Part shown: positions 1 through 64,000 of the stretch, one piece after another
Position numbering within the stretch: position 1 is the first letter of the stretch
Layout of the letters: each line of letters starts with the position of its first letter
Sequence record: LT603033.1
Reading direction: 5' to 3' (one strand)
Length of the DNA stretch: 64,000 bases
Notes under the pieces: generated by a model
Told to the model about the DNA's origin: nothing
Database searches by the model: none
What the model saw: the letters and a program-made list of their open reading frames with translations, nothing else
Made by a program: the position numbers and the translations under genes

Positions 1-2
1 AG

Positions 3-236
3 CAACAAATAGCTAAAAAAGTTGATACCGCCTTGGATAAAATGCAACAAGAAAATGCAAAAAATTACCTTGAAACGAAAAAAATCATGGAAGATAATGC
101 TAAAGTTATTGAAACAAAGGTTCCTTTTATTGTAGAACGTGAAGTTTATAAGAATGTATGTTTAGATGAAGATGGTGTAAAAGTACTGAATGAACTAAAA
201 CAAAATTCTCAAGCTGCGAGGAATAAATTCAAATGA
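3..236 (+). CDS. Inner-membrane spanin (Rz-like), C-terminal part; gene begins upstream of the window
   Basis: Frame is open from base 3 (QQIAKKVDTALDKMQQ...). Helical/coiled-coil composition with a C-terminal VCLDEDG motif. Stop overlaps (ATGA) the start of a lipoprotein gene, the usual Rz/Rz1 arrangement. Confidence 0.7.
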   Translation, partial: QQIAKKVDTALDKMQQENAKNYLETKKIMEDNAKVIETKVPFIVEREVYKNVCLDEDGVKVLNELKQNSQAARNKFK

Positions 237-541
237 AAAAATTATTAGTTCCGTTTATTTCTTTTTTAATTATAAGTGGATGTGCCGAACAAGTAAAACT
301 ACAATCCCCTGCTCCAATTAAACAAGAAATTCTGTTAGAAAGATGTGATGATGATACACCTCTACCACAAAAAATTATGATTGACAAAAATGGTTTTAAA
401 GGTTATGATGGTGCAGAAATTCTTAAAGTACTTACTCGTTGGGATGCAGTCTACAATGAATGTGCTTTAAAACATGACGCATTGATTAAAACTATTCGTG
501 ATTTACAAGGTAAAGATATTAAAATCAATATCAAGGAATAA
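233..541 (+). CDS. Outer-membrane spanin lipoprotein (Rz1-like)
   Basis: Signal peptide with lipobox LIISG-C17, Pro-rich mature N-terminus, extra Cys residues, C-terminal YNECALKHDALI helix. Confidence 0.75.
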   Translation: MKKLLVPFISFLIISGCAEQVKLQSPAPIKQEILLERCDDDTPLPQKIMIDKNGFKGYDGAEILKVLTRWDAVYNECALKHDALIKTIRDLQGKDIKINIKE

Positions 542-542
542 A

Positions 543-1154
543 ATGAACAAATATCATGTTTACTATACGACAAAATTATCACTTCTTGACGAATTAAATC
601 AACGAAGTACTAAGATGAAACGCTACACTTTAAATGGAATTACTTTTAGGTATTTCCCACAAAAAGTTCTTACATTTATTAAGAATCCAAAATGCGTGGC
701 ATGTGGGATTGAAGCCACTGAAGTACGCATTGAACGTTCATTTTGTTCTGATCCAGTATATGGTAAACCACATTTAAATGTATATGCTGTATGTGGTCTT
801 TATGAAGTGTTGATGACAGTTGATCATAATCATCTGGCATCTAAGGGTGGACCTGATTTAGAGTCAAACTTTAATACTATGTGCTCCAGATGTAATCAAC
901 TACGTTCGAATAAAACTGAAACAGTTGATGAGTTTCTTGAGAAAGTTAAAGGTCGTAATCTTCTCCAAGAACATATGAATAATTTCTTTAATGTACAAAA
1001 AAAGAAAAATAACATTGACAAGTCGAAACTACTAGAAGAACGTAGGTTACGTCAAGAATTATGGGAAACTGATCATCTATGGCATGTTCGAGAGTTTGGT
1101 CGTCATATGAAAGCTTTGAAAAAAGAACAGAAGAAATTGAATAAACATGATTGA
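543..1154 (+). CDS. HNH endonuclease with CxxC zinc ligands
   Basis: CVACG ... TVDHNHLASKGGPDLESNFNTMCSRCNQLRSNK matches the HNH pattern DH..P.SKGG....N....C..CN. Start moved to ATG 543, which has RBS AAGGA. Confidence 0.8.
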   Translation: MNKYHVYYTTKLSLLDELNQRSTKMKRYTLNGITFRYFPQKVLTFIKNPKCVACGIEATEVRIERSFCSDPVYGKPHLNVYAVCGLYEVLMTVDHNHLASKGGPDLESNFNTMCSRCNQLRSNKTETVDEFLEKVKGRNLLQEHMNNFFNVQKKKNNIDKSKLLEERRLRQELWETDHLWHVREFGRHMKALKKEQKKLNKHD

Positions 1155-1165
1155 TATGATATTAT

Positions 1166-1195
1166 AGGGACTTGATTATTCAAGTCCTTTTTTTT
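1166..1195 (+). terminator. Rho-independent terminator
   Basis: GGACTTGA-TTAT-TCAAGTCC stem followed by a T run. Confidence 0.85.
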
Positions 1196-1206
1196 GGAGA
1201 AAATAA

Positions 1207-1563
1207 ATGAAATCTAAAATCTTTTTACCACAATTAATGTGGCATCTAGCAGAGTTAGATGAAAATGATGAATATACTGACTATGGTGCATGGGATGACA
1301 GTACTGAAACTTTTAAACCAGATGTAAAATATAAAATCATCTGCAATGAAAGCAAAGGACACAGAAGGTGGACTGAAGAATTTGATCTCGTATTTCTTGA
1401 CATGAGCACAAATAAGTTTTATCATTGTACTTATGAACGAGGTTTAACAGAAGATAGACCAGTACAACCATTCAGTACTGAAACTGATGGTGTTAAGTGC
1501 AATGAAGTTTCTGTTACCAGAGAAGAAATTATCACTTATCGAACTTTGTGGAAATATTTGTAA
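1207..1563 (+). CDS. Hypothetical phage protein
   Basis: RBS GGAGA and ATG; 118 aa; no recognisable motif. Confidence 0.8.
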   Translation: MKSKIFLPQLMWHLAELDENDEYTDYGAWDDSTETFKPDVKYKIICNESKGHRRWTEEFDLVFLDMSTNKFYHCTYERGLTEDRPVQPFSTETDGVKCNEVSVTREEIITYRTLWKYL

Positions 1564-1564
1564 A

Positions 1565-1963
1565 ATGCTTAAAGAATTAGATTTTTCAAACTTAGAAATT
1601 ATCAGTGCTGTAAAAAACATTTCCGATATGGGAGATGAGAAAGCAGTTCTTGTTACTATTACTTTTGTAAAAGAAAAAGATAGCTATAGCCATTTAACTG
1701 GCATTGAAGAACTAATTCATAAAACCAATCTTGAGAATGATGGTAAACTCATCAAGCTTCAGGCTTCCTATACGCAAAAAACGTCAAATTTTATAGACCT
1801 AAATAATGTAGTCAAGGTGGTATACAATCATCCTGAACACACATATAGGAATACGACAAGAAATGAAAATGTTGCTAACGATTCGAATATTATCGAAGAT
1901 GTTGAATTCATAAACACAATTTTTGATCGTTGTTCTAAGGATTTAAAAAAAGTATACATGTAA
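1565..1963 (+). CDS. Hypothetical protein
   Basis: ATG 1565 directly follows the stop of the previous gene; the longer track start (1487) overlaps that gene. Confidence 0.7.
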   Translation: MLKELDFSNLEIISAVKNISDMGDEKAVLVTITFVKEKDSYSHLTGIEELIHKTNLENDGKLIKLQASYTQKTSNFIDLNNVVKVVYNHPEHTYRNTTRNENVANDSNIIEDVEFINTIFDRCSKDLKKVYM

Positions 1964-1964
1964 T

Positions 1965-1992
1965 GGGACATTATATGTTCCAATGATATAAT
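1965..1992 (+). promoter_or_regulatory. Sigma70-like promoter GGGACA-N16-TATAAT with extended -10
   Basis: GGGACA 1965-1970 and TGATATAAT 1984-1992. Same geometry as the sites at 13063 and 32062. Confidence 0.7.
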
Positions 1993-2268
1993 GTATATAG
2001 AAAATGACAACGGACATTGAAAAATGGACACTGAGAACCTACTTCTCTTGAAAATGTAAAGGATAGATGAGCTTTACCGTTGTAGCGAACAGCAGAAGAA
2101 ACCTGTTAGAGTACTGGCATTCAAACAAACACGATGTAAGACCACGAATCACGGCGACACGGCTGTATAAAGAACTCCGATAAGCATACAGAGAGTTCCT
2201 AGATAGATGTATAAGGTTCGCACCTTACCAGATTTGCTAAGGGAGTTTAAGAATAGCGGACGCAATTT

Positions 2269-2450
2269 TACAAGAAAGTTGCGTCCAAAATTTGAGAACA
2301 GGTACTACTTTGATCGAATAGAGTTAGTACTGAGTGCTGTTGATGAAAAGACCAGCGACCGTTGCATATGACTGCGATAGAGAGAAACCGAGCAACCCGC
2401 TTTCGCTCTCTAAATTTTGGTACAAGAAAGATCCGTCCAAAATTTGAGAA
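2269..2450 (+). repeat. 30-nt direct repeat pair, 28/30 identical, period 152
   Basis: TACAAGAAAGTTGCGTCCAAAATTTGAGAA (2269-2298) and TACAAGAAAGATCCGTCCAAAATTTGAGAA (2421-2450). Confidence 0.95.
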
Positions 2451-2489
2451 ATTCGCAATTCGATAATATCCGATGCCATCATCGTCAAG

Positions 2490-2515
2490 AGAGACTTAAT
2501 TGTCTCTTTTTTATT
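2490..2515 (+). terminator. Probable intrinsic terminator closing the ORF-less transcript
   Basis: AGAGAC-TTAATT-GTCTCT followed by TTTTTATT. Confidence 0.6.
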
Positions 2516-2652
2516 ACCTTCATTCCCCTGCGGGGGGATGTAATAGTCCTCAACAAATCCCGTCAAGTTTTTAAAGTACATTATCATTTTCAGAAGGAAC
2601 TAGTTTACGAAGTAAACGCAGTGACTTCTTGAGTTACGAGAGAACGAAGTGA

Positions 2653-3081
2653 ATGAGTAACACAACGAAAATATCCGATAAATCCGAATTAACACAAATG
2701 TTATTCAAAGAATATTTTGAGTTTCAGATAAAAGACGAACAACAATTACCACAGCAATATTTGAAAAGAATTAAAGATCCGTCAGTAATTACTAAAGAAA
2801 CTAATTTTTATAATAGTATTTTGGATTTCGTTAAATCAGTTCATACAACAAGACCTATTGTAGTTTTGTTTTTTGATAAATCTATTCCTTTAGTAGTTCC
2901 TGAAAATGTATTTTTTATTTCAGAAACTGATTTAAATAATCAAAGTACTGTAAGTAGATTAAGAAATTGCTTACTTGTAGTATGTGATTCTTCTTTGTAT
3001 AATAACAGAATACTATGGGATAGAAGTAAACGCAATGCAGTTTCGGAAATGAATCCTGAAATTACCTTTATTATTAACTAA
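2653..3081 (+). CDS. Hypothetical protein
   Basis: 142-aa ORF with phage-like composition; weak RBS (GAGAG). Confidence 0.65.
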   Translation: MSNTTKISDKSELTQMLFKEYFEFQIKDEQQLPQQYLKRIKDPSVITKETNFYNSILDFVKSVHTTRPIVVLFFDKSIPLVVPENVFFISETDLNNQSTVSRLRNCLLVVCDSSLYNNRILWDRSKRNAVSEMNPEITFIIN

Positions 3082-3113
3082 ATAATAAGAGAATAACTCT
3101 AAGGAGAGATATT

Positions 3114-3554
3114 ATGGAAGATATTAATGATTTACGACACGTAATGGACTTTATCGGAAGTACTGAAGAAGATAATTCATATGATGAAGTACTATTAACT
3201 TTTATTGAAAATAGTTTGTTTTTAAGTTCTGCTGCACATAACTGGCACTTACAATGTCATTTTTATACAAAGCATTTACAATTAGATGAACTATATAAAG
3301 AATTACCAGAATATGTAGACGCATTTGTTGAAGGTATCATGAATAATCGTGGTGCTTTGCAAGTTGGGACTGGTAATAGTTATCGTTTTACACCAATTGA
3401 AGATTGTGTACCAATTCTTGAAGAATATGTTGAGCAATGCAGAGCAATTCATGATATGCTTGAAGAATCAGGTGATTACGGCAGTGTAAACACATTAGAA
3501 GATATTATGAGTTTTGTTGAAGGAACACTTTACAAACTTAAAGTTTTACAATAA
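3114..3554 (+). CDS. Dps/ferritin-like four-helix protein
   Basis: AHNWHL...KHLQLDELYKELPEYVDAFVE matches the Dps ferroxidase helices (H..HW...H..LDELY....D...E). RBS AAGGAG. Confidence 0.75.
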   Translation: MEDINDLRHVMDFIGSTEEDNSYDEVLLTFIENSLFLSSAAHNWHLQCHFYTKHLQLDELYKELPEYVDAFVEGIMNNRGALQVGTGNSYRFTPIEDCVPILEEYVEQCRAIHDMLEESGDYGSVNTLEDIMSFVEGTLYKLKVLQ

Positions 3555-3561
3555 ACTATAT

Positions 3562-3591
3562 GGAGAGTCACTATGACTCTCCTTTTCTTTT
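3562..3591 (+). terminator. Rho-independent terminator
   Basis: GGAGAGTCA-CTA-TGACTCTCC followed by TTTTCTTTT. Confidence 0.85.
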
Positions 3592-3602
3592 GGAGAAATA
3601 AT

Positions 3603-4220
3603 ATGAAATCGCATGAGTTAGCAAAATTACTACTATCTCAACCAAATCTAGAAATTTATCATTATGATGCAGAGAGTGACTTGCATTATCAGAATTTTGA
3701 TAATAGATTAATGGTTACACCATCTGGTATTTTCACAACGGTAAAACCTACATCAGTTTCTGAAAATGTACTTACACCATACGAAACCCCCCTCTTGGGT
3801 CATGTGCAAATTTTCTTTAAGGATGGTACTATTACTCCAAAATTGGAGGGTTCACATATTCAAACTGTTCTTAGCTTAGAATATGGGTTGGTATTTAACA
3901 TTCCTTATGAAAAGCCAATTGTTTTATTAGGTAAAAATCAATCAACACAATTCTCTAATCAACATGCTGTTTGTTATACATCTGATGATATTGATTTCAT
4001 TTCAGTACTGACAGAATATGATCCTAATACTTGGCATGAAACATGGGAAAATATGTCATATGATGAAGCAATTGAATGTGGTAAAAATTTAGCCAAAATG
4101 TTATTTCCACCGAAAAAAGAACTTTCACAAGAACAAAATGAATCATTTTCTAAAGATTTTCCTGATTCTGAATTCAATGTAAAAGTATCACCTTCTATGA
4201 TTGATAAAATTGAAAAATAA
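3603..4220 (+). CDS. Hypothetical protein, paralog of 4956-5540
   Basis: ATG 3603 has RBS GGAGA; the track start 3573 lies inside the terminator. Begins MKSHELAKLLL. Confidence 0.8.
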   Translation: MKSHELAKLLLSQPNLEIYHYDAESDLHYQNFDNRLMVTPSGIFTTVKPTSVSENVLTPYETPLLGHVQIFFKDGTITPKLEGSHIQTVLSLEYGLVFNIPYEKPIVLLGKNQSTQFSNQHAVCYTSDDIDFISVLTEYDPNTWHETWENMSYDEAIECGKNLAKMLFPPKKELSQEQNESFSKDFPDSEFNVKVSPSMIDKIEK

Positions 4221-4232
4221 AAGAGGTTGAAC

Positions 4233-4586
4233 ATGAGTGATTACCGCGTAACATCTGGACTAATGGCACGTCTTATTGAAGCAGTTCCTGAAGATGATTA
4301 TGAAGCTATTTCAGATCGTCTTTTTGACGCAGATTCTAAACTCCATATTACATATGATGGTGCATTGATTTACAGTACTGATATTGATATGTCTAGTTAT
4401 GAATTTGAGATTTCTTTTGGTAACAAACTAACTACTGAAGAATTCGCTCGAAAATGTGAGCGTGAAGGGTTCTGTATTGATATTAGTTCAGTTCAGCCAT
4501 ATACATCACTGTGGTATGATGGTGCTGATAGTCCAATGTCTACTACATCTTTACAGGATTTTTTAAATGCAAATCAAAAAGATTAA
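4233..4586 (+). CDS. Hypothetical acidic protein
   Basis: RBS AGAGG, ATG 4233. Confidence 0.75.
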   Translation: MSDYRVTSGLMARLIEAVPEDDYEAISDRLFDADSKLHITYDGALIYSTDIDMSSYEFEISFGNKLTTEEFARKCEREGFCIDISSVQPYTSLWYDGADSPMSTTSLQDFLNANQKD

Positions 4587-4959
4587 ATTCCACCAGCATT
4601 GTTCTATACATGAATGTGATGATTGTGGTATACAAATGAGTGACATTTATACAGTTTCCTGTAAAGGTTTCAAATTCACTCACGGTGAACCTGCTTATTG
4701 TTATGGTACAGAAGAAGGTGATATCGAAGTAGTACTGAAAGAATTGTTCCAGTACTTGCAAAGTGTAGGTCATGATGTTACAATACCCACATATTATGAA
4801 GATGATTATGATGCACATGTAGAAGAAAATACATATTATAATCAATTCGTTTATGGTAATGGTTTTATCACATACCTACATGAGAATGGTATTGAGGTAA
4901 AAACTAAGTACACCAGTGATGATTATGATGATGATAATTCTATGGAGATTGAAGATTGA
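4567..4959 (+). CDS. Hypothetical protein with CxxC-like motif (HECDDC)
   Basis: Short overlaps with both neighbours, as expected in an operon. Confidence 0.7.
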   Translation: MQIKKIKFHQHCSIHECDDCGIQMSDIYTVSCKGFKFTHGEPAYCYGTEEGDIEVVLKELFQYLQSVGHDVTIPTYYEDDYDAHVEENTYYNQFVYGNGFITYLHENGIEVKTKYTSDDYDDDNSMEIED

Positions 4960-5540
4960 AAGCAAAAGACTTAGCAGCACTGTTGTTGCAGAATCCTGAA
5001 ATGGAAGTGTATCATGAGCACATGCACATTGATGACATGTGTGACGCTTATTATTCACCAGAAAATGTGTCTGGTATTGAAATTACCCCTAGTGGAGTAT
5101 TCATCAGTACTGAACGTATTGATTATAATTCCCAGCAAGAAATCAAAACTCCACATAATAAACCTCGCATTGGTGCTATTGACCTAGTATTTCATCAGGA
5201 CCGTTTGGTAGAATATGATGAAGACGATGGTACTACCCGAACTGATGTTGAGAATGTAGTTTTTCGTTTTTATAATGCATACGAAGACCCAACTACTGGA
5301 GAAGATTTCTTCCGTGAGCTATTAGAGGATGGAGAAGTTTATGGTCAGGATGGTACGGTTTTTGTACTGGACCCTAACTATGAGCCAGATCACAATACAT
5401 GGCAATTCTATACACCAGAAGATGTAATGGAAGTTAAAGTACTTACTGATCTTGACGATAAATGGAATCCTATGTATACTTCAATGACATATGAAGAAGC
5501 CAAAGAATACTTCGTTTCTAAACTAAACATTACAAAATAA
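4956..5540 (+). CDS. Hypothetical protein, paralog of 3603-4220
   Basis: TTG start with RBS GGAGA. Shares N-terminal, TPSG(V/I)F and (S/N)M(T/S)Y(E/D)EA motifs with 3603-4220. Confidence 0.8.
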   Translation: MKAKDLAALLLQNPEMEVYHEHMHIDDMCDAYYSPENVSGIEITPSGVFISTERIDYNSQQEIKTPHNKPRIGAIDLVFHQDRLVEYDEDDGTTRTDVENVVFRFYNAYEDPTTGEDFFRELLEDGEVYGQDGTVFVLDPNYEPDHNTWQFYTPEDVMEVKVLTDLDDKWNPMYTSMTYEEAKEYFVSKLNITK

Positions 5541-5557
5541 TAAGGATTCACAAATTT

Positions 5558-5839
5558 ATGAAAATTGTTGCAAGTGCATGGATGAAACTACCAGATGGTA
5601 CAACTGCTTTTGAAGAATATGGCTTTGTTGAAAGTGTCGATGAATTAAAGCGTTTCAAGAGTGAAAATGATGATGATGTTTTTGATATTGTATTTGTATA
5701 CCATCATATTCCTAATGATACTGATTATGAACATTATTATTATCATCCTGATTTGTTGGAAACACTTGTATGCGACAACTATCATGAAATTGATGAAAAT
5801 ACAGCTTTACTAATGTTGAGTACCGTATCTCCGGTATAA
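5558..5839 (+). CDS. Hypothetical protein
   Basis: RBS AAGGA; 93 aa. Confidence 0.75.
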   Translation: MKIVASAWMKLPDGTTAFEEYGFVESVDELKRFKSENDDDVFDIVFVYHHIPNDTDYEHYYYHPDLLETLVCDNYHEIDENTALLMLSTVSPV

Positions 5840-5847
5840 GGAGTAAT

Positions 5848-6327
5848 ATGTATAATCTTATAATTATCCGCGAACCATATGAATCTGACAACAGTTCAAC
5901 TGATGGTGAGGTTTTAGTATATCAAAGTTATGAACAAAGTGGCATTGAACATGAATTAAAAGATTATTTACGTCAACATATATATCTATATCGTACAGAA
6001 CCACGTGAACAGTATGGAGATATAATGTTTATCGTAACTCATAATGGTGCAGTAATTGAACATGTAAATATGACAAATAACATGTATTTTCATAATTACA
6101 CTGACACGTCTAAAGAATTAGGAAACGATTTCAAGTCTGTTTTCGATGCATTGCGTATCAATTTTTTTAAAAATGACAAATTCTGTACTGATATTAGATT
6201 AGAAGAAGCAAATACAAAAAAGAAACTTTCTCGAAAATACGAGAGTGATAGAAAAAAAGAACAAGAGATTCAGCGTTTACACGAATTGATGAAAAAATAC
6301 CCTAATGAGGTACAACATGGCTCTTAG
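5848..6327 (+). CDS. Hypothetical protein
   Basis: RBS AAGGAG; 159 aa. Confidence 0.8.
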   Translation: MYNLIIIREPYESDNSSTDGEVLVYQSYEQSGIEHELKDYLRQHIYLYRTEPREQYGDIMFIVTHNGAVIEHVNMTNNMYFHNYTDTSKELGNDFKSVFDALRINFFKNDKFCTDIRLEEANTKKKLSRKYESDRKKEQEIQRLHELMKKYPNEVQHGS

Positions 6328-6655
6328 AGGTTCAAATCAATATAAATGTATTGCAGAGATCAGGAAGAAAGATGGAACACTTGTAGACCGAGCATTGAAG
6401 CAAGAATATAAAGAATTATGTGATGTGGTACATAATGATAGTTATGGTGGGATGCGTCGTCAAAAAATTTATGAATATCTAAAGAAAGGTTTAGAAATTC
6501 AGGTTAATGGTCTTCATTGCATTCAAACAAAAAATGATCCTGATATTCTACGTTTGTTGAAAGAAGATAAGATTGAAATGTTTAATGTTCCTATTTCATT
6601 CTATGGTAATAAACTAAAATGTAAGCATACTTTCTTGAGGATTAAAAATGGTTGA
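6317..6655 (+). CDS. Hypothetical basic protein
   Basis: RBS GAGG before ATG 6317. Confidence 0.75.
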   Translation: MALRGSNQYKCIAEIRKKDGTLVDRALKQEYKELCDVVHNDSYGGMRRQKIYEYLKKGLEIQVNGLHCIQTKNDPDILRLLKEDKIEMFNVPISFYGNKLKCKHTFLRIKNG

Positions 6656-6872
6656 TTCATTTATGAAAAAAATCTTTAAAAAATTACTATCTGGATTTGA
6701 AAAAGCAGTAAGTCTTATTTTCAGTTCAGTTGTAATGGTTATTACAGTACTGGCGTTTTCTCTAGTACTGCATTTTGTACCATTCTGGTTAATCTTTATT
6801 GTACTTATTGCTTTGCTAGGTGCACATGTTTATTATGTTTACCGTGACGCATTGGATGATGATAACGATTAA
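6648..6872 (+). CDS. Small membrane protein with two TM helices
   Basis: Hydrophobic stretches SLIFSSVVMVITVLAFSLVL and FWLIFIVLIALLGAHVYYVY. Confidence 0.75.
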   Translation: MVDSFMKKIFKKLLSGFEKAVSLIFSSVVMVITVLAFSLVLHFVPFWLIFIVLIALLGAHVYYVYRDALDDDND

Positions 6873-7370
6873 ATGTATTTGACCTCACTATGTGGGGTCT
6901 TTTTTAAGGAAAATTATATGCTTATAGAAACAGAAACATTTAAGCGTTTTATTGACGTATGTCGTGATACGTGTTTTTGTTATCTTTCATCACAAGAACA
7001 GTTCGATGCAATGAGTGATGTGTTAGGATATCGCCGTTCGGTATTGATGTATTTTGATGGTCCTTTGATTGAAGTTCATGATGATGTGTATTCCCTACAA
7101 TATGTATCAATTAACAATGCGTTCATTTTTATTGCTGACTCGTACTCAATTGTAGTTGAGGAACGTGGTAAAGGTATACCAACAACACACTATATTGATT
7201 GTCAAAGAACTGATTGTGTTTATAGTTCTGGACTAATACAAACACCAATTCCATATCCTAGCATTTATATAAACACACTCCATCAAGAAATTATTGAGTA
7301 CTGTAATAGTATTTCTGATACAGATACACAGTATTTTCCTATTGTATTATTGAAAGGAGTTAGAACATGA
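6873..7370 (+). CDS. Hypothetical protein (true start possibly 6918)
   Basis: AAGGA RBS precedes the internal ATG of MLIETE. Confidence 0.7.
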   Translation: MYLTSLCGVFFKENYMLIETETFKRFIDVCRDTCFCYLSSQEQFDAMSDVLGYRRSVLMYFDGPLIEVHDDVYSLQYVSINNAFIFIADSYSIVVEERGKGIPTTHYIDCQRTDCVYSSGLIQTPIPYPSIYINTLHQEIIEYCNSISDTDTQYFPIVLLKGVRT

Positions 7371-7756
7371 GATGGAAGAAACGTCACATTAAGCGTTTTG
7401 AGAAAATAATTAAAAAATATTACTCACATAAGTTAGATCCGATGATTCTTCAGCTAAGGACCAGTATTTTTGATAGACGTTATCCGCAGTGTTTAGAATC
7501 GTACAGTCGTAAACGTTACAAGAATGAATACCTGGTATATCGTTATGATTTATCAGAATTCTTTTTGAATACTCGCGTATCTGTACCCATCAGACTGTAC
7601 TCAAGGGTAAAACGAAGTAGGGTTCAAGATATCACTTATGGTTATCTTATGCTTGAGATTAATGAACTCAATGAAAAAACAGGTAGAAATTTCAGTACTT
7701 TATGTCTGGAAAACAATGATATCATAAAAAGAATTATAGAAGATTTGGGCAAGTAG
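7367..7756 (+). CDS. Hypothetical basic protein
   Basis: ATGA overlap with the upstream gene; RBS AAGGAG. Confidence 0.75.
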   Translation: MRWKKRHIKRFEKIIKKYYSHKLDPMILQLRTSIFDRRYPQCLESYSRKRYKNEYLVYRYDLSEFFLNTRVSVPIRLYSRVKRSRVQDITYGYLMLEINELNEKTGRNFSTLCLENNDIIKRIIEDLGK

Positions 7757-7785
7757 GATTTTTTATGCTATAATTGGAGATGAGT

Positions 7786-8130
7786 ATGAAATACATCGAC
7801 AAAGGTACAGTTGAAACACAGTACTGGAATATTCATATTGCTGGTGATATCCAAACAGCAAGAGAGTACACACGAAAGTTTGCATTCAAGCTTGGATTTT
7901 GTGTACAATTGATTCCGTGTGAATACATCTACACGGGTGGTCTTGAAAGTGGAATGTGTGCTCGTATTATACAGTACCCACGCTTCCCAAAAGAAGAAGT
8001 ATATCTCAACCGAGATGTATTAAACTATGCTAAGGGTTTAGCTGAAGAGTTGTGTCAAAAGAGTTTTACTATTGAGCGAAACAATGATACAATCTATTAT
8101 GAAAGTGCCGACCCTTTACACAAGAAATGA
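7786..8130 (+). CDS. Conserved phage hypothetical protein (YIYTGG.E.G...IQYPRFP family)
   Basis: I recognise the motif CEYIYTGGLESG...IIQYPRFP...LAEELCQKSF from a widespread phage DUF-type family; function unknown. Confidence 0.7.
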   Translation: MKYIDKGTVETQYWNIHIAGDIQTAREYTRKFAFKLGFCVQLIPCEYIYTGGLESGMCARIIQYPRFPKEEVYLNRDVLNYAKGLAEELCQKSFTIERNNDTIYYESADPLHKK

Positions 8131-8141
8131 AAGGAAAATAT

Positions 8142-8273
8142 ATGAATGGACTAAAAAAGTTTGGTAAAGATTTTCTAAAGTGCATCCGTTATACATACGA
8201 TGCTAACCCTGAAATGACCGCCATTGTGGGTGTGTTTATTACACTCGTTGTATTAAGCTTTATTGTGGTGTAA
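8142..8273 (+). CDS. 43-aa single-TM protein missed by the ORF track
   Basis: RBS AAAGGA, ATG 8142, MNGLKKFGKDFLKCIRYTYDANPEMTAIVGVFITLVVLSFIVV*. Fills the intergenic gap exactly. Confidence 0.7.
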   Translation: MNGLKKFGKDFLKCIRYTYDANPEMTAIVGVFITLVVLSFIVV

Positions 8274-8276
8274 AAT

Positions 8277-8480
8277 ATGATTGAAATTAATGCTGATGTT
8301 TATTGTAGTGCATCACCAAACTACTTCATTTATGCACTAAGTACATTTGGTGAAACTGAAGGTGAAACTTTTGTTTTAGTAGATAATACTACATGGTACA
8401 AAACAAGTAATAAAATTCCGAAAGATGTTTTAGAAACTTATGTTCGTATTGAAAATAAAAACATATATGTAAATTTATAG
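8277..8480 (+). CDS. Hypothetical protein
   Basis: 67-aa ORF filling an operon gap. Confidence 0.65.
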   Translation: MIEINADVYCSASPNYFIYALSTFGETEGETFVLVDNTTWYKTSNKIPKDVLETYVRIENKNIYVNL

Positions 8481-8487
8481 GTAAAAT

Positions 8488-8898
8488 ATGATTGAAATGG
8501 AAGGAACTCTGGTGTATGATCCAGATCGTGGCACTATGAAAAAGAAGAAGGACTTCTGGTTAGTACTACAACTTCCATTACAGTTGGTTAGATACTACCA
8601 GTACTTCATCAGAACTGACTTACATATTGATATTAAAGACCCACAATGGGGAGCACATGTCAGTATCGTTCGTGGTGAAGTGCCACCAAATCCAGAGTAC
8701 TGGAAAAAATACGATGGAATGAAAGTAAAGATAAAGTTCAATCCTTGTATTGAGATAGTAAAAGATAAAAAGAATCCAGGTTCATTCTTTATCATTGAAT
8801 TTGAAGATGATTTCATCACACATATTAGAAATGAACTAGGACTACCAACCAAGTACTTTAAATATCACATCACTGTAGGTAGAACCTACTACGATTAA
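8488..8898 (+). CDS. 2H-phosphoesterase superfamily protein
   Basis: Two Hx(S/T)h motifs, GAHVSIV and YHITVG, about 70 aa apart. Confidence 0.7.
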   Translation: MIEMEGTLVYDPDRGTMKKKKDFWLVLQLPLQLVRYYQYFIRTDLHIDIKDPQWGAHVSIVRGEVPPNPEYWKKYDGMKVKIKFNPCIEIVKDKKNPGSFFIIEFEDDFITHIRNELGLPTKYFKYHITVGRTYYD

Positions 8899-8922
8899 TG
8901 TGGTTTTTACAGTAAATATGTC

Positions 8923-8950
8923 TTGTAATAAAATAAAAATATGCTATACT
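8923..8950 (+). promoter_or_regulatory. Sigma70-like promoter TTGTAA-N16-TATACT with extended -10
   Basis: TTGTAA 8923-8928, TGCTATACT 8942-8950. Confidence 0.6.
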
Positions 8951-9066
8951 ACTTAAACATTTGAAAAGAACGTTTTTGTACTGTAGAAAGTCCGATGAGG
9001 CTTTTGCAAATGGCCTCTTTGCCATCTTTGTGATTGCCCATCTTAACAATCAACAAAGGAGGCGTT

Positions 9067-9993
9067 TTGAAACAAGCGAAAAAAGCACTGAAAACTAAGA
9101 CTACTTATGGTGTTCTAGTTTGTACAGTACTTGTCGCTGCGATTGGATTTTATGGTTTTTCTCAAAATGATCGTGTATCATCATCGGACGAAAGTCAGGT
9201 ACACAATTTAAAACCACAAGTTACGCAAATTCAAAAGCAGGAATTACCAAAGGTAGAAATATCAAAGGATGTTCCACGCGGCGAGAAGCATTATACGGTT
9301 CAACCTGGTGATAGTTATTATTCTATTGCTAAAAAGTTTAAACCTAAAAATGTACAACTTGAAGAGTATGTTATTTTGTTGAAAAATATCAATTTAAATG
9401 CTACTCTTCATACTTCTCAGGGTATCTTTATCCCAACAAAAGAGGATTTGAAGAACGTATTGTTACCAGATGTGACTGTACTGTTTGATTATAATGATCC
9501 AGAAATTGTCAATCACATCAAAGAAGCTGAAGGTTCAATTGAATTTCAGTCCAAGAACAAACGCCGTTTACTTGGTGGGAAAGTCGGAGTTCCTTTCCAC
9601 AATTCTAAATTTCATCCCTACAAGGACATGAAAGGTAATTATACAATAGGTTATGGGCATTATTTGGGTAGAAAAGAATCTGATGCGATTAAGTACAGAA
9701 ACGGTATTACCAAAGCTCAAGCCAATAAACTTTTAATGCAAGATATGAAAAGAACATATAATGACTTTTTATTATTGATGCAGAAAAAAGAAGCAGTAAA
9801 TCTGACCAAAGAACAACAACGTATTCTTTATGAAATGTCCTATACAATGGGTGTTGATAAATTAGCAACGTTTAATAAACTTTGGAAAAGTGTGAAAAAT
9901 GATAACCCTAAGAAATTTAAAAAAGAAATTATGAATTCCTTATGGTATCGTCAAGTTACAAACCGAGCAGATTTGTTGTTAAGTTCACTCTAA
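9067..9993 (+). CDS. Membrane-anchored LysM plus GH24 (T4-lysozyme-like) muramidase
   Basis: TTG start after AAAGGAGG. TM segment YGVLVCTVLVAAIGFYGF, LysM motif HYTVQPGDSYYSIAKKF, catalytic-type EAEG...YKDMKGNYTIGYGH, C-terminal SLWYRQVTNRA. Confidence 0.85.
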   Translation: MKQAKKALKTKTTYGVLVCTVLVAAIGFYGFSQNDRVSSSDESQVHNLKPQVTQIQKQELPKVEISKDVPRGEKHYTVQPGDSYYSIAKKFKPKNVQLEEYVILLKNINLNATLHTSQGIFIPTKEDLKNVLLPDVTVLFDYNDPEIVNHIKEAEGSIEFQSKNKRRLLGGKVGVPFHNSKFHPYKDMKGNYTIGYGHYLGRKESDAIKYRNGITKAQANKLLMQDMKRTYNDFLLLMQKKEAVNLTKEQQRILYEMSYTMGVDKLATFNKLWKSVKNDNPKKFKKEIMNSLWYRQVTNRADLLLSSL

Positions 9994-10009
9994 AAAAGGA
10001 AGGTGAAGT

Positions 10010-10342
10010 ATGCTAAATCTAAATATTCAAGGCAACGTTGATATCACTCCAGCAATCCAAGATGCTATTTACAATGAAGCAAAAAGTCTGGATAAGTACC
10101 GTACTTCTTCAGTACTAGACATTGGTGTTCATGTTAAGAAAGAGCATAAAACTCAATATGCTGTAACTTTAACTGCTGGTAGTAAATCAGTAACTGCTGA
10201 TGATGCTGATTTGTATAAAGCAATTGTTGAATCTTTTGATAAGATGGAAACTGTATTCAGTAAAGACAAAAGCATTAAATTACACCGCCGAAACCATCCA
10301 GAACACCCAGTTCTTGATGATTTGACAGAAAACGAAGAGTAA
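10010..10342 (+). CDS. hpf: Ribosome hibernation promoting factor (HPF/RaiA, S30EA family)
   Basis: MLNLNIQGNVDITPAIQDAI...DADLYKAIVESFDKME parallels HPF MQLNITG.NVEIT.AL...DMYAAID.L.DKL. Confidence 0.8.
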   Translation: MLNLNIQGNVDITPAIQDAIYNEAKSLDKYRTSSVLDIGVHVKKEHKTQYAVTLTAGSKSVTADDADLYKAIVESFDKMETVFSKDKSIKLHRRNHPEHPVLDDLTENEE

Positions 10343-10350
10343 TATATACT

Positions 10351-10378
10351 AAAGGGACAGATTAATTCTGTCCCTTTT
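10351..10378 (+). terminator. Rho-independent terminator
   Basis: AAAGGGACAGA / TCTGTCCCTTTT stem and T run. Confidence 0.85.
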
Positions 10379-10395
10379 CTTATGGAGTTTTAATT

Positions 10396-10791
10396 ATGAA
10401 TTATTCCTGGATGGAAATTGTAAAATCTCTAATATCAACACATGATATGGACTTACCTGAACACCTAGTTATTAATAGATGGTACTATCCATATCCAGAT
10501 AACCGTTGTGTTGGGATTGGATTTTTTATTAATGAAAAATCTCAATATATTGGATTAATTGAAGATTATACAAAAACCAACATTGCGTTCTCTATTGAGT
10601 TGAATGTAGATCACATAAAATACTACACCAATAAAATGGACGAAGAAGATGGTGATGTTATAATTCCAGCAGAAATAGACGAAGCTTCATTTTTTCAGTT
10701 ATCATTAATTCATGATGTATCTGATATTACTTATGATAATGTGAAAGACCTTTTTATATTGTACAATAAACTGTATAATTACTTTTTATAA
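10396..10791 (+). CDS. Hypothetical protein, distant member of a local paralog trio
   Basis: C-terminal IPAEIDEASFFQLSLI motif aligns loosely with the next two paralogs. Confidence 0.75.
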   Translation: MNYSWMEIVKSLISTHDMDLPEHLVINRWYYPYPDNRCVGIGFFINEKSQYIGLIEDYTKTNIAFSIELNVDHIKYYTNKMDEEDGDVIIPAEIDEASFFQLSLIHDVSDITYDNVKDLFILYNKLYNYFL

Positions 10792-10804
10792 TGGAGATAA
10801 ATTT

Positions 10805-10990
10805 ATGGAATATACAATATGTATAGTTATATGTATCATATCCTTACTAGTCGGGGTTGGTGTGATGATTTATTGTGATGCAGAACCCAGTACAGAAACA
10901 GGAACAACTATTGAACTTAAGCCTGGTATTAAGGTAAATGATTCATATTGTTACGATCCACATAGTAATAAGTATGTGATTTGTCTATGA
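10805..10990 (+). CDS. Small membrane protein
   Basis: N-terminal TM segment; RBS GGAGA. Confidence 0.7.
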   Translation: MEYTICIVICIISLLVGVGVMIYCDAEPSTETGTTIELKPGIKVNDSYCYDPHSNKYVICL

Positions 10991-11397
10991 AAAAGTTTGA
11001 TATTAAACCTATGATTGATGCTATCGAAATTAAATTAAAAAATACTAAAAAGCCAGATAGTACAGGTTTGTTCTTTAGTTTAGATAAAATGTATTATGAA
11101 ACACACGTGTCAAGTTATGATAGAACAGGAAATCTCTTCATCCGTACATATAACATATTTTATAGTGAAGATGTTTTTATGATAGATATAAATCTGGATG
11201 AAAGTATAGTGTTGATGTATATTGAGGATGTTCAATCAACAGAACAACGAAACGGGACTCTTCCTATTGCTGCTACAGAGGAAGAGTTTTTGCAATATCA
11301 GTTCATTGATGATACCTTTGGCATTGACTTTGATACATATCAGAGTATAATGAGGGTATACAAACTTTATGAGGATTATGTGATTGGACGTTACTAA
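10987..11397 (+). CDS. Hypothetical protein (paralog family)
   Basis: ATGA overlap; GTLP...QYQFIDDTFGID motif. Confidence 0.75.
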   Translation: MKKFDIKPMIDAIEIKLKNTKKPDSTGLFFSLDKMYYETHVSSYDRTGNLFIRTYNIFYSEDVFMIDINLDESIVLMYIEDVQSTEQRNGTLPIAATEEEFLQYQFIDDTFGIDFDTYQSIMRVYKLYEDYVIGRY

Positions 11398-11806
11398 AAT
11401 TCCAAAATTTAATGAAACGTTAAAGTACTTTGCTGAACACGAAATCAGTACTGAAAGACGTGGTTTAGTTACATATAATCAACATCGTGTTATGTACACT
11501 AATAATTTTCAGGGTACTGTTCGTATTAAATTTCGTAATGCACTCGACGACAATGATGAATTGTTAATTTTACTAAGAAAAAGTAAGATTGAATTGACAT
11601 ACGCAACTCACCATATTGAAAGTGAGTTGATGTGGCACACCCTGTCAAAAAAAGAAGGGACATTACCAGTTGATGATAATGGGCCAGAAGCACTTGAACA
11701 GTACATGTTCATTGATGATACATTTGGCATTGACTATTCTGCATATCAGTGTATACTAGCTATACACGAAAAATATTACGACCGTCTACGTGACAGATTA
11801 ATTTAA
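11384..11806 (+). CDS. Hypothetical protein (paralog family)
   Basis: GTLP...QYMFIDDTFGID motif. Confidence 0.75.
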   Translation: MDVTKIPKFNETLKYFAEHEISTERRGLVTYNQHRVMYTNNFQGTVRIKFRNALDDNDELLILLRKSKIELTYATHHIESELMWHTLSKKEGTLPVDDNGPEALEQYMFIDDTFGIDYSAYQCILAIHEKYYDRLRDRLI

Positions 11807-11817
11807 TTGGAGGCATT

Positions 11818-11940
11818 ATGATTGCTATGTTAGAAGAAGATTGGGGTGTTTCCGAGCAAGGCACTGATGAATATGAATACCCAGAATACCAACCAAAAGG
11901 CTTCTGGGAACGTCTACGTGATTGGTTGATGGGGGAATAA
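11818..11940 (+). CDS. 40-aa acidic peptide missed by the ORF track
   Basis: RBS GGAGG, MIAMLEEDWGVSEQGTDEYEYPEYQPKGFWERLRDWLMGE*. Stop is 1 nt before cca. Confidence 0.7.
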   Translation: MIAMLEEDWGVSEQGTDEYEYPEYQPKGFWERLRDWLMGE

Positions 11941-11941
11941 C

Positions 11942-13054
11942 ATGAAAAAGTATTTGGTTGGCGGTTACGTCCGTGACCGTTTAATGGGTCTTCGTGCAAA
12001 AGACAAAGATTATGTCATTGTTGGTGCATCCGAATCTGATCTTAAGTACTTGCAAAGTATTGGCTATAAGCAAGTAGGTAAGGATTTCCCAGTATATCTA
12101 AGTCCAGAAGGTAATGAACACGCATTAGCCCGTACTGAGCGTAAAACTGGTACTGGATATGGTGGCTTTGAAGTGGATACAAAAGGCGTAACACTAGAAC
12201 AAGATTTGTATCGCCGTGACCTTACAATTAATGCAATTGCGTATGATCCAGTACTACAAATTCACATCGATCCATACGGTGGTAAAGCTGATATCAAGAA
12301 CAAGGTACTACGTCATGTTTCTGACCATTTTAAAGAAGATCCATTACGTGTGTTACGTCTTTCTCGATTTGCTACTCGTTATTCAGACTTTACTATTCAT
12401 GAAAGCACTGAGGAACTCGCTATTGGAATGGTCAATAGTGGTGAGCTAAATCATCTTGTTCCTGACCGTGTTTTTGTGGAATTCGAAAAAGCATTTTCCG
12501 AAGAAAAGCCTGCAAAGTTCCTTAAGACGCTAAGTAAATTTGGTTATTACGAAAAGGTGTTTAATACATCTTTGACCAAAAAGAATTTAGACCTTATTGA
12601 TTATATTGCAGAGAACTGTACGGATGTATATAAACCATATTTTCTGTGGTCTATTCTTCTTGAAAATGAAGAAGTAAATAATGATTCAGTACTTAACGGT
12701 GCTATTAAAGTTCCAGTTAAGTATGTTAAATTTAGTAATTATATCAAACGTTTCCGTGATGATATCAAAACATTCCGTAAAAAGACCCCTATTGAAATGG
12801 GTAATATTTTATTGGATATGAATATTAAAAATAACGGAGGTGAAGAATTCCTTTATAAAGTTTTGGAATACTTCATTTTGCGAAAAGAAATTGATTTAGA
12901 ACTTGAAGATCTAATTATTAAAGTTTATGATCGTTATACTGATGTTGAATTGCCTGATATTCAGCAAATGGTCAAAGATGGTGAACTTGAAACGTCAGAA
13001 ATTCGTGATTTTGTTTGTGAACTTCGTTATGAAGCAATCAAACAAATGTTCTAA
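11942..13054 (+). CDS. cca: Class II tRNA nucleotidyltransferase (CCA-adding enzyme)
   Basis: YLVGGYVRDRL, DKDYV, GKDFPVYL, ALARTERK, DLYRRDLTINAIA, EDPLRVLR. No C-terminal HD domain evident. Confidence 0.95.
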   Translation: MKKYLVGGYVRDRLMGLRAKDKDYVIVGASESDLKYLQSIGYKQVGKDFPVYLSPEGNEHALARTERKTGTGYGGFEVDTKGVTLEQDLYRRDLTINAIAYDPVLQIHIDPYGGKADIKNKVLRHVSDHFKEDPLRVLRLSRFATRYSDFTIHESTEELAIGMVNSGELNHLVPDRVFVEFEKAFSEEKPAKFLKTLSKFGYYEKVFNTSLTKKNLDLIDYIAENCTDVYKPYFLWSILLENEEVNNDSVLNGAIKVPVKYVKFSNYIKRFRDDIKTFRKKTPIEMGNILLDMNIKNNGGEEFLYKVLEYFILRKEIDLELEDLIIKVYDRYTDVELPDIQQMVKDGELETSEIRDFVCELRYEAIKQMF

Positions 13055-13062
13055 AAAATAGT

Positions 13063-13090
13063 GGGACAAAAAACCAATAACTGATATAAT
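13063..13090 (+). promoter_or_regulatory. Promoter GGGACA-N16-TATAAT
   Basis: GGGACA 13063-13068, TGATATAAT 13082-13090. Confidence 0.7.
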
Positions 13091-13131
13091 TATTAGTATC
13101 TGAACATCGATTGATGACAAAGAGATAAGAT

Positions 13132-13564
13132 ATGCGTTATAGTTGTGGTATAATATTTTATCGTGATGGTCAGATACTTATCGGACATACAACACGGACA
13201 GAATCATTGGGATTTACCTAAAGGGAAAGCTGAGGGTAATGAAACTTTCAAAGAAGCTGCTGTACGTGAATGTTTCGAAGAGACAGGATACGAAATCGAT
13301 GAAGATGATCTTCTGTTTCTTGGTGATGTATCCTATAGAAAGGGAAAAAGGTTAGTACTTTTCTTTTATACTGCCAAAGACAAACCAATACCAGATGAAT
13401 TAGTTTGTAAAAGTACTTACACTAATAGATATGGTAAGAGTCATCCAGAATTGGATAAGTTCATGTACATTGATGTACGAGAATGTCAAAAGTATTTGAC
13501 TGAACGAATGTGTAACAGTATTATTAAAGCTGTTAAAGCTTTTCAAAGAAATAGAAGGAAATAA
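13132..13564 (+). CDS. nudE: NudE-like Nudix hydrolase interrupted by a +1 frame break at about 13195
   Basis: Frame A from 13132 gives MRYSCGIIFYRDGQILIGHTT. Frame B from 13196 gives GQNHWDLPKGKAEGNETFKEAAVRECFEETG (Nudix box). Joined, the product parallels T4 NudE (SAGIIF...WDIPKG...RECLEETG). Confidence 0.8.
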
Positions 13565-13565
13565 C

Positions 13566-13814
13566 ATGAAAGTTAAAATTTATGGTCGCAAGACTGGTTG
13601 TAAATTTTGCGACACTGCAAAAGCTGTATGTGAACAAAATAAATTTGAAATGGAGTTTGTAGATATTGTTGCTGAAGGTATCGATGGTTCAAAACTGTCT
13701 GAAATTTGTGGTGAACCAGTTCGTCAAGTTCCTCAAATTTTCGTAAATGACATTTATGTACCAGGTGGTTGTACTGGATTTATTGAAGGTCTTAAAGAAG
13801 GTCGTTGGAACTAA
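13566..13814 (+). CDS. Glutaredoxin
   Basis: CKFC active site and RQVPQIFVND motif. Confidence 0.9.
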   Translation: MKVKIYGRKTGCKFCDTAKAVCEQNKFEMEFVDIVAEGIDGSKLSEICGEPVRQVPQIFVNDIYVPGGCTGFIEGLKEGRWN

Positions 13815-14056
13815 TGGATATTGAAAAAGTATCATCTCGTGCAAAACAACTAGCTGATACGTTGGGAGTAGAGTTCAAAATTCCTGATATTTCAATAGCT
13901 AAAGAAAAAGCCCAGATTAAAATTAACAAAATGAAAGAATATCTATCTAAACAAGAACAGTATGATTCCGCTGTAGAATTTATTGTAAAATCTTTTAGTA
14001 AAGATGATATTTTGGCATTTATCAAACATGTGAAGGTTTCTGGCAACCCTAAATAA
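13814..14056 (+). CDS. Hypothetical protein
   Basis: TAATG overlap with glutaredoxin. Confidence 0.7.
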   Translation: MDIEKVSSRAKQLADTLGVEFKIPDISIAKEKAQIKINKMKEYLSKQEQYDSAVEFIVKSFSKDDILAFIKHVKVSGNPK

Positions 14057-14102
14057 ATGTGAAGAACAAAAAGTTCTTCTTAACAATTTGGGAGATACTA
14101 TT

Positions 14103-14345
14103 ATGCTCAGTTTTCGTGAACAATTAGCAAAAGGTCAATTTCAGGCTAAAGCTCAAACTAATATTCCTAAAAAATCTGCATTTTTAGGAACAATTACGGA
14201 AGATGGATTTTGTGATTATGATGCACCAGAAGATTCATGGTACATTACAAAAGACACAAAACGCAGTAATAGACTTCACAAAAGTACAATAGCTAGAAAG
14301 CATCGAAAAGAATTAAAGAAAATCCGTTTCGGTGAAGAAGAATAA
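14103..14345 (+). CDS. Hypothetical protein
   Basis: RBS GGGAG before ATG 14103. Confidence 0.7.
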   Translation: MLSFREQLAKGQFQAKAQTNIPKKSAFLGTITEDGFCDYDAPEDSWYITKDTKRSNRLHKSTIARKHRKELKKIRFGEEE

Positions 14346-14353
14346 TTTAAAAT

Positions 14354-14382
14354 AAGGACTCTGACCACAGAGTCCTTTCTTT
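14354..14382 (+). terminator. Rho-independent terminator
   Basis: AAGGACTCTG-ACCA-CAGAGTCCTT plus T-rich tail. Confidence 0.85.
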
Positions 14383-14394
14383 TCGGAGAATATA

Positions 14395-14871
14395 ATGATT
14401 CATGAACACCGAGGTAATCTGTTTGAATTATTCAGTACTGTTACCGATGATCAAAATGCATTACATATTATTGCTCACGGATGTAATGCTCAAGGTAAGA
14501 TGGGTTCTGGTTTCGCAAAGGAACTAAGGAATCGCTACCCAATGGCATATGATGATTATAAAGCATATGAAAAGGAAATGGGATTTCTTAGAATTGGACA
14601 AATTGCATATTCAGCAATTAACGATAATTTGATTATTGCAAACTGTATTACCCAAAAAATGTACGGTAATGACGGTGCTAAATATGTCAGTTATGATGCA
14701 ATTGACGATGTGTTCAAACATCTAAATTATTTTTGTAAAGTTGATCGAGATGTTCATGTACATTTCCCGAAAATTGGAGCCGATTTGGGCGGCGGTAACT
14801 GGAACGTTATCAAAGAAATCATTGATCACCGTCTGGTCAATGCAGAAAAACACTTATACATTCTAAAATAA
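14395..14871 (+). CDS. Macrodomain protein (ADP-ribose binding/processing, T4 Tk.4-like)
   Basis: GNLF...IIAHGCNAQGKMGSGFA...IANCITQ...FPKIGADLGGGNW. Confidence 0.85.
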   Translation: MIHEHRGNLFELFSTVTDDQNALHIIAHGCNAQGKMGSGFAKELRNRYPMAYDDYKAYEKEMGFLRIGQIAYSAINDNLIIANCITQKMYGNDGAKYVSYDAIDDVFKHLNYFCKVDRDVHVHFPKIGADLGGGNWNVIKEIIDHRLVNAEKHLYILK

Positions 14872-14881
14872 ACAAAAGGAC

Positions 14882-15199
14882 TTGACAAAAATGACTATGA
14901 CCGTTAAACTACTAAACATCAATAACATTGGCCCAGTACTAGCAGTTCTTCAAACCGATTCTGCTGAAGCTGTTGTAGTTAACTACCCAGCACAACTAGG
15001 GACTGACGAAAATGGTGAAATCATTCTTCGTGATTATCTAGAGTTTGTTAGTATGGAGAAAAATGTTATTTTTTATAAATCCAACATTATTAGTGTTAGT
15101 GATGCAAACCCTGCATTAGTTGATGCTTATGTTGATGCTATTAAAGCAATCGAAAACACTCCAAAAGTTTTCGTTCCTGAGAATAAAATCATTCTATAA
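14882..15199 (+). CDS. Hypothetical protein
   Basis: RBS AAGGA; 105 aa. Confidence 0.7.
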   Translation: MTKMTMTVKLLNINNIGPVLAVLQTDSAEAVVVNYPAQLGTDENGEIILRDYLEFVSMEKNVIFYKSNIISVSDANPALVDAYVDAIKAIENTPKVFVPENKIIL

Positions 15200-15211
15200 T
15201 AGAGGTATATA

Positions 15212-15589
15212 ATGGCTGCTAATGACGTTAAAGTAAAAACTATCCAAGCTATCGTAGTACTGAAAGATTCTACACCATCCCCTAAAGAATTAGTAATGGC
15301 TGGGATGACTATGTTACATCAATACAACCCTGAATCACCTAACTATGTTCAAGAATACGAAGCTAAGAAGTTTAAAGAACATTGGCAGTCATGGATTAAA
15401 GATAATGAAATGGAGCAGGTAGTATATGCTGCTGATGACATTTTCGAACTGGAACAAATTGAATATCTAGCTGGTCAACAATCAGTGCCATTGAGCATTT
15501 TCGGTAATGGTGAAGAAGTTCTGGTATTGGGACCATTCACTGCTGATGATATCATTCACTTACTGAGTAATTGTAAGAAAATTGAATAA
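15212..15589 (+). CDS. Peptidyl-tRNA hydrolase 2 (PTH2)-fold protein, apparently degenerate
   Basis: IQAIVVLKD ... W...EQVVYAADDIFELEQI..LA...VP ... VLVLGPFTADDIIHLLSNCKKI follows the PTH2 pattern, but the GK.AAQ..H and DAG.T motifs are missing. Confidence 0.55.
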   Translation: MAANDVKVKTIQAIVVLKDSTPSPKELVMAGMTMLHQYNPESPNYVQEYEAKKFKEHWQSWIKDNEMEQVVYAADDIFELEQIEYLAGQQSVPLSIFGNGEEVLVLGPFTADDIIHLLSNCKKIE

Positions 15590-15800
15590 AAATTCAAAAC
15601 TATCAGGTTACCGTAACAACACGTTGAAGTACAATGATATTAAGTACTGGGTTGATCCTTACTTAAATAAATCATTGTTAATGTACAGAGATAAATCACG
15701 AGATCTATATGGAATATATGTTACTCAGTTAATATATATAATAGATTCCGAACATTTTACTCCATTGGTATACCTGTACTGCTTGTATAATTCAAAATAA
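15582..15800 (+). CDS. Hypothetical protein
   Basis: 72-aa ORF with TTG start filling the gap. Confidence 0.5.
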   Translation: MNKNSKLSGYRNNTLKYNDIKYWVDPYLNKSLLMYRDKSRDLYGIYVTQLIYIIDSEHFTPLVYLYCLYNSK

Positions 15801-15812
15801 CTATTAGCACCT

Positions 15813-15819
15813 CTAAATA
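15813..15819 (+). promoter_or_regulatory. Putative late promoter CTAAATA (T4-late-like)
   Basis: The same (C/A)TAAATA motif lies 30-60 nt upstream of most structural gene starts. Confidence 0.5.
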
Positions 15820-15850
15820 ATGTATATAAACATTAATGAGGTGCTTTTTT

Positions 15851-16642
15851 ATGTCTTACGATTATATGGGTGGAAACCCTGATGCTCCTAACTTTGACCA
15901 TCGTGAAAAACTGAAAGATGTTATCACTCAAATGTTGGGTGCTGGGGCCGTTGAGGTAGAAATTACTGATGGTCAATTAGAAATTGCAATTGATAATGCG
16001 GTATCGAATTACAGAGCGTGGAGTTCTGCTTCTAAAGAAGAAGCATTTTTAAATATGAAATTTTATGATTCACAATCTGTATATATGCTACCAACTGAAG
16101 TTGAAATTGTTAAAAAGATTTATCGTTATGGTAATGGTTACTTAAGTTCTGGTAGTGGGAACTCAGTAGACCCGTTTTCTCTAGCATTCACCAACACTTA
16201 CTTATTGACTTCAGCACGAAATGCTGGTGGATATGATCTAACTACATATGATTTTAGTTTTCAGTTCCAAGAACTGGTAGGTCGTATGTTTGGTCGTGAT
16301 ATTATATTTCAATTTAACCCAATGACCAAAAAATTAATTATAGATCGTGATATTCGTGGTACTGAAGAAGTACTATTACACGTCTATCATAATATTCCTG
16401 AACCATTGTTGTTCCAAAGGCAGCAAAGTTATCCTTGGTTGCGTGATTGGGCTTTATCCGAAGCAATGATTATGTTGGGTCGTAACCGTGCTAAATTTGC
16501 ATCGCTTCCTGGACCACAGGGAACGTTTTCTATGGATGGTGATACCTTACGCAATGAAGGTTTACAGCTTCAAGAACAGCTTAAAGAGCGTTTGAAACGT
16601 TATCAAGATGGTGCTGAACCACTCGGTATGATTATTGGTTAA
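15851..16642 (+). CDS. gp13: Neck protein (T4 gp13-like)
   Basis: LGAGAVEVEITDGQLEIAIDNAV ... WLRDWALSEAMIMLGRNRAKF...PGPQG..SMDG follows the gp13 pattern. Confidence 0.75.
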   Translation: MSYDYMGGNPDAPNFDHREKLKDVITQMLGAGAVEVEITDGQLEIAIDNAVSNYRAWSSASKEEAFLNMKFYDSQSVYMLPTEVEIVKKIYRYGNGYLSSGSGNSVDPFSLAFTNTYLLTSARNAGGYDLTTYDFSFQFQELVGRMFGRDIIFQFNPMTKKLIIDRDIRGTEEVLLHVYHNIPEPLLFQRQQSYPWLRDWALSEAMIMLGRNRAKFASLPGPQGTFSMDGDTLRNEGLQLQEQLKERLKRYQDGAEPLGMIIG

Positions 16643-16646
16643 ATTA

Positions 16647-16673
16647 AAAGGACTCCTATATGGGGTCTTTTTT
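16647..16673 (+). terminator. Rho-independent terminator
   Basis: AAAAGGACTCC-TATA-TGGGGTCTTTTTT. Confidence 0.75.
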
Positions 16674-16680
16674 CATATTA

Positions 16681-16691
16681 TGTGATATAAT
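16681..16691 (+). promoter_or_regulatory. Extended -10 promoter TGTGATATAAT
   Basis: Perfect extended -10 directly after a terminator; no -35 match. Confidence 0.55.
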
Positions 16692-16718
16692 GATAATATT
16701 AATCTAAAGGAACTTGTC

Positions 16719-16988
16719 ATGAATAATAACATAAATGTAACGTATAACAGATATCGTTGTGGTAGACCAACGCTTGATTATGAATCAACTGAAAAGTACT
16801 GGAAATTTATCAAAGATTCAATCATTGATGTTATCGGTAGAGATCGAATAAATGCATGGGCGAGTATATATCGTGATGATGATGGGGAAACATTTTTTAT
16901 TACTTATGTTTCTATATATTATGGTAATGAGTCAATTCTTGGATTACTTGAAAGTTTAGTAGGAAAGGATTTAATAGAAATTATATAA
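16719..16988 (+). CDS. Hypothetical protein
   Basis: RBS AAAGGA; 89 aa. Confidence 0.7.
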   Translation: MNNNINVTYNRYRCGRPTLDYESTEKYWKFIKDSIIDVIGRDRINAWASIYRDDDGETFFITYVSIYYGNESILGLLESLVGKDLIEII

Positions 16989-17006
16989 AATACATGGAGT
17001 AGTATA

Positions 17007-17633
17007 ATGGGAAGACAAATAATTGCAATTAACGGAACTATTGGAAGTGGTAAAGATACATTTGGTGAATCTTTTATTAATAATGGTTACACACGAATGT
17101 CATTCGCAACCAATCTAAAAGATTCAGTTTCTGCCATCTTTGGATGGGACCGTGAAATGCTTGAGGGGTCAACTAAGGAAAGTCGTAAGATTCGTGAAGA
17201 ACCGGATCAGTACTGGTGTGATAAGTTAGGTCGTAATGATGTATCCCCTCGATGGGTATTGCAGAATTATGGTACTAATATTTTGCGTAAGTATTTTCAT
17301 AATGATATTTGGGTATTCAGTTTAGAAAAATCAATGCAAGACATAGATGGAAATATCATCATCACTGATTGCCGTTTTCCAAATGAATTAAAAATGATTA
17401 GATCGAATAATGGGACTATTATTGAAGTTCAACGTGTTCTACCACATTGGTATGGTTTGGCTGCCTCTTATAATAAAGGGGATATTAATATTAAACCAGT
17501 TGAACTTGAATCAGTACACGAATCTGAGTGGGCTTGGATTGGAATAAACAATCCTGATATAATTGTACAGAATAACAGTACTATTGATGATTTACATAAA
17601 AAAGCAATGGACATTATTTATTCTAATACATAA
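17007..17633 (+). CDS. gp1: Deoxynucleoside monophosphate kinase (T4 gp1-like)
   Basis: P-loop GTIGSGKDT, SFATNLKD, PRWVLQNYGT, IITDCRFPNE, HESE. Confidence 0.9.
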   Translation: MGRQIIAINGTIGSGKDTFGESFINNGYTRMSFATNLKDSVSAIFGWDREMLEGSTKESRKIREEPDQYWCDKLGRNDVSPRWVLQNYGTNILRKYFHNDIWVFSLEKSMQDIDGNIIITDCRFPNELKMIRSNNGTIIEVQRVLPHWYGLAASYNKGDINIKPVELESVHESEWAWIGINNPDIIVQNNSTIDDLHKKAMDIIYSNT

Positions 17634-17727
17634 ATTATAAACAATAAGGACTGGACAATTAAATCCTTCAATAAATAAGACTATACGAATATATTTCGAA
17701 TAACCAATTATTTTTGGAGGATTTAAT

Positions 17728-20391
17728 ATGGCAGGAGATCTACTCTCACCTGGCGTTTCCATTTCAGTAACTGATGAAAGTATGAGTACCGCTGCTGCTC
17801 CTGGCACTGTACCACTATTTGTAATCGCTACTGCTGAAGACAAACTTGTCCCAGGAAGCAGTGCAATAGCTGCGGGAACTACTAAAGCAAACGCTGGAAA
17901 ACTACAGCTTCTAACATCACAAAAAAGTTCACTTGATACCTATGGTACACCAATTTTTCAAATGAATAACGGTTCTGTTGTTCAAGGTGATGAACTAAAC
18001 GAATATGGCCTACATGCAGTATATTCTTATCTAGGCATTACTAACCGTGCATATGTAATTCGTGCTGATATCGATCTAGCACAACTAGCACCAAGTGCTG
18101 AAGCACCAACTGGCCCAGTATCCAATGGTACTTTGTGGTTTGATACCGCACAATCACAAGTAGAAGCGTATGTAGCGAAGAAAGATAGTCCAAGCAGTTT
18201 TTATGATTGGCAACTTAAGCCAGTAACTATTGTAAGTGCTGAAGAAGTTGAAGATGTAAGTCTAGTAGGTTTAAATGTTGATGATTTAGTTCTACGTTAC
18301 AAACCAAGCAATGGTCAGATGCTAATGTATAAACGTTCTGCTTCTGGGCTAGTGCAAATGGAAACTTATCTATCACCAATTAACAAAGTTCCAGTTGGCT
18401 CAACTGTAGAAAAAGGTAACATTTGGATTCGTGATGGTTACACCCAAAATGGTTCAAACTATTTTGGTACTCGTTTTGTTATTAAACGTTATGCATCCCT
18501 AACTCAAGTTTGGAATATTGTACCAGCATATACTGGTAATTCATTCCAAGAAATTGAAGCGAAAAGTGGTGTACTAAACAATAGTTATATCGCATCTCGT
18601 TTTGATGAAGATAGTAAGAGTTTCTCTTTCTATATTCAAAGTGCAAAACTAACAACAATTAGTGCTCCTGCTTTGCCACTTGGTGAAACTATTATTGAAC
18701 AAGCAGGTGCTGATAGTTATATGACTTTTGTTTATTTGAATAAATCAGTTAAAGTACTAGCAGTTCCACAAGGCGGTGTTATTAATACCCAAACTATCAT
18801 CAATAATCTAAATGCAAATGCTGAAATTATTAACGATGGTTTTAAATTTAAACGTGAAACTAATGGTGGTTTAGTTGTTTCCAATACAAAAGGTTACAGT
18901 TTCAAAATCACACAAAGTGGTGATGATATTTTTGCTGAATCTGAACTACAAAAACTAACTGTAGATAGTAACAACTACTCTCTAATTAACGTTAATAACT
19001 TCCGTGTTAGTTATTCAGTACCACGTAGTGTAGCAAAAGAAGGAACTCTCTGGTATGATTTCGGGAACTCCGATAATCTAACTGTAACTATGTATGTTGC
19101 TGATGTTGCTAATGATGAATGGGATCTAGTACAAGAAGAAAACAAATATGTACAAGTTGATGAACCAGCGGCTGACCGTTTAATTTGGGTTTGTCCTTTG
19201 TCTCAAGGCATTGATGGTTATGATTTCTATCGTAACGTTGATGGTGAATGGGTTAAACTTGACAGTACTGACCAAAGTACACTAAATGGTATGATTTTCC
19301 AAGACTTTAATTTCCCAAGCCAAGTTCCTGCTGCGGCATTATATCAAAATGGTATGCTTGCTGTTGACCTAGGTAACACTGAAGGTGTTGTTAAGAAAAT
19401 GGTTAATGGTCAATGGGAAGTTGTTAGTGGTGTAAGTCTTGATGGTGCTGGTCTATTTGGTCGTGCTGCACAACGTCAACTAGTAGTTGAAGCACTAGCT
19501 GCTGTTATTATTGGTAATGATGACATTCGTTCTGAATTTATTGATTTTAACCTAATTTGTGTACCTGGTTACGTTGAAACACTTGATGAATGTGTAACTT
19601 TAAACACTGATCGTAAAGAAACTGCATTTATTGTTACTGACGTTCCAGCACGTTTGAATCCAACCGGAAACGGTAGTGCTGTACAACAATGGGCTACTAA
19701 TGCTAACAATGCACCAAGTAACGGTTCAGTTGGTCGCACAACTGCTTATGATTATGCTGCTCAGTATATGGGTTGGTGTCTAAGTACTAACGTTGATGGT
19801 GAAGAAGTTGCAGTTCCTGGTAGTACTATTGCAATGCGTACATATGCATATAGTGATAGTGTTAGTTATGTATGGTATCCACCTGCTGGTACAACTCGTG
19901 GTGTTGTAACAAACGCTGCAAGTACTGGTTTTATCAACAGCGAAGGTGAATATCAACCAGTAGTATATAACCAAGGTCAACGTGACGTTATGTATACTAA
20001 CAACATTAACCCAATTGCAATGCGTCCTAACCGTGGTTTGCTTGTTTATGGAGATAAAACTCTATCTGCTAATCAAACTTCTGCACTAAGTCGTGTTAAC
20101 GTTGCTCGTTTAGTTGTTTATATTCGTCGTCAACTAGAAATTATTTCCGAACCATTCCTATTCCGTTTGAATACTCCAAGTACTCGTCAGGAATTTAGTG
20201 GTGTAGTTAATAGTTTCTTGGCTGAAATTGTTCAACAACAGGGTCTTTATAACTTCGCAGTAGTTTGTGATGAAAGTAACAATACCGCAGAGCGTATTGA
20301 CCGTAATGAACTTTGGATGGATATTGCAATCCAACCAACTAAGAGTATTAACTTCATTTACGTACCAATCCGTATCGAAAAAACTCAATAA
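17728..20391 (+). CDS. gp18: Contractile tail sheath protein with a large central insertion
   Basis: LSPGVSISVTDES N-terminus; C-terminal WYPPAGTTRG, NINPI, RVNVARL, DESNNTAERIDRNELWMDIAIQPTKSINFI. Confidence 0.95.
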   Translation: MAGDLLSPGVSISVTDESMSTAAAPGTVPLFVIATAEDKLVPGSSAIAAGTTKANAGKLQLLTSQKSSLDTYGTPIFQMNNGSVVQGDELNEYGLHAVYSYLGITNRAYVIRADIDLAQLAPSAEAPTGPVSNGTLWFDTAQSQVEAYVAKKDSPSSFYDWQLKPVTIVSAEEVEDVSLVGLNVDDLVLRYKPSNGQMLMYKRSASGLVQMETYLSPINKVPVGSTVEKGNIWIRDGYTQNGSNYFGTRFVIKRYASLTQVWNIVPAYTGNSFQEIEAKSGVLNNSYIASRFDEDSKSFSFYIQSAKLTTISAPALPLGETIIEQAGADSYMTFVYLNKSVKVLAVPQGGVINTQTIINNLNANAEIINDGFKFKRETNGGLVVSNTKGYSFKITQSGDDIFAESELQKLTVDSNNYSLINVNNFRVSYSVPRSVAKEGTLWYDFGNSDNLTVTMYVADVANDEWDLVQEENKYVQVDEPAADRLIWVCPLSQGIDGYDFYRNVDGEWVKLDSTDQSTLNGMIFQDFNFPSQVPAAALYQNGMLAVDLGNTEGVVKKMVNGQWEVVSGVSLDGAGLFGRAAQRQLVVEALAAVIIGNDDIRSEFIDFNLICVPGYVETLDECVTLNTDRKETAFIVTDVPARLNPTGNGSAVQQWATNANNAPSNGSVGRTTAYDYAAQYMGWCLSTNVDGEEVAVPGSTIAMRTYAYSDSVSYVWYPPAGTTRGVVTNAASTGFINSEGEYQPVVYNQGQRDVMYTNNINPIAMRPNRGLLVYGDKTLSANQTSALSRVNVARLVVYIRRQLEIISEPFLFRLNTPSTRQEFSGVVNSFLAEIVQQQGLYNFAVVCDESNNTAERIDRNELWMDIAIQPTKSINFIYVPIRIEKTQ

Positions 20392-20397
20392 AACACT

Positions 20398-20423
20398 AAG
20401 GGAACCTTTTGGTTCCCTTTTTT
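20398..20423 (+). terminator. Rho-independent terminator
   Basis: AAGGGAACC / GGTTCCCTT plus T run. Confidence 0.85.
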
Positions 20424-20470
20424 ATTGTTTAAAATTAAATACCTTTATATTGATGTTATAAAGGGACATT

Positions 20471-20726
20471 ATGGATATGGAAGAAATACTAAAAAGAACA
20501 ATACAAGATGTCAGTAAAATAGTTTTAACTCAGTTAGAATCAATACACATACTAAATATATTTTTAAAAAATTTAGAAGATTGTCGGTATAATTGAAAAA
20601 TACGAAGTATACACAAATGGAAAATGGTCTATATCAGTAAACTATATTGACCACACTAAACGAAAAAGATACTTATATTGTGTTAATATTAATTGGTTCC
20701 CTGTTGATGACACTTTAGTTAATTAA
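20471..20726 (+). CDS. Small ORF (~84 aa) split by a +1 frame break at about 20582-20587
   Basis: RBS AAGGGA. Frame A gives MDMEEILKR...FLKNLEDCRYN*. The +1 frame continues GIIEKYEVYTNGKWSISVNY...DTLVN* to 20726. Confidence 0.5.
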
Positions 20727-20786
20727 AAATATACTTCCAGATAGATAAATAATATAAAGATGTCATTCCATAATAGGAGAATATAA

Positions 20787-21473
20787 ATGGCTACAATGCT
20801 TGATCGATATGGCGTACCGCTCGCTGGCGGTGGTCGTATCTCTATGAAACAACCAAAAGCAAAATACAAATTTCGTGTTATTTTCTTTGGTTTTGGTACT
20901 AATGATGATGGTAATATGATTACACTAGACACCAATACAGTTGGGGCAGTATCTGTATCACATGAAAACGTCACTGTTCATAGTTACAACAGTTCTGCAC
21001 ACTACAAAGGGAAATACACTTGGGATACAATTGATGTTGCTTTCCGTGACTCTGTAGGTAATGCTTCTGCTAAAGCACTATACAACCAAATGCGTAAAGA
21101 ATTTAACTACTACAGTCAAGAATCTCGCATGACAGATTCACAATTTAAATTTGAAATGTGGATTCAAGAGCTTGATGGTTCTAATAGTGAAAATACAACA
21201 AACTTGTTTGAAGGAACATTGAGTACTTGGGTATGTCAAGGTTGCTTTATTGAATCCAGCAACTTTGGTGATTGGGATTATTCCTCAAGTGAAGCACAAG
21301 TTATTTCAATGACTGTTCAACCAGATGGTTGTGCTAAATTGGGTCCAAACGGCGAAGCGTTCGGTGATGAAGTTAGTGGCTTCGGTAATCCATCAACTGC
21401 TACCTCTATTTCTGGTGCACAAACTAATATTAGTAGTACTACTCTACCAGATAGTAACTTCTACGAAAATTAA
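20787..21473 (+). CDS. gp19: Tail tube protein (T4 gp19-like)
   Basis: Follows the sheath; QPKAKYKFRV, YKGKYTWDTIDVAFRD, CFIESSNFGDWDYSSSE. Confidence 0.85.
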   Translation: MATMLDRYGVPLAGGGRISMKQPKAKYKFRVIFFGFGTNDDGNMITLDTNTVGAVSVSHENVTVHSYNSSAHYKGKYTWDTIDVAFRDSVGNASAKALYNQMRKEFNYYSQESRMTDSQFKFEMWIQELDGSNSENTTNLFEGTLSTWVCQGCFIESSNFGDWDYSSSEAQVISMTVQPDGCAKLGPNGEAFGDEVSGFGNPSTATSISGAQTNISSTTLPDSNFYEN

Positions 21474-21494
21474 TTTTATTTAAACTTAATATAT

Positions 21495-21522
21495 AGCCTC
21501 GAATCTATTCGGGGCTTTTTTT
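21495..21522 (+). terminator. Rho-independent terminator
   Basis: AGCCTCGAA / TTCGGGGCT plus T run. Confidence 0.85.
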
Positions 21523-21567
21523 ATGCTAAATAAAGTATAATGCCTTATAAAATAAAAAGAGGTTGCT

Positions 21568-22344
21568 ATGGCAAATAACATGATTAATAAATATGGCGTT
21601 CCTTTACCATCGGGGCGTAATCGTTCAATGCTACAACCGAAAGCAAAATACAAGTTTCGTGTTATTGTGTATAATTTCGGTACTGATATAGATGAACGTG
21701 ATCACATCGCATTAGATGTTGATAAAATTGATAGACCTACTGTAACATTTAGTACTCATAAACTATATCAATTTACTACTAATACTTCCTATATAGGTAG
21801 TCATGATTGGGAACCAATTACTATATCTATACGTGATTCAGTTGGAAATGCATCAGCAAAAGCATTATCACGCCAACTACAAAAACAACTGGACTTTCAA
21901 CGCAGAATAACTTCAAGAAATGACCAAGATTATGGTTCTTATAAATTTGGTTTAGTTATACAGATGTTGAGTGGTCGTAACTCAGATGATACACTAGAAA
22001 ATCTAGGAAGAGATACACTAGTAGATGCTGCAACTGCTGCAACAAATAATGCTGGCTTAGTAAATGCAGTAGATCAATTTATTGGTGGTTCTTCTTATAA
22101 CAGTGCTGGTGTTATGGAATACTTTGTTTTAACCGGATGTGTTATTCAAAACATATCATACGATTCATTAGACTATAGTTCAAGTTCTCCAGTTGAAATG
22201 GTAGTGACTATCAAACCAGATAATTGTATACAATTTGATAACATTGAAGAAATGTATAGTACCAGAATTAATTCACTTTTACCTGAAAATGTCAATCAAG
22301 GTTTAGATATCATTGATCGTGTTTTTGGTAGTGTAGGATTTTAA
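21568..22344 (+). CDS. Second tail-tube paralog
   Basis: Shares YGVPL, QPKAKYKFRVI, RDSVGNASAKAL and (W/L)DYSSS with 20787-21473. Confidence 0.8.
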   Translation: MANNMINKYGVPLPSGRNRSMLQPKAKYKFRVIVYNFGTDIDERDHIALDVDKIDRPTVTFSTHKLYQFTTNTSYIGSHDWEPITISIRDSVGNASAKALSRQLQKQLDFQRRITSRNDQDYGSYKFGLVIQMLSGRNSDDTLENLGRDTLVDAATAATNNAGLVNAVDQFIGGSSYNSAGVMEYFVLTGCVIQNISYDSLDYSSSSPVEMVVTIKPDNCIQFDNIEEMYSTRINSLLPENVNQGLDIIDRVFGSVGF

Positions 22345-22355
22345 GGAGATAATGA

Positions 22356-24463
<2,108 letters not shown>

Positions 24464-24490
24464 CTTAAACGACCTTATGGAGTTATTAAA

Positions 24491-25027
24491 ATGAATAGAT
24501 TACAACAAATCCTAACTGAAAAGAAACCAGTTTATGAATACCGAGTTAAGTTTGCAGTTGAACCAACACCTGAGCAACTTAGTAAAGTAACACAGCGACT
24601 AATGGATCGCTATGATGCGTTTGAAATTGGAGCACTAAAGAAAACAATTTTTATGGAAAAACCATTAGATTTCTATGAATTAGATTGTGGTGAAATTTGG
24701 ATGTTTGACTTTAAATGTCATCGTGGCGTTCAATCAAATGTACTAATGTATGAAATTGGCAATTTACTAAGCATGACAGAAGCATTGATTCGTGTTCGTA
24801 GTAAAGATGAACCTCGTCAAATTGAAATGACTGATTTGGAAGATGATATCGATTTTGATGATGTTGATGAACCAGTTATTGGAGTGGATTTTGGTAAACC
24901 AGAAGACAGTTATGACTTAGCTGGACAACAACGTGCAAACACTGCCGTTGATGATGCAATTGAAGCATCGAAAAAAGACAATAAATACTCTCAATATATG
25001 AGTGCTGGTTTTGGTAAAAAGGATTAA
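24491..25027 (+). CDS. Probable virion/head protein
   Basis: RBS GGAG; N-terminal ILTE motif; late-like motif upstream. Confidence 0.6.
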   Translation: MNRLQQILTEKKPVYEYRVKFAVEPTPEQLSKVTQRLMDRYDAFEIGALKKTIFMEKPLDFYELDCGEIWMFDFKCHRGVQSNVLMYEIGNLLSMTEALIRVRSKDEPRQIEMTDLEDDIDFDDVDEPVIGVDFGKPEDSYDLAGQQRANTAVDDAIEASKKDNKYSQYMSAGFGKKD

Positions 25028-25030
25028 CAC

Positions 25031-25573
25031 ATGAGTATACTTAATGAAATGTTAGATTATGAAGACAATGAGTTAAATGAAGCTCGTCCTTATAGTCGTT
25101 CACAAAGTGCAGTTGATAGTGCAAAAGGAAAAGTAAAAGGCTTTTTTGGTAGTGGACAGATTGAACAAGGTGCACAAGAAGTTGGTGCTGAAGCCAACCG
25201 CTTATGGGCAGAGTTTAAACGTTATGTTGGACGTAAATATGGTAAAGCTCAACCATCAGTACCTTACGCTGATGTGGCACAGTTTTTTAAAGGTAACAAT
25301 CTTGATATTAAACATTTAGGGAACAATCCTCGTCGTTCTTTTACACCAAAAGATGTAGGTACTGCTCTATTAAATGCTGCTCGTGATATAATGAATGACT
25401 ACCGTGACCAACAAGGTGGCGAAGAAAGTTCAGAATCACAACCATCACAATCGACCTCAACTGAGCAACCAGCACAACAAGAACAACCAAAAGCACAAGG
25501 TTCCAGTATCCCTGATGCTCTACAAAAATTAAGTCCAGAGCAACGCGACCAACTGTTACGTATGCTTTCTTAA
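25031..25573 (+). CDS. Probable head-internal protein
   Basis: ILNE and ELNE motifs at the N-terminus; Q/S/E-rich linker. Confidence 0.55.
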   Translation: MSILNEMLDYEDNELNEARPYSRSQSAVDSAKGKVKGFFGSGQIEQGAQEVGAEANRLWAEFKRYVGRKYGKAQPSVPYADVAQFFKGNNLDIKHLGNNPRRSFTPKDVGTALLNAARDIMNDYRDQQGGEESSESQPSQSTSTEQPAQQEQPKAQGSSIPDALQKLSPEQRDQLLRMLS

Positions 25574-25586
25574 GGAGAATCAACAC

Positions 25587-27095
25587 ATGGATAATTTTTT
25601 CAGTACTGAAACTACCACAGTTCCTAATGGATATGTATATACGTCACATACTGGTGCAAAATATGTATTTCTTGAAGGATTCTGGTTCAATGACAATAAT
25701 ATGTTAATGGTAGACCCTAGAAAATACCCATCCATGTACGCAAGTGCTCGACAACAGATTGTCGAGCACAATCTAGCTTCAAATGAATATAAGATTGGTA
25801 ACAAATATATTGTTGAAGGTAAAGAGTGTACATTTATTGGTGAAAACCGTTTCAATTCAAAAGATGGAATTCTATTAACTGAAAGTGAATTCATCACTGA
25901 ATTAATGGCAGATGATCATCGAGTATATAATGTTTCTAAAGAAACACTACAAAAAGAATGGAATGCATTAAAATTTTACATTCTTCCACCATATGCTGAT
26001 GATATATCAATTCCAGCAGGTATGGAAGTAAGTGGTTTTAAATTTGTGCCAAAGAATCACCGTTTTGTTGATATGAAATCAGGACGAGCAGTTGATCCAG
26101 CAATGACCCGTAAACTATCAGATGAAGGTATGCGTATTGCTCGTCAGTTAGCTTCTAAAAATAAACTAATTCCAATCAAATCAACCTTAGTTCAAGGCAA
26201 TACACGTTGTGAGTGGAATGGTAAAGAATTTTGTGATAATGATGGTAATGTAGTAATTCCAGAACAAAATGCACATGCAATTATTAATGCATATCAGCAA
26301 TTTGTTAAGAATAACCCAAGTGATTTTCCTACATTAACGGGTGAACAAGAACATAGTGAGCAACGTTTTGGTTCAGGTGAAAAGCCACATAAAGCTTCAC
26401 ACCCTGCTAAACAGCCAGTATTTGCAACTAAAGAATCAATTAATGAAGCAGATGAAGAATTTGAAAGCATTACTGTTCCTGACGGTTATAGAATGACTTC
26501 TTCTAAAGGAAAAACATACGCTAAGAAAAATAACTTGTGGTATGATATCGAAAGTAAAAAGCAACTTAACACAAGTGCTTCTAAAAGTGTTGAACGAGCA
26601 GCACAGCGTGATATTTTCCGTCATAACAATTCCGGTGCTATGAAAATCGGTACAAAAGTTAAATCCAAACAAGGCAAAGAATATTCGTATGTTGGTGGTG
26701 ACAGATTCATTAGTGCTGATGGTAAGTTTATACCAAAAGCAACTGCTGCTAAATTACTTGCCAAATATGAACAAGATAAAGAAGTTAAAAGTGATGAAAC
26801 ACCTGAAGTAGACTCTGGTACTGAGCAAATTCAATCAAAAGAAGAACCTAAGAAAGAACCAGAATCTGAACAAAAACCAGACGAAGTTTCTGAACCAGAA
26901 ACTAAATCTGAAACAATTGCTGGTGATGATGTACAATCATTAGCTTCTAAAATTAAAGAGTCACCTTATGCTAAAAAAATCACAGTACTACTAACTCGTG
27001 GTGATGAGGTTTCTCTACTTGCTGCTGACATTTTACTTTCAGGTAAAAAGGATGAAACAGTGCAAATTTTAAAATCATTAAATAATAATGATTGA
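25587..27095 (+). CDS. Probable virion protein with three ~85-aa internal repeats
   Basis: Repeats begin TVPNGY, SIPAGM and TVPDGY; E/K/P-rich linker. Confidence 0.6.
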   Translation: MDNFFSTETTTVPNGYVYTSHTGAKYVFLEGFWFNDNNMLMVDPRKYPSMYASARQQIVEHNLASNEYKIGNKYIVEGKECTFIGENRFNSKDGILLTESEFITELMADDHRVYNVSKETLQKEWNALKFYILPPYADDISIPAGMEVSGFKFVPKNHRFVDMKSGRAVDPAMTRKLSDEGMRIARQLASKNKLIPIKSTLVQGNTRCEWNGKEFCDNDGNVVIPEQNAHAIINAYQQFVKNNPSDFPTLTGEQEHSEQRFGSGEKPHKASHPAKQPVFATKESINEADEEFESITVPDGYRMTSSKGKTYAKKNNLWYDIESKKQLNTSASKSVERAAQRDIFRHNNSGAMKIGTKVKSKQGKEYSYVGGDRFISADGKFIPKATAAKLLAKYEQDKEVKSDETPEVDSGTEQIQSKEEPKKEPESEQKPDEVSEPETKSETIAGDDVQSLASKIKESPYAKKITVLLTRGDEVSLLAADILLSGKKDETVQILKSLNNND

Positions 27096-27117
27096 TAACT
27101 AAAAGGATTTATTTAAA

Positions 27118-28095
27118 ATGGCTAAAAAAATTAATGAAGCACAAGTTAAAATCGATATCGCAGGTTTAGAATCTGATGATTTGGAAACTCTATCACGTAT
27201 GTTAGCTCTTGCTGGTCAAGCTGAACGTCAAGACCCAGTAGTTGCTGCTCCAGTACCATCTATGGGGTCTATGACTCCATCTCTTCCACCTATTGCTCCA
27301 CTAGATCTCGATTCTATTGGTGCTGAAGAAGAAATTGGTGGAATTGAAACTTCAGTTGAAGACCCACTAGCAGCGGCAGTTGATGATCTTTCCGCTGATG
27401 TTGGTGATTTTGGTGCTGACACAGATGAAGTTAGTATGGATGCTGAATTTTCAGAACCAGGTGTAGAAGGTGAAGACGATTTTTCTCTTGACCTTAGTGG
27501 TCAACCTCAACTAGAATCAGTTGAAGAAGACGATGAGGAAGAAGAAATTATTGAAGAAGAATTCGATTTTAGTCGTATGCTATCTCTTGCTGGTATTAAC
27601 GAAGAAGAAGACGAAGATTTTTCAGTAGAGGGTAATCCTGCTACCGATAAAGAAATGAAAGATACCCAATTTCTACCAGATCTAAGTATCTCTGAAGATG
27701 AAGAACCATCTAACAGTACTGATTATGGTCCATATGAAACCGAAGCTGATGCCGTTCGTGATGGGCAACTAAAGACTAATGGTGTTGAAGGTGACCATTT
27801 TGTTGTAATTGCAAAAGGCAATCAATTTTATTGGAGACGTGTTGTAGATGAAGATCTTGACAATCGTCCAGAACCTGAGTATTATGATAATGAAGGGAAC
27901 GAAAATCGTGTTCATAAATTTGAACCAAAATTCCCAGGCACTGCATTAGGAGATAACCCACTAAATGTTAATGAAAGTGAAGAAGATGATTCACCTGAAG
28001 GTAACATTGACTTGGAAGATGATTCTGATGAAGAAGTAGAAGATATTTTTGAAAGTCTCCAAGAAAAATACAAGAAATTTTTAGGAGACAAATAA
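27118..28095 (+). CDS. Highly acidic scaffold/prohead-core-like protein
   Basis: D/E-rich low complexity, many (I/L)xE motifs, duplicated (L/F)SRML(A/S)LAG. Confidence 0.55.
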   Translation: MAKKINEAQVKIDIAGLESDDLETLSRMLALAGQAERQDPVVAAPVPSMGSMTPSLPPIAPLDLDSIGAEEEIGGIETSVEDPLAAAVDDLSADVGDFGADTDEVSMDAEFSEPGVEGEDDFSLDLSGQPQLESVEEDDEEEEIIEEEFDFSRMLSLAGINEEEDEDFSVEGNPATDKEMKDTQFLPDLSISEDEEPSNSTDYGPYETEADAVRDGQLKTNGVEGDHFVVIAKGNQFYWRRVVDEDLDNRPEPEYYDNEGNENRVHKFEPKFPGTALGDNPLNVNESEEDDSPEGNIDLEDDSDEEVEDIFESLQEKYKKFLGDK

Positions 28096-28096
28096 T

Positions 28097-28492
28097 ATGC
28101 AATATAATTATCGTGAACTAGTTGAAGCGTTAGACGAAATTACCGGAAGAGATGAAGACGAAAGTTTTTCAGTTGAAGTTGAATCCGATGTTGTAGCAGT
28201 TGATGTTCTTAAGGATATTACCAAATGTCTTATTGATATTGTTGATAAGATTAAATCTGGTGAAGACCAAAAAGAAATTGTAGATAAACTACAAAAAGCC
28301 TGTGACATTTTGTCTGACATTCGATATAATGATGAAAGTACTGAAGTTGCTGATGAAGAAGTGTTGGAAGCCATTGCAGGTTGTTTTGGAACTGTAGGTA
28401 TGGGACCAACAATTGACAAAGAAGGCGTACAACACTATAATGAGCCTGGTGCACCATCTTATGCTGCACGTCAAGGTTTTGTTGGAGACTAA
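28097..28492 (+). CDS. Hypothetical acidic protein
   Basis: Operonic with the previous gene. Confidence 0.7.
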   Translation: MQYNYRELVEALDEITGRDEDESFSVEVESDVVAVDVLKDITKCLIDIVDKIKSGEDQKEIVDKLQKACDILSDIRYNDESTEVADEEVLEAIAGCFGTVGMGPTIDKEGVQHYNEPGAPSYAARQGFVGD

Positions 28493-28495
28493 TAT

Positions 28496-28876
28496 ATGTT
28501 TCCAGAACCATCACATAACAGTACTGAATATCAAAATAATGTACTTTCCAAAGTTAGGGAAGTACATGAATCAGATTCAGAAATAACAGACCGTATGCTT
28601 CTGATGTCAATTTTTGAAAATTTCAGAACTGGCGGTGGTTTACGTCTTAGCAAGTTTGGGTATGGAATTTGTAAAGAAAATAATCTTTATGAATTTACCA
28701 AAATCCCCTTGCAAAGAGAATTTAAAAGTTCTATAATGTTTACATCACTTGACAGAATATGTACTTCACCTTATTATGTTGAAGGTCAGTACATATATCT
28801 GACAGATGCAATGATAATAACTGAATTAACATTGTGTTGTGATGATTTTAAACAGTTATTTTCTATTCATATGTAA
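28496..28876 (+). CDS. Hypothetical protein
   Basis: 126 aa, operonic. Confidence 0.7.
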   Translation: MFPEPSHNSTEYQNNVLSKVREVHESDSEITDRMLLMSIFENFRTGGGLRLSKFGYGICKENNLYEFTKIPLQREFKSSIMFTSLDRICTSPYYVEGQYIYLTDAMIITELTLCCDDFKQLFSIHM

Positions 28877-28899
28877 GAAAAATGAATTAAAAATAAATG

Positions 28900-28927
28900 T
28901 TGACAAGATAGAATGATGTGATACAAT
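28900..28927 (+). promoter_or_regulatory. Promoter TTGACA-N16-TACAAT
   Basis: TTGACA 28900-28905, TGATACAAT 28919-28927. Confidence 0.85.
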
Positions 28928-28992
28928 AAGCATCAGACATAAAGTTTTCAAGCGACACAAGATGTGAGTTTGAAAAAAAAGAAAAAAAGTGA

Positions 28993-29020
28993 TTGACAAG
29001 TTGAAACGATGTGATATAAT
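28993..29020 (+). promoter_or_regulatory. Promoter TTGACA-N16-TATAAT
   Basis: TTGACA 28993-28998, TGATATAAT 29012-29020. Confidence 0.9.
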
Positions 29021-29081
29021 GTTCACATCAAGACAGCAAAGAGATTTACCTTTTAAACACACGGATGATTCATGAAGTAAC

Positions 29082-29128
29082 AAAGGAACTGATAAGTTAA
29101 ATTATTTTAACACAGTTCCTTTACTTTT
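29082..29128 (+). terminator. Hairpin/terminator-like element in the AAA-gene leader
   Basis: AAAGGAACTG (29082-29091) pairs with CAGTTCCTTT (29113-29122); inner GTTAA/TTAAC; followed by ACTTTT. Confidence 0.55.
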
Positions 29129-29189
29129 GCCCACGGATTGGCTATAATAGAAACTTAAACGATTTTATCCAACAAAAGGAAATATATAC

Positions 29190-30515
29190 ATGACTACTCA
29201 AAACGATATCCTGAACGTTAAACTGACTCCAAAGAAAGCTAAAGAAGCAATGGCACTAGCTGACATGATTCAAGATAGCCTGATGATTTGGGGTAGCCCA
29301 GGTATCGGTAAGTCTGCAATCGCTCGTCAATACGCTGATGAAAATTACCCACTGCGTAAAGATAACGTAGCTAAAATCGAGTTCATGAAACAACAAATCG
29401 AAGCTGACCCTGAAAATGCTGATCAGCTACGCCGTGAACTGGCTGCATTTGAAGCAAAACTAATCGACCAAGATACTAACTTTATCGATTTCCGTTTGTC
29501 TCAAATCGAACCAAGTGACCTTCGCGGTATTCCAGTACCAGAGAAGCTTTTCCGTAAAACTGACGGTTCTCTTCTGAAAGAATCTGAGCTTGCCGAAGCA
29601 AAAGATTATGTAGCTGAAACTGCGGTAGTATGGGCTGCACCTAAAGTTCTGAAATTGTCCGAAGATTGGAAAGGTGTTATTCTGTTTGACGAAATTAACT
29701 CTGCAATGCCTATTGTTCAGGCAGCGTCTTATCAGCTAATCCTCGACCGTTGTGTTGGTGAGATGAAGCTACCTAAGACTGCACTGATTCTTGCAGCAGG
29801 TAACCGTGAAACTGATGGCGGTGTAACTTTCTCTCTTGCTACACCACTGCGTGACCGTATGACTCACATTGAGATGATTCCTTATCATCAAGATTGGATT
29901 AACGATTATGCGATTGCAAAACGTTTGAACCCAGCAACTGTTGCGTTCATCAACAACACTGGTTCTAAGTACTTTAACACACTTAGTCCACAAGATCCTT
30001 CTCACAGTGGTGGTACTTCTCCACGTTCATGGGAAGCAGTAGCACGCTACGAAGATCTCAAGAAAACTAAGACAATTGATAAAGAAGTGTTCCGTGCAAT
30101 GATTGCTGGTCGTGTTGGTGAAGGTGTTGCAACTGAATACATTGAGTACGTTGAGAACGTTGCTAAACTACCAGATACTATGTCTATTCTGTCTGGTGAA
30201 ATCAAAGAAATCGACGCAACGCTGGATATTTCTGCGAACTACTTTATCACTCTGAACTTGGTTTATAAAATTATCGACCTGTTCAATGAGAAGCAAGAAC
30301 AACGTCTACCAGTGGAAGAATGGGGTAAACTGTGTAACAACTTCATCACCTTCCTAGACCATAACTTCTCTGCAACTCAAGCAGAACTGGCAGTACTGGC
30401 AATTCGTACCATCACGCTTCATAAGGTTGCGATTTCCATTAAAGATGTACCAGCGTTTAAAGATTTCATCGCTAAGTACTCTGAACTTGTACGTAAAGCA
30501 CGCTCTCTTGGCTAA
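29190..30515 (+). CDS. MoxR-type AAA+ ATPase
   Basis: Walker A GSPGIGKS, RLSQIEPSDLRG, Walker B ILFDE, ILAAGNR, PLRDRM.H, SPRSWE. Confidence 0.9.
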   Translation: MTTQNDILNVKLTPKKAKEAMALADMIQDSLMIWGSPGIGKSAIARQYADENYPLRKDNVAKIEFMKQQIEADPENADQLRRELAAFEAKLIDQDTNFIDFRLSQIEPSDLRGIPVPEKLFRKTDGSLLKESELAEAKDYVAETAVVWAAPKVLKLSEDWKGVILFDEINSAMPIVQAASYQLILDRCVGEMKLPKTALILAAGNRETDGGVTFSLATPLRDRMTHIEMIPYHQDWINDYAIAKRLNPATVAFINNTGSKYFNTLSPQDPSHSGGTSPRSWEAVARYEDLKKTKTIDKEVFRAMIAGRVGEGVATEYIEYVENVAKLPDTMSILSGEIKEIDATLDISANYFITLNLVYKIIDLFNEKQEQRLPVEEWGKLCNNFITFLDHNFSATQAELAVLAIRTITLHKVAISIKDVPAFKDFIAKYSELVRKARSLG

Positions 30516-30529
30516 TTAACAAAGAGTTG

Positions 30530-30564
30530 TTGACAAGAAGGATGCCTAATGGTATCCTTCTTTT
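30530..30564 (+). terminator. Terminator hairpin overlapping a TTGACA-N17-TATCCT promoter-like site
   Basis: GAAGGAT / ATCCTTC stem plus TTTT; TTGACA 30530-30535. Confidence 0.6.
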
Positions 30565-30589
30565 ATCTTAACTAAACGAGGAAATATAC

Positions 30590-32014
30590 ATGTCAGATAA
30601 CAAATCTACTTCAAGATTCAATGAAGTATCTCCGGCACTCCAGAAAGAATGTCAAGAACGTCTGGTTCTGGCTCGTACATCTTTGATGTTAACTGCACCA
30701 TTCTTTGGTGTACTCGCTTCACGTTTACGTCCAGTTCCTAATAATACATGGTGTCGTACTCTAGCAGTGGATGGTAAACATCTATTCTACAACGTAGAAT
30801 TTGTAATGGGCATTCAAGACCCATCTAAAAAGAAAGAATATGAAGAAGCTATTCGTGAAAAGCACCCTGAAGTTACAGACGAACAATTAAAAGAAATGAC
30901 TGAAGGTTTGACTGATGAAAACCTTGTTGCTGTAATTTGTCATGAAATTCTACACTGTGCTTACGATCACTTCCTTCGTCGTGGTATGCGTGATCCACAA
31001 CGTTATAACCGTGCAGCGGATTATGCCATTAACCAAATCATCGTTCGTGAGAAAATTGGAAAAATCCAAAGTTCATGGTTGTATGATAAAAAATATGAAG
31101 GTATGACCGCAGAAGAGATTTACATTCTTCTTGAAGAAGAAGAACAAAAAGAAGATGGTGAAGGTGAAGGTCAACCACAAAGTGGTGGTGGCGAAGGTGA
31201 AGGTAAAAATCGCGGTACTTTTGGCGATATTAAAGATGGTAAGGGTAAACCAAAAGGTACTACCATTGACCAGCATGACGTTCCACAAGAAGGTCAAGAG
31301 GGTGGTTCAAGTGAACAGCAAAAACGTGATTACATGGATGATTTCAAAACAGCAATGATGAATGCTGCTCGTGCAGGTGGTACACCAGCAGAAATCGCTC
31401 GTATGATTAACAACTTTAAAGAACCAAAGATTGACTGGCGTTCAAAACTTCAACGTACACTTCGTAGTTGGTTGAAGTCTGATGCAACATATCAAAATCC
31501 GAATCGTCGTTCTTGGGGTGCAGGTTTTGGTTCTAATGGTTCATTCTATGGTAATCCAATTTACCCAGGGATGAAACCAGATGATGATATTGATATTGCG
31601 ATTGCACTAGATGCTTCTGGGTCTATTTCTGAAGATATGCTTCGTGATTTCATTAGTGAAGTTCTTGGCATCACTAAACAATTCAAACAGTTTAAGATTC
31701 GTATCATGACTTTTGATACTGAAGTTTATACTGTAAAGGATTACAAAACTGGCGAAGAACGTAAGATTCTGGAATATCCAGTAAAAGGTGGTGGTGGTAC
31801 TGACTTTGAAGCAGTATGGGTTCATATGAAGAACGACAACTACAAGCCTAAACAGCTTGTGATGTTTACTGATGGTGAACCGTGGCAGTCATGGGGTGAT
31901 CCAAACTACTGTAAAACACTGTTCGTGATTCACAGTAACCCAAATAAAGTTGCACCATTTGGTGAGACTGTACACTACGAATATGAAGCTGATAAAAAGC
32001 GTCAACGTAGTTAA
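30590..32014 (+). CDS. Putative metallopeptidase plus vWA domain protein (DUF2201-type), MoxR partner
   Basis: TLAVDG, HEILH zinc motif, N.AAD.AIN, Gly/Glu linker, vWA MIDAS DASGS, GGGGTDF, MFTDG. Confidence 0.9.
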   Translation: MSDNKSTSRFNEVSPALQKECQERLVLARTSLMLTAPFFGVLASRLRPVPNNTWCRTLAVDGKHLFYNVEFVMGIQDPSKKKEYEEAIREKHPEVTDEQLKEMTEGLTDENLVAVICHEILHCAYDHFLRRGMRDPQRYNRAADYAINQIIVREKIGKIQSSWLYDKKYEGMTAEEIYILLEEEEQKEDGEGEGQPQSGGGEGEGKNRGTFGDIKDGKGKPKGTTIDQHDVPQEGQEGGSSEQQKRDYMDDFKTAMMNAARAGGTPAEIARMINNFKEPKIDWRSKLQRTLRSWLKSDATYQNPNRRSWGAGFGSNGSFYGNPIYPGMKPDDDIDIAIALDASGSISEDMLRDFISEVLGITKQFKQFKIRIMTFDTEVYTVKDYKTGEERKILEYPVKGGGGTDFEAVWVHMKNDNYKPKQLVMFTDGEPWQSWGDPNYCKTLFVIHSNPNKVAPFGETVHYEYEADKKRQRS

Positions 32015-32026
32015 GTACTAAATAAT

Positions 32027-32055
32027 GAGAACGGAAAATTCCGTTCTCTTCTTTT
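32027..32055 (+). terminator. Rho-independent terminator
   Basis: GAGAACGGA / TCCGTTCTC plus T-rich tail. Confidence 0.85.
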
Positions 32056-32061
32056 ATAAGT

Positions 32062-32089
32062 GGGACAACTTATAAAAATATGATATAAT
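32062..32089 (+). promoter_or_regulatory. Promoter GGGACA-N16-TATAAT
   Basis: GGGACA 32062-32067, TGATATAAT 32081-32089. Confidence 0.7.
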
Positions 32090-32108
32090 AGTTAATGTAC
32101 CAATATAC

Positions 32109-32369
32109 ATGGAGAGTATTAAAATGGAACAAGAAAATAATCAAATTCAACTAACCCTTCTAGACCTAATCAATGCTGCAAAAATCATGGAAGCTGCTGT
32201 TGCACGAAACACCTTTAAAGTTGAAGAACTTGTTGAGGTTGCTCCAGTTGTATCTAAATTTGTTTCTTTTGCAAATGTAGCTCTTGAAGATATTAAAGCA
32301 CAAGAAGATGCAGCTAAAGAAGAAGCTGAATCACAAGATAGTGAAACTCAAGAAGATAAAGGAGAATAA
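32109..32369 (+). CDS. Hypothetical protein (start possibly 32124)
   Basis: GGAGAG precedes ATG 32124; helical and acidic. Confidence 0.75.
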   Translation: MESIKMEQENNQIQLTLLDLINAAKIMEAAVARNTFKVEELVEVAPVVSKFVSFANVALEDIKAQEDAAKEEAESQDSETQEDKGE

Positions 32370-32371
32370 TT

Positions 32372-33028
32372 ATGGCAGCTATTCGTCATGTTGGTGTAAT
32401 GCGTAATACAGGTTCTCGTGTTTTTGTTGTTTGGCGTTCACTACCAGATGATCCTGAACACTGCCTTATCGTTTATCGTGATTCACTACCAGAAGCATAT
32501 GTACACGCAGTAACTGATATTGTTATGGGTCATGGTCAATCTAATATTGATTTGTGGGAAGTAATGCATAAAATTGGTTATCTCGATGGACGCAAAATGC
32601 TAGATGTTCTACACAACATGCAGCATCTACGTCGCGTTCGTACTTGTGATATTGATATGCACACTGGTGGTAATAATAAAATTTCTCTTGATGTTCTAAA
32701 CAAAGCATTAGATGAAAATCAAGCGAAAGTACAAGAAGATGGTAAAGTAAAAGACTTTAACCCATTCAATCCACAAGAAGCAGACACTAAAGTAGAAGAA
32801 GCTACTATTGTAGAACAACTTCTCACTGATGCACAAAAATATGAAAAACTGGCTAAAGAACATTATGAACGTGCATACAATTTAGAGCCAAGCTTGCGTC
32901 CGCAAACACAAGTTGTTGAACAACCGAAAGATAGTAAAACAATTTATCTAGAAATTCCAGAAGGTATTTCACAGACTAAAGCTATTGAGAAAGTAAAACA
33001 ACTATTTGCAGAACGTAAAGCAAAATAA
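32372..33028 (+). CDS. Hypothetical protein
   Basis: RBS AAGGAG; 218 aa. Confidence 0.8.
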   Translation: MAAIRHVGVMRNTGSRVFVVWRSLPDDPEHCLIVYRDSLPEAYVHAVTDIVMGHGQSNIDLWEVMHKIGYLDGRKMLDVLHNMQHLRRVRTCDIDMHTGGNNKISLDVLNKALDENQAKVQEDGKVKDFNPFNPQEADTKVEEATIVEQLLTDAQKYEKLAKEHYERAYNLEPSLRPQTQVVEQPKDSKTIYLEIPEGISQTKAIEKVKQLFAERKAK

Positions 33029-33031
33029 AAT

Positions 33032-33625
33032 ATGAAAAAGAATGAATTAGATGAAGCAATTAAAGGTTTATCTAATGTATGTTTTAGTGGCGGGGCAGCA
33101 GGTGCTGACCGCCTTTTTTCTATCTATGCAAAAAATAATGGATTTGAAGTTATTAATTTTTCATTCAAAGGTCATGAGCATAGTGTAGATGAAAGTACTA
33201 TATTAGAAATACCATCCAATATTCTATCTGATATTTCTATATTAAATCAACTAAACATTGCATGTTACTCGTTGCAGCGAAAAGTACCAAAGCCAGGTTC
33301 TTATGTTTACAACTTACTTGCAAGGAATAGTTATCAGATACTTAATACAGAAAGAATATATTGTATTGCAAATATCACATCACCAACTAAGGTAAGTGGT
33401 GGTACTGCATGGGCAGTACAGATGTATATGGATTCAGTTGAAAATCCTGAAATTTATTGTTATGATATGAATTCACGTTCAGTATTTTATTTCGATACAG
33501 TACTGAAAGAGTTCACACAAACATTCGTCGTTCCAGCACCACATGGTAACTGGACTGGTATTGGTTCACGCAATGCCACAGAAAAACATATGGAACATTT
33601 TATTACATTTTTCAAGGAAGAATAA
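33032..33625 (+). CDS. SLOG-superfamily (YspA/DprA/LOG-like Rossmannoid) protein
   Basis: FSGGAAGAD, LLARN, SGGTAWAV motifs. Confidence 0.65.
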   Translation: MKKNELDEAIKGLSNVCFSGGAAGADRLFSIYAKNNGFEVINFSFKGHEHSVDESTILEIPSNILSDISILNQLNIACYSLQRKVPKPGSYVYNLLARNSYQILNTERIYCIANITSPTKVSGGTAWAVQMYMDSVENPEIYCYDMNSRSVFYFDTVLKEFTQTFVVPAPHGNWTGIGSRNATEKHMEHFITFFKEE

Positions 33626-34554
33626 TGAAACAACTACAAGAACTATATCAAAAAATTCTAGATGAAGGCGTAGAAAGCGTTGACCGTACTGGTGTTGGAA
33701 CAATCAAACTTATCGGTCAACAAATGCGTTTTGACCTTAAAGATGGTTTCCCAGCAGTGACGACAAAACGTCTAGCTTGGAAAGCAATGACTTCAGAATT
33801 ACTATGGTTTATTGAAGGTTCCCATGATGAGCGTCGCCTTTGTGAAATTTTGCATGGAACTCGTGATACAGAAAAGAAAACTATTTGGACAGATAATTAC
33901 CTAAATCAAGGTGTTGCTCTTGGTTATACTGATGGTGAGTTAGGTCCAGTGTATGGTAAGCAATGGCGTGAATGGGAAGATTATAAATTTAGTTCCAGTA
34001 CTGAAGAAATTCAAGAATTAAAAGATAAAGGATACAAAGTTATCGATTATACTGGTTCACATGGTGTTGTTATGAAACGTACAACTGACCAATTACAGGA
34101 ACTAATCAATGGTATAAATTCCGATCCATATGGTCGTCGCCATATTCTAAGTGCATGGAACGTTGGTGAGCTTGATGATATGACGTTGCCACCTTGTCAT
34201 AGCTTTGTACAATTTTGTGTAGTACAAGGGAAACTAAGCTGCATTCTACATCAAAGATCCGCTGATCTATTTTTGGGAGTTCCATTTAATATCAGTAGTT
34301 ATTCACTACTAACTCATATGATTGCACAAATTACGGGTTTAGATGTTGGTGAATTTATTTGGAATGGTGGTGATTGCCACATTTATAAAAACCACGTTGA
34401 ACAAGTAAAAGAACAACTACAGAGAAAACCTCGTGAATTACCTGAATTATGGCTTGATCCTACAATTACTAATATTGAAGATTTCACAATGGATTCTTTC
34501 AAATTAGTGAATTACAATCCAATGCCAACAATTAAAGCACCGATGGCTGTATAA
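33625..34554 (+). CDS. thyA: Thymidylate synthase
   Basis: DRTGVGT, FPAVTTK, ELLWFIEG, RRHILSAWNV, LPPCH, QRSADLFLGVPFNI, DCHIYKNH. Uninterrupted. Confidence 0.98.
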   Translation: MKQLQELYQKILDEGVESVDRTGVGTIKLIGQQMRFDLKDGFPAVTTKRLAWKAMTSELLWFIEGSHDERRLCEILHGTRDTEKKTIWTDNYLNQGVALGYTDGELGPVYGKQWREWEDYKFSSSTEEIQELKDKGYKVIDYTGSHGVVMKRTTDQLQELINGINSDPYGRRHILSAWNVGELDDMTLPPCHSFVQFCVVQGKLSCILHQRSADLFLGVPFNISSYSLLTHMIAQITGLDVGEFIWNGGDCHIYKNHVEQVKEQLQRKPRELPELWLDPTITNIEDFTMDSFKLVNYNPMPTIKAPMAV

Positions 34555-34557
34555 AAG

Positions 34558-34587
34558 AAAAGGGAGAACTGATGTTCTCCCTTTTTT
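34558..34587. terminator. Bidirectional terminator between convergent blocks
   Basis: AAAAGGGAGAAC / GTTCTCCCTTTTTT. Confidence 0.9.
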
Positions 34588-34588
34588 A

Positions 34589-36553
34589 TTATCTAATTGT
34601 TACCAATGTTCTTCCGTCGAAACGTACATCAGGTGTTGAAGGTATACTGAACACTACGTTAGTGCCGTTAAACGTCACGCTATCGACCTCAACACGAGTA
34701 TAGACACCAGGACTAACCTGTTCCTGTATCTCTGCTGTGACGATGTTTGAGGCTGTTACAGTAAGGGTGTAGTAGTTACCACTTAAGACCCAAGATGAAA
34801 TGGTAAAAGCATCGGTTTTCACTGAACCTGAACCAATTGGAACCCATTGACCTTGAACTTTTTGCATTGAAGTACGCTCGGTATTGGAGTATGCAATCAT
34901 ACCATCAACGCCAACAGAGTTATCAATAGTAGCTAGTACAGGTAATTGGATACCATATCTATTAAAACGTGTTCTTATAGTTCCATTATCATAGATACTT
35001 ACATCAGCATAATTACCCATTGATAGTTTTAAATCAGAACTAACTAATTGGATTGTACTTTGATTAGTAGCACTTTCTAATGTAATTATACCATTAGCTA
35101 ATAGATTTATATTTTTAAATTTATTAGTTGTTCCATTAAAATTAGTATTAGCTGTAAAAGTACTAACACCATTAACTGTAATGGTATCTGATGCAGCATC
35201 ACCTAATGTGGTATTACCTTGAATGTTCAAATTACCACTAGCAGTTATATTACTAGCTGATGTATCCCCAGTTAATGTACTTGTACCATCAACAACAATA
35301 TTACCATGAAACGCACTTTCGCCATTTTTAAATTCAACTTGAACTTTATTCATTGAACTAAATGAAATAATATTACTACTAGCACTTAATCCCACATTAG
35401 TATTAGTTGCATTATCAAATCTTAGTACTGGCGTTGATGCAGGTGTTGATGTTGATTGATATAATGTTAGTGTTGAATTATTAATTCGAACACGTTCTGT
35501 ACCAGAAGTGCTGAACCCAATTGCATCATCGGCTGGATGAAATATACCAGTATTAGCATCGGACCACTTAGTTGGGTCATTACCTGGGTTATTCGTTGGG
35601 TCAAACGGATTATTGTTAAATGTCAATGCTGGTGCTGCTGCACTTCCATACACCACCCCAAAACGCCCAGAGCCGTCTGTTCCATCATTATACATGGAAT
35701 CACCAGTTCTACGTAAACACTCAATCACAACGTTATCTATGGATGTTTGAACGGTCCCTGCGTTTGTCCTAAATTGACGATGATTTGCAATCATTACAGT
35801 ATTGTCATATAATACTGAAGCAGCGGAAATGCTTGTTCTTGACTGGCGTAGACGTATGTTTTTATCTTCAGTTATAATAATCCAATCACCATCTGATAGT
35901 GCGGTTTGGTTCATTGGAACACCTGAAGCAAATGGTTTGGTTAAGTCAGCATCTGTTGCTAAATTTTTAAGACCATCATGACCAGTACTCGGAATAGATG
36001 CAGGAATAATTCTAGCGAAAGCGTATGTTACTAGTTTAGCACCAGATATATTTGGATTAGAGTCAACATAATATAAAATTTCAATCCAATTACCTTGTCC
36101 AGTTGGATTTGTAGGAGTAAATGTAACAGGACTTGTTTGTGGATTATTTGCTTCATAATGGGCTTGTGCGGCATCCATAATACCACGAACAACATAATAA
36201 TCACCATTTAGTGATGCTGCTGGTGCTGGTAGTGGAGTTTGTGCTAAAGGTGGATCAATATCATCTGGAATAGGATTATATGTACCAACAAATTGTAAAC
36301 CACTAGTTACTGAATCTGGTAATTGGGAAGTAAGAAGTTTACCATTTGCATCTAAGTTTGCAAAACGGCGATATGCCATAGTACCATCTTCAAAATCCAG
36401 AACACCTTCAAACGATTTCCATTCCTTATTGTATCTAATCATCCCTGATCTTATTACATCAGCGGTTTCTTTTGATGGTGCTTTCGGTAACTCTAAAAAA
36501 GATTTACTATCGATAATTACACCACCATCACCTCTAATTCGATTTATACTCAT
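34589..36553 (-). CDS. Virion fibre/baseplate-associated structural protein
   Basis: 654 aa, G/S/T/N-rich, beta-repeat segment (AFHGNIVVDGTSTLTG) like the 1841-aa fibre; late-like motif upstream. Confidence 0.7.
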   Translation of the reverse strand: MSINRIRGDGGVIIDSKSFLELPKAPSKETADVIRSGMIRYNKEWKSFEGVLDFEDGTMAYRRFANLDANGKLLTSQLPDSVTSGLQFVGTYNPIPDDIDPPLAQTPLPAPAASLNGDYYVVRGIMDAAQAHYEANNPQTSPVTFTPTNPTGQGNWIEILYYVDSNPNISGAKLVTYAFARIIPASIPSTGHDGLKNLATDADLTKPFASGVPMNQTALSDGDWIIITEDKNIRLRQSRTSISAASVLYDNTVMIANHRQFRTNAGTVQTSIDNVVIECLRRTGDSMYNDGTDGSGRFGVVYGSAAAPALTFNNNPFDPTNNPGNDPTKWSDANTGIFHPADDAIGFSTSGTERVRINNSTLTLYQSTSTPASTPVLRFDNATNTNVGLSASSNIISFSSMNKVQVEFKNGESAFHGNIVVDGTSTLTGDTSASNITASGNLNIQGNTTLGDAASDTITVNGVSTFTANTNFNGTTNKFKNINLLANGIITLESATNQSTIQLVSSDLKLSMGNYADVSIYDNGTIRTRFNRYGIQLPVLATIDNSVGVDGMIAYSNTERTSMQKVQGQWVPIGSGSVKTDAFTISSWVLSGNYYTLTVTASNIVTAEIQEQVSPGVYTRVEVDSVTFNGTNVVFSIPSTPDVRFDGRTLVTIR

Positions 36554-36600
36554 TTAAATATTTCCTCAGAATAGATTTATATGATGTATTTATTTTAGTT

Positions 36601-36631
36601 AAAAGAAAAGGCCAAGCATAGGCTTGACCTT
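36601..36631 (-). terminator. Rho-independent terminator on the minus strand
   Basis: Minus strand AAGGTCAAGC / GCTTGGCCTT followed by TTCTTTT. Confidence 0.7.
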
Positions 36632-36636
36632 AAAAA

Positions 36637-37416
36637 TTAACGTATACGTTCAGGAATATCAATACCTTCATATACCCAAATTGCAGCTTGTTGTGCTTTA
36701 TAAATTGCATCAGGATCTAAATCATCAACTGCATCAATTGCAGCACACTGTTTGTCACATTCCGAAAACAATTGTTCAATCATTGCAAATGATTCAGTAT
36801 ATAGTTGAGTCATTTCAGCAGCAGATAATTTTATAATTGCGTCATCAAGAAAAATAGAAACACTTTCAGAGCCTGAAGTAACTTGTGTATAATAATTAAG
36901 AAGCATTTGACGACCAGACATATCAGTACTGTAACGATGACCATTGAACATATAACCAGAATTCATACGATTTGTACGTTCTGATATAGTTCTTGCTTTT
37001 AAATCAGCTTTAACATCTGCTATTGGCATATCAATATAATGATATGTTTTAAGAACAGTTAGTGCTTTATATTCTTCGGTAGCGTCTTCTAAAAATTCAA
37101 CAATAGGTTGATTTTCATCTTTTAATTTAATAAACTCCAACGGTTGTTCAATAGCATTAACATTTCCAACATTTTTATACACTAACCACCAAAAACCTTC
37201 TTCTTTTCTAACAGCATCATTAGGTTCTACTGGGGAACCATCTTTACTTGAAATACCATAAAGAGTTCTAATATCACTATAAAGATAACGATAGGTTTGT
37301 GGATCTTCTGGTGTTGCACCAGGACGTTCTTTAAGTCCTTTTACACCAATTGGATTGGAAATAATGTTTCCCAATTCATAATTTTCTTTTGAATTTCCTT
37401 TCACATATGTGAACAT
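36637..37416 (-). CDS. DUF4376-like tail-fibre-associated protein
   Basis: ERTNRMNSGYMFNGHRYSTD...RQ and QLFSE..KQCAAIDA pattern; lies directly downstream of the long fibre gene. Confidence 0.6.
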   Translation of the reverse strand: MFTYVKGNSKENYELGNIISNPIGVKGLKERPGATPEDPQTYRYLYSDIRTLYGISSKDGSPVEPNDAVRKEEGFWWLVYKNVGNVNAIEQPLEFIKLKDENQPIVEFLEDATEEYKALTVLKTYHYIDMPIADVKADLKARTISERTNRMNSGYMFNGHRYSTDMSGRQMLLNYYTQVTSGSESVSIFLDDAIIKLSAAEMTQLYTESFAMIEQLFSECDKQCAAIDAVDDLDPDAIYKAQQAAIWVYEGIDIPERIR

Positions 37417-37480
37417 ATAACTACCTCACTTGTTATGATGGTGTCACCCAAAATGAGTGACACCTTTATTATTATAATTA

Positions 37481-40400
37481 TTAAGCTGTACGTTGTGCAA
37501 TAAACATATCTGCTACTGGACTCACACCGTCATAAATGACTTGGTAAATGGTCACACTACCAGCAGTTTTGTTTAGTGTTCCATCAACAACCGCATAAGT
37601 ACCATCAGTAGTAAAGTTTCTATTACCTGTTGCATCTTGTTTCACATAAATGTATACTGAAGATGCTTTACCACCACCGATTAGACCAGTGATTGGTGCT
37701 AGAGTGGTATCTTGATCTAGAGTGATAAAGTATACGTTGCTAGTACCGTCTGGGGTCCAAGTACCAGTTGGTGCGATAACAGAAGAAGTTACTTGATTAG
37801 GAATAACATCATATTTTTTAGTAGTTACTGTTGTTGTAGTTAGGTCAGCATTAGTAGTTGTCAATTGACCAGTTACAGTTACATCTTTATCAAATACTGC
37901 ATTTTCTTTGAAAGAAGATGTTGCATTGACAGTTAATGTATCAGCAGCAGCGTCACCTAAAACAACACTACCATTTGCAGTCATTAAACCAGTAACAGTT
38001 AAAGTACCACCGATTGTTGCTGCTCCAGTAACAGATGCACTAGCAAGTGTTGCTGCACCAGAAGTAGTAATGGTAGTTACTGAAGTTGCTGCTAGGGTTG
38101 CAGTACCTGTTGCAGAAATATCACCACCAACAGTTAGGTTACCAGAAGTAATTCCAACGGTTCCAGTAATGTTAGCACCACTTGACATCGTTACTGCACC
38201 ACCAAATGAACCAGTAGTAGTTACTTCAAGGGTGTTCCCTTTTAGTAGACCAGTTGCAGTAATACTTGTACCTGCGGTAATACTAGTACCAGCAGCAACA
38301 CTGTTGGTTGCAGTTAATGATTTAACAGCTACATCAGAGTTTGCTTGGTTTAGTGTTGCGTTTAGTAGACCAGTTACTGTAAAGTTACCGTTGTTAACTA
38401 CGTTACCATTGATTGTTAAGTTGTTGTTTTGTGAACCAACATCACCAATAGTTGCTGATTTGGAAATCAACTCTGCACCAGAAGTAATGTTACCCGCTGC
38501 ACTAATAGTGTCAGCCGCAACAACTGCATAAGGTTCAATTGTTTGACCACTAACGTCAATATCAGCGTTGATACCACCATCTACACGCAAGGAGCCTGCA
38601 ATGTAAGTATTAGGGAAAATCTGAACTGTCTCTGGTTGATCACCAATTTTAGTACCGATAATAACATCAGAACCAGTTTTAACTGCACCAGAGGTTGTTA
38701 GAGAACCTAAAGTTGTAGCACCAGTTACACCTAATGTTCCACCAATTGTTGCGTTATTGGTAACTGCTAATGCAGCACCTTCACCATTAAGAGCGATTGA
38801 TGGAGCAGATACTGCACCAGTTACGCCTAATGTGCCACCAATTGTTGCGTTGCTATCTGAATGTAGAGTTGTAGCTACAGAAAGACTGTTAGCAACTACA
38901 TCAGTACTAGCTAAATCCAATGCACCTGGGGTTAATGTACCAGTAATGTTAACATTATTACCAAAGGTTGCTGCACCAGTCACATCTAGTGTAGTACTAA
39001 ATGTACCAGAGGTTGCAGAGATTGCACCTGAATCTAGTGATCCAACAGTTGCTTTACCAGTTACACCTAAAGTTCCACCAACAGTTCCATTTGTGGTTAC
39101 ATCCAATGTACCAGTACTTAGTTCTTGTGCGGTTACCTTACCGGATGCAGTAACAGTTGAAGTGGAAACGCCACCAGTTAGAGTACTAGCACCAGTAACA
39201 CTTAATGTGGTTGCAGCAGTTACGCTATTTACGCTAAGATCAGCACCGGATAAGTCCAAACCACCTTCAGGAACAAATACACCCTTAACAGTTAGTTTTT
39301 GTACTGTACTATCACCTGTTACATCCAAGGTAGAAGCAGTTAAACCACCATTCATACTTGCTGCACCAGTAACACCTAGTGTAGTGGTTACAGTAGCACT
39401 ATTAAGTGTTGAACTACCAGAAATATTAGCACTAGGAGCAGTAATAGTTCCAGAATCAACTTGTATACCACCAGCAACAACCTGAATTCCACCAGCATTA
39501 ACTGTTAGTTTACCAGCAGTATTCAATGTATTTGAAACTGTTGTTGCACCAGTTAAAGTTGTAGTACCAGTTACACCTAAGTTACCAGAAATAGATGGAC
39601 TACCTGTAATATTACCAGTAGTTAGTATCAAATCAGTACCTACGGTAGTGGAGCCAGTACTTTCTAGTGTCACACCAACGATGTTTGCAGAACTTAGGTT
39701 AATAGTACCATCAACAGTTAAGTTACCTTGAACGGTTGCATCACCTAGAGAAGTTAATGTCTTCACAGACACATCAGTTGTGCTAAGATCAATAACACCC
39801 GCAGTTAGTGTTCCAGATACTGCTAAATTACCAGTAATCGCGGTATTTTTAGTAATGGATACATTTTCTGCCGCTGAAGTAATAGAACCAACAGTAAGTA
39901 CACCACCAACAGTTGCGTTATTAGTTACATTTAGAGCAGTTCCAACACCAGATAGTGTTGCTGACCCACCAGTAATTGCACCTGAGATTGAAGCTGTTGC
40001 TGCTGAAACATCACCAGAAACTACTGCATTTGTTGCATTTAGAGCAGACACTGTAACTTCAGTACTTTGAACTTTAGGTAGAACGTTGATACCTTCTGCA
40101 CTACTAACTGTAATAATACCAGTACTTGTTAGAGATTTAACAGATACATCAGCACCACTTAAATCAACTGTACCAGAAACAACAAGATCTCCACCAATAT
40201 TTGCTCCAGCGGTAGTAGTAATGGATTTTGCACTTACATCAGTTGTGCTCAAATCAATTGCACCTGGTGTTACTGTACCAGAAACTGTTAGGTCACCAGT
40301 AATAGATGTATTATTGGAAATAGATACACCATCAACGTTACTAATTGTTGGGGTTTCTACAGAAACTGCTTTAACTTTACCTGAAGAAGTTACGTCAGCT

Positions 40401-43006
40401 ACGGTAGATGCACCAGTAACATTCAAATTAGTAATATTTGCAGTTGTTGAACCAAGGGTTGCAATAGTTGCATCAGTACTTTGAAGTTTAGGTAGAACAC
40501 TACTAATTGTGGATTCATTACTAACAATTGCACCAGTACTAGTTAAAGATTTGACAGTAACATCAGCCGTAGTAAGATCTACTGTACCATTAACAGTTAG
40601 GTTACCACCAATAGTTGCACCAGCAGTAGTAGTAATGGATTTAGCATTAACATCAGTTGTTGCTAGATCGATAGAGCCTGGAATAACTGCACCAGTAACA
40701 GTTAGGTCACCAGTTACATTTGTATTATTGGAAATAGTGACACCACTTGCATTTGAAATGGTTGGGGTAACCAACGATGCAGTTGTAGTTTCACCAGTTA
40801 CAGTTAAAGTTGACCCAACTAGAACAGATGAGCTTGAGTAAATTGTACCCAAATTAGCAGATCCGGTAACAGTTATATCATCAGCATTAACAGTAGTTGC
40901 CGTTATGGTAGTACTATTAAGTACTGGAAGTACGTTAGCATTAACAAGATCATTACTTTTAACAATACCAGAAGTAGTTAATGATTTAACATTAAGGTCG
41001 GCTGCTGATAAATCAAAAGAGCCTTGAACTACTAAATCACCACCAATAGTTGCACCAGCAGTAGTAGTGATTGATTTAGCATTAATATCGGTAGTGCTCA
41101 AGTCTAGAGAACCAACAGTTAAGCTACCAGTAATATCAACATTTTCTGTAAAGTTAGTATTACCACTAATAGTTGGTGCAGTCAGAGTTGTTGCACTAAT
41201 ATTAGTACCGTTTATTGTTTGTCCACTTACAGTCCCACTCGCAGTGATAGTAGGAGCCGTTACTTCAGTAGATGCACTAATTGTTGGTGCAGATACAGAA
41301 GTTGTACCAGTAATAGAACCAGAACTTACTGAACCAGCGGATAATGCACCAGAAAGAGTTGCAGTTGTACCAGCAATATCACCAGTAACAGTTAGTTTAG
41401 CACCCACGGTAGTGTTACCAGTACTTTCAAGTGTTGCACCTTTAATATTTGCTGCCGCGACAACAGAATTAGGTGTTAGATCCTGCCCACTAACATCAAC
41501 AGTTAGTCCAGTTACTGTTCCAGTAAATTCAACATCATTAAGAATTGCTTTACCACCAACTTGTAGGAATGGTGTACCTGGAGCTTGTGTTTCGTTACCA
41601 GTAATAGTTAGGTAATCTAGTTTGTTTAGACCGTTACCAGTAATACCATAAGTGGAAAGAGAAGCGTTACCGAAAGTTGCTGTTTTAAGAACGTTCAATG
41701 TAGAAGGAGAAACGACTTCTGATTGAACTTCGTTAGGTAGAATAACTGTTGGGCGTTGACCTGGTGCAGTATATCCAAAACCTAGTTTCACTGCCGCATC
41801 TTGACTATTTTGACCTAAGCTGATAGCTTTAAAGGATGCAGTACTGTTATAACCAGTAATATTAGAACCAAGAGTAACACCACCAACTAATGAAGTTACA
41901 CCAGTAACGTTCAAAGATACTGCATTAATATCGTCTAGTTGGAACGTTCCACCAAGAAGACCAGAAACATTAATGTTATTAAAATTAGCAGTACCAGTAC
42001 TTTCGATATTTGGAATAGTTGCAGTTCCGGTTACTTCAAAGTCAGCAACTTTAGTTTTGCCTTTTTGAACTTCTAATAGTGGTGTGTCTGGTGATTGTGT
42101 ATTGTTACCAGAAACTGTTAGATAATCTAATTTGTTTAGACCATTACCAGTAATACCATAAGAAGATAATGACGCATTACCAAAAGAAGCAGAGGTCAAT
42201 ACTGTCAAGTTTGCAGGTGACATTAGCTCGGACTGAATTTCGTTTTGTAGAATAACAGTTGGGCGTTTACCAGGAGCAGTGTAAGGGAAGCTTAATCTGA
42301 AGGTTTGTGATTCAGAGTTAGAACCAATACGAATGTCTTTAAAAGTAGCAGTACTGTTAATACCAGTTACGTTAGCACCGAAAGTTACTGCACCTTGTTG
42401 GTTAGATGCACCAGTAACGTTCAATGTTACTGCATTTAAGTCAGATAGATTAAACTCACCACCAAGTGTACCACTAATTGTCACATCGTTAAATGTAGCA
42501 GTACCAGTACTACTAATATCTGTTGTACTTACATTAGTAATTTCTGCGGTATTAGCAGTAATTTTATCAAATGCAGCAGTAGTACCAACATCAGCAGTAA
42601 TATTACCTTTAAATGCTGTTGTTTCAGCAACTTCTAAGTTTTTAACTTTAGTTGCTTGTAGAGTGGTTGTACCAGCAGTTTGTGTAAAATCAGAACCAAC
42701 TGATACAGTACCGTTAAAGGTAGCGTTTGAATTAATTGTTGCTGTATCAGACCCGACAACTGCACTACCGATTGTAGTATTACCATCAACACCAAGACCA
42801 CCAGAAAGTGTTGCTTTGCCACCAACATCTAAAGTAGATGTAATGTTGGCAGTTGATGATTCAATGGCAGTAAAAGTTGCATTTGCAAAAGTTACAGTAC
42901 CATTTACAGTTAGGTTATTATTGAAAACAGCATTTCCTTTGACTAAAAGATCCTTACCAACCGTACCAGCACCAGTAATATCTAAGTCAGTTTTTATTGA
43001 GTACAT
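37481..43006 (-). CDS. Very long (1841 aa) repetitive beta-strand fibre protein
   Basis: T/G/V/S-rich hh-G-x-h-x-V-x-G repeats, a 170-aa duplication and ~140-aa higher-order repeats; small C-terminal globular domain. Confidence 0.8.
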   Translation of the reverse strand: MYSIKTDLDITGAGTVGKDLLVKGNAVFNNNLTVNGTVTFANATFTAIESSTANITSTLDVGGKATLSGGLGVDGNTTIGSAVVGSDTATINSNATFNGTVSVGSDFTQTAGTTTLQATKVKNLEVAETTAFKGNITADVGTTAAFDKITANTAEITNVSTTDISSTGTATFNDVTISGTLGGEFNLSDLNAVTLNVTGASNQQGAVTFGANVTGINSTATFKDIRIGSNSESQTFRLSFPYTAPGKRPTVILQNEIQSELMSPANLTVLTSASFGNASLSSYGITGNGLNKLDYLTVSGNNTQSPDTPLLEVQKGKTKVADFEVTGTATIPNIESTGTANFNNINVSGLLGGTFQLDDINAVSLNVTGVTSLVGGVTLGSNITGYNSTASFKAISLGQNSQDAAVKLGFGYTAPGQRPTVILPNEVQSEVVSPSTLNVLKTATFGNASLSTYGITGNGLNKLDYLTITGNETQAPGTPFLQVGGKAILNDVEFTGTVTGLTVDVSGQDLTPNSVVAAANIKGATLESTGNTTVGAKLTVTGDIAGTTATLSGALSAGSVSSGSITGTTSVSAPTISASTEVTAPTITASGTVSGQTINGTNISATTLTAPTISGNTNFTENVDITGSLTVGSLDLSTTDINAKSITTTAGATIGGDLVVQGSFDLSAADLNVKSLTTSGIVKSNDLVNANVLPVLNSTTITATTVNADDITVTGSANLGTIYSSSSVLVGSTLTVTGETTTASLVTPTISNASGVTISNNTNVTGDLTVTGAVIPGSIDLATTDVNAKSITTTAGATIGGNLTVNGTVDLTTADVTVKSLTSTGAIVSNESTISSVLPKLQSTDATIATLGSTTANITNLNVTGASTVADVTSSGKVKAVSVETPTISNVDGVSISNNTSITGDLTVSGTVTPGAIDLSTTDVSAKSITTTAGANIGGDLVVSGTVDLSGADVSVKSLTSTGIITVSSAEGINVLPKVQSTEVTVSALNATNAVVSGDVSAATASISGAITGGSATLSGVGTALNVTNNATVGGVLTVGSITSAAENVSITKNTAITGNLAVSGTLTAGVIDLSTTDVSVKTLTSLGDATVQGNLTVDGTINLSSANIVGVTLESTGSTTVGTDLILTTGNITGSPSISGNLGVTGTTTLTGATTVSNTLNTAGKLTVNAGGIQVVAGGIQVDSGTITAPSANISGSSTLNSATVTTTLGVTGAASMNGGLTASTLDVTGDSTVQKLTVKGVFVPEGGLDLSGADLSVNSVTAATTLSVTGASTLTGGVSTSTVTASGKVTAQELSTGTLDVTTNGTVGGTLGVTGKATVGSLDSGAISATSGTFSTTLDVTGAATFGNNVNITGTLTPGALDLASTDVVANSLSVATTLHSDSNATIGGTLGVTGAVSAPSIALNGEGAALAVTNNATIGGTLGVTGATTLGSLTTSGAVKTGSDVIIGTKIGDQPETVQIFPNTYIAGSLRVDGGINADIDVSGQTIEPYAVVAADTISAAGNITSGAELISKSATIGDVGSQNNNLTINGNVVNNGNFTVTGLLNATLNQANSDVAVKSLTATNSVAAGTSITAGTSITATGLLKGNTLEVTTTGSFGGAVTMSSGANITGTVGITSGNLTVGGDISATGTATLAATSVTTITTSGAATLASASVTGAATIGGTLTVTGLMTANGSVVLGDAAADTLTVNATSSFKENAVFDKDVTVTGQLTTTNADLTTTTVTTKKYDVIPNQVTSSVIAPTGTWTPDGTSNVYFITLDQDTTLAPITGLIGGGKASSVYIYVKQDATGNRNFTTDGTYAVVDGTLNKTAGSVTIYQVIYDGVSPVADMFIAQRTA

Positions 43007-43104
43007 TTATACCCTCCATTATAACCTTGTTAATATGTATATATTTAGTTTTATTATGCTGTTATCCAACAATTAATACATTATTTGACAAAAGCAAATA
43101 TAAT

Positions 43105-43137
43105 AAAAAACCAGACTTATTTAGAACAAGCCTGGTT
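43105..43137 (-). terminator. Rho-independent terminator on the minus strand
   Basis: Minus strand AACCAGGCTT / AAGTCTGGTT followed by TTTT. Confidence 0.7.
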
Positions 43138-43143
43138 AATTTG

Positions 43144-44040
43144 TTACTTACCGGAGATGACAATCTTACCACTGAAAGAAATATCAGAAGTGAAGATTAC
43201 ATCACCAGTACTACTAATTTGTGTATCAGTCACTACCAACTCGAATGGAGATGACGCAACACTTCCAGGTGTTTTATTTGCATAAATTGAAATATACAAA
43301 TTATCTGGGGTTTGATTGTGTTCGGATGCTGGAATAGTGATTGTGAAATCACCAGCACTAGAAACCCAATCGGCTTGGTTTACTAATTTACTATAAGGTA
43401 CTGTCATTGTTGTTGCTCCTATAATGTTTACTTTAACACTTGCATAATCTGTGATTTGACCAATCACATCAATTGTTATATCCCCAATACCACTAACTGT
43501 TACTGTGGTTTGGAATACTGATTCCAATGCAACATTACCTGGGTCACCTTGTAGTTGAATCATAATATCAGAACCTCTACCATGAACTGATTCTGGTAGT
43601 GTGTAAGTATAATGATCAGTAGTATCTGGTACTAATGTAAATGCAGAAACAGGAACTATTTCAGTAGTTACATATGAGCTATCAGTTCCAGGTGAGATAC
43701 CTTTAAATGGTTTCCAAATACCAAGATCTTTAATATAAATTTGAAGAACATTAGTACTATCAACCAAAAAGTAAACGTCACCATCTAGACCAATAGAATC
43801 GGATGGTGCTGTTGTTCCACGTAAGATACCAGAACTACCACCACCACTGTGTGCGTTTAAATATCCCAATGTAACCAAGTGTGTGTTTGCAGTTGGTTCA
43901 CCTGCTGAAATTGGAAGAAGTTGTGTTCCTGAGTAGTTTTGAATTTGCACAACACTACCATTTGTGGTAATCTGTGCACCATTCTTCCCAAGAATGAAGG
44001 ACTTCTTCATGGTTCCTTCTAAATTAGAAAAAACTGCCAT
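43144..44040 (-). CDS. Virion structural protein sharing its N-terminal anchor with the tailspike
   Basis: MAVFSNLEGTMKKSFILGK versus MAVFSNFEGTMQPKFILGK. Confidence 0.7.
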   Translation of the reverse strand: MAVFSNLEGTMKKSFILGKNGAQITTNGSVVQIQNYSGTQLLPISAGEPTANTHLVTLGYLNAHSGGGSSGILRGTTAPSDSIGLDGDVYFLVDSTNVLQIYIKDLGIWKPFKGISPGTDSSYVTTEIVPVSAFTLVPDTTDHYTYTLPESVHGRGSDIMIQLQGDPGNVALESVFQTTVTVSGIGDITIDVIGQITDYASVKVNIIGATTMTVPYSKLVNQADWVSSAGDFTITIPASEHNQTPDNLYISIYANKTPGSVASSPFELVVTDTQISSTGDVIFTSDISFSGKIVISGK

Positions 44041-44056
44041 TTTAATATAATCTCCT

Positions 44057-46198
44057 TTATGGTAGGGTTATGTAAGTTACGGGTTGGGCGGCTTTTAATG
44101 CTGCACCAGCGGCAGTTGCTGTTATGATAGGATCTGCAATATCAATTCTATATACGTTGTTTACAACATACACTGCACGAGTTATATACGTTCTCAAATC
44201 ACCACCATTTTCACCAGCACCAGATATAATAATCTCAGTACCAGCAGCTTTTGCATATTGGTTTTCACCCCATGACACACCCAATGCTTCTATGTATGTT
44301 TGTCCTGCTACCGTTTGTCTAATTGTGTCATATTTTCCGAAAAAAGAACCACCAACAGTTACAATATATTTTCCACCCGATTGTTTATGAATAATCGTGC
44401 CTTCAGAGAAATAGCGTCCCCCTGGAAAAGTATCATATGGAATATAATATTGTTCAACTACAGGTATCAGTACTGGGCCACGGTGACCTGTACCATCGAT
44501 TGCAGTTGTAACTTTAAAGTTATTAGATGATTGGTCTATTCTGTCTACATACATTTTAGAAAAACTATATTTTGAAACATTACAATCATCTTGAACAACA
44601 CAGTTAGTCCAATTAGTATAAGTATATTTAGAGCGAGTATATATACCACCACCTTCGCCTTCTGTAGAGAGGTGTTGACCAATTACATCTAATTCTTTAG
44701 TTCTAATATCACTAAATTTAGATGATGATGGCAAACCACGCCAAAGAATTTTAGAACAGGTGATATTGCTCAATTCTGTATTATTTAACCAATTATCAGA
44801 ACCGGAAGTATAAACAAGTATAGAAGACTCTGGAATATAGAGATTAGAAATTTTAAAGTTTCTAGGTGGTCCAGCAAAACGACCAGAAGTTACACCCCAG
44901 TTTATTGAAACCATTCTATTTGTGATAGAAGGATCATTAAGCAAATGACCAGTCAACCCATCAATAATGAATTCTTTAGAACCATAAGTTATAACACCAG
45001 CAGTGGTTAATCCAGTACCGACAGAAACTAAAGATGATGGATAAACTTCATTATTAAGTATTTTAAAGTCCATGCCTAATTCAACGTGGATACATTGTCT
45101 CACATTATATAGTCTGTTATTTTTAATAACAAAGTTTCTTACATATTGTGTGTCTGGTGCATCTAAACCATAAGGTCCAGAACCAGCAACTCCAATACCA
45201 ATACCCCAGTTTGAAAGTGGGATTGGAGCGTTAGAACCATCAACGTTTTCAATTATGTTCCCTTCAATAACAAAACCATCAGGATAGTGTGAGTTAATTA
45301 CGTTTAGTTCAATTGCATCACCATATATATCATGTATGTGGTTATATGAATATCTACCAACCTTCATTTTCTCACCAGTACCTTGTTGAAGAACGCCATA
45401 CTTACATTGGGTCATTTCATTAAAGCAAAAATCTATTGTACCTGGTTGTGTCATACCTTGCATTAAAAATGCAGCAGTACTTGTGATGTTTATAAATTTA
45501 TTAAAATAAAACTTACCATCGCCGCCGAAGAATTTTAAATAACATCCAGTAAGTGTTGCAAATTGTATTTGGGAATTAATAACGGATACCATAGTACCAC
45601 CGTTACCAGTAATAGTTCCCCCAAACCAAGTTACATCTTCCAGGTATATTGCAGTTTTGATACGGTAATTACCACCAGCCTGAATTTGGATTTTATTTTC
45701 TTTAGCATAAGCAGCACATAAATTTACAGCAGCAGTGTCATCAGTTTCGCCATCACCTTTAGCACCAAATTCTTCTGGTGTTATATAAAACTGGGCCTGT
45801 TGAACTGTACCTCCAGTAATAAGTCCGATGAAATCGCCACCATTTTTACTGGATAGAACTTTTTTATTAATGTATAATGATTTTACCCATGTACCATTAC
45901 TTTTTGCAAAAATATCAACAATACCATCTTCATCAATTTGAAAATACGTATTATTGTTCTTTCCTACATCATCGGTAGGGGGTACAACACCAAATAATGC
46001 ATTAGGGTTATCTTCAAGATATTTTACGTTAACTGCTGAATTAGGGTCAGATGAAGTTCCTACCTTCAGTGGTAGGAACTGTTCTCCTAGATAATCTTTT
46101 ATAGAAACTGAATCATTGATAAAATTTATTGAAGCACCTTTTTTCCCCAATATGAATTTGGGCTGCATAGTTCCTTCAAAATTAGAAAATACTGCCAT
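44057..46198 (-). CDS. Tailspike with WcaM-like beta-helix (probable colanic-acid depolymerase)
   Basis: EEFGAKGDGETDDTAA beta-helix entry. GDAIELNV, NWGIGIGVAG and VRQCIHVE parallel E. coli WcaM (GDAIEWNV, NWGIGIGLAG, CRQLVHVE). Confidence 0.8.
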   Translation of the reverse strand: MAVFSNFEGTMQPKFILGKKGASINFINDSVSIKDYLGEQFLPLKVGTSSDPNSAVNVKYLEDNPNALFGVVPPTDDVGKNNNTYFQIDEDGIVDIFAKSNGTWVKSLYINKKVLSSKNGGDFIGLITGGTVQQAQFYITPEEFGAKGDGETDDTAAVNLCAAYAKENKIQIQAGGNYRIKTAIYLEDVTWFGGTITGNGGTMVSVINSQIQFATLTGCYLKFFGGDGKFYFNKFINITSTAAFLMQGMTQPGTIDFCFNEMTQCKYGVLQQGTGEKMKVGRYSYNHIHDIYGDAIELNVINSHYPDGFVIEGNIIENVDGSNAPIPLSNWGIGIGVAGSGPYGLDAPDTQYVRNFVIKNNRLYNVRQCIHVELGMDFKILNNEVYPSSLVSVGTGLTTAGVITYGSKEFIIDGLTGHLLNDPSITNRMVSINWGVTSGRFAGPPRNFKISNLYIPESSILVYTSGSDNWLNNTELSNITCSKILWRGLPSSSKFSDIRTKELDVIGQHLSTEGEGGGIYTRSKYTYTNWTNCVVQDDCNVSKYSFSKMYVDRIDQSSNNFKVTTAIDGTGHRGPVLIPVVEQYYIPYDTFPGGRYFSEGTIIHKQSGGKYIVTVGGSFFGKYDTIRQTVAGQTYIEALGVSWGENQYAKAAGTEIIISGAGENGGDLRTYITRAVYVVNNVYRIDIADPIITATAAGAALKAAQPVTYITLP

Positions 46199-46212
46199 TA
46201 TGACATCCTCCC

Positions 46213-47340
46213 TTAAATATTATCTTGAATCGGTTGGATAGGAGCTTGCCATGAAAGAGTACAAATAATTTCCATTTTTCCATAAGGACTGTTGTTAACA
46301 GAATCGTTGAATACACATGAAATAATTTCATCAACATCGGATGCTGCATGATTAGTTTCATTAACAATAAAACGCATCTGACGATTGATATCAAAGTAGG
46401 AAGTTGGTGCAATTACAGTCCCACCAATATCTTCTTGTGCTTCACCACCAAAACGTACAAACATATCAGTTACAGGAAGAGAATAAGGTTGTATAACGTT
46501 TACATCAATATTAGAAACTACATAGCCAGCAGGACACGTACCAATAACTAATAGTGCGTTAGTCCATGAGCTATCTATTGTATTTCTAATAGAAATTGTA
46601 TCTTTACCTGGTGCACCTGGTTCGCCTTGTATACCTTGAATACCTTGCTGACCTTCTTTACCACGGAATAGAATACCCTCACTCCACTCTTTTGAAGGAG
46701 GGGTAGTTGTAGTTACTTCATCAACATAATATAGTTTTCCATCAGTGTTGTTATAAAAACAATAATCAACTGGAAGATTTTCAATACTTGGAAATTGATC
46801 ACCACTGCTATCAATATGGAAACGACCACGCGGACCTTGTTCACCACGGAAAGGTATACCATCACTCCAAGTAGCAGTTACACTTTGATAGAAATAAAGT
46901 TTACCATCTTGAGTATTATAAAATGTATAGTTATCAAAAAGACCAGTTGTTGGGAAAGTAGTTCCAGCACTATCAATGTGGAACGGCTTACCCGCTTCAC
47001 CCGTATCACCTTTACCAAACTCAACACTAATCCATGTACTTGTCGGATCTTGTGCATCATTTGATTTAAAGTATAGAGTACTGGTATTGTTAGCCAAGCT
47101 TAAGTAGCACCACCCAAGTGGTTCACCAACTTTAAATTGTTCGGAAGGAATTTCAAAACCAATCTCATTAGGATAAAAGTTTTTACCATTCTCGCCATTC
47201 TGTCCTACAACAAGACCTAAATCTTGAATTGTGTTATCTGCATAGGTTACAATTAAATGCCCAGCACCATTAATAACTAGACTTTTGATGCCGGAGTTAT
47301 TACATGAACCACTGGACCCATTGTTAAATGAAATTGTCAT
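46213..47340 (-). CDS. Collagen-like fibre protein
   Basis: Short Gly-X-Y tracts (GDTGEAG, GEQGPRG, GKEGQQGIQGIQGEPGAPG) alternate with repeated ~45-aa domains; RBS AAGGG before ATG 47340. Confidence 0.75.
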   Translation of the reverse strand: MTISFNNGSSGSCNNSGIKSLVINGAGHLIVTYADNTIQDLGLVVGQNGENGKNFYPNEIGFEIPSEQFKVGEPLGWCYLSLANNTSTLYFKSNDAQDPTSTWISVEFGKGDTGEAGKPFHIDSAGTTFPTTGLFDNYTFYNTQDGKLYFYQSVTATWSDGIPFRGEQGPRGRFHIDSSGDQFPSIENLPVDYCFYNNTDGKLYYVDEVTTTTPPSKEWSEGILFRGKEGQQGIQGIQGEPGAPGKDTISIRNTIDSSWTNALLVIGTCPAGYVVSNIDVNVIQPYSLPVTDMFVRFGGEAQEDIGGTVIAPTSYFDINRQMRFIVNETNHAASDVDEIISCVFNDSVNNSPYGKMEIICTLSWQAPIQPIQDNI

Positions 47341-47450
47341 AATATTTCCCTTGTATGAGTTAATGTCATATACCAATATTTATCAGTACAAAATACATTT
47401 CGTTATCATTAATAAATAAATGAAAGTTCACTACTAAAAGGGCTTAAACA

Positions 47451-47948
47451 ATGGCATTAAGATCAAAAGACTTTCTCTTCAGAAGAAAAACAAAAGATGG
47501 TTCATGGCAAGATTTTCCTGAATCTGATAGCTGGTATCCAGCTAACTTGGATTATCACTGGAATGAACAAACGTTACCACTCGCAAGTGGTGGCTACTAT
47601 GGATGTACTACAGGTTTACATACTATTTCATTTACACTACGTAATTTTATTGGTAGAATTTATGTATTAGCTACATTAGCTAGTAATCCTACTGATGATG
47701 ATTGGTTTCCAATTAAATTCACTGAAAGTTGTAATTATTATCTTGAATTTACTGATATGGTTATTTTAAATCCAAATGGTGGGGATTTAATTAGACAACA
47801 AGGAACTACCGGAACATTTGCTGAAACAGTAACTGGTAATTTTACTTACCTTAAAGTTGGTATAGACCGTGATTATATTAGTAAGTATCCATCAGATGTC
47901 CAAAAAAGTTTAGCTGGGAAGTTAGAACAAATTTTAATTAACTACTAA
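47451..47948 (+). CDS. Probable virion structural protein
   Basis: Beta-rich; late-like ATAAATA at 47412. Confidence 0.6.
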   Translation: MALRSKDFLFRRKTKDGSWQDFPESDSWYPANLDYHWNEQTLPLASGGYYGCTTGLHTISFTLRNFIGRIYVLATLASNPTDDDWFPIKFTESCNYYLEFTDMVILNPNGGDLIRQQGTTGTFAETVTGNFTYLKVGIDRDYISKYPSDVQKSLAGKLEQILINY

Positions 47949-47957
47949 GGATTAGAA

Positions 47958-48566
47958 ATGAAATTAGAAACAGAACAACCAAAACTATTTGTTAAAGGTC
48001 ATGTCCTAATTACTGACGTTACTGATCCATCAAATCAAAAAATCGTTTTAGATAAATCTAACGCTATTCACCCTGAAAATATGAGTACTGCCATTGCTAA
48101 TGCGTTAGCATATAATCAAGACAGTACTGGTATTCCTATTGGTTCTATTAGCGAGATGCGTTTTGGTAATGGTGGTACAGTAGTTTTAAGTACTGGTCGT
48201 GTTACTTATAAAAAACCACGTGTTACATCATTTGGTGGTTTGTATTCACAAACATATTTGAAAAAAATCAACCCACGAATTACGGCAGGTATTGATTCAC
48301 AATACAATAATATTACAACTGTACATATACCAGGACAGTCCTATACTGATATTGTATGTATTTGTACTCTAGGGTTAGGTGAACCATCCGACCAAGGTGT
48401 AAGCTCAGGGACAAGCATGGATGGAACTTATGTGTTTGATGAATTGGGATTATACACGGATGGCGATAGTGGTATTCCTTTAACCCATATCATTTTTCAC
48501 CCAGTTGAGAAAAGTGCAAACCGTGTCTTACAAATTAAATACACAGTTCGTGTACAATTACAATAA
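47958..48566 (+). CDS. Probable baseplate/tail structural protein
   Basis: GHVLITD...N-terminal strand, FDELGLY, THIIFHPVEKSANR..IKYTVRVQ, typical of myovirus fibre-attachment proteins. Confidence 0.65.
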   Translation: MKLETEQPKLFVKGHVLITDVTDPSNQKIVLDKSNAIHPENMSTAIANALAYNQDSTGIPIGSISEMRFGNGGTVVLSTGRVTYKKPRVTSFGGLYSQTYLKKINPRITAGIDSQYNNITTVHIPGQSYTDIVCICTLGLGEPSDQGVSSGTSMDGTYVFDELGLYTDGDSGIPLTHIIFHPVEKSANRVLQIKYTVRVQLQ

Positions 48567-48578
48567 TGGGGACATATA

Positions 48579-49679
48579 ATGAGTGTTAATTATACAATTT
48601 ATAGAAGTAATGGTAGTGTTTATGCTACCATTCCAAATAATGTTATTTTAGGACCAAACCAGCCCGGAAGTAACCCAGTTCCGTTAAATTTAGTTGGTAG
48701 AAATAAAGTAAGTTACGGTCAAGCATGGAATGAAAACTTTTTACATTTAGTTGAAAATTTCAGTTCAGCATCTGCACCACGTGGCAACGTCAATGGTCAA
48801 CTTTGGTATAGAAACACTGGTAGTACTGGTGAGTTATTGATATCATTAGTTGATAATGCTAGACAACCTGCTGATATGGTAAGTGAAGCTGAGTGGGCGT
48901 CTATCCCTATGATTACTGTTTTTAACACAGTGCCTGATGGTGAAAATAGTGTTATGGGTCGTATGGTATTAACTAGTAACGGTGATTCTCTTCGTGTGTT
49001 AATGAAAAACAAAGAATGGCGTGAAATTCAAACATCTAGACCAGAAAACAAAGAGTATTCATCATTATTAGATATTAACTATGATAATGGTAAAAAATAT
49101 ATAGAGTTCACACAAAGTAATAGTACTAAACCAATTGCGTATTTTAACTTAGGTGGTACTTCACAAGTAGATACAAATAACTGGACAACATTAACTAATG
49201 GTACTGGTGTCTTTGAATTTGGTAGCAACTATTTCTATGAATTAAAAATTATGATTAGAGAAGTAAATGATTCTTCTGGTGAGATAGTTTCTCTTCCATA
49301 CAATTCAAAAACCTTTTTTATAAAAGGGCAATTTTATGTAGATAATCAAGGAACTTTTGTTCCTGGTTCGGTGGGGGCAAGTCAAATGCCAGACCCACGT
49401 AGGATTACACAATTAGAATCCATAAAAGATGTTATTACCAGTAGTCGCCCAAACTGGGACGTAAATATTGTTATTAATGGTGTAGATCCATCTATCCCAA
49501 ATCCTAATGGAACATCTAAAGCTGATTATGAAAATTGGGTTATCAATTCTCTAAACTCAAATAAAAATTTAGGTTTTCGAGTTGATGGTAGCATTAGTAA
49601 TCTAACTGCTGGTGAATCCGTTAAACTACAAGCATCCGTGTTGTTAAATATTACAGGTATTCCGATTATTGGAGTATAA
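48579..49679 (+). CDS. Probable baseplate/fibre structural protein
   Basis: LNLVGRNKVSYGQAWNENFLHLVENF...P..NVNGQLWY motif. Confidence 0.65.
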   Translation: MSVNYTIYRSNGSVYATIPNNVILGPNQPGSNPVPLNLVGRNKVSYGQAWNENFLHLVENFSSASAPRGNVNGQLWYRNTGSTGELLISLVDNARQPADMVSEAEWASIPMITVFNTVPDGENSVMGRMVLTSNGDSLRVLMKNKEWREIQTSRPENKEYSSLLDINYDNGKKYIEFTQSNSTKPIAYFNLGGTSQVDTNNWTTLTNGTGVFEFGSNYFYELKIMIREVNDSSGEIVSLPYNSKTFFIKGQFYVDNQGTFVPGSVGASQMPDPRRITQLESIKDVITSSRPNWDVNIVINGVDPSIPNPNGTSKADYENWVINSLNSNKNLGFRVDGSISNLTAGESVKLQASVLLNITGIPIIGV

Positions 49680-49705
49680 AAAAAGGAGCCACACGGCTCC
49701 TTTTT
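49679..49705. terminator. Bidirectional terminator
   Basis: AAAAAAGGAGCC-ACAC-GGCTCCTTTTT. Confidence 0.9.
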
Positions 49706-49708
49706 GTT

Positions 49709-50173
49709 TTAATATCTATATGGTAAACTGTTGACAAACTGTGTACCTTCACGTATACTTTCCCATAGTGAGTAAAAATCTTTCATTAAGTTTGTGTTAA
49801 GTAAAGTATTTTTAGCACCAGGGTGTAATGGTTTAGGCCAAGAACCAATTCTAACCCAAGCATAACCAGAGCTTTCATGATTTAAAGTTGGTACAAATTC
49901 ATTCTCAACTACAATAACAAATGAATAATATTTAAATTTACCATTTTTTGTACAAAATACATCAAACGGTATAATATCAATAATGTTAGGTATTGAGTTG
50001 CCCAACTCTTCTTTAATTTCTCTCATCAGACCTTGTAGTGGTGTTTCGTTATGTTCAAGCTTTCCACCAACAAATGCCCAGTTGTTAGAATAGGTACTTC
50101 TTTCAGAACGCAAGTTTAACATCATATGTCCAGTACTTTTTGATAAAAATATAGCACCAACCGCTTCATTCAT
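49709..50173 (-). CDS. Nudix hydrolase
   Basis: WAFVGGKLEHNETPLQGLMREIKEELG Nudix box. Confidence 0.9.
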   Translation of the reverse strand: MNEAVGAIFLSKSTGHMMLNLRSERSTYSNNWAFVGGKLEHNETPLQGLMREIKEELGNSIPNIIDIIPFDVFCTKNGKFKYYSFVIVVENEFVPTLNHESSGYAWVRIGSWPKPLHPGAKNTLLNTNLMKDFYSLWESIREGTQFVNSLPYRY

Positions 50174-50186
50174 AACAACACCTCCT

Positions 50187-51530
50187 TTATTTGTCAGTGA
50201 AAGTTATTTTCCAATATCCCTGACGATACACAGGCATGATACTTTTATGCCATTTAAATTTGTCATTATATCTATAATAACCATTGTCTTCTTTATTATA
50301 AATGTAATTTCGTACAGTAGATGGATCAATTAATTGTGCACCATCATTTGTAATTTTAAACAAATAATTTGATGGGATTTCGGTTTCTTTATAAATGATG
50401 TTATGTATACTGTTATTTACATAATATTGTTCAGGTAATGCACTTGAAAGTACTGAATCTTTCTGCACAAACCCATGTATAGTGTAATCAACAGTATAAT
50501 TGGTATTATCAAGCTGTACTATAATTTTGTTGGCATCTTCATTTTCACCATACGACGCTATATGACCTTTTAGTGGGTTGTCTTCTTCAATAGATTGTTG
50601 AAATTTAATCCCTACTTTTTTGTCATCAAAATTTGGTTCTAGATATTTAAGATATTTTTCCCATGAATATATTCCACCGTTGGGAGAAACCGCAGATAGC
50701 GATTGGCTAACCAAGGTAAGTTGGTATGTATCAGGTAAATTATACTTGGAATTAGTAATTTCTTCAACTTTAATGCATAAATTCTTGGGTGTAAAAACAT
50801 CTGTTATTATATCTGAATAATTTCCCATTTCAAAATCAAATTCGTCACGAGCACCTTTAATATTTGTAGTAATCTGTTGGATTAATTTTGGTTTTTCAAC
50901 AATAGCTGGTAAAGAAAACCATATTGTCGTTTCAAATGTTAAAACCATTATATCCAAATCTGGGTCAGTTCCTTGTGGAAAACCACGAGTAGAAAACTGA
51001 CAATCTATTAGTTCAACATCACTAAGCGATGTCCAATCTAACGGGTTATCAGATAATTGAAGTTGTATACTAGGTGCAAACAAAGTTGAGATTTGTTCGA
51101 ATAATTCCATTTTAGTTTGAGTTTGAGTTACCCAAATATTCAAATCAAACGTAAAAGTCCAAGGTACTGGGTTATGTCTTACAATTTTGTATTGTGTGTC
51201 AAGATCTTTTGTGTACTCATTAATAGCAGGGGACTTGTTAGACCCCATTACTATAGTTTCGTTGGCATTAGAACGAATATTTTTACGATCCAACTTTAGT
51301 TGATTAACACTTATGGTCATTATAGGTGCTGATGGGAGAACATTTTCACTATTCCCATTTATAATTGCTGCTGCCATTCTTGAAATATCGGCATAGCGAC
51401 ATGGAACCTTTTTGTATTTTGGGTTTCCATTAGCATCAATACCATTTTGTACTTGAAATTCACCAAAAACTCTGATAAGATGTTTCAGTACTCTGCGAAA
51501 TTGACCGTCATAATAATAATCTATTTTCAT
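50187..51530 (-). CDS. gp15: Tail sheath terminator (T4 gp15-like) with C-terminal extension
   Basis: YYYDGQFRR.L....RVF, PVPWTFTFDLNIW.......ELFEQI..LF.P. Confidence 0.75.
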   Translation of the reverse strand: MKIDYYYDGQFRRVLKHLIRVFGEFQVQNGIDANGNPKYKKVPCRYADISRMAAAIINGNSENVLPSAPIMTISVNQLKLDRKNIRSNANETIVMGSNKSPAINEYTKDLDTQYKIVRHNPVPWTFTFDLNIWVTQTQTKMELFEQISTLFAPSIQLQLSDNPLDWTSLSDVELIDCQFSTRGFPQGTDPDLDIMVLTFETTIWFSLPAIVEKPKLIQQITTNIKGARDEFDFEMGNYSDIITDVFTPKNLCIKVEEITNSKYNLPDTYQLTLVSQSLSAVSPNGGIYSWEKYLKYLEPNFDDKKVGIKFQQSIEEDNPLKGHIASYGENEDANKIIVQLDNTNYTVDYTIHGFVQKDSVLSSALPEQYYVNNSIHNIIYKETEIPSNYLFKITNDGAQLIDPSTVRNYIYNKEDNGYYRYNDKFKWHKSIMPVYRQGYWKITFTDK

Positions 51531-53020
51531 TCTGTGTCCTTATGTATGCGATAAACAGTATTAGGTTTAACTGCGTCATGTAATGGAACTTTGTTATCAC
51601 TATTTACAAACTGTGTAAGTGCTAAGTCTGCACCTTCCCACGGTTTTCTTCCACCATAATCAAAAATAACCCATGAATTCTTAGTTGCATTGAATTCCCA
51701 TAACGTAACTGGAGTATAATCGGTGCGATAGAAATAGTCACCATCTACTGCATCAGTTGGGAACATATTTCCTTCAGGGACTGTACCTCGTGCTGGTGGA
51801 ATTTTAGGACGATAATCTTGTTGCGAATCAATATTACCATATACACAATTGGACGTGAATGGTTCATTGACATAAGTTACCTTTGGTTCCCCCCACTTGT
51901 CATCATTATACTGATAAATGTGTGGTTCTTTATAAAAAATACAAAAATCTTCCACATCTTCTGGTGGAACATCACTGGTAGTATATTCTACATCACAATT
52001 TAACCATTTTTTAGCACTTTTATCATATTGATACAACGTATAACCTGTCACATCTGCGTCATTTTCTTTAAAGAAGAAGTCACCATCCATTGGTTTTCTG
52101 GGAAAGATGGTTCCACGCTTGACTTCCACAGAAATCCATGTATCATTAACAAACTCTTTGAGTACTGGGTATGTTTTTTTCAAAAAATACATTCCATCGG
52201 CAGGTTCTTCTGGAAAATCATAACCGTTAAGCATATATTTTGATAAATCTACTGTATCAGGTCGATCATCATACAAATGTTCATTTGTATAATGAATATA
52301 GGGTACTTCATCATCAGCTTGCATGATGATACGGTTCATGATATCCATTTCATTGCCATAGTTACTGTTTTCCGACGAACCATCATCGGTATTTCCATTA
52401 CCATTATTAGGGTCATCTGGATTATCAGGATAATTATTGTTACCGAGTAAATCGGAGTACTCAGGTGAGTCGGTTAGCGGTTTAACTCTAAGTTTATAAA
52501 TGTGATGTTGCCACGTAACCGAGTATCCCTCAGATGTACGAAATGCATCTTGGACGACATAGAAGCGGTTTAGACCTGTATCTTTACCCAATACATCAAA
52601 ATCACGTAAATTTGGTAGTTCTATCACATCCCCTGGCATGATTTTTCTACCTAAACGCTGCATCATTGTATTATAATGGATTGTGATGTCCATAGTGTTG
52701 AAATTAAAGAACAATCCTGGGATTTTCAAGTCTGGAGTTGCTTCTTGAACTTGATAGACACAACTAAGTGTGATAGCTTCAAGGTTGTAGTTTCTGTTTG
52801 GTGTGTCACCAAAAATTAAATCGCCAATACTTGACACAACTGATCCTGAAGATGTATAATCACCTCCATAGGATAAGTCAGTGTTGTCAGCAACTTGTTT
52901 TGGACCGACATATGCATAAAGCCACATGTCAACTCCACCAATGTTGTATTGTTCAGCAATGGCAGAATCAATGAACTTGTAATCATTGGTTCTACCTTTT
53001 TTCCACATTCTATATGTCAT
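51527..53020 (-). CDS. gp14: Neck protein (T4 gp14-like) with repeated C-terminal modules
   Basis: GGVDMWLY, DL.IPGLF, LGRKIMPGDVIELPNL; adjacent to gp15-like; RBS GGAGA before ATG 53020. Confidence 0.65.
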   Translation of the reverse strand: MTYRMWKKGRTNDYKFIDSAIAEQYNIGGVDMWLYAYVGPKQVADNTDLSYGGDYTSSGSVVSSIGDLIFGDTPNRNYNLEAITLSCVYQVQEATPDLKIPGLFFNFNTMDITIHYNTMMQRLGRKIMPGDVIELPNLRDFDVLGKDTGLNRFYVVQDAFRTSEGYSVTWQHHIYKLRVKPLTDSPEYSDLLGNNNYPDNPDDPNNGNGNTDDGSSENSNYGNEMDIMNRIIMQADDEVPYIHYTNEHLYDDRPDTVDLSKYMLNGYDFPEEPADGMYFLKKTYPVLKEFVNDTWISVEVKRGTIFPRKPMDGDFFFKENDADVTGYTLYQYDKSAKKWLNCDVEYTTSDVPPEDVEDFCIFYKEPHIYQYNDDKWGEPKVTYVNEPFTSNCVYGNIDSQQDYRPKIPPARGTVPEGNMFPTDAVDGDYFYRTDYTPVTLWEFNATKNSWVIFDYGGRKPWEGADLALTQFVNSDNKVPLHDAVKPNTVYRIHKDTE

Positions 53021-53062
53021 GATTGTCTCCAAAATAAATCGGGTATATCTTTATTTACCTTG

Positions 53063-53090
53063 TAGACAAACCGTAAGAATGTGATATAAT
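53063..53090 (+). promoter_or_regulatory. Promoter TAGACA-N16-TATAAT
   Basis: TAGACA 53063-53068, TGTGATATAAT 53080-53090. Confidence 0.8.
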
Positions 53091-53130
53091 GTTTATTAAT
53101 TAGAGTGACGTGAATCACATAGGAGAATAC

Positions 53131-55419
53131 ATGAATCTTACTCAATTGTTCAAAAAAAGCGACGAACTGGCAACATCTCTAGGTCATACATTCTTGACTA
53201 TTGACCACGTAAGTGCCACAGTACTGACTATTGATAGCATCAAGAACGTATTTGAAGATATGAACATTGATGCAGACAAACTGCACAACCGCCTGATGAA
53301 CTATCTTAAAAATACAACAGTTCCACATGCACCAAAAAGTGTTAAAGATGAAGACGCGAATCGAACTTCACTTCTAGTGAATCGCGTTGTACATGAGCTT
53401 TCTAAAAAATCAGTTATTGAACAACTAAAAAGTGATGATTTTTCGATTGATGCATATTTTGTTCTATTCGAATGTCTGTCTTTCCCTAACACAGCACTAG
53501 AAGCTGCGTTAAAAGAAGAAGGTGTTAGCTGTACTGAAGCTGCACGTGCATTACAGAAACACGTTGAGTCACTTGATAAGGGTATCAACTTACAAAGTAT
53601 TAATGACGAACCGATTGGAGATAAAAAAGTGGCCCAACAGCAGCAATCATCTAAACAAAAAGGTTTGGAAGACTATACAACGAATCTAACTGCTCTTGCA
53701 AAAGAAGGCAAACTAGATCCTATGATTGGTCGCCAGAAAGAATTGTCTGCATTGATTGAGACTCTTGCTCGCAAAACCAAAAAGAATGCTATTCTCACTG
53801 GTGAAGCTGGTGTAGGTAAAACACAAATCATCGACGGGCTTGCACAAGCTATTGCTGATGGTAACGTACCTGAACACCTAAAAGACGTTGAAATTCTTTC
53901 ACTAAATGTTGGTGCATTGACTGCTGGTACTAAGTATCGTGGTGAATTTGAAGAACGCATCGACAATTTGCTAAAAGAACTAAAGAAACGTGAAAATACT
54001 ATTGTTTTCATTGATGAAATTCATATTATGGTTGGGGCTGGTTCCGCAAGTAATGGTTCTATGGACATGAGCAATATGCTTAAGCCAGCACTTTCACGTG
54101 GTGAGATTCGTGTAATTGGTGCAACAACATATGATGAATATCGTAAAAATATCGAGAAAGATAGTGCATTAACTCGTCGTTTTATGAAAATTGACGTAGT
54201 TGAGCCGACAATTGATGAAACTCGTGCAATTGTTAATGGTTTGAAACCAACGTATGAAAAATTCCATAATGTTGAGTTCACATCTGATGCAATGGATGCT
54301 GTAATTTCTCTCAGTGATAAATTCCTGAAGAATAAGCACTTCCCAGATAAAGCAATTGATCTAATGGATGCTGCTGCGGCTAAAGTTCGTTCACGTGACA
54401 ACAATAGTAAGCTTATTACTGCCAATTTGATTCAAGAAGTTGTTGCTGGTATTGCCAATTTGGATATCAACGTGGTTGCATGTACTGAAAGTGATCGTAT
54501 GCGTAATCTACCAGATGCACTACGCTCACGTGTATACGGTCAAGAGGAAGCTATTCAAAAATTAGTTGATAACGTGATGGTAGCTCGTGCAGGACTGCGT
54601 GACAAATCTAGTGTTCAGGGTGCATTTATGTTTGTTGGACCATCTGGTACTGGTAAAACAGAAATTACCAAAGCATTAGCAGACGCAACTGGTGCGGAAC
54701 TCATTCGCTTTGATATGTCAGAATTTTCTCAAGAACATACTGTTTCTAAACTAATTGGTTCACCTCCAGGTTATGTTGGTCATGATTCTGGTAACGGTTT
54801 ACTGTTGGATAAAATTGAGCAGTTCCCTAATGCAGTACTGTTACTTGATGAAATTGAAAAAGCAGATCGTAAAGTACTACTAACCTTCCTACAGGTTTTG
54901 GATGAAGGTCGTCTGACTGGTTCTCAAGGTAAAACTGTATATTTTAATAACGTAACTGTTATTATGACTACAAACCTTGGTGCGGCTGATTCAACAAAGC
55001 GTAGCATTGGTATGAGCGGTAGTGACACTGCACAGGACAAGGCAATTAAAGCATTCTTGCCACCAGAGTTTATTAACCGTATTGATAGTATCGTTACGTT
55101 TAAAGACCTAAGCAGTGAAGCTATTGACAGCATCATTGATAAGTTCATGGGTGGTTTGAATGAACAAGTCAAAGACCGTAATGTTAAAGTTACATTGACA
55201 AAAGCTGCACGTGAATGGCTTGCGAAAAATGGGGTAAAAGTTGGTATGGGTGCACGTCCAATGAAACGTACCATTGAACAAAACATTCGTGTACCACTAG
55301 CTAAAGAAATGTTGTGTGGTTCACTTGTGAATGGTGGTAACATTACATTTGATGTTATTGATGGTAAAATCGGTATTAAGCCGAAACGTACCAAAGCTGT
55401 AGATAAAGCACTAGTATAA
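53131..55419 (+). CDS. clpA: ClpA-type Hsp100 AAA+ unfoldase
   Basis: Clp N-domain, Walker A GEAGVGKT and GPSGTGKT, pore loops [11 protein letters not shown] and GSPPGYVG, no ClpB middle domain, SIGM loop; RBS AGGAG. Confidence 0.92.
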
Positions 55420-55425
55420 AAAAAG

Positions 55426-55454
55426 AAAAGGAGAGCATTATGCTCTCCTTTTTT
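55426..55454. terminator. Bidirectional terminator
   Basis: AAAAGGAGAGCA-TTA-TGCTCTCCTTTTTT. Confidence 0.9.
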
Positions 55455-55455
55455 A

Positions 55456-58400
55456 TTACTTAACTAATAATATATTTTTAATATCATTACCACTAACTTG
55501 TAGACTATCAGTGTATACTGAAAGATCTATAGTGTAACTATTTTGTGTGTAACGTTTTAACATATCATAATTACCTAAATTAATTCCATTGAAAGAATAT
55601 GTGGTATTAAGTTTAAAATCATGTTCTGCACTATACATTACACCACGGAGTAAATTATTTGCATTTCTAACTTCAACTTTTTCATATCCAATCGATATAA
55701 TATCATTCATGTTCGCGGCTGAACCGGATAAAACATTATTTCTAATACTATAAGGACTTATTGATTTAGGTTGAGAAACATAGGTTGTATTTTCTTCACT
55801 AATGGTTGTGATGTTAGTAACAGTACCACCAACAACACCGATATACATACCGTCAACCATTGGGAATCCATAAACCCATATCCCTTCATTATTTCTAAAC
55901 GGTTGAATAACACTTGAATCATATTCGATAACGTTGATTTCTAAACTATCAGTCATTTTAGTTCTTGCCAATTCACTAAGAACTCCCGCACCCGTAATTG
56001 GTAAGTTATAACCGTTATCGATAGTAATTCCATCAACATCAAATATTTCATTGGAGATTATCCAAACGTCAACGTCATCTGGTGTTATTCCGTCATTGTA
56101 CTTACCACCATTTAAAGTAGTATCGTAGAAAACATCATAATTAATTACATCAATGGTGTAATTTCTATTTTGTTCATACAATTTAATACCATTCTTGACA
56201 AATTCAGGGTCAGCAAATGTTCTAACACGAACAATGTTCAATGCTAGAGGCTGTACTGGCTCATTTTGTTGTGCAAGAGTGATGTTATCATAACGGAGAA
56301 CTGCACCAGTACTCTCATCAATCAATTCAATCGTTTCCTTACCTGTATTTCTTACAGTGAATAGGATCGGAGTTGTATTGTTTTTGATGTTAGATACACG
56401 CAAGATTGTTTCCCATGTGTGATTTTGATATCTCACAAAATCTTCACCATCAGGAGTGAAAATCATCACCTTATCACCATCAGATAGGTCATTGTCAACT
56501 ATTTCTGCTTCAGTTAAGCTATTAATAGATCTCACACGATAGAAATATTTTTCATCAAACTTCGATGTTGTTTTATTAATATCATTTTCAATCTTAGCAT
56601 ATGAAGGAATACTTACAATTGCTTCTGTATGTTTATATGGATTGATAATTGCCATACCTTCAGTTTGATATCTGCTGTTATCACGTAATTGTACAAGAGA
56701 TACATTGTCAAACCCATATCCATCAACTGTAAATCTAATTTGACCTACATCACGCCCAGAAGGGTTTATGTCAGATATATCCACAATATAAGGATCAACT
56801 TCATCATCTTTAACTTCCCATTTTATTGAAGAAGTTTGAGATTCCAATGCTAGGTTATCAAATGCATTCATATCATTGAAGTACTTAGCTTCAGTAATAC
56901 TATCAAGTATATATTGATAATCAGAATACATTGGATTATTTTGATCTAGTGGTAAATCATCAAGATTTATTTCAGCTAGTTCAACCATTTCACCATTTGT
57001 GATAAAATAATCTTCCATGAAATCATCAATACTTTGTTCATCAGGTATACTTTGATATACACCGTTAACATTTAAGTAAACATATTTTCGTGGAATCATT
57101 GTAATTGCATAGATATCAATTGGGGTCTTACTAAGAATCTCTTCAGCTTTTTCGTACTTATCAGTAGCGTCTTTGTCGAATAACCCTCTCATACCTGCTA
57201 ATACGTGAATAGCATCAGTATAGAAACGGGTATCACCACCTACTTCATCATAACGATAAACATATACACCATACTCAACTTCAAGTTTAACTTTTACTTC
57301 ATAGTCTGATGCGTCAGGATTTTTATCTTTAATTAATGAAATGTATTTTTGATACAATTCACTGCTTATTTCAAAATATCCATAGTTATAATCATTACTA
57401 GAAGAAAAGCCTAATGGAAGTCTAGTACTAGGATTGTCATTATAAGTAAGTCCACTAAATCCACATCCAACTTCATCGTGAATTTTCTCATCACTTATAT
57501 CTTTATAAAGTTTCAAACGGTTTGCCAATGTGTTATACTGAACATATTGTCTAAGGTCAGTAAACATATCGTTATGCGTTGATTCTTTATAAACACGTTC
57601 CAATGTAGCAGTGAATTCATCAGTTGCTTCTAAATCTTCCGCATGGTCTTTATACCACTGGTTAACGCCATATGCTGTTCCTAGTGTTACATCCAATTCT
57701 GGATAGTAGATTTGCATTTGATAAGCAATAAGAAGATCGAAAGTTTCTTCACTATATTCTGGGAAAGAATATATATAACGTTGTAATTCATAGTTACTAA
57801 CAGCATCCTTTTCATTGGATTGATATTTGTTATTAACACTTACTAATTCATTTATGCTTGCCAAATCTTCATTTGGTTTACACTGAATATTATCATAATG
57901 CATAATAATATCAATTTCTTGGAATCTTCTATTTGGTGTAACGAAATCACTTGGTAGTGAACCTACCTGTTCCCATTTTTGGGTAATTTCATTAAATTGA
58001 GCGTACTCATAATCCCAAATATCTTTTTCAGTTTTGATCCAAGAACCATCAACGAAAATATATCCATTAGGATCTAAATCATTACATAGACCTTTTATTA
58101 AATCATCATCAGATGTCTTTTGCTCTATTTGTGAACGAATTTTAGTTCTATAAGGTTTAACTTCTTCAAAATATTCAACAATTTGATTAATCAAATTATC
58201 GTTTGAATAGTTTTGAACTAATGATTGTTCCAAACCAACAATATAGATATATGATGTTTTAAATACCCAATCCACAACACTTTGTTCAACATGTACATAT
58301 TTGACCATATCAAAAACAATTTCGCTTTGATGTAAATCGAAAGAATTTTTGAGTAAAGCTAGTGCTTTACGAACGTTGATTTCACGATTGCTTAGTGAAC

Positions 58401-61400
58401 CATTATCATTATGAACACTATAATCTGCGTAAAGCATATCATTGAGTTCAACTGTACTGTTTTCACGACCAATCGCTTTCCAATAAATTGAATCGCGTGA
58501 TTGTGATTTAATATACAATGTCCAAATGTTTTCACTATCGGTAACTCTGATAATATCGCCAACTTGGTAGTTTTTAGTATTAGCATCTTCTAAGCTTGAC
58601 TCTTGAGTATAAGTCGTGTTACTATCATATCCAACATCATACCAATCAGCATATGACCAGTACTGAGTCATGTCTAATGAAGTTCCTAGTGATTCAACAT
58701 AATCAGATTGTTTAATCATTTTATGTTGTCCCTCACCTTTGTTCTCTAACGTTATAGTAACAACACTACCCGCGTTTGCTGGACTATTCATTAACTGAAT
58801 ATATCCATTTTCGTCGAAGTGAATAAAATAAACAGCACTAGAAGTTAATGGATTTGGTAGATATCCACTAGTACTTAAAATAACAGCGTCATTTTCTTTA
58901 AATTTATCACTTTCAACTGCAATAACTAATTCATTATTGTAAGACAAGACACGGAAAGAAACTTCATTAGGGTTAACTTCAGTGGTTTTAACATTAAACA
59001 CATCTTCCATAACAACACTATTAGTGGTTATGTTTTGTGATCTATAATAATTATTAGCACTTTCTACAAAGTTTCTACGAGCTTCTATAACATTTTGGAA
59101 CCAAGTTTTGTTTGATCCTAAACCGTTATCAACATCTGGATATAATAAATTAATCACAGAACCTGATTCAGTAGTTTCTTGTCCAATTAAAGAATTCCAC
59201 ATTGAATCCCAAATTAGAGGGTTAAAGTTATAACTATCACCTTCCTTGCATAGTTGGTACTGATCATGTTTAACAACTTCAGTATTATCCATGTAATAAG
59301 AAATTGTCAAAATACTAGTATCATCATTAACTTTAAACTGCATATTACTAAGAATAAACGAGTTTTCATTGATTGGTGCAAACCAAGGAATGTTTAACTG
59401 TGATGGATCTTTAATAATACGAGCAATATCAGTACATGATTTTGTTCTGGTATGTAGTGGTGGTACATAAATGGTATCACGTACCCAGAAGTAGTATTTT
59501 GTAACATAAGTATCAGTTGAGCTATCATATTCCAAAAATGTACTATAGTTATCTTCAAGAGCGGTTCCGCTTGGTAGATACATAGTATTATTTTTGTTTT
59601 TCTTAGCAACGTCTTTACAATACTTATCCCAATTATATGGCTCTACTGGAGAACAAACCCATTCCAACACATCAATGGTACTATGTGGTAATAAACGACC
59701 CCAGTTATAACGTTTGTATTCATTAGTTGCATCAATATCAACGTTTCCGTCTGCATCATAAATTGCACGTGTATAATCCAAATAAAATGCAGTACTTGTA
59801 TTCCACCATACTTGACCAACTTTATCAGCACCCCAAGCCTGAATTAATTCACCATTGCTATTATATTGTGCTGGGTCTATTGGTGACGTATAAGTTACGT
59901 TTTGCATTGCTGCACCAGGAATAACCCCATTGATAGGGTCATACACATTTAGATATAATGCAGTAATGTTAGTACGTTCATCATATGTAGTTGGACGGTC
60001 AAAAAAAGTACTTTGTGGTGCTTTGTAACTATACTTTTTGTCAATATATGCTTGACGCTCTTCTGCACTGGCAAAACGTGATACATAACGATACAAACGT
60101 GGACGTGTATCTGGATCAGTAAATTCAATATCAATAGAAGTGTCAAATGGAACTACCATAACTTTAGGATCAGAACCAGCAGTATAATATTGACTTTCTA
60201 CTGTTAAAGTATCTGGCATAAAGTTAGTTTCATCAACAAAATAATAATAATCACCATCTTCAAGTGGTACATTATCAGTTAAAGTTACTTTACAAAATTG
60301 TTCAGCATACACATCGGTATTTTCAATAGGTGTTATAGAAACCATTTGTACATTAGTATCAACTAATTCAAAAATATTCCATAAACCATTTCCGTCTTTA
60401 AACATCCAAACAGATTCAGGGTTTTCACCTTTACCATTAGTGTAAGTTATACGGTCATTATATGCAGTACTGAAATCTTTTGTAGTGTAAGATACTTCAT
60501 CCAATGTTACTGGACCAATATCTGGAAGTTGAATGTTTTCACTTCTTCCACTACGCATCGGGAATGAGAACTTACCATTTGGACGTGTAATCCAACGAGG
60601 ATCTTTACCTTGTTCGCCGAAGTATACAATATTGTTTCCATTTCCATTTGAAGTAGCGTTTACATCAAAAGATACCATTTGTGGTTGTTGTTTAAATTGG
60701 TCATTGATTAGTTTAAATTGAAGGTTTTTCTTACCATCAATATTACCATATGTACCAATTTTAAATGCCCATTCTTGTAATGCTTTATATTCATCAGTGT
60801 CATATGATTTAGAAACACGAAGTACACGTTCTAAAACTTGGTTAGTACCTTTATCGTGAATGAATCCTTTATAGAAATCAACACGACTAACATCACTACT
60901 AATCATACGCTGTAGATAATCACGAGATTGATAACCAATCAAATGGTTTGACAACTCTTGTAATTGTACATCACTTACTGGAGTTTCACTATCATAATAA
61001 TGTTGGAAATCCGACACTAATTTTTCAAATGATGGTAGTGTTCCAGCTTCCAAGATAATAAATCCAGGAGCTTGTAGGCGACCAGTCCATGAACCAGTAA
61101 TATATCCATACATTTTAATTAGTTCTTGAATAGAACCATATGTTGGCTGATAAATGTAATCACCAAAAATAGTTTTATCATCAAAAATAACAGCATGTTC
61201 ATATGAACACAAACTTAAACGAATCAATGCAATGCGTTTATTAGATTCTAAAGTTCTAACAGTGAAGATATTTCCAATACGAGAAGTTTCAATTTCATAT
61301 TGGCGAATACCTTGGTTATTATCATCAAGTAATGACCATACACCACCATTATTTTGCGTAATAGATTGTACTGAACCAAAGTCTGCCCCAAATTTAGCGT

Positions 61401-64000
61401 TTGCAGAACTTGGGGTACAAGAAATAAATTCACCAGTTACTAGAGAATTCTGACTCCAGATCACGAAATCTTTAGCAATAGTGTTCCAATCTTGTTGAGC
61501 ACCACTATCATTTACATCTTCAAAAATCCAACCATGTTCTTTAAGATATTCACCATATCCACAAATAAAAGTATAAACTTCTTGGTAACTATTGAAAACT
61601 TTACCATATTCAATTGAAGCTTCAGACTTCCATTCATTATAATGAACAACATTACGGTTTTCCAATTTAAGAGTTACTTTTCTACCATTTTTTACGGGAA
61701 GTTTATATTTAAATTTAGCACCAACTAGATCATATCCATCAATCTGATATGCACTACCATTCCAAGTAATTTTGATCGCACTCATTTGCTCATCACGGAT
61801 ATTATTAGAACGAACAAGACCAATGGTTTGGTTTTCTTGTGAAATAAGACCGAAAGATTTAGCATTGAATGTTAGCTGATCTGCTTTAGTAAATCCTCCA
61901 ATTTTATGACCAACATTTATATAAGAAGAACGAACTACATCCCCATACTTGGTGGTAATATTTTTATTTTGATACATCAAATGGTCACTTACAAACATTT
62001 GATAACCAATGGTTCTTGTGCTATTTTCACCATGAACTACTGTATTTTTATCAAAATTAATACGCTTACGTGTATCACCATAAAGGAATTGTGAACCATC
62101 AGTGAATACTTCTTTTAAGTTATCATTGCGGGTATCCCAGAAATAGTTAGCAAATTGTGCTGGTTTAGCTTTATACAAAAGCATCATTTGGTCATATGCA
62201 AACAATGTAGTGTTCATGTATGTAAATTCCATGTCACCCATATCACCATATGTCCAAGGTTCTGCTCTATGATTTAAAGATCCAGACACTAAACCTAAAA
62301 TTTCAGGTGCAATATATTCAACCACACAAATATCAATACCAGAAGATGTTTTATTTCCAGTTTTTGTAATTTTGAATGGCTGTACACCAAATCTTTTATA
62401 TTTGTCATATTGACCACGACGATCACCAAATAAAATAGTTCCAGTACTGCTATCGCCAATAGTTCCGTCAATATCCCAAAGACCACTAGGAACTAAATCA
62501 CCTTGCTCATTCATAACAAGTGCTTCATATACATATACAACATCACTATCACGTTCACCAACTTGAACAGCCGTTGGTTCGTATTCTTGGTTCCACCAAG
62601 TTGGACGTTGTGTAAAGCCAAACATTTCCCACGGATGGGTAGCTGGGCGATATGTACCATATTGGTCAGTGTAAATGGCACGCCATGAACCACGTGCAGG
62701 AATTTCAGTACTTTGACCATTAACTACATAATAAGTGCCAGTATAGTTCCAAGTTCTCCAATTGTTAGGATCATAATCATGTGTACTATTACTGATACCA
62801 TTAGTTGCGGTGAAGTTAATGTATCCACGTAGTAATAATGTTTGTTTCTCTTCAGCACTATATTCAGTTTTAGTGAAATATGGTGTAGGGAAAAGGTCAT
62901 CACTATTCAATACTGGTACGTAATCAACATCTTTGAATTTATTATCAATACTATTAAAAATTCTATTTTCTAATTCATATACAACATCATCCATTTTATC
63001 AACACCATTGATAACACGGTATGCTTTGGAAATAATACCAGTATGACTGATGTTATAACAGCTTGGTTTACTACCAGCAGTGAGGAATGTCGCTTTTTCT
63101 GGTACATATGCTTGAAGAATACCTAAGAACTGTGGTGTTGGTGGTATAAATGCACGAATGAATCCAGAAGTACTTCCAACATTATCATAATAGAATGGGA
63201 ATGAACTATCACGTCCCATATTAATAGTAGTTAAAATTGCATCAACAATGTTTGCAGCACTATTTTGTAAAAAGTCTGATGGATTTTCATCATACATACG
63301 AAGCATTTGTGTATTAAATTTATTAATGAATCTAAAATATTCAGATTGCATAAACATAGTTGCTTCAAACAAATCAATATCTTCATTTGCAGTATGTGCC
63401 ATCAATGGAAGCATAGATGCTTCATTTTGGATAATTTTAGTACCTACGCCATTATTAACCAATCCTTTAGCCAAACGTTCTTCATAGTCATTGAAATCAT
63501 CAGAAGAACCACGTGTAATGTTCTTTTGAATAATATCCTGAAAATGTAAAGTGTAGTCACCTTGGTTAATGTATATAATATTAGAATTATATGGGTTATT
63601 TTGTAGGTTGATTGGAACTTCATATGCACCTAATTCTTTATTAGGAGTTACAGTACTGCTATAAGTTCTAATTTGAATAACAGAATCTTCATCCAATTCT
63701 ACAGTACTATCTAGAGTGATGCTTTGTACTTGACCTTTTGAAACATTTTTGGTATATTTGGACACATCAACACCATCAACCACAACTTCAATAATATCAG
63801 AATCATTATCTAAAACTTTTTGTGCCAATTCGAATGTATGGTCATATTTTACAATCTGAACACCATCACCAGTAATTGGATGCCAATCTAGATAAGTTTC
63901 ACGGTCAGCTTTATAGTACTGATATGTTCTATCAACTTCAATAACATATGCATACATACCATCAACTGGTTCTTTAAAAACTTCCATATCATAAACAGTA
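55456..64000 (-). CDS. Giant (>2843 aa) virion structural protein, probably baseplate wedge-type; 5' end is outside the window
   Basis: Frame stays open to the window edge (T-V-Y-D before the track ATG at 63987). W/Y/D/N-rich structural composition. Confidence 0.75.
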   Translation of the reverse strand, partial: TVYDMEVFKEPVDGMYAYVIEVDRTYQYYKADRETYLDWHPITGDGVQIVKYDHTFELAQKVLDNDSDIIEVVVDGVDVSKYTKNVSKGQVQSITLDSTVELDEDSVIQIRTYSSTVTPNKELGAYEVPINLQNNPYNSNIIYINQGDYTLHFQDIIQKNITRGSSDDFNDYEERLAKGLVNNGVGTKIIQNEASMLPLMAHTANEDIDLFEATMFMQSEYFRFINKFNTQMLRMYDENPSDFLQNSAANIVDAILTTINMGRDSSFPFYYDNVGSTSGFIRAFIPPTPQFLGILQAYVPEKATFLTAGSKPSCYNISHTGIISKAYRVINGVDKMDDVVYELENRIFNSIDNKFKDVDYVPVLNSDDLFPTPYFTKTEYSAEEKQTLLLRGYINFTATNGISNSTHDYDPNNWRTWNYTGTYYVVNGQSTEIPARGSWRAIYTDQYGTYRPATHPWEMFGFTQRPTWWNQEYEPTAVQVGERDSDVVYVYEALVMNEQGDLVPSGLWDIDGTIGDSSTGTILFGDRRGQYDKYKRFGVQPFKITKTGNKTSSGIDICVVEYIAPEILGLVSGSLNHRAEPWTYGDMGDMEFTYMNTTLFAYDQMMLLYKAKPAQFANYFWDTRNDNLKEVFTDGSQFLYGDTRKRINFDKNTVVHGENSTRTIGYQMFVSDHLMYQNKNITTKYGDVVRSSYINVGHKIGGFTKADQLTFNAKSFGLISQENQTIGLVRSNNIRDEQMSAIKITWNGSAYQIDGYDLVGAKFKYKLPVKNGRKVTLKLENRNVVHYNEWKSEASIEYGKVFNSYQEVYTFICGYGEYLKEHGWIFEDVNDSGAQQDWNTIAKDFVIWSQNSLVTGEFISCTPSSANAKFGADFGSVQSITQNNGGVWSLLDDNNQGIRQYEIETSRIGNIFTVRTLESNKRIALIRLSLCSYEHAVIFDDKTIFGDYIYQPTYGSIQELIKMYGYITGSWTGRLQAPGFIILEAGTLPSFEKLVSDFQHYYDSETPVSDVQLQELSNHLIGYQSRDYLQRMISSDVSRVDFYKGFIHDKGTNQVLERVLRVSKSYDTDEYKALQEWAFKIGTYGNIDGKKNLQFKLINDQFKQQPQMVSFDVNATSNGNGNNIVYFGEQGKDPRWITRPNGKFSFPMRSGRSENIQLPDIGPVTLDEVSYTTKDFSTAYNDRITYTNGKGENPESVWMFKDGNGLWNIFELVDTNVQMVSITPIENTDVYAEQFCKVTLTDNVPLEDGDYYYFVDETNFMPDTLTVESQYYTAGSDPKVMVVPFDTSIDIEFTDPDTRPRLYRYVSRFASAEERQAYIDKKYSYKAPQSTFFDRPTTYDERTNITALYLNVYDPINGVIPGAAMQNVTYTSPIDPAQYNSNGELIQAWGADKVGQVWWNTSTAFYLDYTRAIYDADGNVDIDATNEYKRYNWGRLLPHSTIDVLEWVCSPVEPYNWDKYCKDVAKKNKNNTMYLPSGTALEDNYSTFLEYDSSTDTYVTKYYFWVRDTIYVPPLHTRTKSCTDIARIIKDPSQLNIPWFAPINENSFILSNMQFKVNDDTSILTISYYMDNTEVVKHDQYQLCKEGDSYNFNPLIWDSMWNSLIGQETTESGSVINLLYPDVDNGLGSNKTWFQNVIEARRNFVESANNYYRSQNITTNSVVMEDVFNVKTTEVNPNEVSFRVLSYNNELVIAVESDKFKENDAVILSTSGYLPNPLTSSAVYFIHFDENGYIQLMNSPANAGSVVTITLENKGEGQHKMIKQSDYVESLGTSLDMTQYWSYADWYDVGYDSNTTYTQESSLEDANTKNYQVGDIIRVTDSENIWTLYIKSQSRDSIYWKAIGRENSTVELNDMLYADYSVHNDNGSLSNREINVRKALALLKNSFDLHQSEIVFDMVKYVHVEQSVVDWVFKTSYIYIVGLEQSLVQNYSNDNLINQIVEYFEEVKPYRTKIRSQIEQKTSDDDLIKGLCNDLDPNGYIFVDGSWIKTEKDIWDYEYAQFNEITQKWEQVGSLPSDFVTPNRRFQEIDIIMHYDNIQCKPNEDLASINELVSVNNKYQSNEKDAVSNYELQRYIYSFPEYSEETFDLLIAYQMQIYYPELDVTLGTAYGVNQWYKDHAEDLEATDEFTATLERVYKESTHNDMFTDLRQYVQYNTLANRLKLYKDISDEKIHDEVGCGFSGLTYNDNPSTRLPLGFSSSNDYNYGYFEISSELYQKYISLIKDKNPDASDYEVKVKLEVEYGVYVYRYDEVGGDTRFYTDAIHVLAGMRGLFDKDATDKYEKAEEILSKTPIDIYAITMIPRKYVYLNVNGVYQSIPDEQSIDDFMEDYFITNGEMVELAEINLDDLPLDQNNPMYSDYQYILDSITEAKYFNDMNAFDNLALESQTSSIKWEVKDDEVDPYIVDISDINPSGRDVGQIRFTVDGYGFDNVSLVQLRDNSRYQTEGMAIINPYKHTEAIVSIPSYAKIENDINKTTSKFDEKYFYRVRSINSLTEAEIVDNDLSDGDKVMIFTPDGEDFVRYQNHTWETILRVSNIKNNTTPILFTVRNTGKETIELIDESTGAVLRYDNITLAQQNEPVQPLALNIVRVRTFADPEFVKNGIKLYEQNRNYTIDVINYDVFYDTTLNGGKYNDGITPDDVDVWIISNEIFDVDGITIDNGYNLPITGAGVLSELARTKMTDSLEINVIEYDSSVIQPFRNNEGIWVYGFPMVDGMYIGVVGGTVTNITTISEENTTYVSQPKSISPYSIRNNVLSGSAANMNDIISIGYEKVEVRNANNLLRGVMYSAEHDFKLNTTYSFNGINLGNYDMLKRYTQNSYTIDLSVYTDSLQVSGNDIKNILLVK

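What the first reader, a model, noticed from the sequence alone, without database searches (positions are those of the whole stretch)
1..64000. HIP1-like highly iterated palindrome AGTACT / CAGTACTG across the whole window
Seen: 16 AGTACT copies in bases 1-6000 (182, 427, 606, 1300, 1474, 2110, 2326, 2944, 3159, 3188, 4004, 4374, 4731, 4751, 5106, 5438), against about 2 expected at ~33% GC. The octamer CAGTACTG occurs at least 26 times by eye (1299, 1473, 4003, 4373, 5105, 6745, 7819, 11446, 14433, 19263, 22382, 23681, 25601, 27714, 28519, 33498, 33996, 36924, 41839, 42349, 44468, 48122, 54833, 60465, 62442, 63651), against under 1 expected. It appears in all three codon frames (agt-act Ser-Thr, gta-ctN Val-Leu, Nag-tac Gln/Glu/Lys-Tyr), in genes on both strands and in non-coding DNA, so it is not a simple codon-pair effect. 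Known: phages usually avoid palindromes, whereas cyanobacterial HIP1 (GCGATCGC) is an iterated octamer linked to a methylated core. Inference: a genome-wide self-mark, such as a target of a phage methyltransferase with methyl-directed repair, a nucleoid or packaging protein site, a recombination site, or a tag that spares phage DNA during host-DNA degradation.
Basis: partly seen in the sequence, partly recalled or inferred. Interest (0 to 1): 0.82.

Follow-up and report, generated by a model that had tools for sequence, protein, structure and literature searches.

The report
Iterated AGTACT palindrome in jumbo phages
A six-letter DNA palindrome, AGTACT, is about nine times more frequent than expected throughout a giant E. 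coli phage and its relatives, sits at fixed places in their early promoters, and most likely serves as the landing site of an unidentified phage protein that tells phage DNA from host DNA.

Summary
The window is Escherichia phage vB_Eco_slurp01 (Asteriusvirus, 348 kb), bases 186001-250000. It holds 119 AGTACT (19 expected) and 30 CAGTACTG (1 expected); the whole genome holds 904 and 190.

- **DNA-level signal.** The excess survives shuffles that keep protein sequence, codon usage and dinucleotides. It is equal in all three frames and higher outside genes. It has even raised Ser-Thr and Val-Leu dipeptide counts.
- **Maintained sites.** Individual sites are conserved two to three times better than other hexamers.
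- **Clade limits.** Five genera of RaK2-like jumbo phages share the excess. More distant relatives (PA5oct, CM1), rV5 and an E. coli sample do not.
- **Promoters.** About half of the strong sigma70-type early promoters carry AGTACT exactly 1-2 bp upstream of the -10 box. Many carry a second copy on or beside the -35 box.
- **Unexplained gaps.** Asteriusviruses have two AGTACT-free zones just after the terminal repeat. One carries about 43 co-oriented AGTACA hemi-sites.

Best reading: the recognition site of an unidentified clade-specific dimeric DNA-binding protein, acting as early-promoter operator and genome-wide self mark. Methylation-driven repair found little support. I found no prior description.

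The parts
1..64000 (.). Dispersed array of 119 AGTACT hexamers (1 per 540 bp; largest gap 1978 bp, from 36925).
   Evidence: Start coordinates: 182, 427, 606, 1300, 1474, 2110, 2326, 2944, 3159, 3188, 4004, 4374, 4731, 4751, 5106, 5438, 6746, 6764, 7297, 7694, 7820, 8562, 8600, 8696, 8852, 9126, 10111, 11424, 11447, 12045, 12250, 12688, 13354, 13412, 14434, 14935, 15256, 15643, 16369, 16795, 17209, 17577, 18753, 19264, 19783, 19822, 19921, 20179, 21222, 21435, 21751, 22383, 22936, 23682, 23740, 25602, 26984, 27715, 28337, 28520, 29968, 30392, 30475, 32014, 33194, 33499, 33997, 35159, 35424, 35984, 36925, 38903, 38993, 39113, 39182, 39656, 40061, 40121, 40475, 40535, 40910, 40920, 41420, 41840, 41996, 42350, 42506, 43207, 43753, 44469, 45476, 47077, 48084, 48123, 48189, 48822, 49122, 50132, 50449, 51487, 52161, 52456, 53220, 54834, 54873, 56308, 56880, 57424, 58659, 58870, 59791, 60007, 60466, 62443, 62707, 63169, 63652, 63703, 63915. 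Expected 19.4 by dinucleotide shuffle; 36.4 by synonymous-codon shuffle within CDS.
1299..63658 (.). The 30 copies that carry the genus-typical flanks (CAGTACTG).
   Evidence: Starts: 1299, 1473, 4003, 4373, 5105, 6745, 7819, 11446, 14433, 17208, 19263, 22382, 23681, 25601, 27714, 28519, 30391, 33498, 33996, 36924, 41839, 42349, 44468, 48122, 53219, 54833, 58658, 60465, 62442, 63651. Expected 0.94.
1471..1482 (.). Full 12-bp extended palindrome TTCAGTACTGAA.
   Evidence: There are 16 such copies in the genome.
25599..25610 (.). Full 12-bp extended palindrome TTCAGTACTGAA.
2110..2115 (.). AGTACT copy outside annotated CDS, inside the 690-bp candidate ncRNA region.
2326..2331 (.). AGTACT copy outside annotated CDS, in the same region.
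15643..15648 (.). AGTACT copy in the intergenic spacer between PSLUR01_00445 and PSLUR01_00446.
32014..32019 (.). AGTACT copy straddling the stop of PSLUR01_00462.

Best explanation
AGTACT, read with one flanking base on each side (never G on the 5' side), is the recognition site of a sequence-specific double-stranded-DNA-binding protein. That protein is probably a homodimer encoded by the RaK2-like jumbo-phage clade.

At the immediate-early sigma70-type promoters of the terminal repeat, the site lies 1-2 bp upstream of the -10 box. A second copy often lies on or next to the -35 box, about two helical turns away. A bound protein there would control (most simply shut off) host-RNA-polymerase transcription of early genes.

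The same protein finds a site every ~385 bp along the whole phage genome, but only about every 17 kb in an E. coli sample. The motif therefore also works as a self mark that concentrates the protein on phage DNA.

Shown: the enrichment, its independence of coding, site-by-site conservation, clade distribution, genus-specific flanks, and promoter positions.

Inferred: that a protein reads it, that it is phage-encoded and dimeric, and what binding achieves (repression, protection, compaction or import).
For: - **Excess beyond coding.** The whole genome has 904 AGTACT against 100 (order-1 Markov) and 190 CAGTACTG against 4.3. These are the top hexamer and octamer under every low-order model. In ORFs there are 745 against 221 +/- 13 under a synonymous shuffle, z = 40.
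- **Frame independence.** O/E is 3.1, 3.7 and 3.9 in the three frames. Ser-Thr is 710 against 483 expected, while Thr-Ser is 477 against 483. Val-Leu is 770 against 546. Of 710 Ser-Thr pairs, 369 are written AGT-ACT (110 expected).
- **Density.** 4.5 per kb outside ORFs against 2.4 per kb inside. Only 69 of 904 sites lie in repeat-derived contexts.
- **Sites are maintained.** The share still AGTACT at the aligned position, against all coding hexamers: A4 0.79 vs 0.31, JNE01 0.63 vs 0.30, fEgEco12 0.63 vs 0.43, Munch 0.43 vs 0.16, GAP32 0.36 vs 0.16, XbC2 0.34 vs 0.16, BF 0.29 vs 0.17.
- **Clade trait.** Observed/expected in 42-kb samples: fEgEco12 90/13.5, JNE01 102/14.4, A4 94/12.8, Munch 85/13.3, BF 105/11.1, GAP32 102/12.1, XbC2 107/14, RaK2 96/9.2. 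Outside the clade: PA5oct 1/12, CM1 8/11.5, rV5 2/12.5, E. coli 3/4.8.
- **Protein-like specificity.** The 5' flank is C (44-47%) in Asteriusvirus and RaK2, and A (35-43%) in Munch, BF, GAP32, XbC2 and CBB. G is only 6-11% everywhere. The two flanks behave independently: 190 octamers observed against 183 expected.
- **Operator-like anatomy.** Strong promoters with AGTACT at -7 to -9 from the -10 box: slurp01 20/68 (chance 0.5), fEgEco12 16/33, A4 17/32, CBB 8/15. The rest of the spacer varies. A second copy lies on or next to the -35 box in 12, 13, 10 and 10 of them. CBB reads AAAGTACT-TTGACA-N10-AGTACT-T-TATAAT.
- **Spacing.** Pair spacings of 20-22 bp are over-represented.
- **Precedent.** A helix-turn-helix dimer can read this core: the SlmA site is GTGAGTACTCAC (PMC3020112).
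Against: - No candidate protein was found. Pfam and PHROG scans of 30 conserved early, virion-associated or methyltransferase ORFs gave no DNA-binding domain apart from the sigma factor.
- The one weak winged-helix candidate also belongs to ~137-kb coliphages. rV5, a phage of about that size, lacks the motif; I did not check that rV5 itself carries the family.
- About 750 tightly bound sites inside genes should hinder transcription and replication. Binding would therefore have to be weak, transient or timed.
- The model does not predict the AGTACT-free zones, nor the strictly co-oriented AGTACA hemi-sites of Asteriusviruses.
- Sub-words are enriched too: AGTAC not followed by T is about 1.9 times expectation. 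A drive acting on shorter words could also produce this.
- Conservation of sites cannot separate selection from biased repair.
Confidence: 0.42

Rival explanations
1. AGTACT is the target of a phage-encoded DNA modification. Candidates are the conserved Dam-family N6-adenine methyltransferase, the short C5-cytosine methyltransferase, or another enzyme. The mark is then read by some process such as repair, timing of early promoters on incoming versus replicated DNA, or packaging. This is the HIP1-with-methylated-core model.
For: - The clade keeps orphan methyltransferases. PF05869 Dam (E = 6e-32) and PF00145 C5 (E = 7.5e-38) are present in slurp01. The Dam-family enzyme has a 41%-identical counterpart in CBB at the syntenic place. 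Methyltransferases are also listed for Sharanji, CBB, GAP32 and RaK2 (PMC11895373, PMC5259590, PMC3622015).
- RaK2 DNA is reported to be cut only by methylation-insensitive enzymes (PMC3622015, data not shown there).
- This genome has removed most other 6-bp palindromes, yet tolerates AGTACT at 900 copies although AGTACT-specific restriction enzymes exist (own knowledge: ScaI, Eco255I). That tolerance would be easier if the site were protected.
Against: - Protection explains tolerance, not a nine-fold excess or site-by-site conservation.
- RaK2 bisulfite data point to CpG methylation (PMC3622015), and AGTACT has no CpG.
- Variants at non-conserved sites are spread over A1, G2 and T3, with no C>T / G>A dominance.
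- AGTATT/AATACT is only mildly low, O/E 0.86.
- fEgEco12 DNA is cut as predicted by ten enzymes (PMC13070987). None of them tests AGTACT.
Confidence: 0.2
2. The motif is a direct contact element for RNA polymerase holoenzyme. This could be host sigma70 region 3 and the alpha subunit, or the phage's own sigma70-family factor. The genome-wide copies would then be weak or cryptic polymerase-binding sites that keep polymerase on phage DNA.
For: - The position next to the -10 box and on the -35 box is fixed in two genera.
- In CATAAT-type promoters, the TG of AGTACTGG falls at the extended -10 position.
- AGTACTnT contains a TAnnnT -10-like hexamer.
- The phage encodes a sigma factor with regions 2, 3 and 4.
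Against: - The average flank of the 904 copies shows no TATAAT or TTGACA signal.
- No known sigma70 contact reads AGTAC at -19 to -15 (own knowledge).
- A palindrome is not expected for a polar promoter element.
Confidence: 0.12
3. AGTACT is a preferred action site of a phage DNA-processing enzyme with two-fold symmetry. One example is the phage type II topoisomerase cutting A^GTAC^T with a 4-bp stagger, needed often along a 350-kb genome. Another is a strand-specific nickase or primase reading 5'-AGTAC-3' on each strand.
For: - The site has dyad symmetry around a 4-bp core.
- The sites are roughly random but dense, with about exponential spacing.
- The phage encodes GyrB/GyrA-like topoisomerase II subunits and a gp61-type primase.
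- In gap B only one strand carries 5'-AGTAC-3' (45 against 0). This is what a strand-reading enzyme would care about.
- Precedent from own knowledge: REP/BIME elements as gyrase sites; pentanucleotide primase sites in T7.
Against: - No topoisomerase II or primase with hexamer-level specificity is known (own knowledge).
- This does not explain the promoter positions.
- PA5oct is also a large T4-related phage, yet it depletes the motif. I did not check whether PA5oct encodes such enzymes.
Confidence: 0.1
4. The excess is produced by a neutral sequence-specific mutational or repair drive, of the very-short-patch type, that converts near-cognate words into AGTACT. The motif itself would have no function.
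For: - The enrichment is hierarchical and includes partial words.
- A drive would also give apparent site conservation.
- The deamination-type neighbour is slightly depleted (O/E 0.86, z = -3.8).
Against: - The summed depletion of neighbours (about 130) is far below the excess (about 520), and other neighbours are enriched.
- A drive would not place the motif at fixed promoter positions.
- A drive would not spare two zones of 5 and 8 kb in three diverged genomes. Gap B holds 40-46 AGTACA, each one step from AGTACT, and none has converted.
- The known VSP effect in E. coli is small (own knowledge).
Confidence: 0.06

Closest known systems
HIP1 (GCGATCGC), the highly iterated palindrome of cyanobacteria
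   Same: It is a short palindrome enriched far beyond composition. It occurs about once per 0.4-1 kb, in coding DNA in all frames and in non-coding DNA, and is shared by related genomes. Its function is unsettled. It also distorts codon and dipeptide use.
   Different: The sequence differs and the genome is a phage, not a cell. The HIP1 core is methylated by known enzymes (CGATCG methylation is stated in PMC6604393 and PMC6105098); methylation of AGTACT is untested here. No fixed promoter position and no motif-free polar zones are known to me for HIP1 (own knowledge).
SlmA-binding sequence GTGAGTACTCAC of E. coli (nucleoid occlusion; PMC3020112)
   Same: It is palindromic with the same AGTACT core, is read by a helix-turn-helix homodimer, and is scattered over a genome as a positional mark.
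   Different: SlmA needs G1, T2, A4 and G5 of GTGAGT. The phage has 0 full sites. Only 4 of 904 copies read GAGTACTC. GT-purine flanks number 11 against 31.6 expected. The phage motif is therefore not an SlmA site, and SlmA-type flanks look avoided.
Operators between and over the -35 and -10 boxes of phage early promoters; also SPO1 TF1, which binds preferentially to phage-type DNA and represses early promoters (own knowledge)
   Same: A short symmetric element lies inside the spacer and on the -35 box of strong early promoters. A protein could tell phage DNA from host DNA.
   Different: Classical operators number a few per genome, not 900. TF1 recognises a modified base, not a sequence word. 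No protein is identified here.
T5 first-step-transfer region and its lack of EcoRI sites; T7 EcoP15I sites all in one orientation (own knowledge)
   Same: There is regional absence or single orientation of a short site close to the genome end that enters first, next to a long terminal repeat.
   Different: Here the terminal repeat itself has the highest motif density. The empty zones start at its inner boundary. The oriented word is enriched (39 against 13.4 expected), not merely tolerated.
Chi and KOPS, polar over-represented words of bacterial chromosomes (own knowledge)
   Same: They are over-represented short words read by DNA-tracking machines. The AGTACA hemi-sites in gap B are strictly polar.
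   Different: AGTACT itself is a palindrome with no polarity. No tracking enzyme is linked to it.

Membership tests
HIP1-type highly iterated palindrome (as a phenomenon) | Short palindrome over-represented beyond low-order Markov and codon-preserving expectation. | tested here: met
   904 against 100 (order 1) and 350 (order 3). 745 against 221 in ORFs under a synonymous shuffle. In the window, 115 against 36.
HIP1-type highly iterated palindrome (as a phenomenon) | Present in all reading frames, in genes on both strands, and in non-coding DNA. | tested here: met
   O/E is 3.1, 3.7 and 3.9 by frame. Density is 4.5 per kb outside ORFs.
HIP1-type highly iterated palindrome (as a phenomenon) | Shared by related genomes, with sites conserved more than the background. 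| tested here: met
   Five genera are enriched 6.5-10 fold. Site conservation is 1.5-3 times that of control hexamers.
HIP1 proper | Sequence GCGATCGC in a cyanobacterial genome. | tested here: not met
   The motif is AGTACT in an enterobacterial phage. CGATCG occurs 0 times in the window.
HIP1 proper | Core methylated by cognate methyltransferases. | not testable with these tools
   Methyltransferases are present, but their specificity is unknown. There is no read-level data.
Restriction-site avoidance (ScaI / Eco255I target) | The site is depleted relative to expectation. | tested here: not met
   It is enriched nine-fold, while most other GC-containing 6-bp palindromes are absent.
SlmA-binding sites | GT-purine-AG-pyrimidine half-sites flanking the centre (PMC3020112). 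| tested here: not met
   0 full sites. GAGTACTC in 4 of 904 copies. Half-site flanks 11 against 31.6 expected.
Operator of a dimeric regulator at sigma70 promoters | Symmetric element at a fixed position overlapping or abutting the -35 and -10 boxes. | tested here: met
   20/68, 16/33, 17/32 and 8/15 promoters have AGTACT at -7 to -9; chance is about 0.2-0.5 per genome. A second copy lies at the -35 box.
Operator of a dimeric regulator at sigma70 promoters | An identified cognate DNA-binding protein. | tested here: inconclusive
   30 ORFs were scanned without a DNA-binding hit. One weak candidate was rejected by its distribution.
Very-short-patch-repair-driven word excess | Depletion of the deamination products of the methylated word. 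| tested here: inconclusive
   AGTATT/AATACT O/E is 0.86, too small to feed the excess. There is no transition bias at variable sites.
Very-short-patch-repair-driven word excess | A Vsr-type mismatch endonuclease plus a cognate C5 methyltransferase. | not tested
   The proteome was not scanned exhaustively. The C5 enzyme is present, but RaK2 data indicate CpG specificity (PMC3622015).
Polar words (Chi / KOPS type) | Strand-asymmetric word with orientation bias. | tested here: not met
   AGTACT is a palindrome. Outside 100-130 kb, AGTACA and TGTACT are balanced at about 194 and 181 (totals of 279 and 194 minus the 100-130 kb bins). Only gap B shows polarity, 43 against 0.
Extragenic repeat families (REP/BIME, uptake sequences) | Confined to intergenic DNA or terminators, and longer than 9 bp. 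| tested here: not met
   82% of copies lie inside ORFs, and 835 of 904 are in unique contexts.

The most novel reading that the evidence does not exclude
RaK2-like jumbo phages, which have neither a nucleus-like shell nor hypermodified bases, mark their own DNA by sequence. A phage protein reads AGTACT about 40 times more densely on phage DNA than on host DNA. It uses this to switch off immediate-early promoters and to protect, organise or pull in the 350-kb genome. In Asteriusviruses the AGTACT-free block just inside the terminal repeat, with about 43 co-oriented AGTACA hemi-sites, is a directional signal for a DNA-tracking step. That step could be second-step genome transfer, or replication leaving a fixed start.
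Probability: 0.15. Interest if true: 0.9.

Novelty: new variant of a known kind. Interest (0 to 1): 0.8.

Why it matters
How large virulent phages without base hypermodification or a protein nucleus tell their own DNA from the host's is an open question. A word that is 40 times denser on phage DNA, conserved over five genera with different hosts, and strong enough to change protein sequences gives that question a handle. It can be tested by pull-down, methylome sequencing and promoter assays in E. coli K-12, since Sharanji grows on MG1655.

The motif also has practical uses:
- It is a simple signature for recognising this clade in metagenomes.
- It is a new element of the clade's early promoters.
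- It offers a second, experimentally easier system beside cyanobacterial HIP1 for asking how iterated palindromes arise and persist.

The polar, motif-free zones are unexpected and have no close precedent that I know of.

Tried and rejected
- **Codon-pair or amino-acid artefact.** Rejected by synonymous and dinucleotide-preserving shuffles, equal O/E in three frames, and higher density in non-coding DNA.
- **Copies of a repeat family.** Rejected: only 69 of 904 sites have similar flanks elsewhere.
- **Cytosine-methylation/deamination drive.** No transition bias and no depleted neighbour large enough.
- **Titration of host SlmA.** Rejected: flanks do not fit, and there are 0 full sites.
Its family also occurs in ~137-kb coliphages, and rV5 depletes the motif. 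rV5 rather than the exact carrier phages was tested.
- **Replication origin in the 'island' between the two gaps.** No iterons or long inverted repeats were found. GC and AT skew simply follow gene orientation. Neither shown nor excluded.
- **Gap A polarity.** Its 11 TGTACT copies sit in similar contexts of a paralogous gene array. I do not count them as independent; only the gap B polarity is robust.
- **Position relative to gene starts, stops and ORF deciles.** Essentially flat.
- **Regular spacing.** None. Spacing is about exponential, with exclusion below 10 bp and a small 20-22 bp excess.
- **Literature.** Eight of the nine full-text searches run bore on prior description or direct tests of the motif. 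They found no description of AGTACT enrichment in phages and no ScaI or RsaI data for this clade.
- **Rfam on the window.** Nothing.

Full report
**Identity of the window.** The window is identical to Escherichia phage vB_Eco_slurp01 (LT603033.1, Asteriusvirus PBECO4, 348,043 bp), bases 186001-250000, plus strand. It carries early/middle genes, the tail sheath and tube, thyA, tail fibres, clpA and part of a 9.9-kb gene. It is 94% coding.

The octamer count is 30, not 26.
- AGTACT occurs 119 times against 19.4 +/- 4.4 in dinucleotide-preserving shuffles. CAGTACTG occurs 30 times against 0.94.
- Among the 64 six-base palindromes, AGTACT is the only strongly enriched one (O/E 5.5 by base composition; the next is 1.9).
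- About thirty GC-containing palindromes have no copy at all, for example CTGCAG (15 expected) and GGTACC (11.6 expected). The genome avoids palindromes in general and makes one exception.

**It is not a coding artefact.**
- Permuting synonymous codons within each gene keeps protein sequence and codon usage. It gives 36.4 +/- 4.9 AGTACT in the window's CDS against 115 observed.
- Swaps that also keep dinucleotides give 47.9 +/- 5.6. For the octamer the figures are 2.4 and 6.8 against 30.
- I fetched the whole genome in pieces. It has 904 AGTACT and 190 CAGTACTG. These are the top words under Markov orders 1-3.
- In ORFs the count is 745 against 221 +/- 13 under the synonymous shuffle, z = 40.
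- O/E is the same in the three frames: 3.1, 3.7 and 3.9.
- The pressure reaches the proteins. Ser-Thr occurs 710 times against 483 expected, while Thr-Ser is 477 against 483. Val-Leu is 770 against 546. Half of all Ser-Thr pairs are written AGT-ACT.
- Density is higher outside ORFs (4.5 per kb) than inside (2.4 per kb).
- Only 69 of 904 copies sit in repeat-derived contexts.

**Anatomy of the word.**
- The enrichment is hierarchical: GTAC 2.2-fold, AGTAC/GTACT about 4-fold, AGTACT 9-fold, CAGTACTG 44-fold (order-1 expectation).
- Given GTAC, the two outer bases co-occur 1.22 times more often than if independent. Given AGTACT, the two flanks are independent (190 observed against 183 expected).
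- The averaged context is the weak 14-bp palindrome tttC-AGTACT-Gaaa.
- Spacing is close to exponential, with exclusion below 10 bp and a small excess at 20-22 bp.
- Position along genes is flat.

**The sites are maintained.** I aligned the window with syntenic 42-kb segments of seven relatives and scored whether each AGTACT is still AGTACT at the aligned position, compared with all coding hexamers:

| Relative | AGTACT conserved | All coding hexamers |
|---|---|---|
| A4 | 79% | 31% |
| JNE01 | 63% | 30% |
| fEgEco12 | 63% | 43% |
| Munch | 43% | 16% |
| GAP32 | 36% | 16% |
| XbC2 | 34% | 16% |
| BF | 29% | 17% |

Where a site differs, the changes are spread over A1, G2 and T3 of the half-site, with no dominance of C>T / G>A. 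No one-mismatch neighbour is depleted enough to feed the excess: AGTATT/AATACT has O/E 0.86, and several neighbours are enriched.

**It is a clade trait.**
- The hexamer is enriched 6.5-10 fold in Asteriusvirus (slurp01, fEgEco12, JNE01, A4), Alcyoneusvirus (RaK2), Mimasvirus (GAP32, XbC2, CBB), Eneladusvirus (BF) and Salmonella phage Munch.
- These phages infect Escherichia, Klebsiella, Cronobacter, Xanthomonas, Pectobacterium, Serratia and Salmonella.
- It is not enriched, or is depleted, in the more distant sheath relatives PA5oct (1 against 12) and CM1 (8 against 11.5), in rV5 (2 against 12.5), and in 50 kb of E. coli K-12 (3 against 4.8, or 0.06 per kb).
- The phage therefore carries the word about 43 times more densely than this host sample.
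- The preferred flank shifts between genera: C in Asteriusvirus and RaK2, A in the others. G is disfavoured everywhere.

**Promoters.**
- The highest density (6.7 per kb, most of it intergenic) lies in slurp01 76519-96218. This stretch corresponds to the 20,993-bp direct terminal repeat that was experimentally confirmed in fEgEco12 (PMC13070987).
- The region is packed with consensus sigma70-type promoters facing inward.
- Of 68 strong promoters in slurp01, 20 have AGTACT exactly 1-2 bp upstream of the -10 hexamer (TTGACA-N9-AGTACT-G-TATAAT). The rest of the spacer varies.
- Twelve have a copy overlapping or touching the -35 box (AAAGTAC|TTGCAA). Chance gives 0.5 and 1.4.
- The same holds in fEgEco12 (16 and 13 of 33), A4 (17 and 10 of 32) and the Mimasvirus CBB (8 and 10 of 15). 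CBB typically has both copies: AAAGTACT-TTGACA-N10-AGTACT-T-TATAAT, 22 bp apart.
- The published promoter analysis of CBB, as far as its main text shows, does not mention this element (PMC5259590).
- None of these promoters lies inside the window itself.

**An unexplained feature.** At one site per 385 bp, a gap of 8.3 kb has a probability near 4e-10. Yet slurp01 has two gaps, 96082-101460 and 104113-112398, separated by a 2.65-kb island with 16 copies.
- The first gap starts at the inner boundary of the terminal repeat.
- The same layout is found in fEgEco12 (20857-26616 and 29016-37647) and in A4 (25255-29750 and 31571-38870). These regions are only partly alignable between the genomes.
- In gap B the plus strand carries 45 AGTAC, 43 of them AGTACA. 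They fall in all three frames and mostly in unique contexts, often as CAGTACAG. There is no GTACT at all.
- In the called ORFs of gap B, AGTACA is 39 against 13.4 +/- 2.9 under the synonymous shuffle.
- fEgEco12 shows 46 against 0 and A4 shows 40 against 0.
- Although 40-46 words are one step from AGTACT, none has become AGTACT in three lineages that differ by about 20%. The palindrome is therefore excluded there while a single-orientation hemi-site is favoured.
- All genes in the block are on the plus strand.
- The block 96-129.5 kb has no counterpart in the first 50 kb of CBB, and CBB has no such gaps.
- Gap A's opposite-strand hemi-sites (11 TGTACT) lie in paralogous contexts, so I do not count them as independent.
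- A process that reads one strand or moves in one direction must be involved. I found no origin-like repeats, and skew is uninformative.

**Explanation chosen.** A palindrome with independent half-site flanks, genus-specific flank preference, operator-like promoter positions, two-turn pairing and site conservation is most simply the binding site of a clade-specific homodimeric DNA-binding protein.
- At early promoters, binding would compete with sigma70.
- Along the genome, the density contrast with the host would concentrate the protein on phage DNA.
- I put this at about 0.4. No protein was identified, and the gaps are not predicted.
- The rivals are: a modification target (0.2), a direct polymerase contact (0.12), a symmetric or strand-reading DNA enzyme site (0.1), and a neutral repair drive (0.06).
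- The remaining probability is for something not thought of.

**Comparison with what is known.**
- As a phenomenon it matches HIP1 of cyanobacteria in every feature I could test. It is not HIP1 in sequence, host or (so far) methylation.
- It shares its core with the SlmA site but fails that site's flank requirements.
- Its promoter placement resembles classical operators, but 900 copies do not.
- The motif-free, single-orientation zone near the entering end recalls T5 and T7 tricks against restriction (own knowledge). Here, however, the oriented word is enriched.
- I found no paper describing any of this.

**Verdict.** This is a real, strong, actively maintained and clade-wide feature. It is a new variant of the iterated-palindrome kind, with a concrete and testable link to early transcription and an unexplained polar substructure.

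Noticed in passing
window 1964-2652: A 690-bp stretch has no annotated gene, with a -10-like TATAAT near 1987 and a terminator-like hairpin near 2489-2515. The same unannotated gap exists at the same place in JNE01, A4, fEgEco12, BF and GAP32. An RNAalifold consensus of the six gives 123 pairs, 49 with compensatory changes (covariation term -9.5), plus long invariant blocks. There is no Rfam match even at E <= 5. It is a candidate large structured non-coding RNA of RaK2-like phages.
   Followed up: partly
slurp01 genome 96082-101460 and 104113-112398 (L004/L005); fEgEco12 L019 20857-26616 and 29016-37647; A4 L022 25255-29750 and 31571-38870: Two AGTACT-free zones begin at the inner end of the terminal repeat. 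The second carries 40-46 AGTACA, all on one strand, and no GTACT. The layout is conserved in three diverged Asteriusviruses and absent in CBB.
   Followed up: partly
whole window and genome: About thirty GC-containing 6-bp palindromes are absent from the window (CTGCAG 0 against 15 expected, GGTACC 0 against 11.6). CAGCTG occurs once in all ORFs against 62 expected. This is strong restriction-site avoidance alongside the one enriched palindrome.
   Followed up: partly
all ORFs of the genome: TAAATA (86 against 251) and TATTTA (56 against 243) are the most depleted hexamers inside genes, on both strands. They match the ATAAATA late-promoter motif proposed for CBB and GAP32 (PMC5259590). Internal late promoters appear to be selected against.
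   Followed up: no
slurp01 genome 76321-76501 (L004 26321-26501): Tandem 60-bp repeats, each containing TTCAGTACTGA, end just left of position 76519. That position corresponds to the left physical end of fEgEco12. They may be a concatemer-junction or packaging signal. The sequence at the inner repeat boundary (..TAAC..T|TAGCGA) is shared with CBB.
   Followed up: partly
slurp01 genome 15634-15725 (L003): An annotated tRNA-Ser has anticodon ACT, which would read the AGT codon that makes up the in-frame half of the motif. AGT is the commonest Ser codon (33%).
   Followed up: no
slurp01 genome 91014-91268 (L004 41014-41268): An 84-aa ORF in the terminal repeat carries a ParE-like toxin domain (PF24732, E = 6e-11) and is conserved in CBB.
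   Followed up: no
slurp01 genome 55691-71425 (L004 5691-21425), minus strand: An array of about 15 paralogous ~380-aa genes lies on the opposite strand just upstream of the early region. It is the only large block with reversed GC skew in the first half of the genome.
   Followed up: no
all AGTACT copies, all genera: G immediately 5' of AGTACT is two to three times rarer than background in every genus. GAGTACTC, the core of the host SlmA site, is therefore almost absent (0-4 copies per sample).
   Followed up: partly

What the first reader, a model, noticed from the sequence alone, without database searches (positions are those of the whole stretch)
1965..2515. Promoter- and terminator-bounded ~510-nt ORF-less structured RNA candidate
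Seen: the only large gene-free stretch (1964-2652) in a densely coding region. It has its own promoter (GGGACA-N16-TATAAT, 1965-1992), a terminator (2490-2515) and GC visibly above the flanks. Helices: ACAACGG 2007-13/CCGTTGT 2077-83 (closing a multi-branch domain), GAGAA/TTCTC 2033-47, GTAAAG/CTTTAC 2056-77, AACAG/CTGTT 2088-2107, TAAGG/CCTTA 2212-27, a 12-bp stem 2258-69/2275-86, GTACTA/TAGTAC 2302-30, AGAGAG/CTCTCT 2379-2411, AAATTTTGG/CCAAAATTT 2412-45, CGATG/CATCG 2471-84. I could not match it to tRNA, tmRNA, RNase P, SRP or a CRISPR array. Inference: an undescribed large phage ncRNA (comparable in size to phage-borne large RNAs such as GOLLD or ROOL, with no homology claimed), possibly acting as a decoy/sponge or with a neighbouring protein (2653-3081 or the Dps-like gene).
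Basis: partly seen in the sequence, partly recalled or inferred. Interest (0 to 1): 0.85.

Follow-up and report, generated by a model that had tools for sequence, protein, structure and literature searches.

The report
Multi-copy large structured phage RNA
The gene-free stretch encodes a roughly 500-nucleotide, intricately folded RNA from a family absent from Rfam 15 and from the papers searched, present in three to four copies in every Rak2-like giant phage examined and once in small mobile islands of enterobacterial chromosomes; its function is unknown.

Summary
Window 1964-2652 of E. coli jumbo phage slurp01 (Asteriusvirus) has no conserved ORF. It carries a promoter, about 500 nt of RNA-type structure and a terminator hairpin.

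The stretch is one member of a large family:
- 3-4 dispersed, co-oriented paralogs per genome in Rak2-like jumbo phages.
- Single copies on small integrative islands of Serratia, Enterobacter, Silvania, Buttiauxella and rare E. coli.

Ninety-four base pairs in 17 helices, four of them pseudoknots, are 96-97% kept. They show about 480 compensatory double changes, against about 20-25 (5' half) and 7-24 (3' half) per register-shifted control.

No Rfam 15 family, tRNA or tmRNA matches, and RefSeq annotates nothing at the one island copy inspected, in E. coli LR-29-1. Conservation also runs past the terminator to about 2661.

Function is not known. Best guess: an early, trans-acting, compactly folded RNA that engages a host or phage machine or itself. 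Main rival: a replication-origin or primer cassette that islands copy to hitchhike.

The parts
1965..1992 (+). Promoter: -35-like GGGACA (preceded by T) and extended -10 TGATATAAT (1984-1992). The start site is not mapped and is expected near 1998-2000.
   Evidence: 10 of 12 matches, with TG. The TGRRAC-N14-17-TGnTATAAT pattern is conserved in all 35 aligned family members and in the Serratia island copy.
2000..2512 (+). Body of the structured RNA, about 510 nt from promoter to terminator T-run.
   Evidence: Covariation. No conserved ORF, and the plus strand pairs better than the minus strand (95.8 against 88.5% in the 3' half).
2007..2086 (+). 5' domain. P1 2007-2013/2077-2083. Hairpin P1b 2039-2049/2059-2066 with conserved loop GAAAATGTA 2050-2058. 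Conserved GATGAG. PK1 stem GCT 2071-2073/AGC 2084-2086 brackets the 3' strand of P1, which makes a pseudoknot.
   Evidence: helices 1-3: 7 of 8, 7 of 8 and 2 of 3 pairs have double changes, with 93-100% of cells paired.
2089..2227 (+). Central domain. P2 ACAGC 2089-2093/GCTGT 2162-2166. P3 CTGT 2103-2106/ACGG 2151-2154 plus GA 2109-2110/TC 2149-2150, enclosing a swappable hairpin at 2111-2148. PK2 ACA 2157-2159/TGT 2208-2210. P4 2172-2177/2193-2198. P5 TAAGG 2212-2216/CCTTA 2223-2227.
   Evidence: helices 4-7. PK2 was found by an unbiased scan of all column pairs. P5 is read from alignment A2.
2236..2245 (+). Nearly invariant unpaired block GCTAAGGGAG; the core TAAGGGA is invariant.
   Evidence: Invariant columns.
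2250..2300 (+). Insert specific to the Asteriusvirus lineage. It holds the 12-bp hairpin 2258-2269/2275-2286 and copy 1 of a 30-nt repeat (2269-2298).
   Evidence: D1, I5. The insert is absent or different in other paralog groups.
2302..2486 (+). 3' domain. P6 2302-2311/2320-2330, whose loop ATCGAAT 2313-2319 pairs with ATTCGAT 2458-2464 (PK3, H-type pseudoknot). P7 2334-2339/2353-2359. PK4 GTTGC 2361-2365/GCAAC 2392-2396. Pc TGCGA 2373-2377/TCGCA 2453-2457. P8 GAGAG 2380-2384/CTTTC 2400-2404. P9 TCTC 2407-2410/GAGA 2446-2449, with a lineage-specific extension that holds repeat copy 2 (2421-2450). P10 GATG 2472-2475/CGTC 2483-2486.
   Evidence: helices 1-8. The covariance model R1 scores this copy at 100.7 bits, and 84 relatives at 69-122 bits.
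2490..2512 (+). Intrinsic-terminator-like hairpin AGAGAC/GTCTCT (loop TTAATT) followed by a T-run.
   Evidence: Sequence. helix 9: 4 of 5 pairs have double changes. Present in 23 of 35 members. In groups B and D and in the islands, P10 followed by TTTT takes its place.
2520..2565 (+). Conserved 'tail box' downstream of the terminator: TCATT-CCCC-TGC-GGGGGG-ATG ... CAAATCCCGTCA. Its nature is unresolved: a read-through part of the RNA, or a DNA site.
   Evidence: No double changes (helix 10). Its invariance is partly by construction, because it was the search pattern. It is kept in diverged form in the Serratia island.
2593..2661 (+). Downstream hairpin module. Outer GAAG 2593-2596/CTTC 2625-2628. 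D1 GTTTAC 2603-2608/GTAAAC 2612-2617 (GAA loop). D2 GTTAC 2633-2637/GTAAC 2657-2661, whose loop holds AACGAAGTG and the ATG (2653) of the 142-aa ORF.
   Evidence: Read. Analogous nested hairpins with C-GAA-G loops, followed by a promoter-like site, occur after every paralog. A4 changes GTTTAC/GTAAAC to GTTATC/GATAAC. These pairs were not counted formally.

Best explanation
Window 1965-2512 is a stand-alone gene for a roughly 510-nt, compactly folded non-coding RNA.

SHOWN
- It has a conserved sigma-70-type extended -10 promoter and a terminator.
- It folds into at least 17 helices, including four pseudoknots. Between them lie long, almost invariant unpaired blocks: GAAAAYGTA, GATGAG, AGAAGAAACCCGTTAG, CACGGCAATGCGGC, GATAGACATATAAGG, GCTAAGGGAG, CGACCGTTGC, AACCCGCTT and AGAAATTC.
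- It belongs to a family absent from Rfam 15 and not found in the papers searched.
- Family members are inherited independently of any neighbouring protein gene.
- There are 3-4 co-oriented paralogs at fixed loci in Rak2-like jumbo phages, and one copy in small Mu-like-repressor/integrase islands of Enterobacterales.

INFERRED
- Host RNA polymerase transcribes it early.
- It is released at the terminator and acts in trans as a folded RNA.
- No partner gene is linked to it. It therefore most likely engages something present in every infected enterobacterial cell (RNA polymerase, ribosome, degradosome, replisome or a defence protein), assembles with itself or its paralogs as ROOL and GOLLD do, or is catalytic.
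- The variable peripheral hairpins would tune each paralog. These are the P4 loop, the two-form hairpin inside P3 and the P9/H6 inserts.

The 45-nt tail box and the downstream hairpins belong to the duplicated cassette, but their role is not resolved.

I put the probability that this is a genuine structured RNA gene at about 0.97. The confidence given below is for the trans-acting mode of action.
For: HOMOLOGY AND COPY NUMBER
- The noncoding gap has homologs at 67-72% identity in other genera, with different flanking genes.
- 34, 43 and 62 pattern-matching loci were retrieved from two viral scans and one metagenome scan; some loci recur across scans. They include 3-4 per jumbo-phage genome, all on one strand.
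- 121Q has copies at 192.7, 247.4 and 326.6 kb. Only one copy lies in the window.
- Paralog groups are 53-60% identical to each other, yet keep the fold.

COVARIATION
- 13 sequences: 35 of 80 RNAalifold pairs have double changes.
- 35 sequences, 5' half: 96.8% of cells paired, with 245 double-change cells against 18-30 in slid controls, and 0 of 500 shuffles reaching this.
- 35 sequences, 3' half: 95.8% paired, with 235 double-change cells against 7-24.
- 84 sequences including islands: 90.8% paired, with 289 double-change cells against 15-49.
- The pseudoknots PK2, PK3 and PK4 and helix Pc came out of a structure-blind scan of all column pairs.

OTHER
- The plus strand is favoured through G-U pairs, and no ORF is conserved.
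- No neighbouring protein is shared between loci, and the island 286-aa protein has no phage homolog.
- The promoter is conserved, and the terminator hairpin covaries.
Against: - There is no expression data. No transcriptome of an Asteriusvirus or relative was found. The RNA-seq-defined ncRNAs of the related phage PA5oct are not homologous.
- The cassette conserved among paralogs and islands is longer than the terminated RNA. The tail box, the AT-rich spacer, the hairpins with C-GAA-G loops and a second promoter are also kept. A purely trans-acting RNA gene does not need these.
- Groups B and D and the islands lack the strong terminator, so part of the family may read through into what lies downstream.
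- No partner, ligand or activity has been identified.
Confidence: 0.5

Rival explanations
1. Replication-origin cassette. The promoter-driven structured transcript would act in cis as a pre-primer or R-loop former. Known parallels are the 555-nt RNA II of ColE1 and the origin transcripts of phage T4 (from my own knowledge). The G-run/tail box, AT-rich spacer and downstream hairpins would serve for hybrid formation, unwinding and helicase or primase loading. The 3-4 copies would be the phage's multiple origins. The bacterial islands would carry one copy so that an infecting jumbo phage replicates them.
For: - There are several dispersed copies at conserved positions, all on the same strand, even where the neighbours are on the other strand.
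- The copies are independent of neighbouring genes.
- The whole cassette is conserved in paralogs and in islands: promoter, RNA, tail box, AT-rich stretch and nested hairpins with C-GAA-G loops. Group D has GCGAAGC, which I recall as a very stable DNA mini-hairpin reported at phage origins.
- The islands show no replication gene within the 8-kb loci.
Against: - An intrinsic-terminator-like hairpin, or P10 followed by TTTT, sits before the tail box in all groups. It would release the RNA before it reaches the supposed origin.
- Four pseudoknots and long invariant unpaired blocks are far more than known primer RNAs need.
- None of 72,556 plasmids carries the element, so it is not a host-only replicon.
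- Cumulative GC skew shows no inflection at the locus.
- Nothing has been tested experimentally.
Confidence: 0.22
2. Cis-acting leader. The folded nascent RNA would modify the transcribing RNA polymerase, in the manner of the put RNAs of phage HK022, or would sense a signal. Transcription would then read through the terminator into what lies downstream: genes at loci A, B, D and F, or antisense to the baseplate-hub gene or the island repressor at the other loci.
For: - The order promoter, structured RNA, terminator, further conserved sequence is kept in all paralogs.
- At loci A, B, D and F the downstream genes are co-directional.
- Groups B and D and the islands have only a weak terminator.
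Against: - The downstream genes are unrelated between loci. At the C/E locus and in the islands the next gene is on the opposite strand.
- No conserved alternative pairing with the terminator arm was found.
- A separate promoter-like site precedes the downstream genes.
- About 500 nt is many times the size of known antitermination RNAs.
Confidence: 0.1
3. A diverged member of a known RNA class, such as a group I or II intron, RNase P RNA, tmRNA, 6S RNA, ROOL, GOLLD, OLE or HEARO.
For: Its size and ornate fold resemble those classes. Some short strings recall ribozyme cores, for example CAGATGAG and GAAA. That resemblance is by eye only.
Against: - No Rfam 15 model matches the window copy at E up to 10, or seven diverse relatives at E up to 1.
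- ARAGORN is negative.
- The element has its own promoter and unrelated flanks, so it is not an intron.
- No tRNA gene lies within the fetched loci, except one tRNA-Ser about 9 kb from the GAP32 copy.
Confidence: 0.04
4. A DNA-level element only (a recombination hotspot, a packaging site or a protein-binding array) or a decayed protein-coding gene, with no functional RNA.
For: - The element is repeated and dispersed.
- The variable hairpin inside P3 is exchanged between paralogs, which suggests recombination among copies.
- The inverted repeat in the tail box looks like an operator.
Against: - The compensatory changes keep Watson-Crick and G-U pairing in 17 helices, including long-range ones and pseudoknots.
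- G-U pairs favour one strand.
- No reading frame is conserved.
Confidence: 0.03

Closest known systems
ROOL and GOLLD (large 'ornate' RNAs of phages and prophages)
   Same: - About 500-800 nt and non-coding.
- Many conserved helices and pseudoknots, with invariant unpaired blocks.
- Carried by phages and by prophage-like elements.
- No linked protein partner, and unknown function.
   Different: - No match to their Rfam models.
- Not next to tRNA genes.
- Found in Enterobacterales jumbo phages, at 3-4 paralogs per genome.
- Self-assembly has not been tested.
ColE1 RNA II and phage T4 origin transcripts (own knowledge)
   Same: - A structured transcript of about 500-550 nt from a strong host-type promoter.
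- It is followed by a conserved short sequence, an AT-rich stretch and hairpins.
- T4 has several origins per genome.
- No element-encoded initiator protein is needed.
   Different: - A terminator precedes the putative origin part.
- The fold is far more conserved and pseudoknotted.
- It is absent from all PLSDB plasmids.
- No antisense regulator is evident.
ncRNA001-004 of Pseudomonas jumbo phage PA5oct (PMC7318152)
   Same: - The phage clade is related.
- There are four ORF-less transcribed regions of 236-619 nt scattered in the genome, found by RNA-seq.
   Different: No sequence or structure homology. Model R1 finds nothing in the regions of ncRNA001, ncRNA002 and ncRNA004. ncRNA003 was not fetched.
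put RNAs of phage HK022 and other processive-antitermination RNAs (own knowledge)
   Same: A structured RNA lies directly after an early promoter and before terminators, and needs no protein cofactor gene nearby.
   Different: - Those RNAs are about 70-120 nt.
- Here the downstream context is not conserved, and the next gene is sometimes antisense.
PeSL 'mobile regulatory cassettes' of T4-type phages (own knowledge)
   Same: Repeated promoter-plus-stem-loop cassettes lie between gene modules and could mediate shuffling. Gene content differs next to the cassette (Munch against 7t3).
   Different: PeSLs are tens of nucleotides long and have no large covarying RNA fold.

Membership tests
Any Rfam 15 family (including ROOL, GOLLD, OLE, HEARO, raiA, group I/II introns, RNase P, tmRNA, SRP RNA, 6S RNA) | A score at or above the family's gathering threshold against its covariance model | tested here: not met
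   There are 0 matches in the whole window. Only chance-level snoRNA and sRNA matches appear at E up to 10 in 1800-2800. Nothing overlaps the element in 7 bacterial loci or in 7 diverse relatives at E up to 1.
tRNA / tmRNA | Cloverleaf, or tRNA-like domain with a tag reading frame | tested here: not met
   ARAGORN finds 0 genes in the window. It finds none beside other copies, except one tRNA-Ser about 9 kb away in GAP32.
ROOL / GOLLD-type ornate RNA | Frequent adjacency to tRNA genes in phages or prophages | tested here: not met
ROOL / GOLLD-type ornate RNA | Homo-oligomeric RNA-only assembly (cage) | not testable with these tools
   This needs native gels, mass photometry or cryo-EM. The only lead is that the loops of the two forms of the P3 hairpin are complementary.
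Self-splicing intron (group I or II) | Interrupts a gene, with flanking exons that join into one ORF | tested here: not met
   The element has its own conserved promoter. The upstream ORF ends with a stop at 1963. The flanking genes are unrelated between loci.
Independent small/large RNA gene (promoter to intrinsic terminator) | A conserved promoter directly upstream of the conserved structure | tested here: met
Independent small/large RNA gene (promoter to intrinsic terminator) | An intrinsic terminator at the 3' end of the conserved structure | tested here: inconclusive
   A hairpin plus T-run is present and covaries in 23 of 35 members. The scan did not call it. It is missing in groups B and D and in the islands. 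Conservation continues beyond it.
Structured RNA in general | Compensatory base changes well above register-shifted and shuffled controls | tested here: met
ColE1-type RNA-primed replicon | Functions as the replicon of plasmids using host enzymes only | tested here: not met
   No match in 72,556 plasmid records.
Riboswitch / attenuator leader | A conserved alternative pairing (antiterminator) competing with the terminator stem | tested here: not met
   No complement of the terminator arm is placed consistently among the 23 members that have the hairpin.
PA5oct jumbo-phage ncRNAs | Homology to the RNA-seq-defined ncRNA regions | tested here: not met
   Model R1 finds no hit in L075 or L076, and no shared motifs are seen by eye.

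The most novel reading that the evidence does not exclude
The element is a new class of ornate, multiply pseudoknotted RNA shared between giant phages and small integrative islands of their hosts. In this reading, the cassette (RNA plus tail box plus hairpins) is the replication-initiation or take-over device of the jumbo phage. The islands are the first satellites or hitchhikers of jumbo phages. They would carry a copy of the cassette either to be amplified by the infecting phage or to jam it. Alternatively, the paralogous RNAs assemble with each other into an RNA-only particle through complementary loops.
Probability: 0.25. Interest if true: 0.95.

Novelty: categorically new. Interest (0 to 1): 0.86.

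Why it matters
Large, highly structured bacterial and phage RNAs of unknown function are rare. OLE, GOLLD, ROOL, HEARO and raiA are the known examples, and each has opened new biology.

This family is unusually tractable:
- It occurs in cultured E. coli phages such as 121Q, PBECO4, phAPEC6 and Sharanji. Sharanji grows on K-12 MG1655.
- There are already about 80 distinct sequences with rich covariation for modelling.
- It has natural paralog and module variants.
- It shows an unexpected link between jumbo phages and small chromosomal islands, which points to a conflict or hitchhiking relationship.

It also shows that current annotation leaves roughly 0.7-kb conserved functional elements unmarked, or marked as spurious 'hypothetical proteins'. 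An example is 121Q gene 516, which lies on the opposite strand.

Tried and rejected
- Rfam at gathering and permissive thresholds, on the window and on 14 related loci: nothing.
- ARAGORN: nothing.
- Further copies in the window, sought by blastn, motif searches and a covariance model with filters off: only noise-level hits.
- Homology to the PA5oct RNA-seq ncRNAs: none.
- A protein partner next to the RNA: neighbours were clustered across six phage loci and 24 island loci, and nothing is shared between loci.
- Pfam on the window neighbours gave only DUF7325 for the upstream ORF and nothing for the 142-aa ORF.
- The island 286-aa protein has no homolog in any phage record.
- Plasmid replicon: no match in PLSDB.
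- Riboswitch-type antiterminator: no consistent pairing.
- Conserved small ORF: none.
- Pairing of GGGA (2241-2244) with TCCC (2558-2561), and of TTTG with CAAAT, as proposed by RNAalifold: no covariation, and contradicted by group B, L028 and Serratia.
- Kissing between the long-form and short-form P3 hairpin loops: the 7-mers are complementary in several genomes (UACAAAC with GUUUGUA; in 121Q/slurp01 UUCAAAC with GUUUGAA). Some genomes have only one form, however, so this is kept only as a lead.
- Literature searches for a prior description: none found. One search was badly framed and uninformative.
Full report
WHERE THE WINDOW COMES FROM. The window is 100% identical to Escherichia phage vB_Eco_slurp01 (LT603033.1, about 186,001-250,000). 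It is 95-99.6% identical to 121Q, PBECO4, phAPEC6 and other Asteriusvirus jumbo phages. In 121Q the stretch is annotated only with a 51-aa 'hypothetical protein' on the opposite strand.

THE OBSERVATION.
- Positions 1964-2652 contain no ORF of 90 aa or more. They hold only short, overlapping ORFs of up to 87 aa.
- It is one of two such stretches in the window. The other is 13565-14394.
- GC content is 40% against 35% for the window and about 30% in the immediate flanks.
- A GGGACA-N16-TGATATAAT promoter lies at 1965-1992.
- A hairpin (2490-2507) followed by a T-run can be read in the sequence. The simple scan did not list it.
- The folding energy is 3 standard deviations better than shuffles on the plus strand, and almost the same on the minus strand. 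Energy by itself therefore proves little.

IT IS CONSERVED AS NON-CODING SEQUENCE.
- blastn finds the gap itself at 67-72% identity in Mimasvirus (GAP32, CBB, XbC2), Eneladusvirus (Yen9-04, BF, pEa_SNUABM), Munch/7t3-like and Klebsiella jumbo phages.
- In those genomes the neighbouring genes are different.
- Homology spans about 2005-2600, which runs beyond the terminator.
- RNAalifold on 13 sequences gave 80 pairs, 35 of them with compensatory double changes.

IT IS A MULTI-COPY FAMILY.
- A pattern from the 3' tail retrieved 34 IMG/VR loci, several per genome: four each in GAP32, Yen9-04 and BF, and three in CBB. All are full-length relatives.
- A pattern from the core retrieved 43 viral loci and 62 metagenomic loci.
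- After removing near-duplicates, 35 sequences fall into orthologous locus groups (A, B, C/E, D, F). These are 53-60% identical between groups and 75-93% identical within groups.
- The window copy is the Asteriusvirus-specific locus F.
- 121Q also has a B-type copy at 192.7 kb and a C/E-type copy at 326.6 kb. In slurp01 these map outside the window.
- Within the window there is one copy only.
- In every genome all copies lie on the same strand.
- No flanking protein family is shared between locus groups.

THE FOLD.
- I worked on MAFFT alignments that know nothing about structure: the 5' half (A2) and the 3' half (A3).
- I combined RNAalifold with a blind scan of all column pairs for stacked, covarying pairs.
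- The result is 17 helices. Four are pseudoknots:
  - PK1 brackets the 3' strand of P1.
  - PK2 joins the P2/P3 junction to the GATAGAYRTATAAGG block.
  - PK3 pairs the P6 loop with a strand 140 nt downstream, stacked on helix Pc.
  - PK4 pairs CCGTTGC with the P8 loop.
- Counting gives 96.8% and 95.8% of cells paired. There are 245 and 235 double-change cells, against 18-30 and 7-24 when partners are slid by 1-3 columns. Between 0 and 1 of 500 shuffles reach the observed values on all measures except one.
- A covariance model of the 3' core realigned 84 members, 77 of them distinct, including the bacterial copies. There, 90.8% of cells are paired, with 289 double-change cells against 15-49.
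- G-U pairs favour the plus strand, and no ORF is conserved in place or length.
- Between the helices lie blocks that are invariant across all paralogs. This is typical of RNAs with a tight tertiary fold.
- Some peripheral elements are modular:
  - The hairpin inside P3 exists in a long and a short form, and these do not follow the paralog groups.
  - A 30-nt module occurs twice in the window copy, at 2269-2298 and 2421-2450, and at either or neither site elsewhere.

P1, P5 and P6 stand. The 12-bp stem and the AAATTTTGG stem are lineage-specific inserts. CGATG/CATCG is shifted by one register. Four pairings are replaced by covarying alternatives; details are in the observation check.

NOT A KNOWN RNA.
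- Rfam 15 gives nothing for the window, for bacterial copies or for seven diverse relatives at E up to 1.
- ARAGORN gives nothing. No tRNA genes lie beside the copies, except one tRNA-Ser about 9 kb from the GAP32 copy.
- The four ncRNAs reported from RNA-seq of the related phage PA5oct (PMC7318152) are not homologous.
- Literature searches found no description.

AN UNEXPECTED SECOND HABITAT.
- The core pattern also hit bacterial genomes: the complete chromosome of Serratia fonticola, Serratia sp., Silvania hatchlandensis, Enterobacter chinensis, an Enterobacteriaceae isolate, and MAGs. Eight of the ten hits are full-length homologs, with the same promoter type and a diverged tail box.
- Only 2 of 5,426 complete E. 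coli genomes carry it. In E. coli LR-29-1 it sits on an island next to ffs and is unannotated.
- Across 24 such loci one order recurs:
  1. an integrase, of serine or tyrosine type, interchangeable
  2. the RNA
  3. a convergent CI-like HTH+S24 repressor
  4. a Ner-like HTH protein
  5. a 286-aa membrane protein
  6. an LprI-like protein
  7. a resolvase/invertase
- The repressor resembles those of Mu-like phages.
- In S. fonticola the island sits at a duplicated rof gene.
- No island protein tested has a homolog in the jumbo phages, and no plasmid carries the RNA.

WHAT LIES AFTER THE TERMINATOR. All paralogs keep three further features:
- A roughly 45-nt tail box (window 2520-2565). It contains an inverted repeat around CCCC-N3-GGGGGG, then ATGAAAATG..CAAATCYCGTCA. 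It shows only one-sided changes, so RNA pairing there is unproven (helix 10). Its invariance is partly an artefact of my search pattern.
- An AT-rich spacer. In groups A and C this starts with a TATAAAT-like box.
- Nested hairpins with C-GAA-G loops, followed by a TTGAC-type or TGnTATAAT promoter. In the window these are hairpins 2603-2617 and 2633-2661, and the second encloses the start codon of the 142-aa ORF.

The strong terminator hairpin is missing in groups B and D and in the islands. There, P10 followed by TTTT may serve instead. No antiterminator pairing was found.

INTERPRETATION. That this is a functional structured RNA is, in my judgement, about 97% certain. How it works is not shown.
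- I favour a discrete, early, trans-acting RNA with a compact fold (0.5). It would act on a ubiquitous host or phage machine, on itself or its paralogs, or catalytically. My reasons are that it has its own promoter and terminator, a ribozyme-grade conservation pattern and no linked protein.
- The main rival (0.22) is an origin or primer cassette. It explains the multiple co-oriented copies, the conserved post-terminator module and the island copies. It is hard to reconcile with the terminator and with the elaborate fold.
- A cis-acting antitermination or leader role (0.1), a diverged known RNA (0.04) and a DNA-only or decayed-gene reading (0.03) are less likely.

VERDICT. This is a real and well-supported large structured RNA family. 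It has no detectable relative among described families, it occurs in cultivable E. coli phages, and it has an intriguing link to host islands. I rate the interest as high.

Noticed in passing
L055 (Serratia fonticola NZ_CP183218.1), L048, L052-L054, L056, L057, L083 and others; L058 (E. coli LR-29-1): Small integrative islands of Enterobacterales share one order: integrase (serine or tyrosine type, swapped between islands), the RNA, a Mu-like c repressor (HTH+S24), Ner-like protein, 286-aa membrane protein, LprI-like protein, resolvase/invertase. In S. fonticola the island sits at a duplicated rof gene and carries two ParB/RepB-like genes. In E. coli it lies next to ffs.
   Followed up: partly
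window 2111-2148; the same position in all family members: The hairpin inside P3 comes in two interchangeable forms that do not follow the paralog groups. Their loops are complementary 7-mers: long form UACAAAC, short form GUUUGUA. In 121Q/slurp01 they are UUCAAAC and GUUUGAA, also complementary. This could mean kissing between paralogous RNAs, but some genomes have only one form.
   Followed up: partly
window 2269-2298 and 2421-2450: A 30-nt direct repeat (TACAAGAAAGnTnCGTCCAAAATTTGAGAA, 93% identical) marks a hairpin module inserted at two different places of the fold. Other paralogs have it at one of the two sites or at neither.
   Followed up: partly
L010, L011, L016, L018, L020, L026, L031 and L072 (group B copies), just after the -10 box: Group B paralogs carry a GC-rich hairpin followed by TTTTTT directly after the promoter and before the conserved RNA (for example GGACAGC...GCTGTCCTTTTTT). 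That is a terminator-like element at the very 5' end.
   Followed up: no
window 2593-2661: Nested hairpins with C-GAA-G loops (TTACGAAGTAA, AACGAAGTG) follow every family member. The second hairpin in the window encloses the ATG (2653) of the 142-aa ORF. Group D copies have GCGAAGC.
   Followed up: partly
L004, L007, L017, L044 and others, right after ...CGTCAG: A TATAAAT box, like the T4 late promoter (own knowledge), directly follows the tail box in many group A and C copies. The window copy has TTTTTAAAG at that place.
   Followed up: no
window 498-1154 and 1487-1963: An HNH endonuclease gene, so annotated in 121Q, lies about 850 nt upstream of the RNA. The ORF just upstream (158 aa) is a DUF7325 protein, annotated as a structural protein in 121Q.
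   Followed up: no
window 13565-14394: A second stretch without any ORF of 90 aa or more (830 nt, GC 0.33). It is not related to the RNA family according to model R1.
   Followed up: no
window 31988-32113: A weak hit of the family model (17.3 bits, E 0.08) lies next to an ORF-poor gap (32015-32371) and a TGATATAAT box at 32081-32089. It is probably noise.
   Followed up: no
whole window: Extended -10 boxes (TGnTATAAT) occur 17 times against 8 expected, mostly on the plus strand. At least one other (7746-7774) has the same TGGGCA-type upstream hexamer as the RNA promoter.
   Followed up: no
L008 (Munch) against L012 (7t3), upstream of the C/E-type copy: Closely related phages differ in the gene immediately upstream of the cassette: a 318-aa plus-strand ORF in one, endonuclease VII on the minus strand in the other. 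This hints that the cassettes mark recombination break-points.
   Followed up: no
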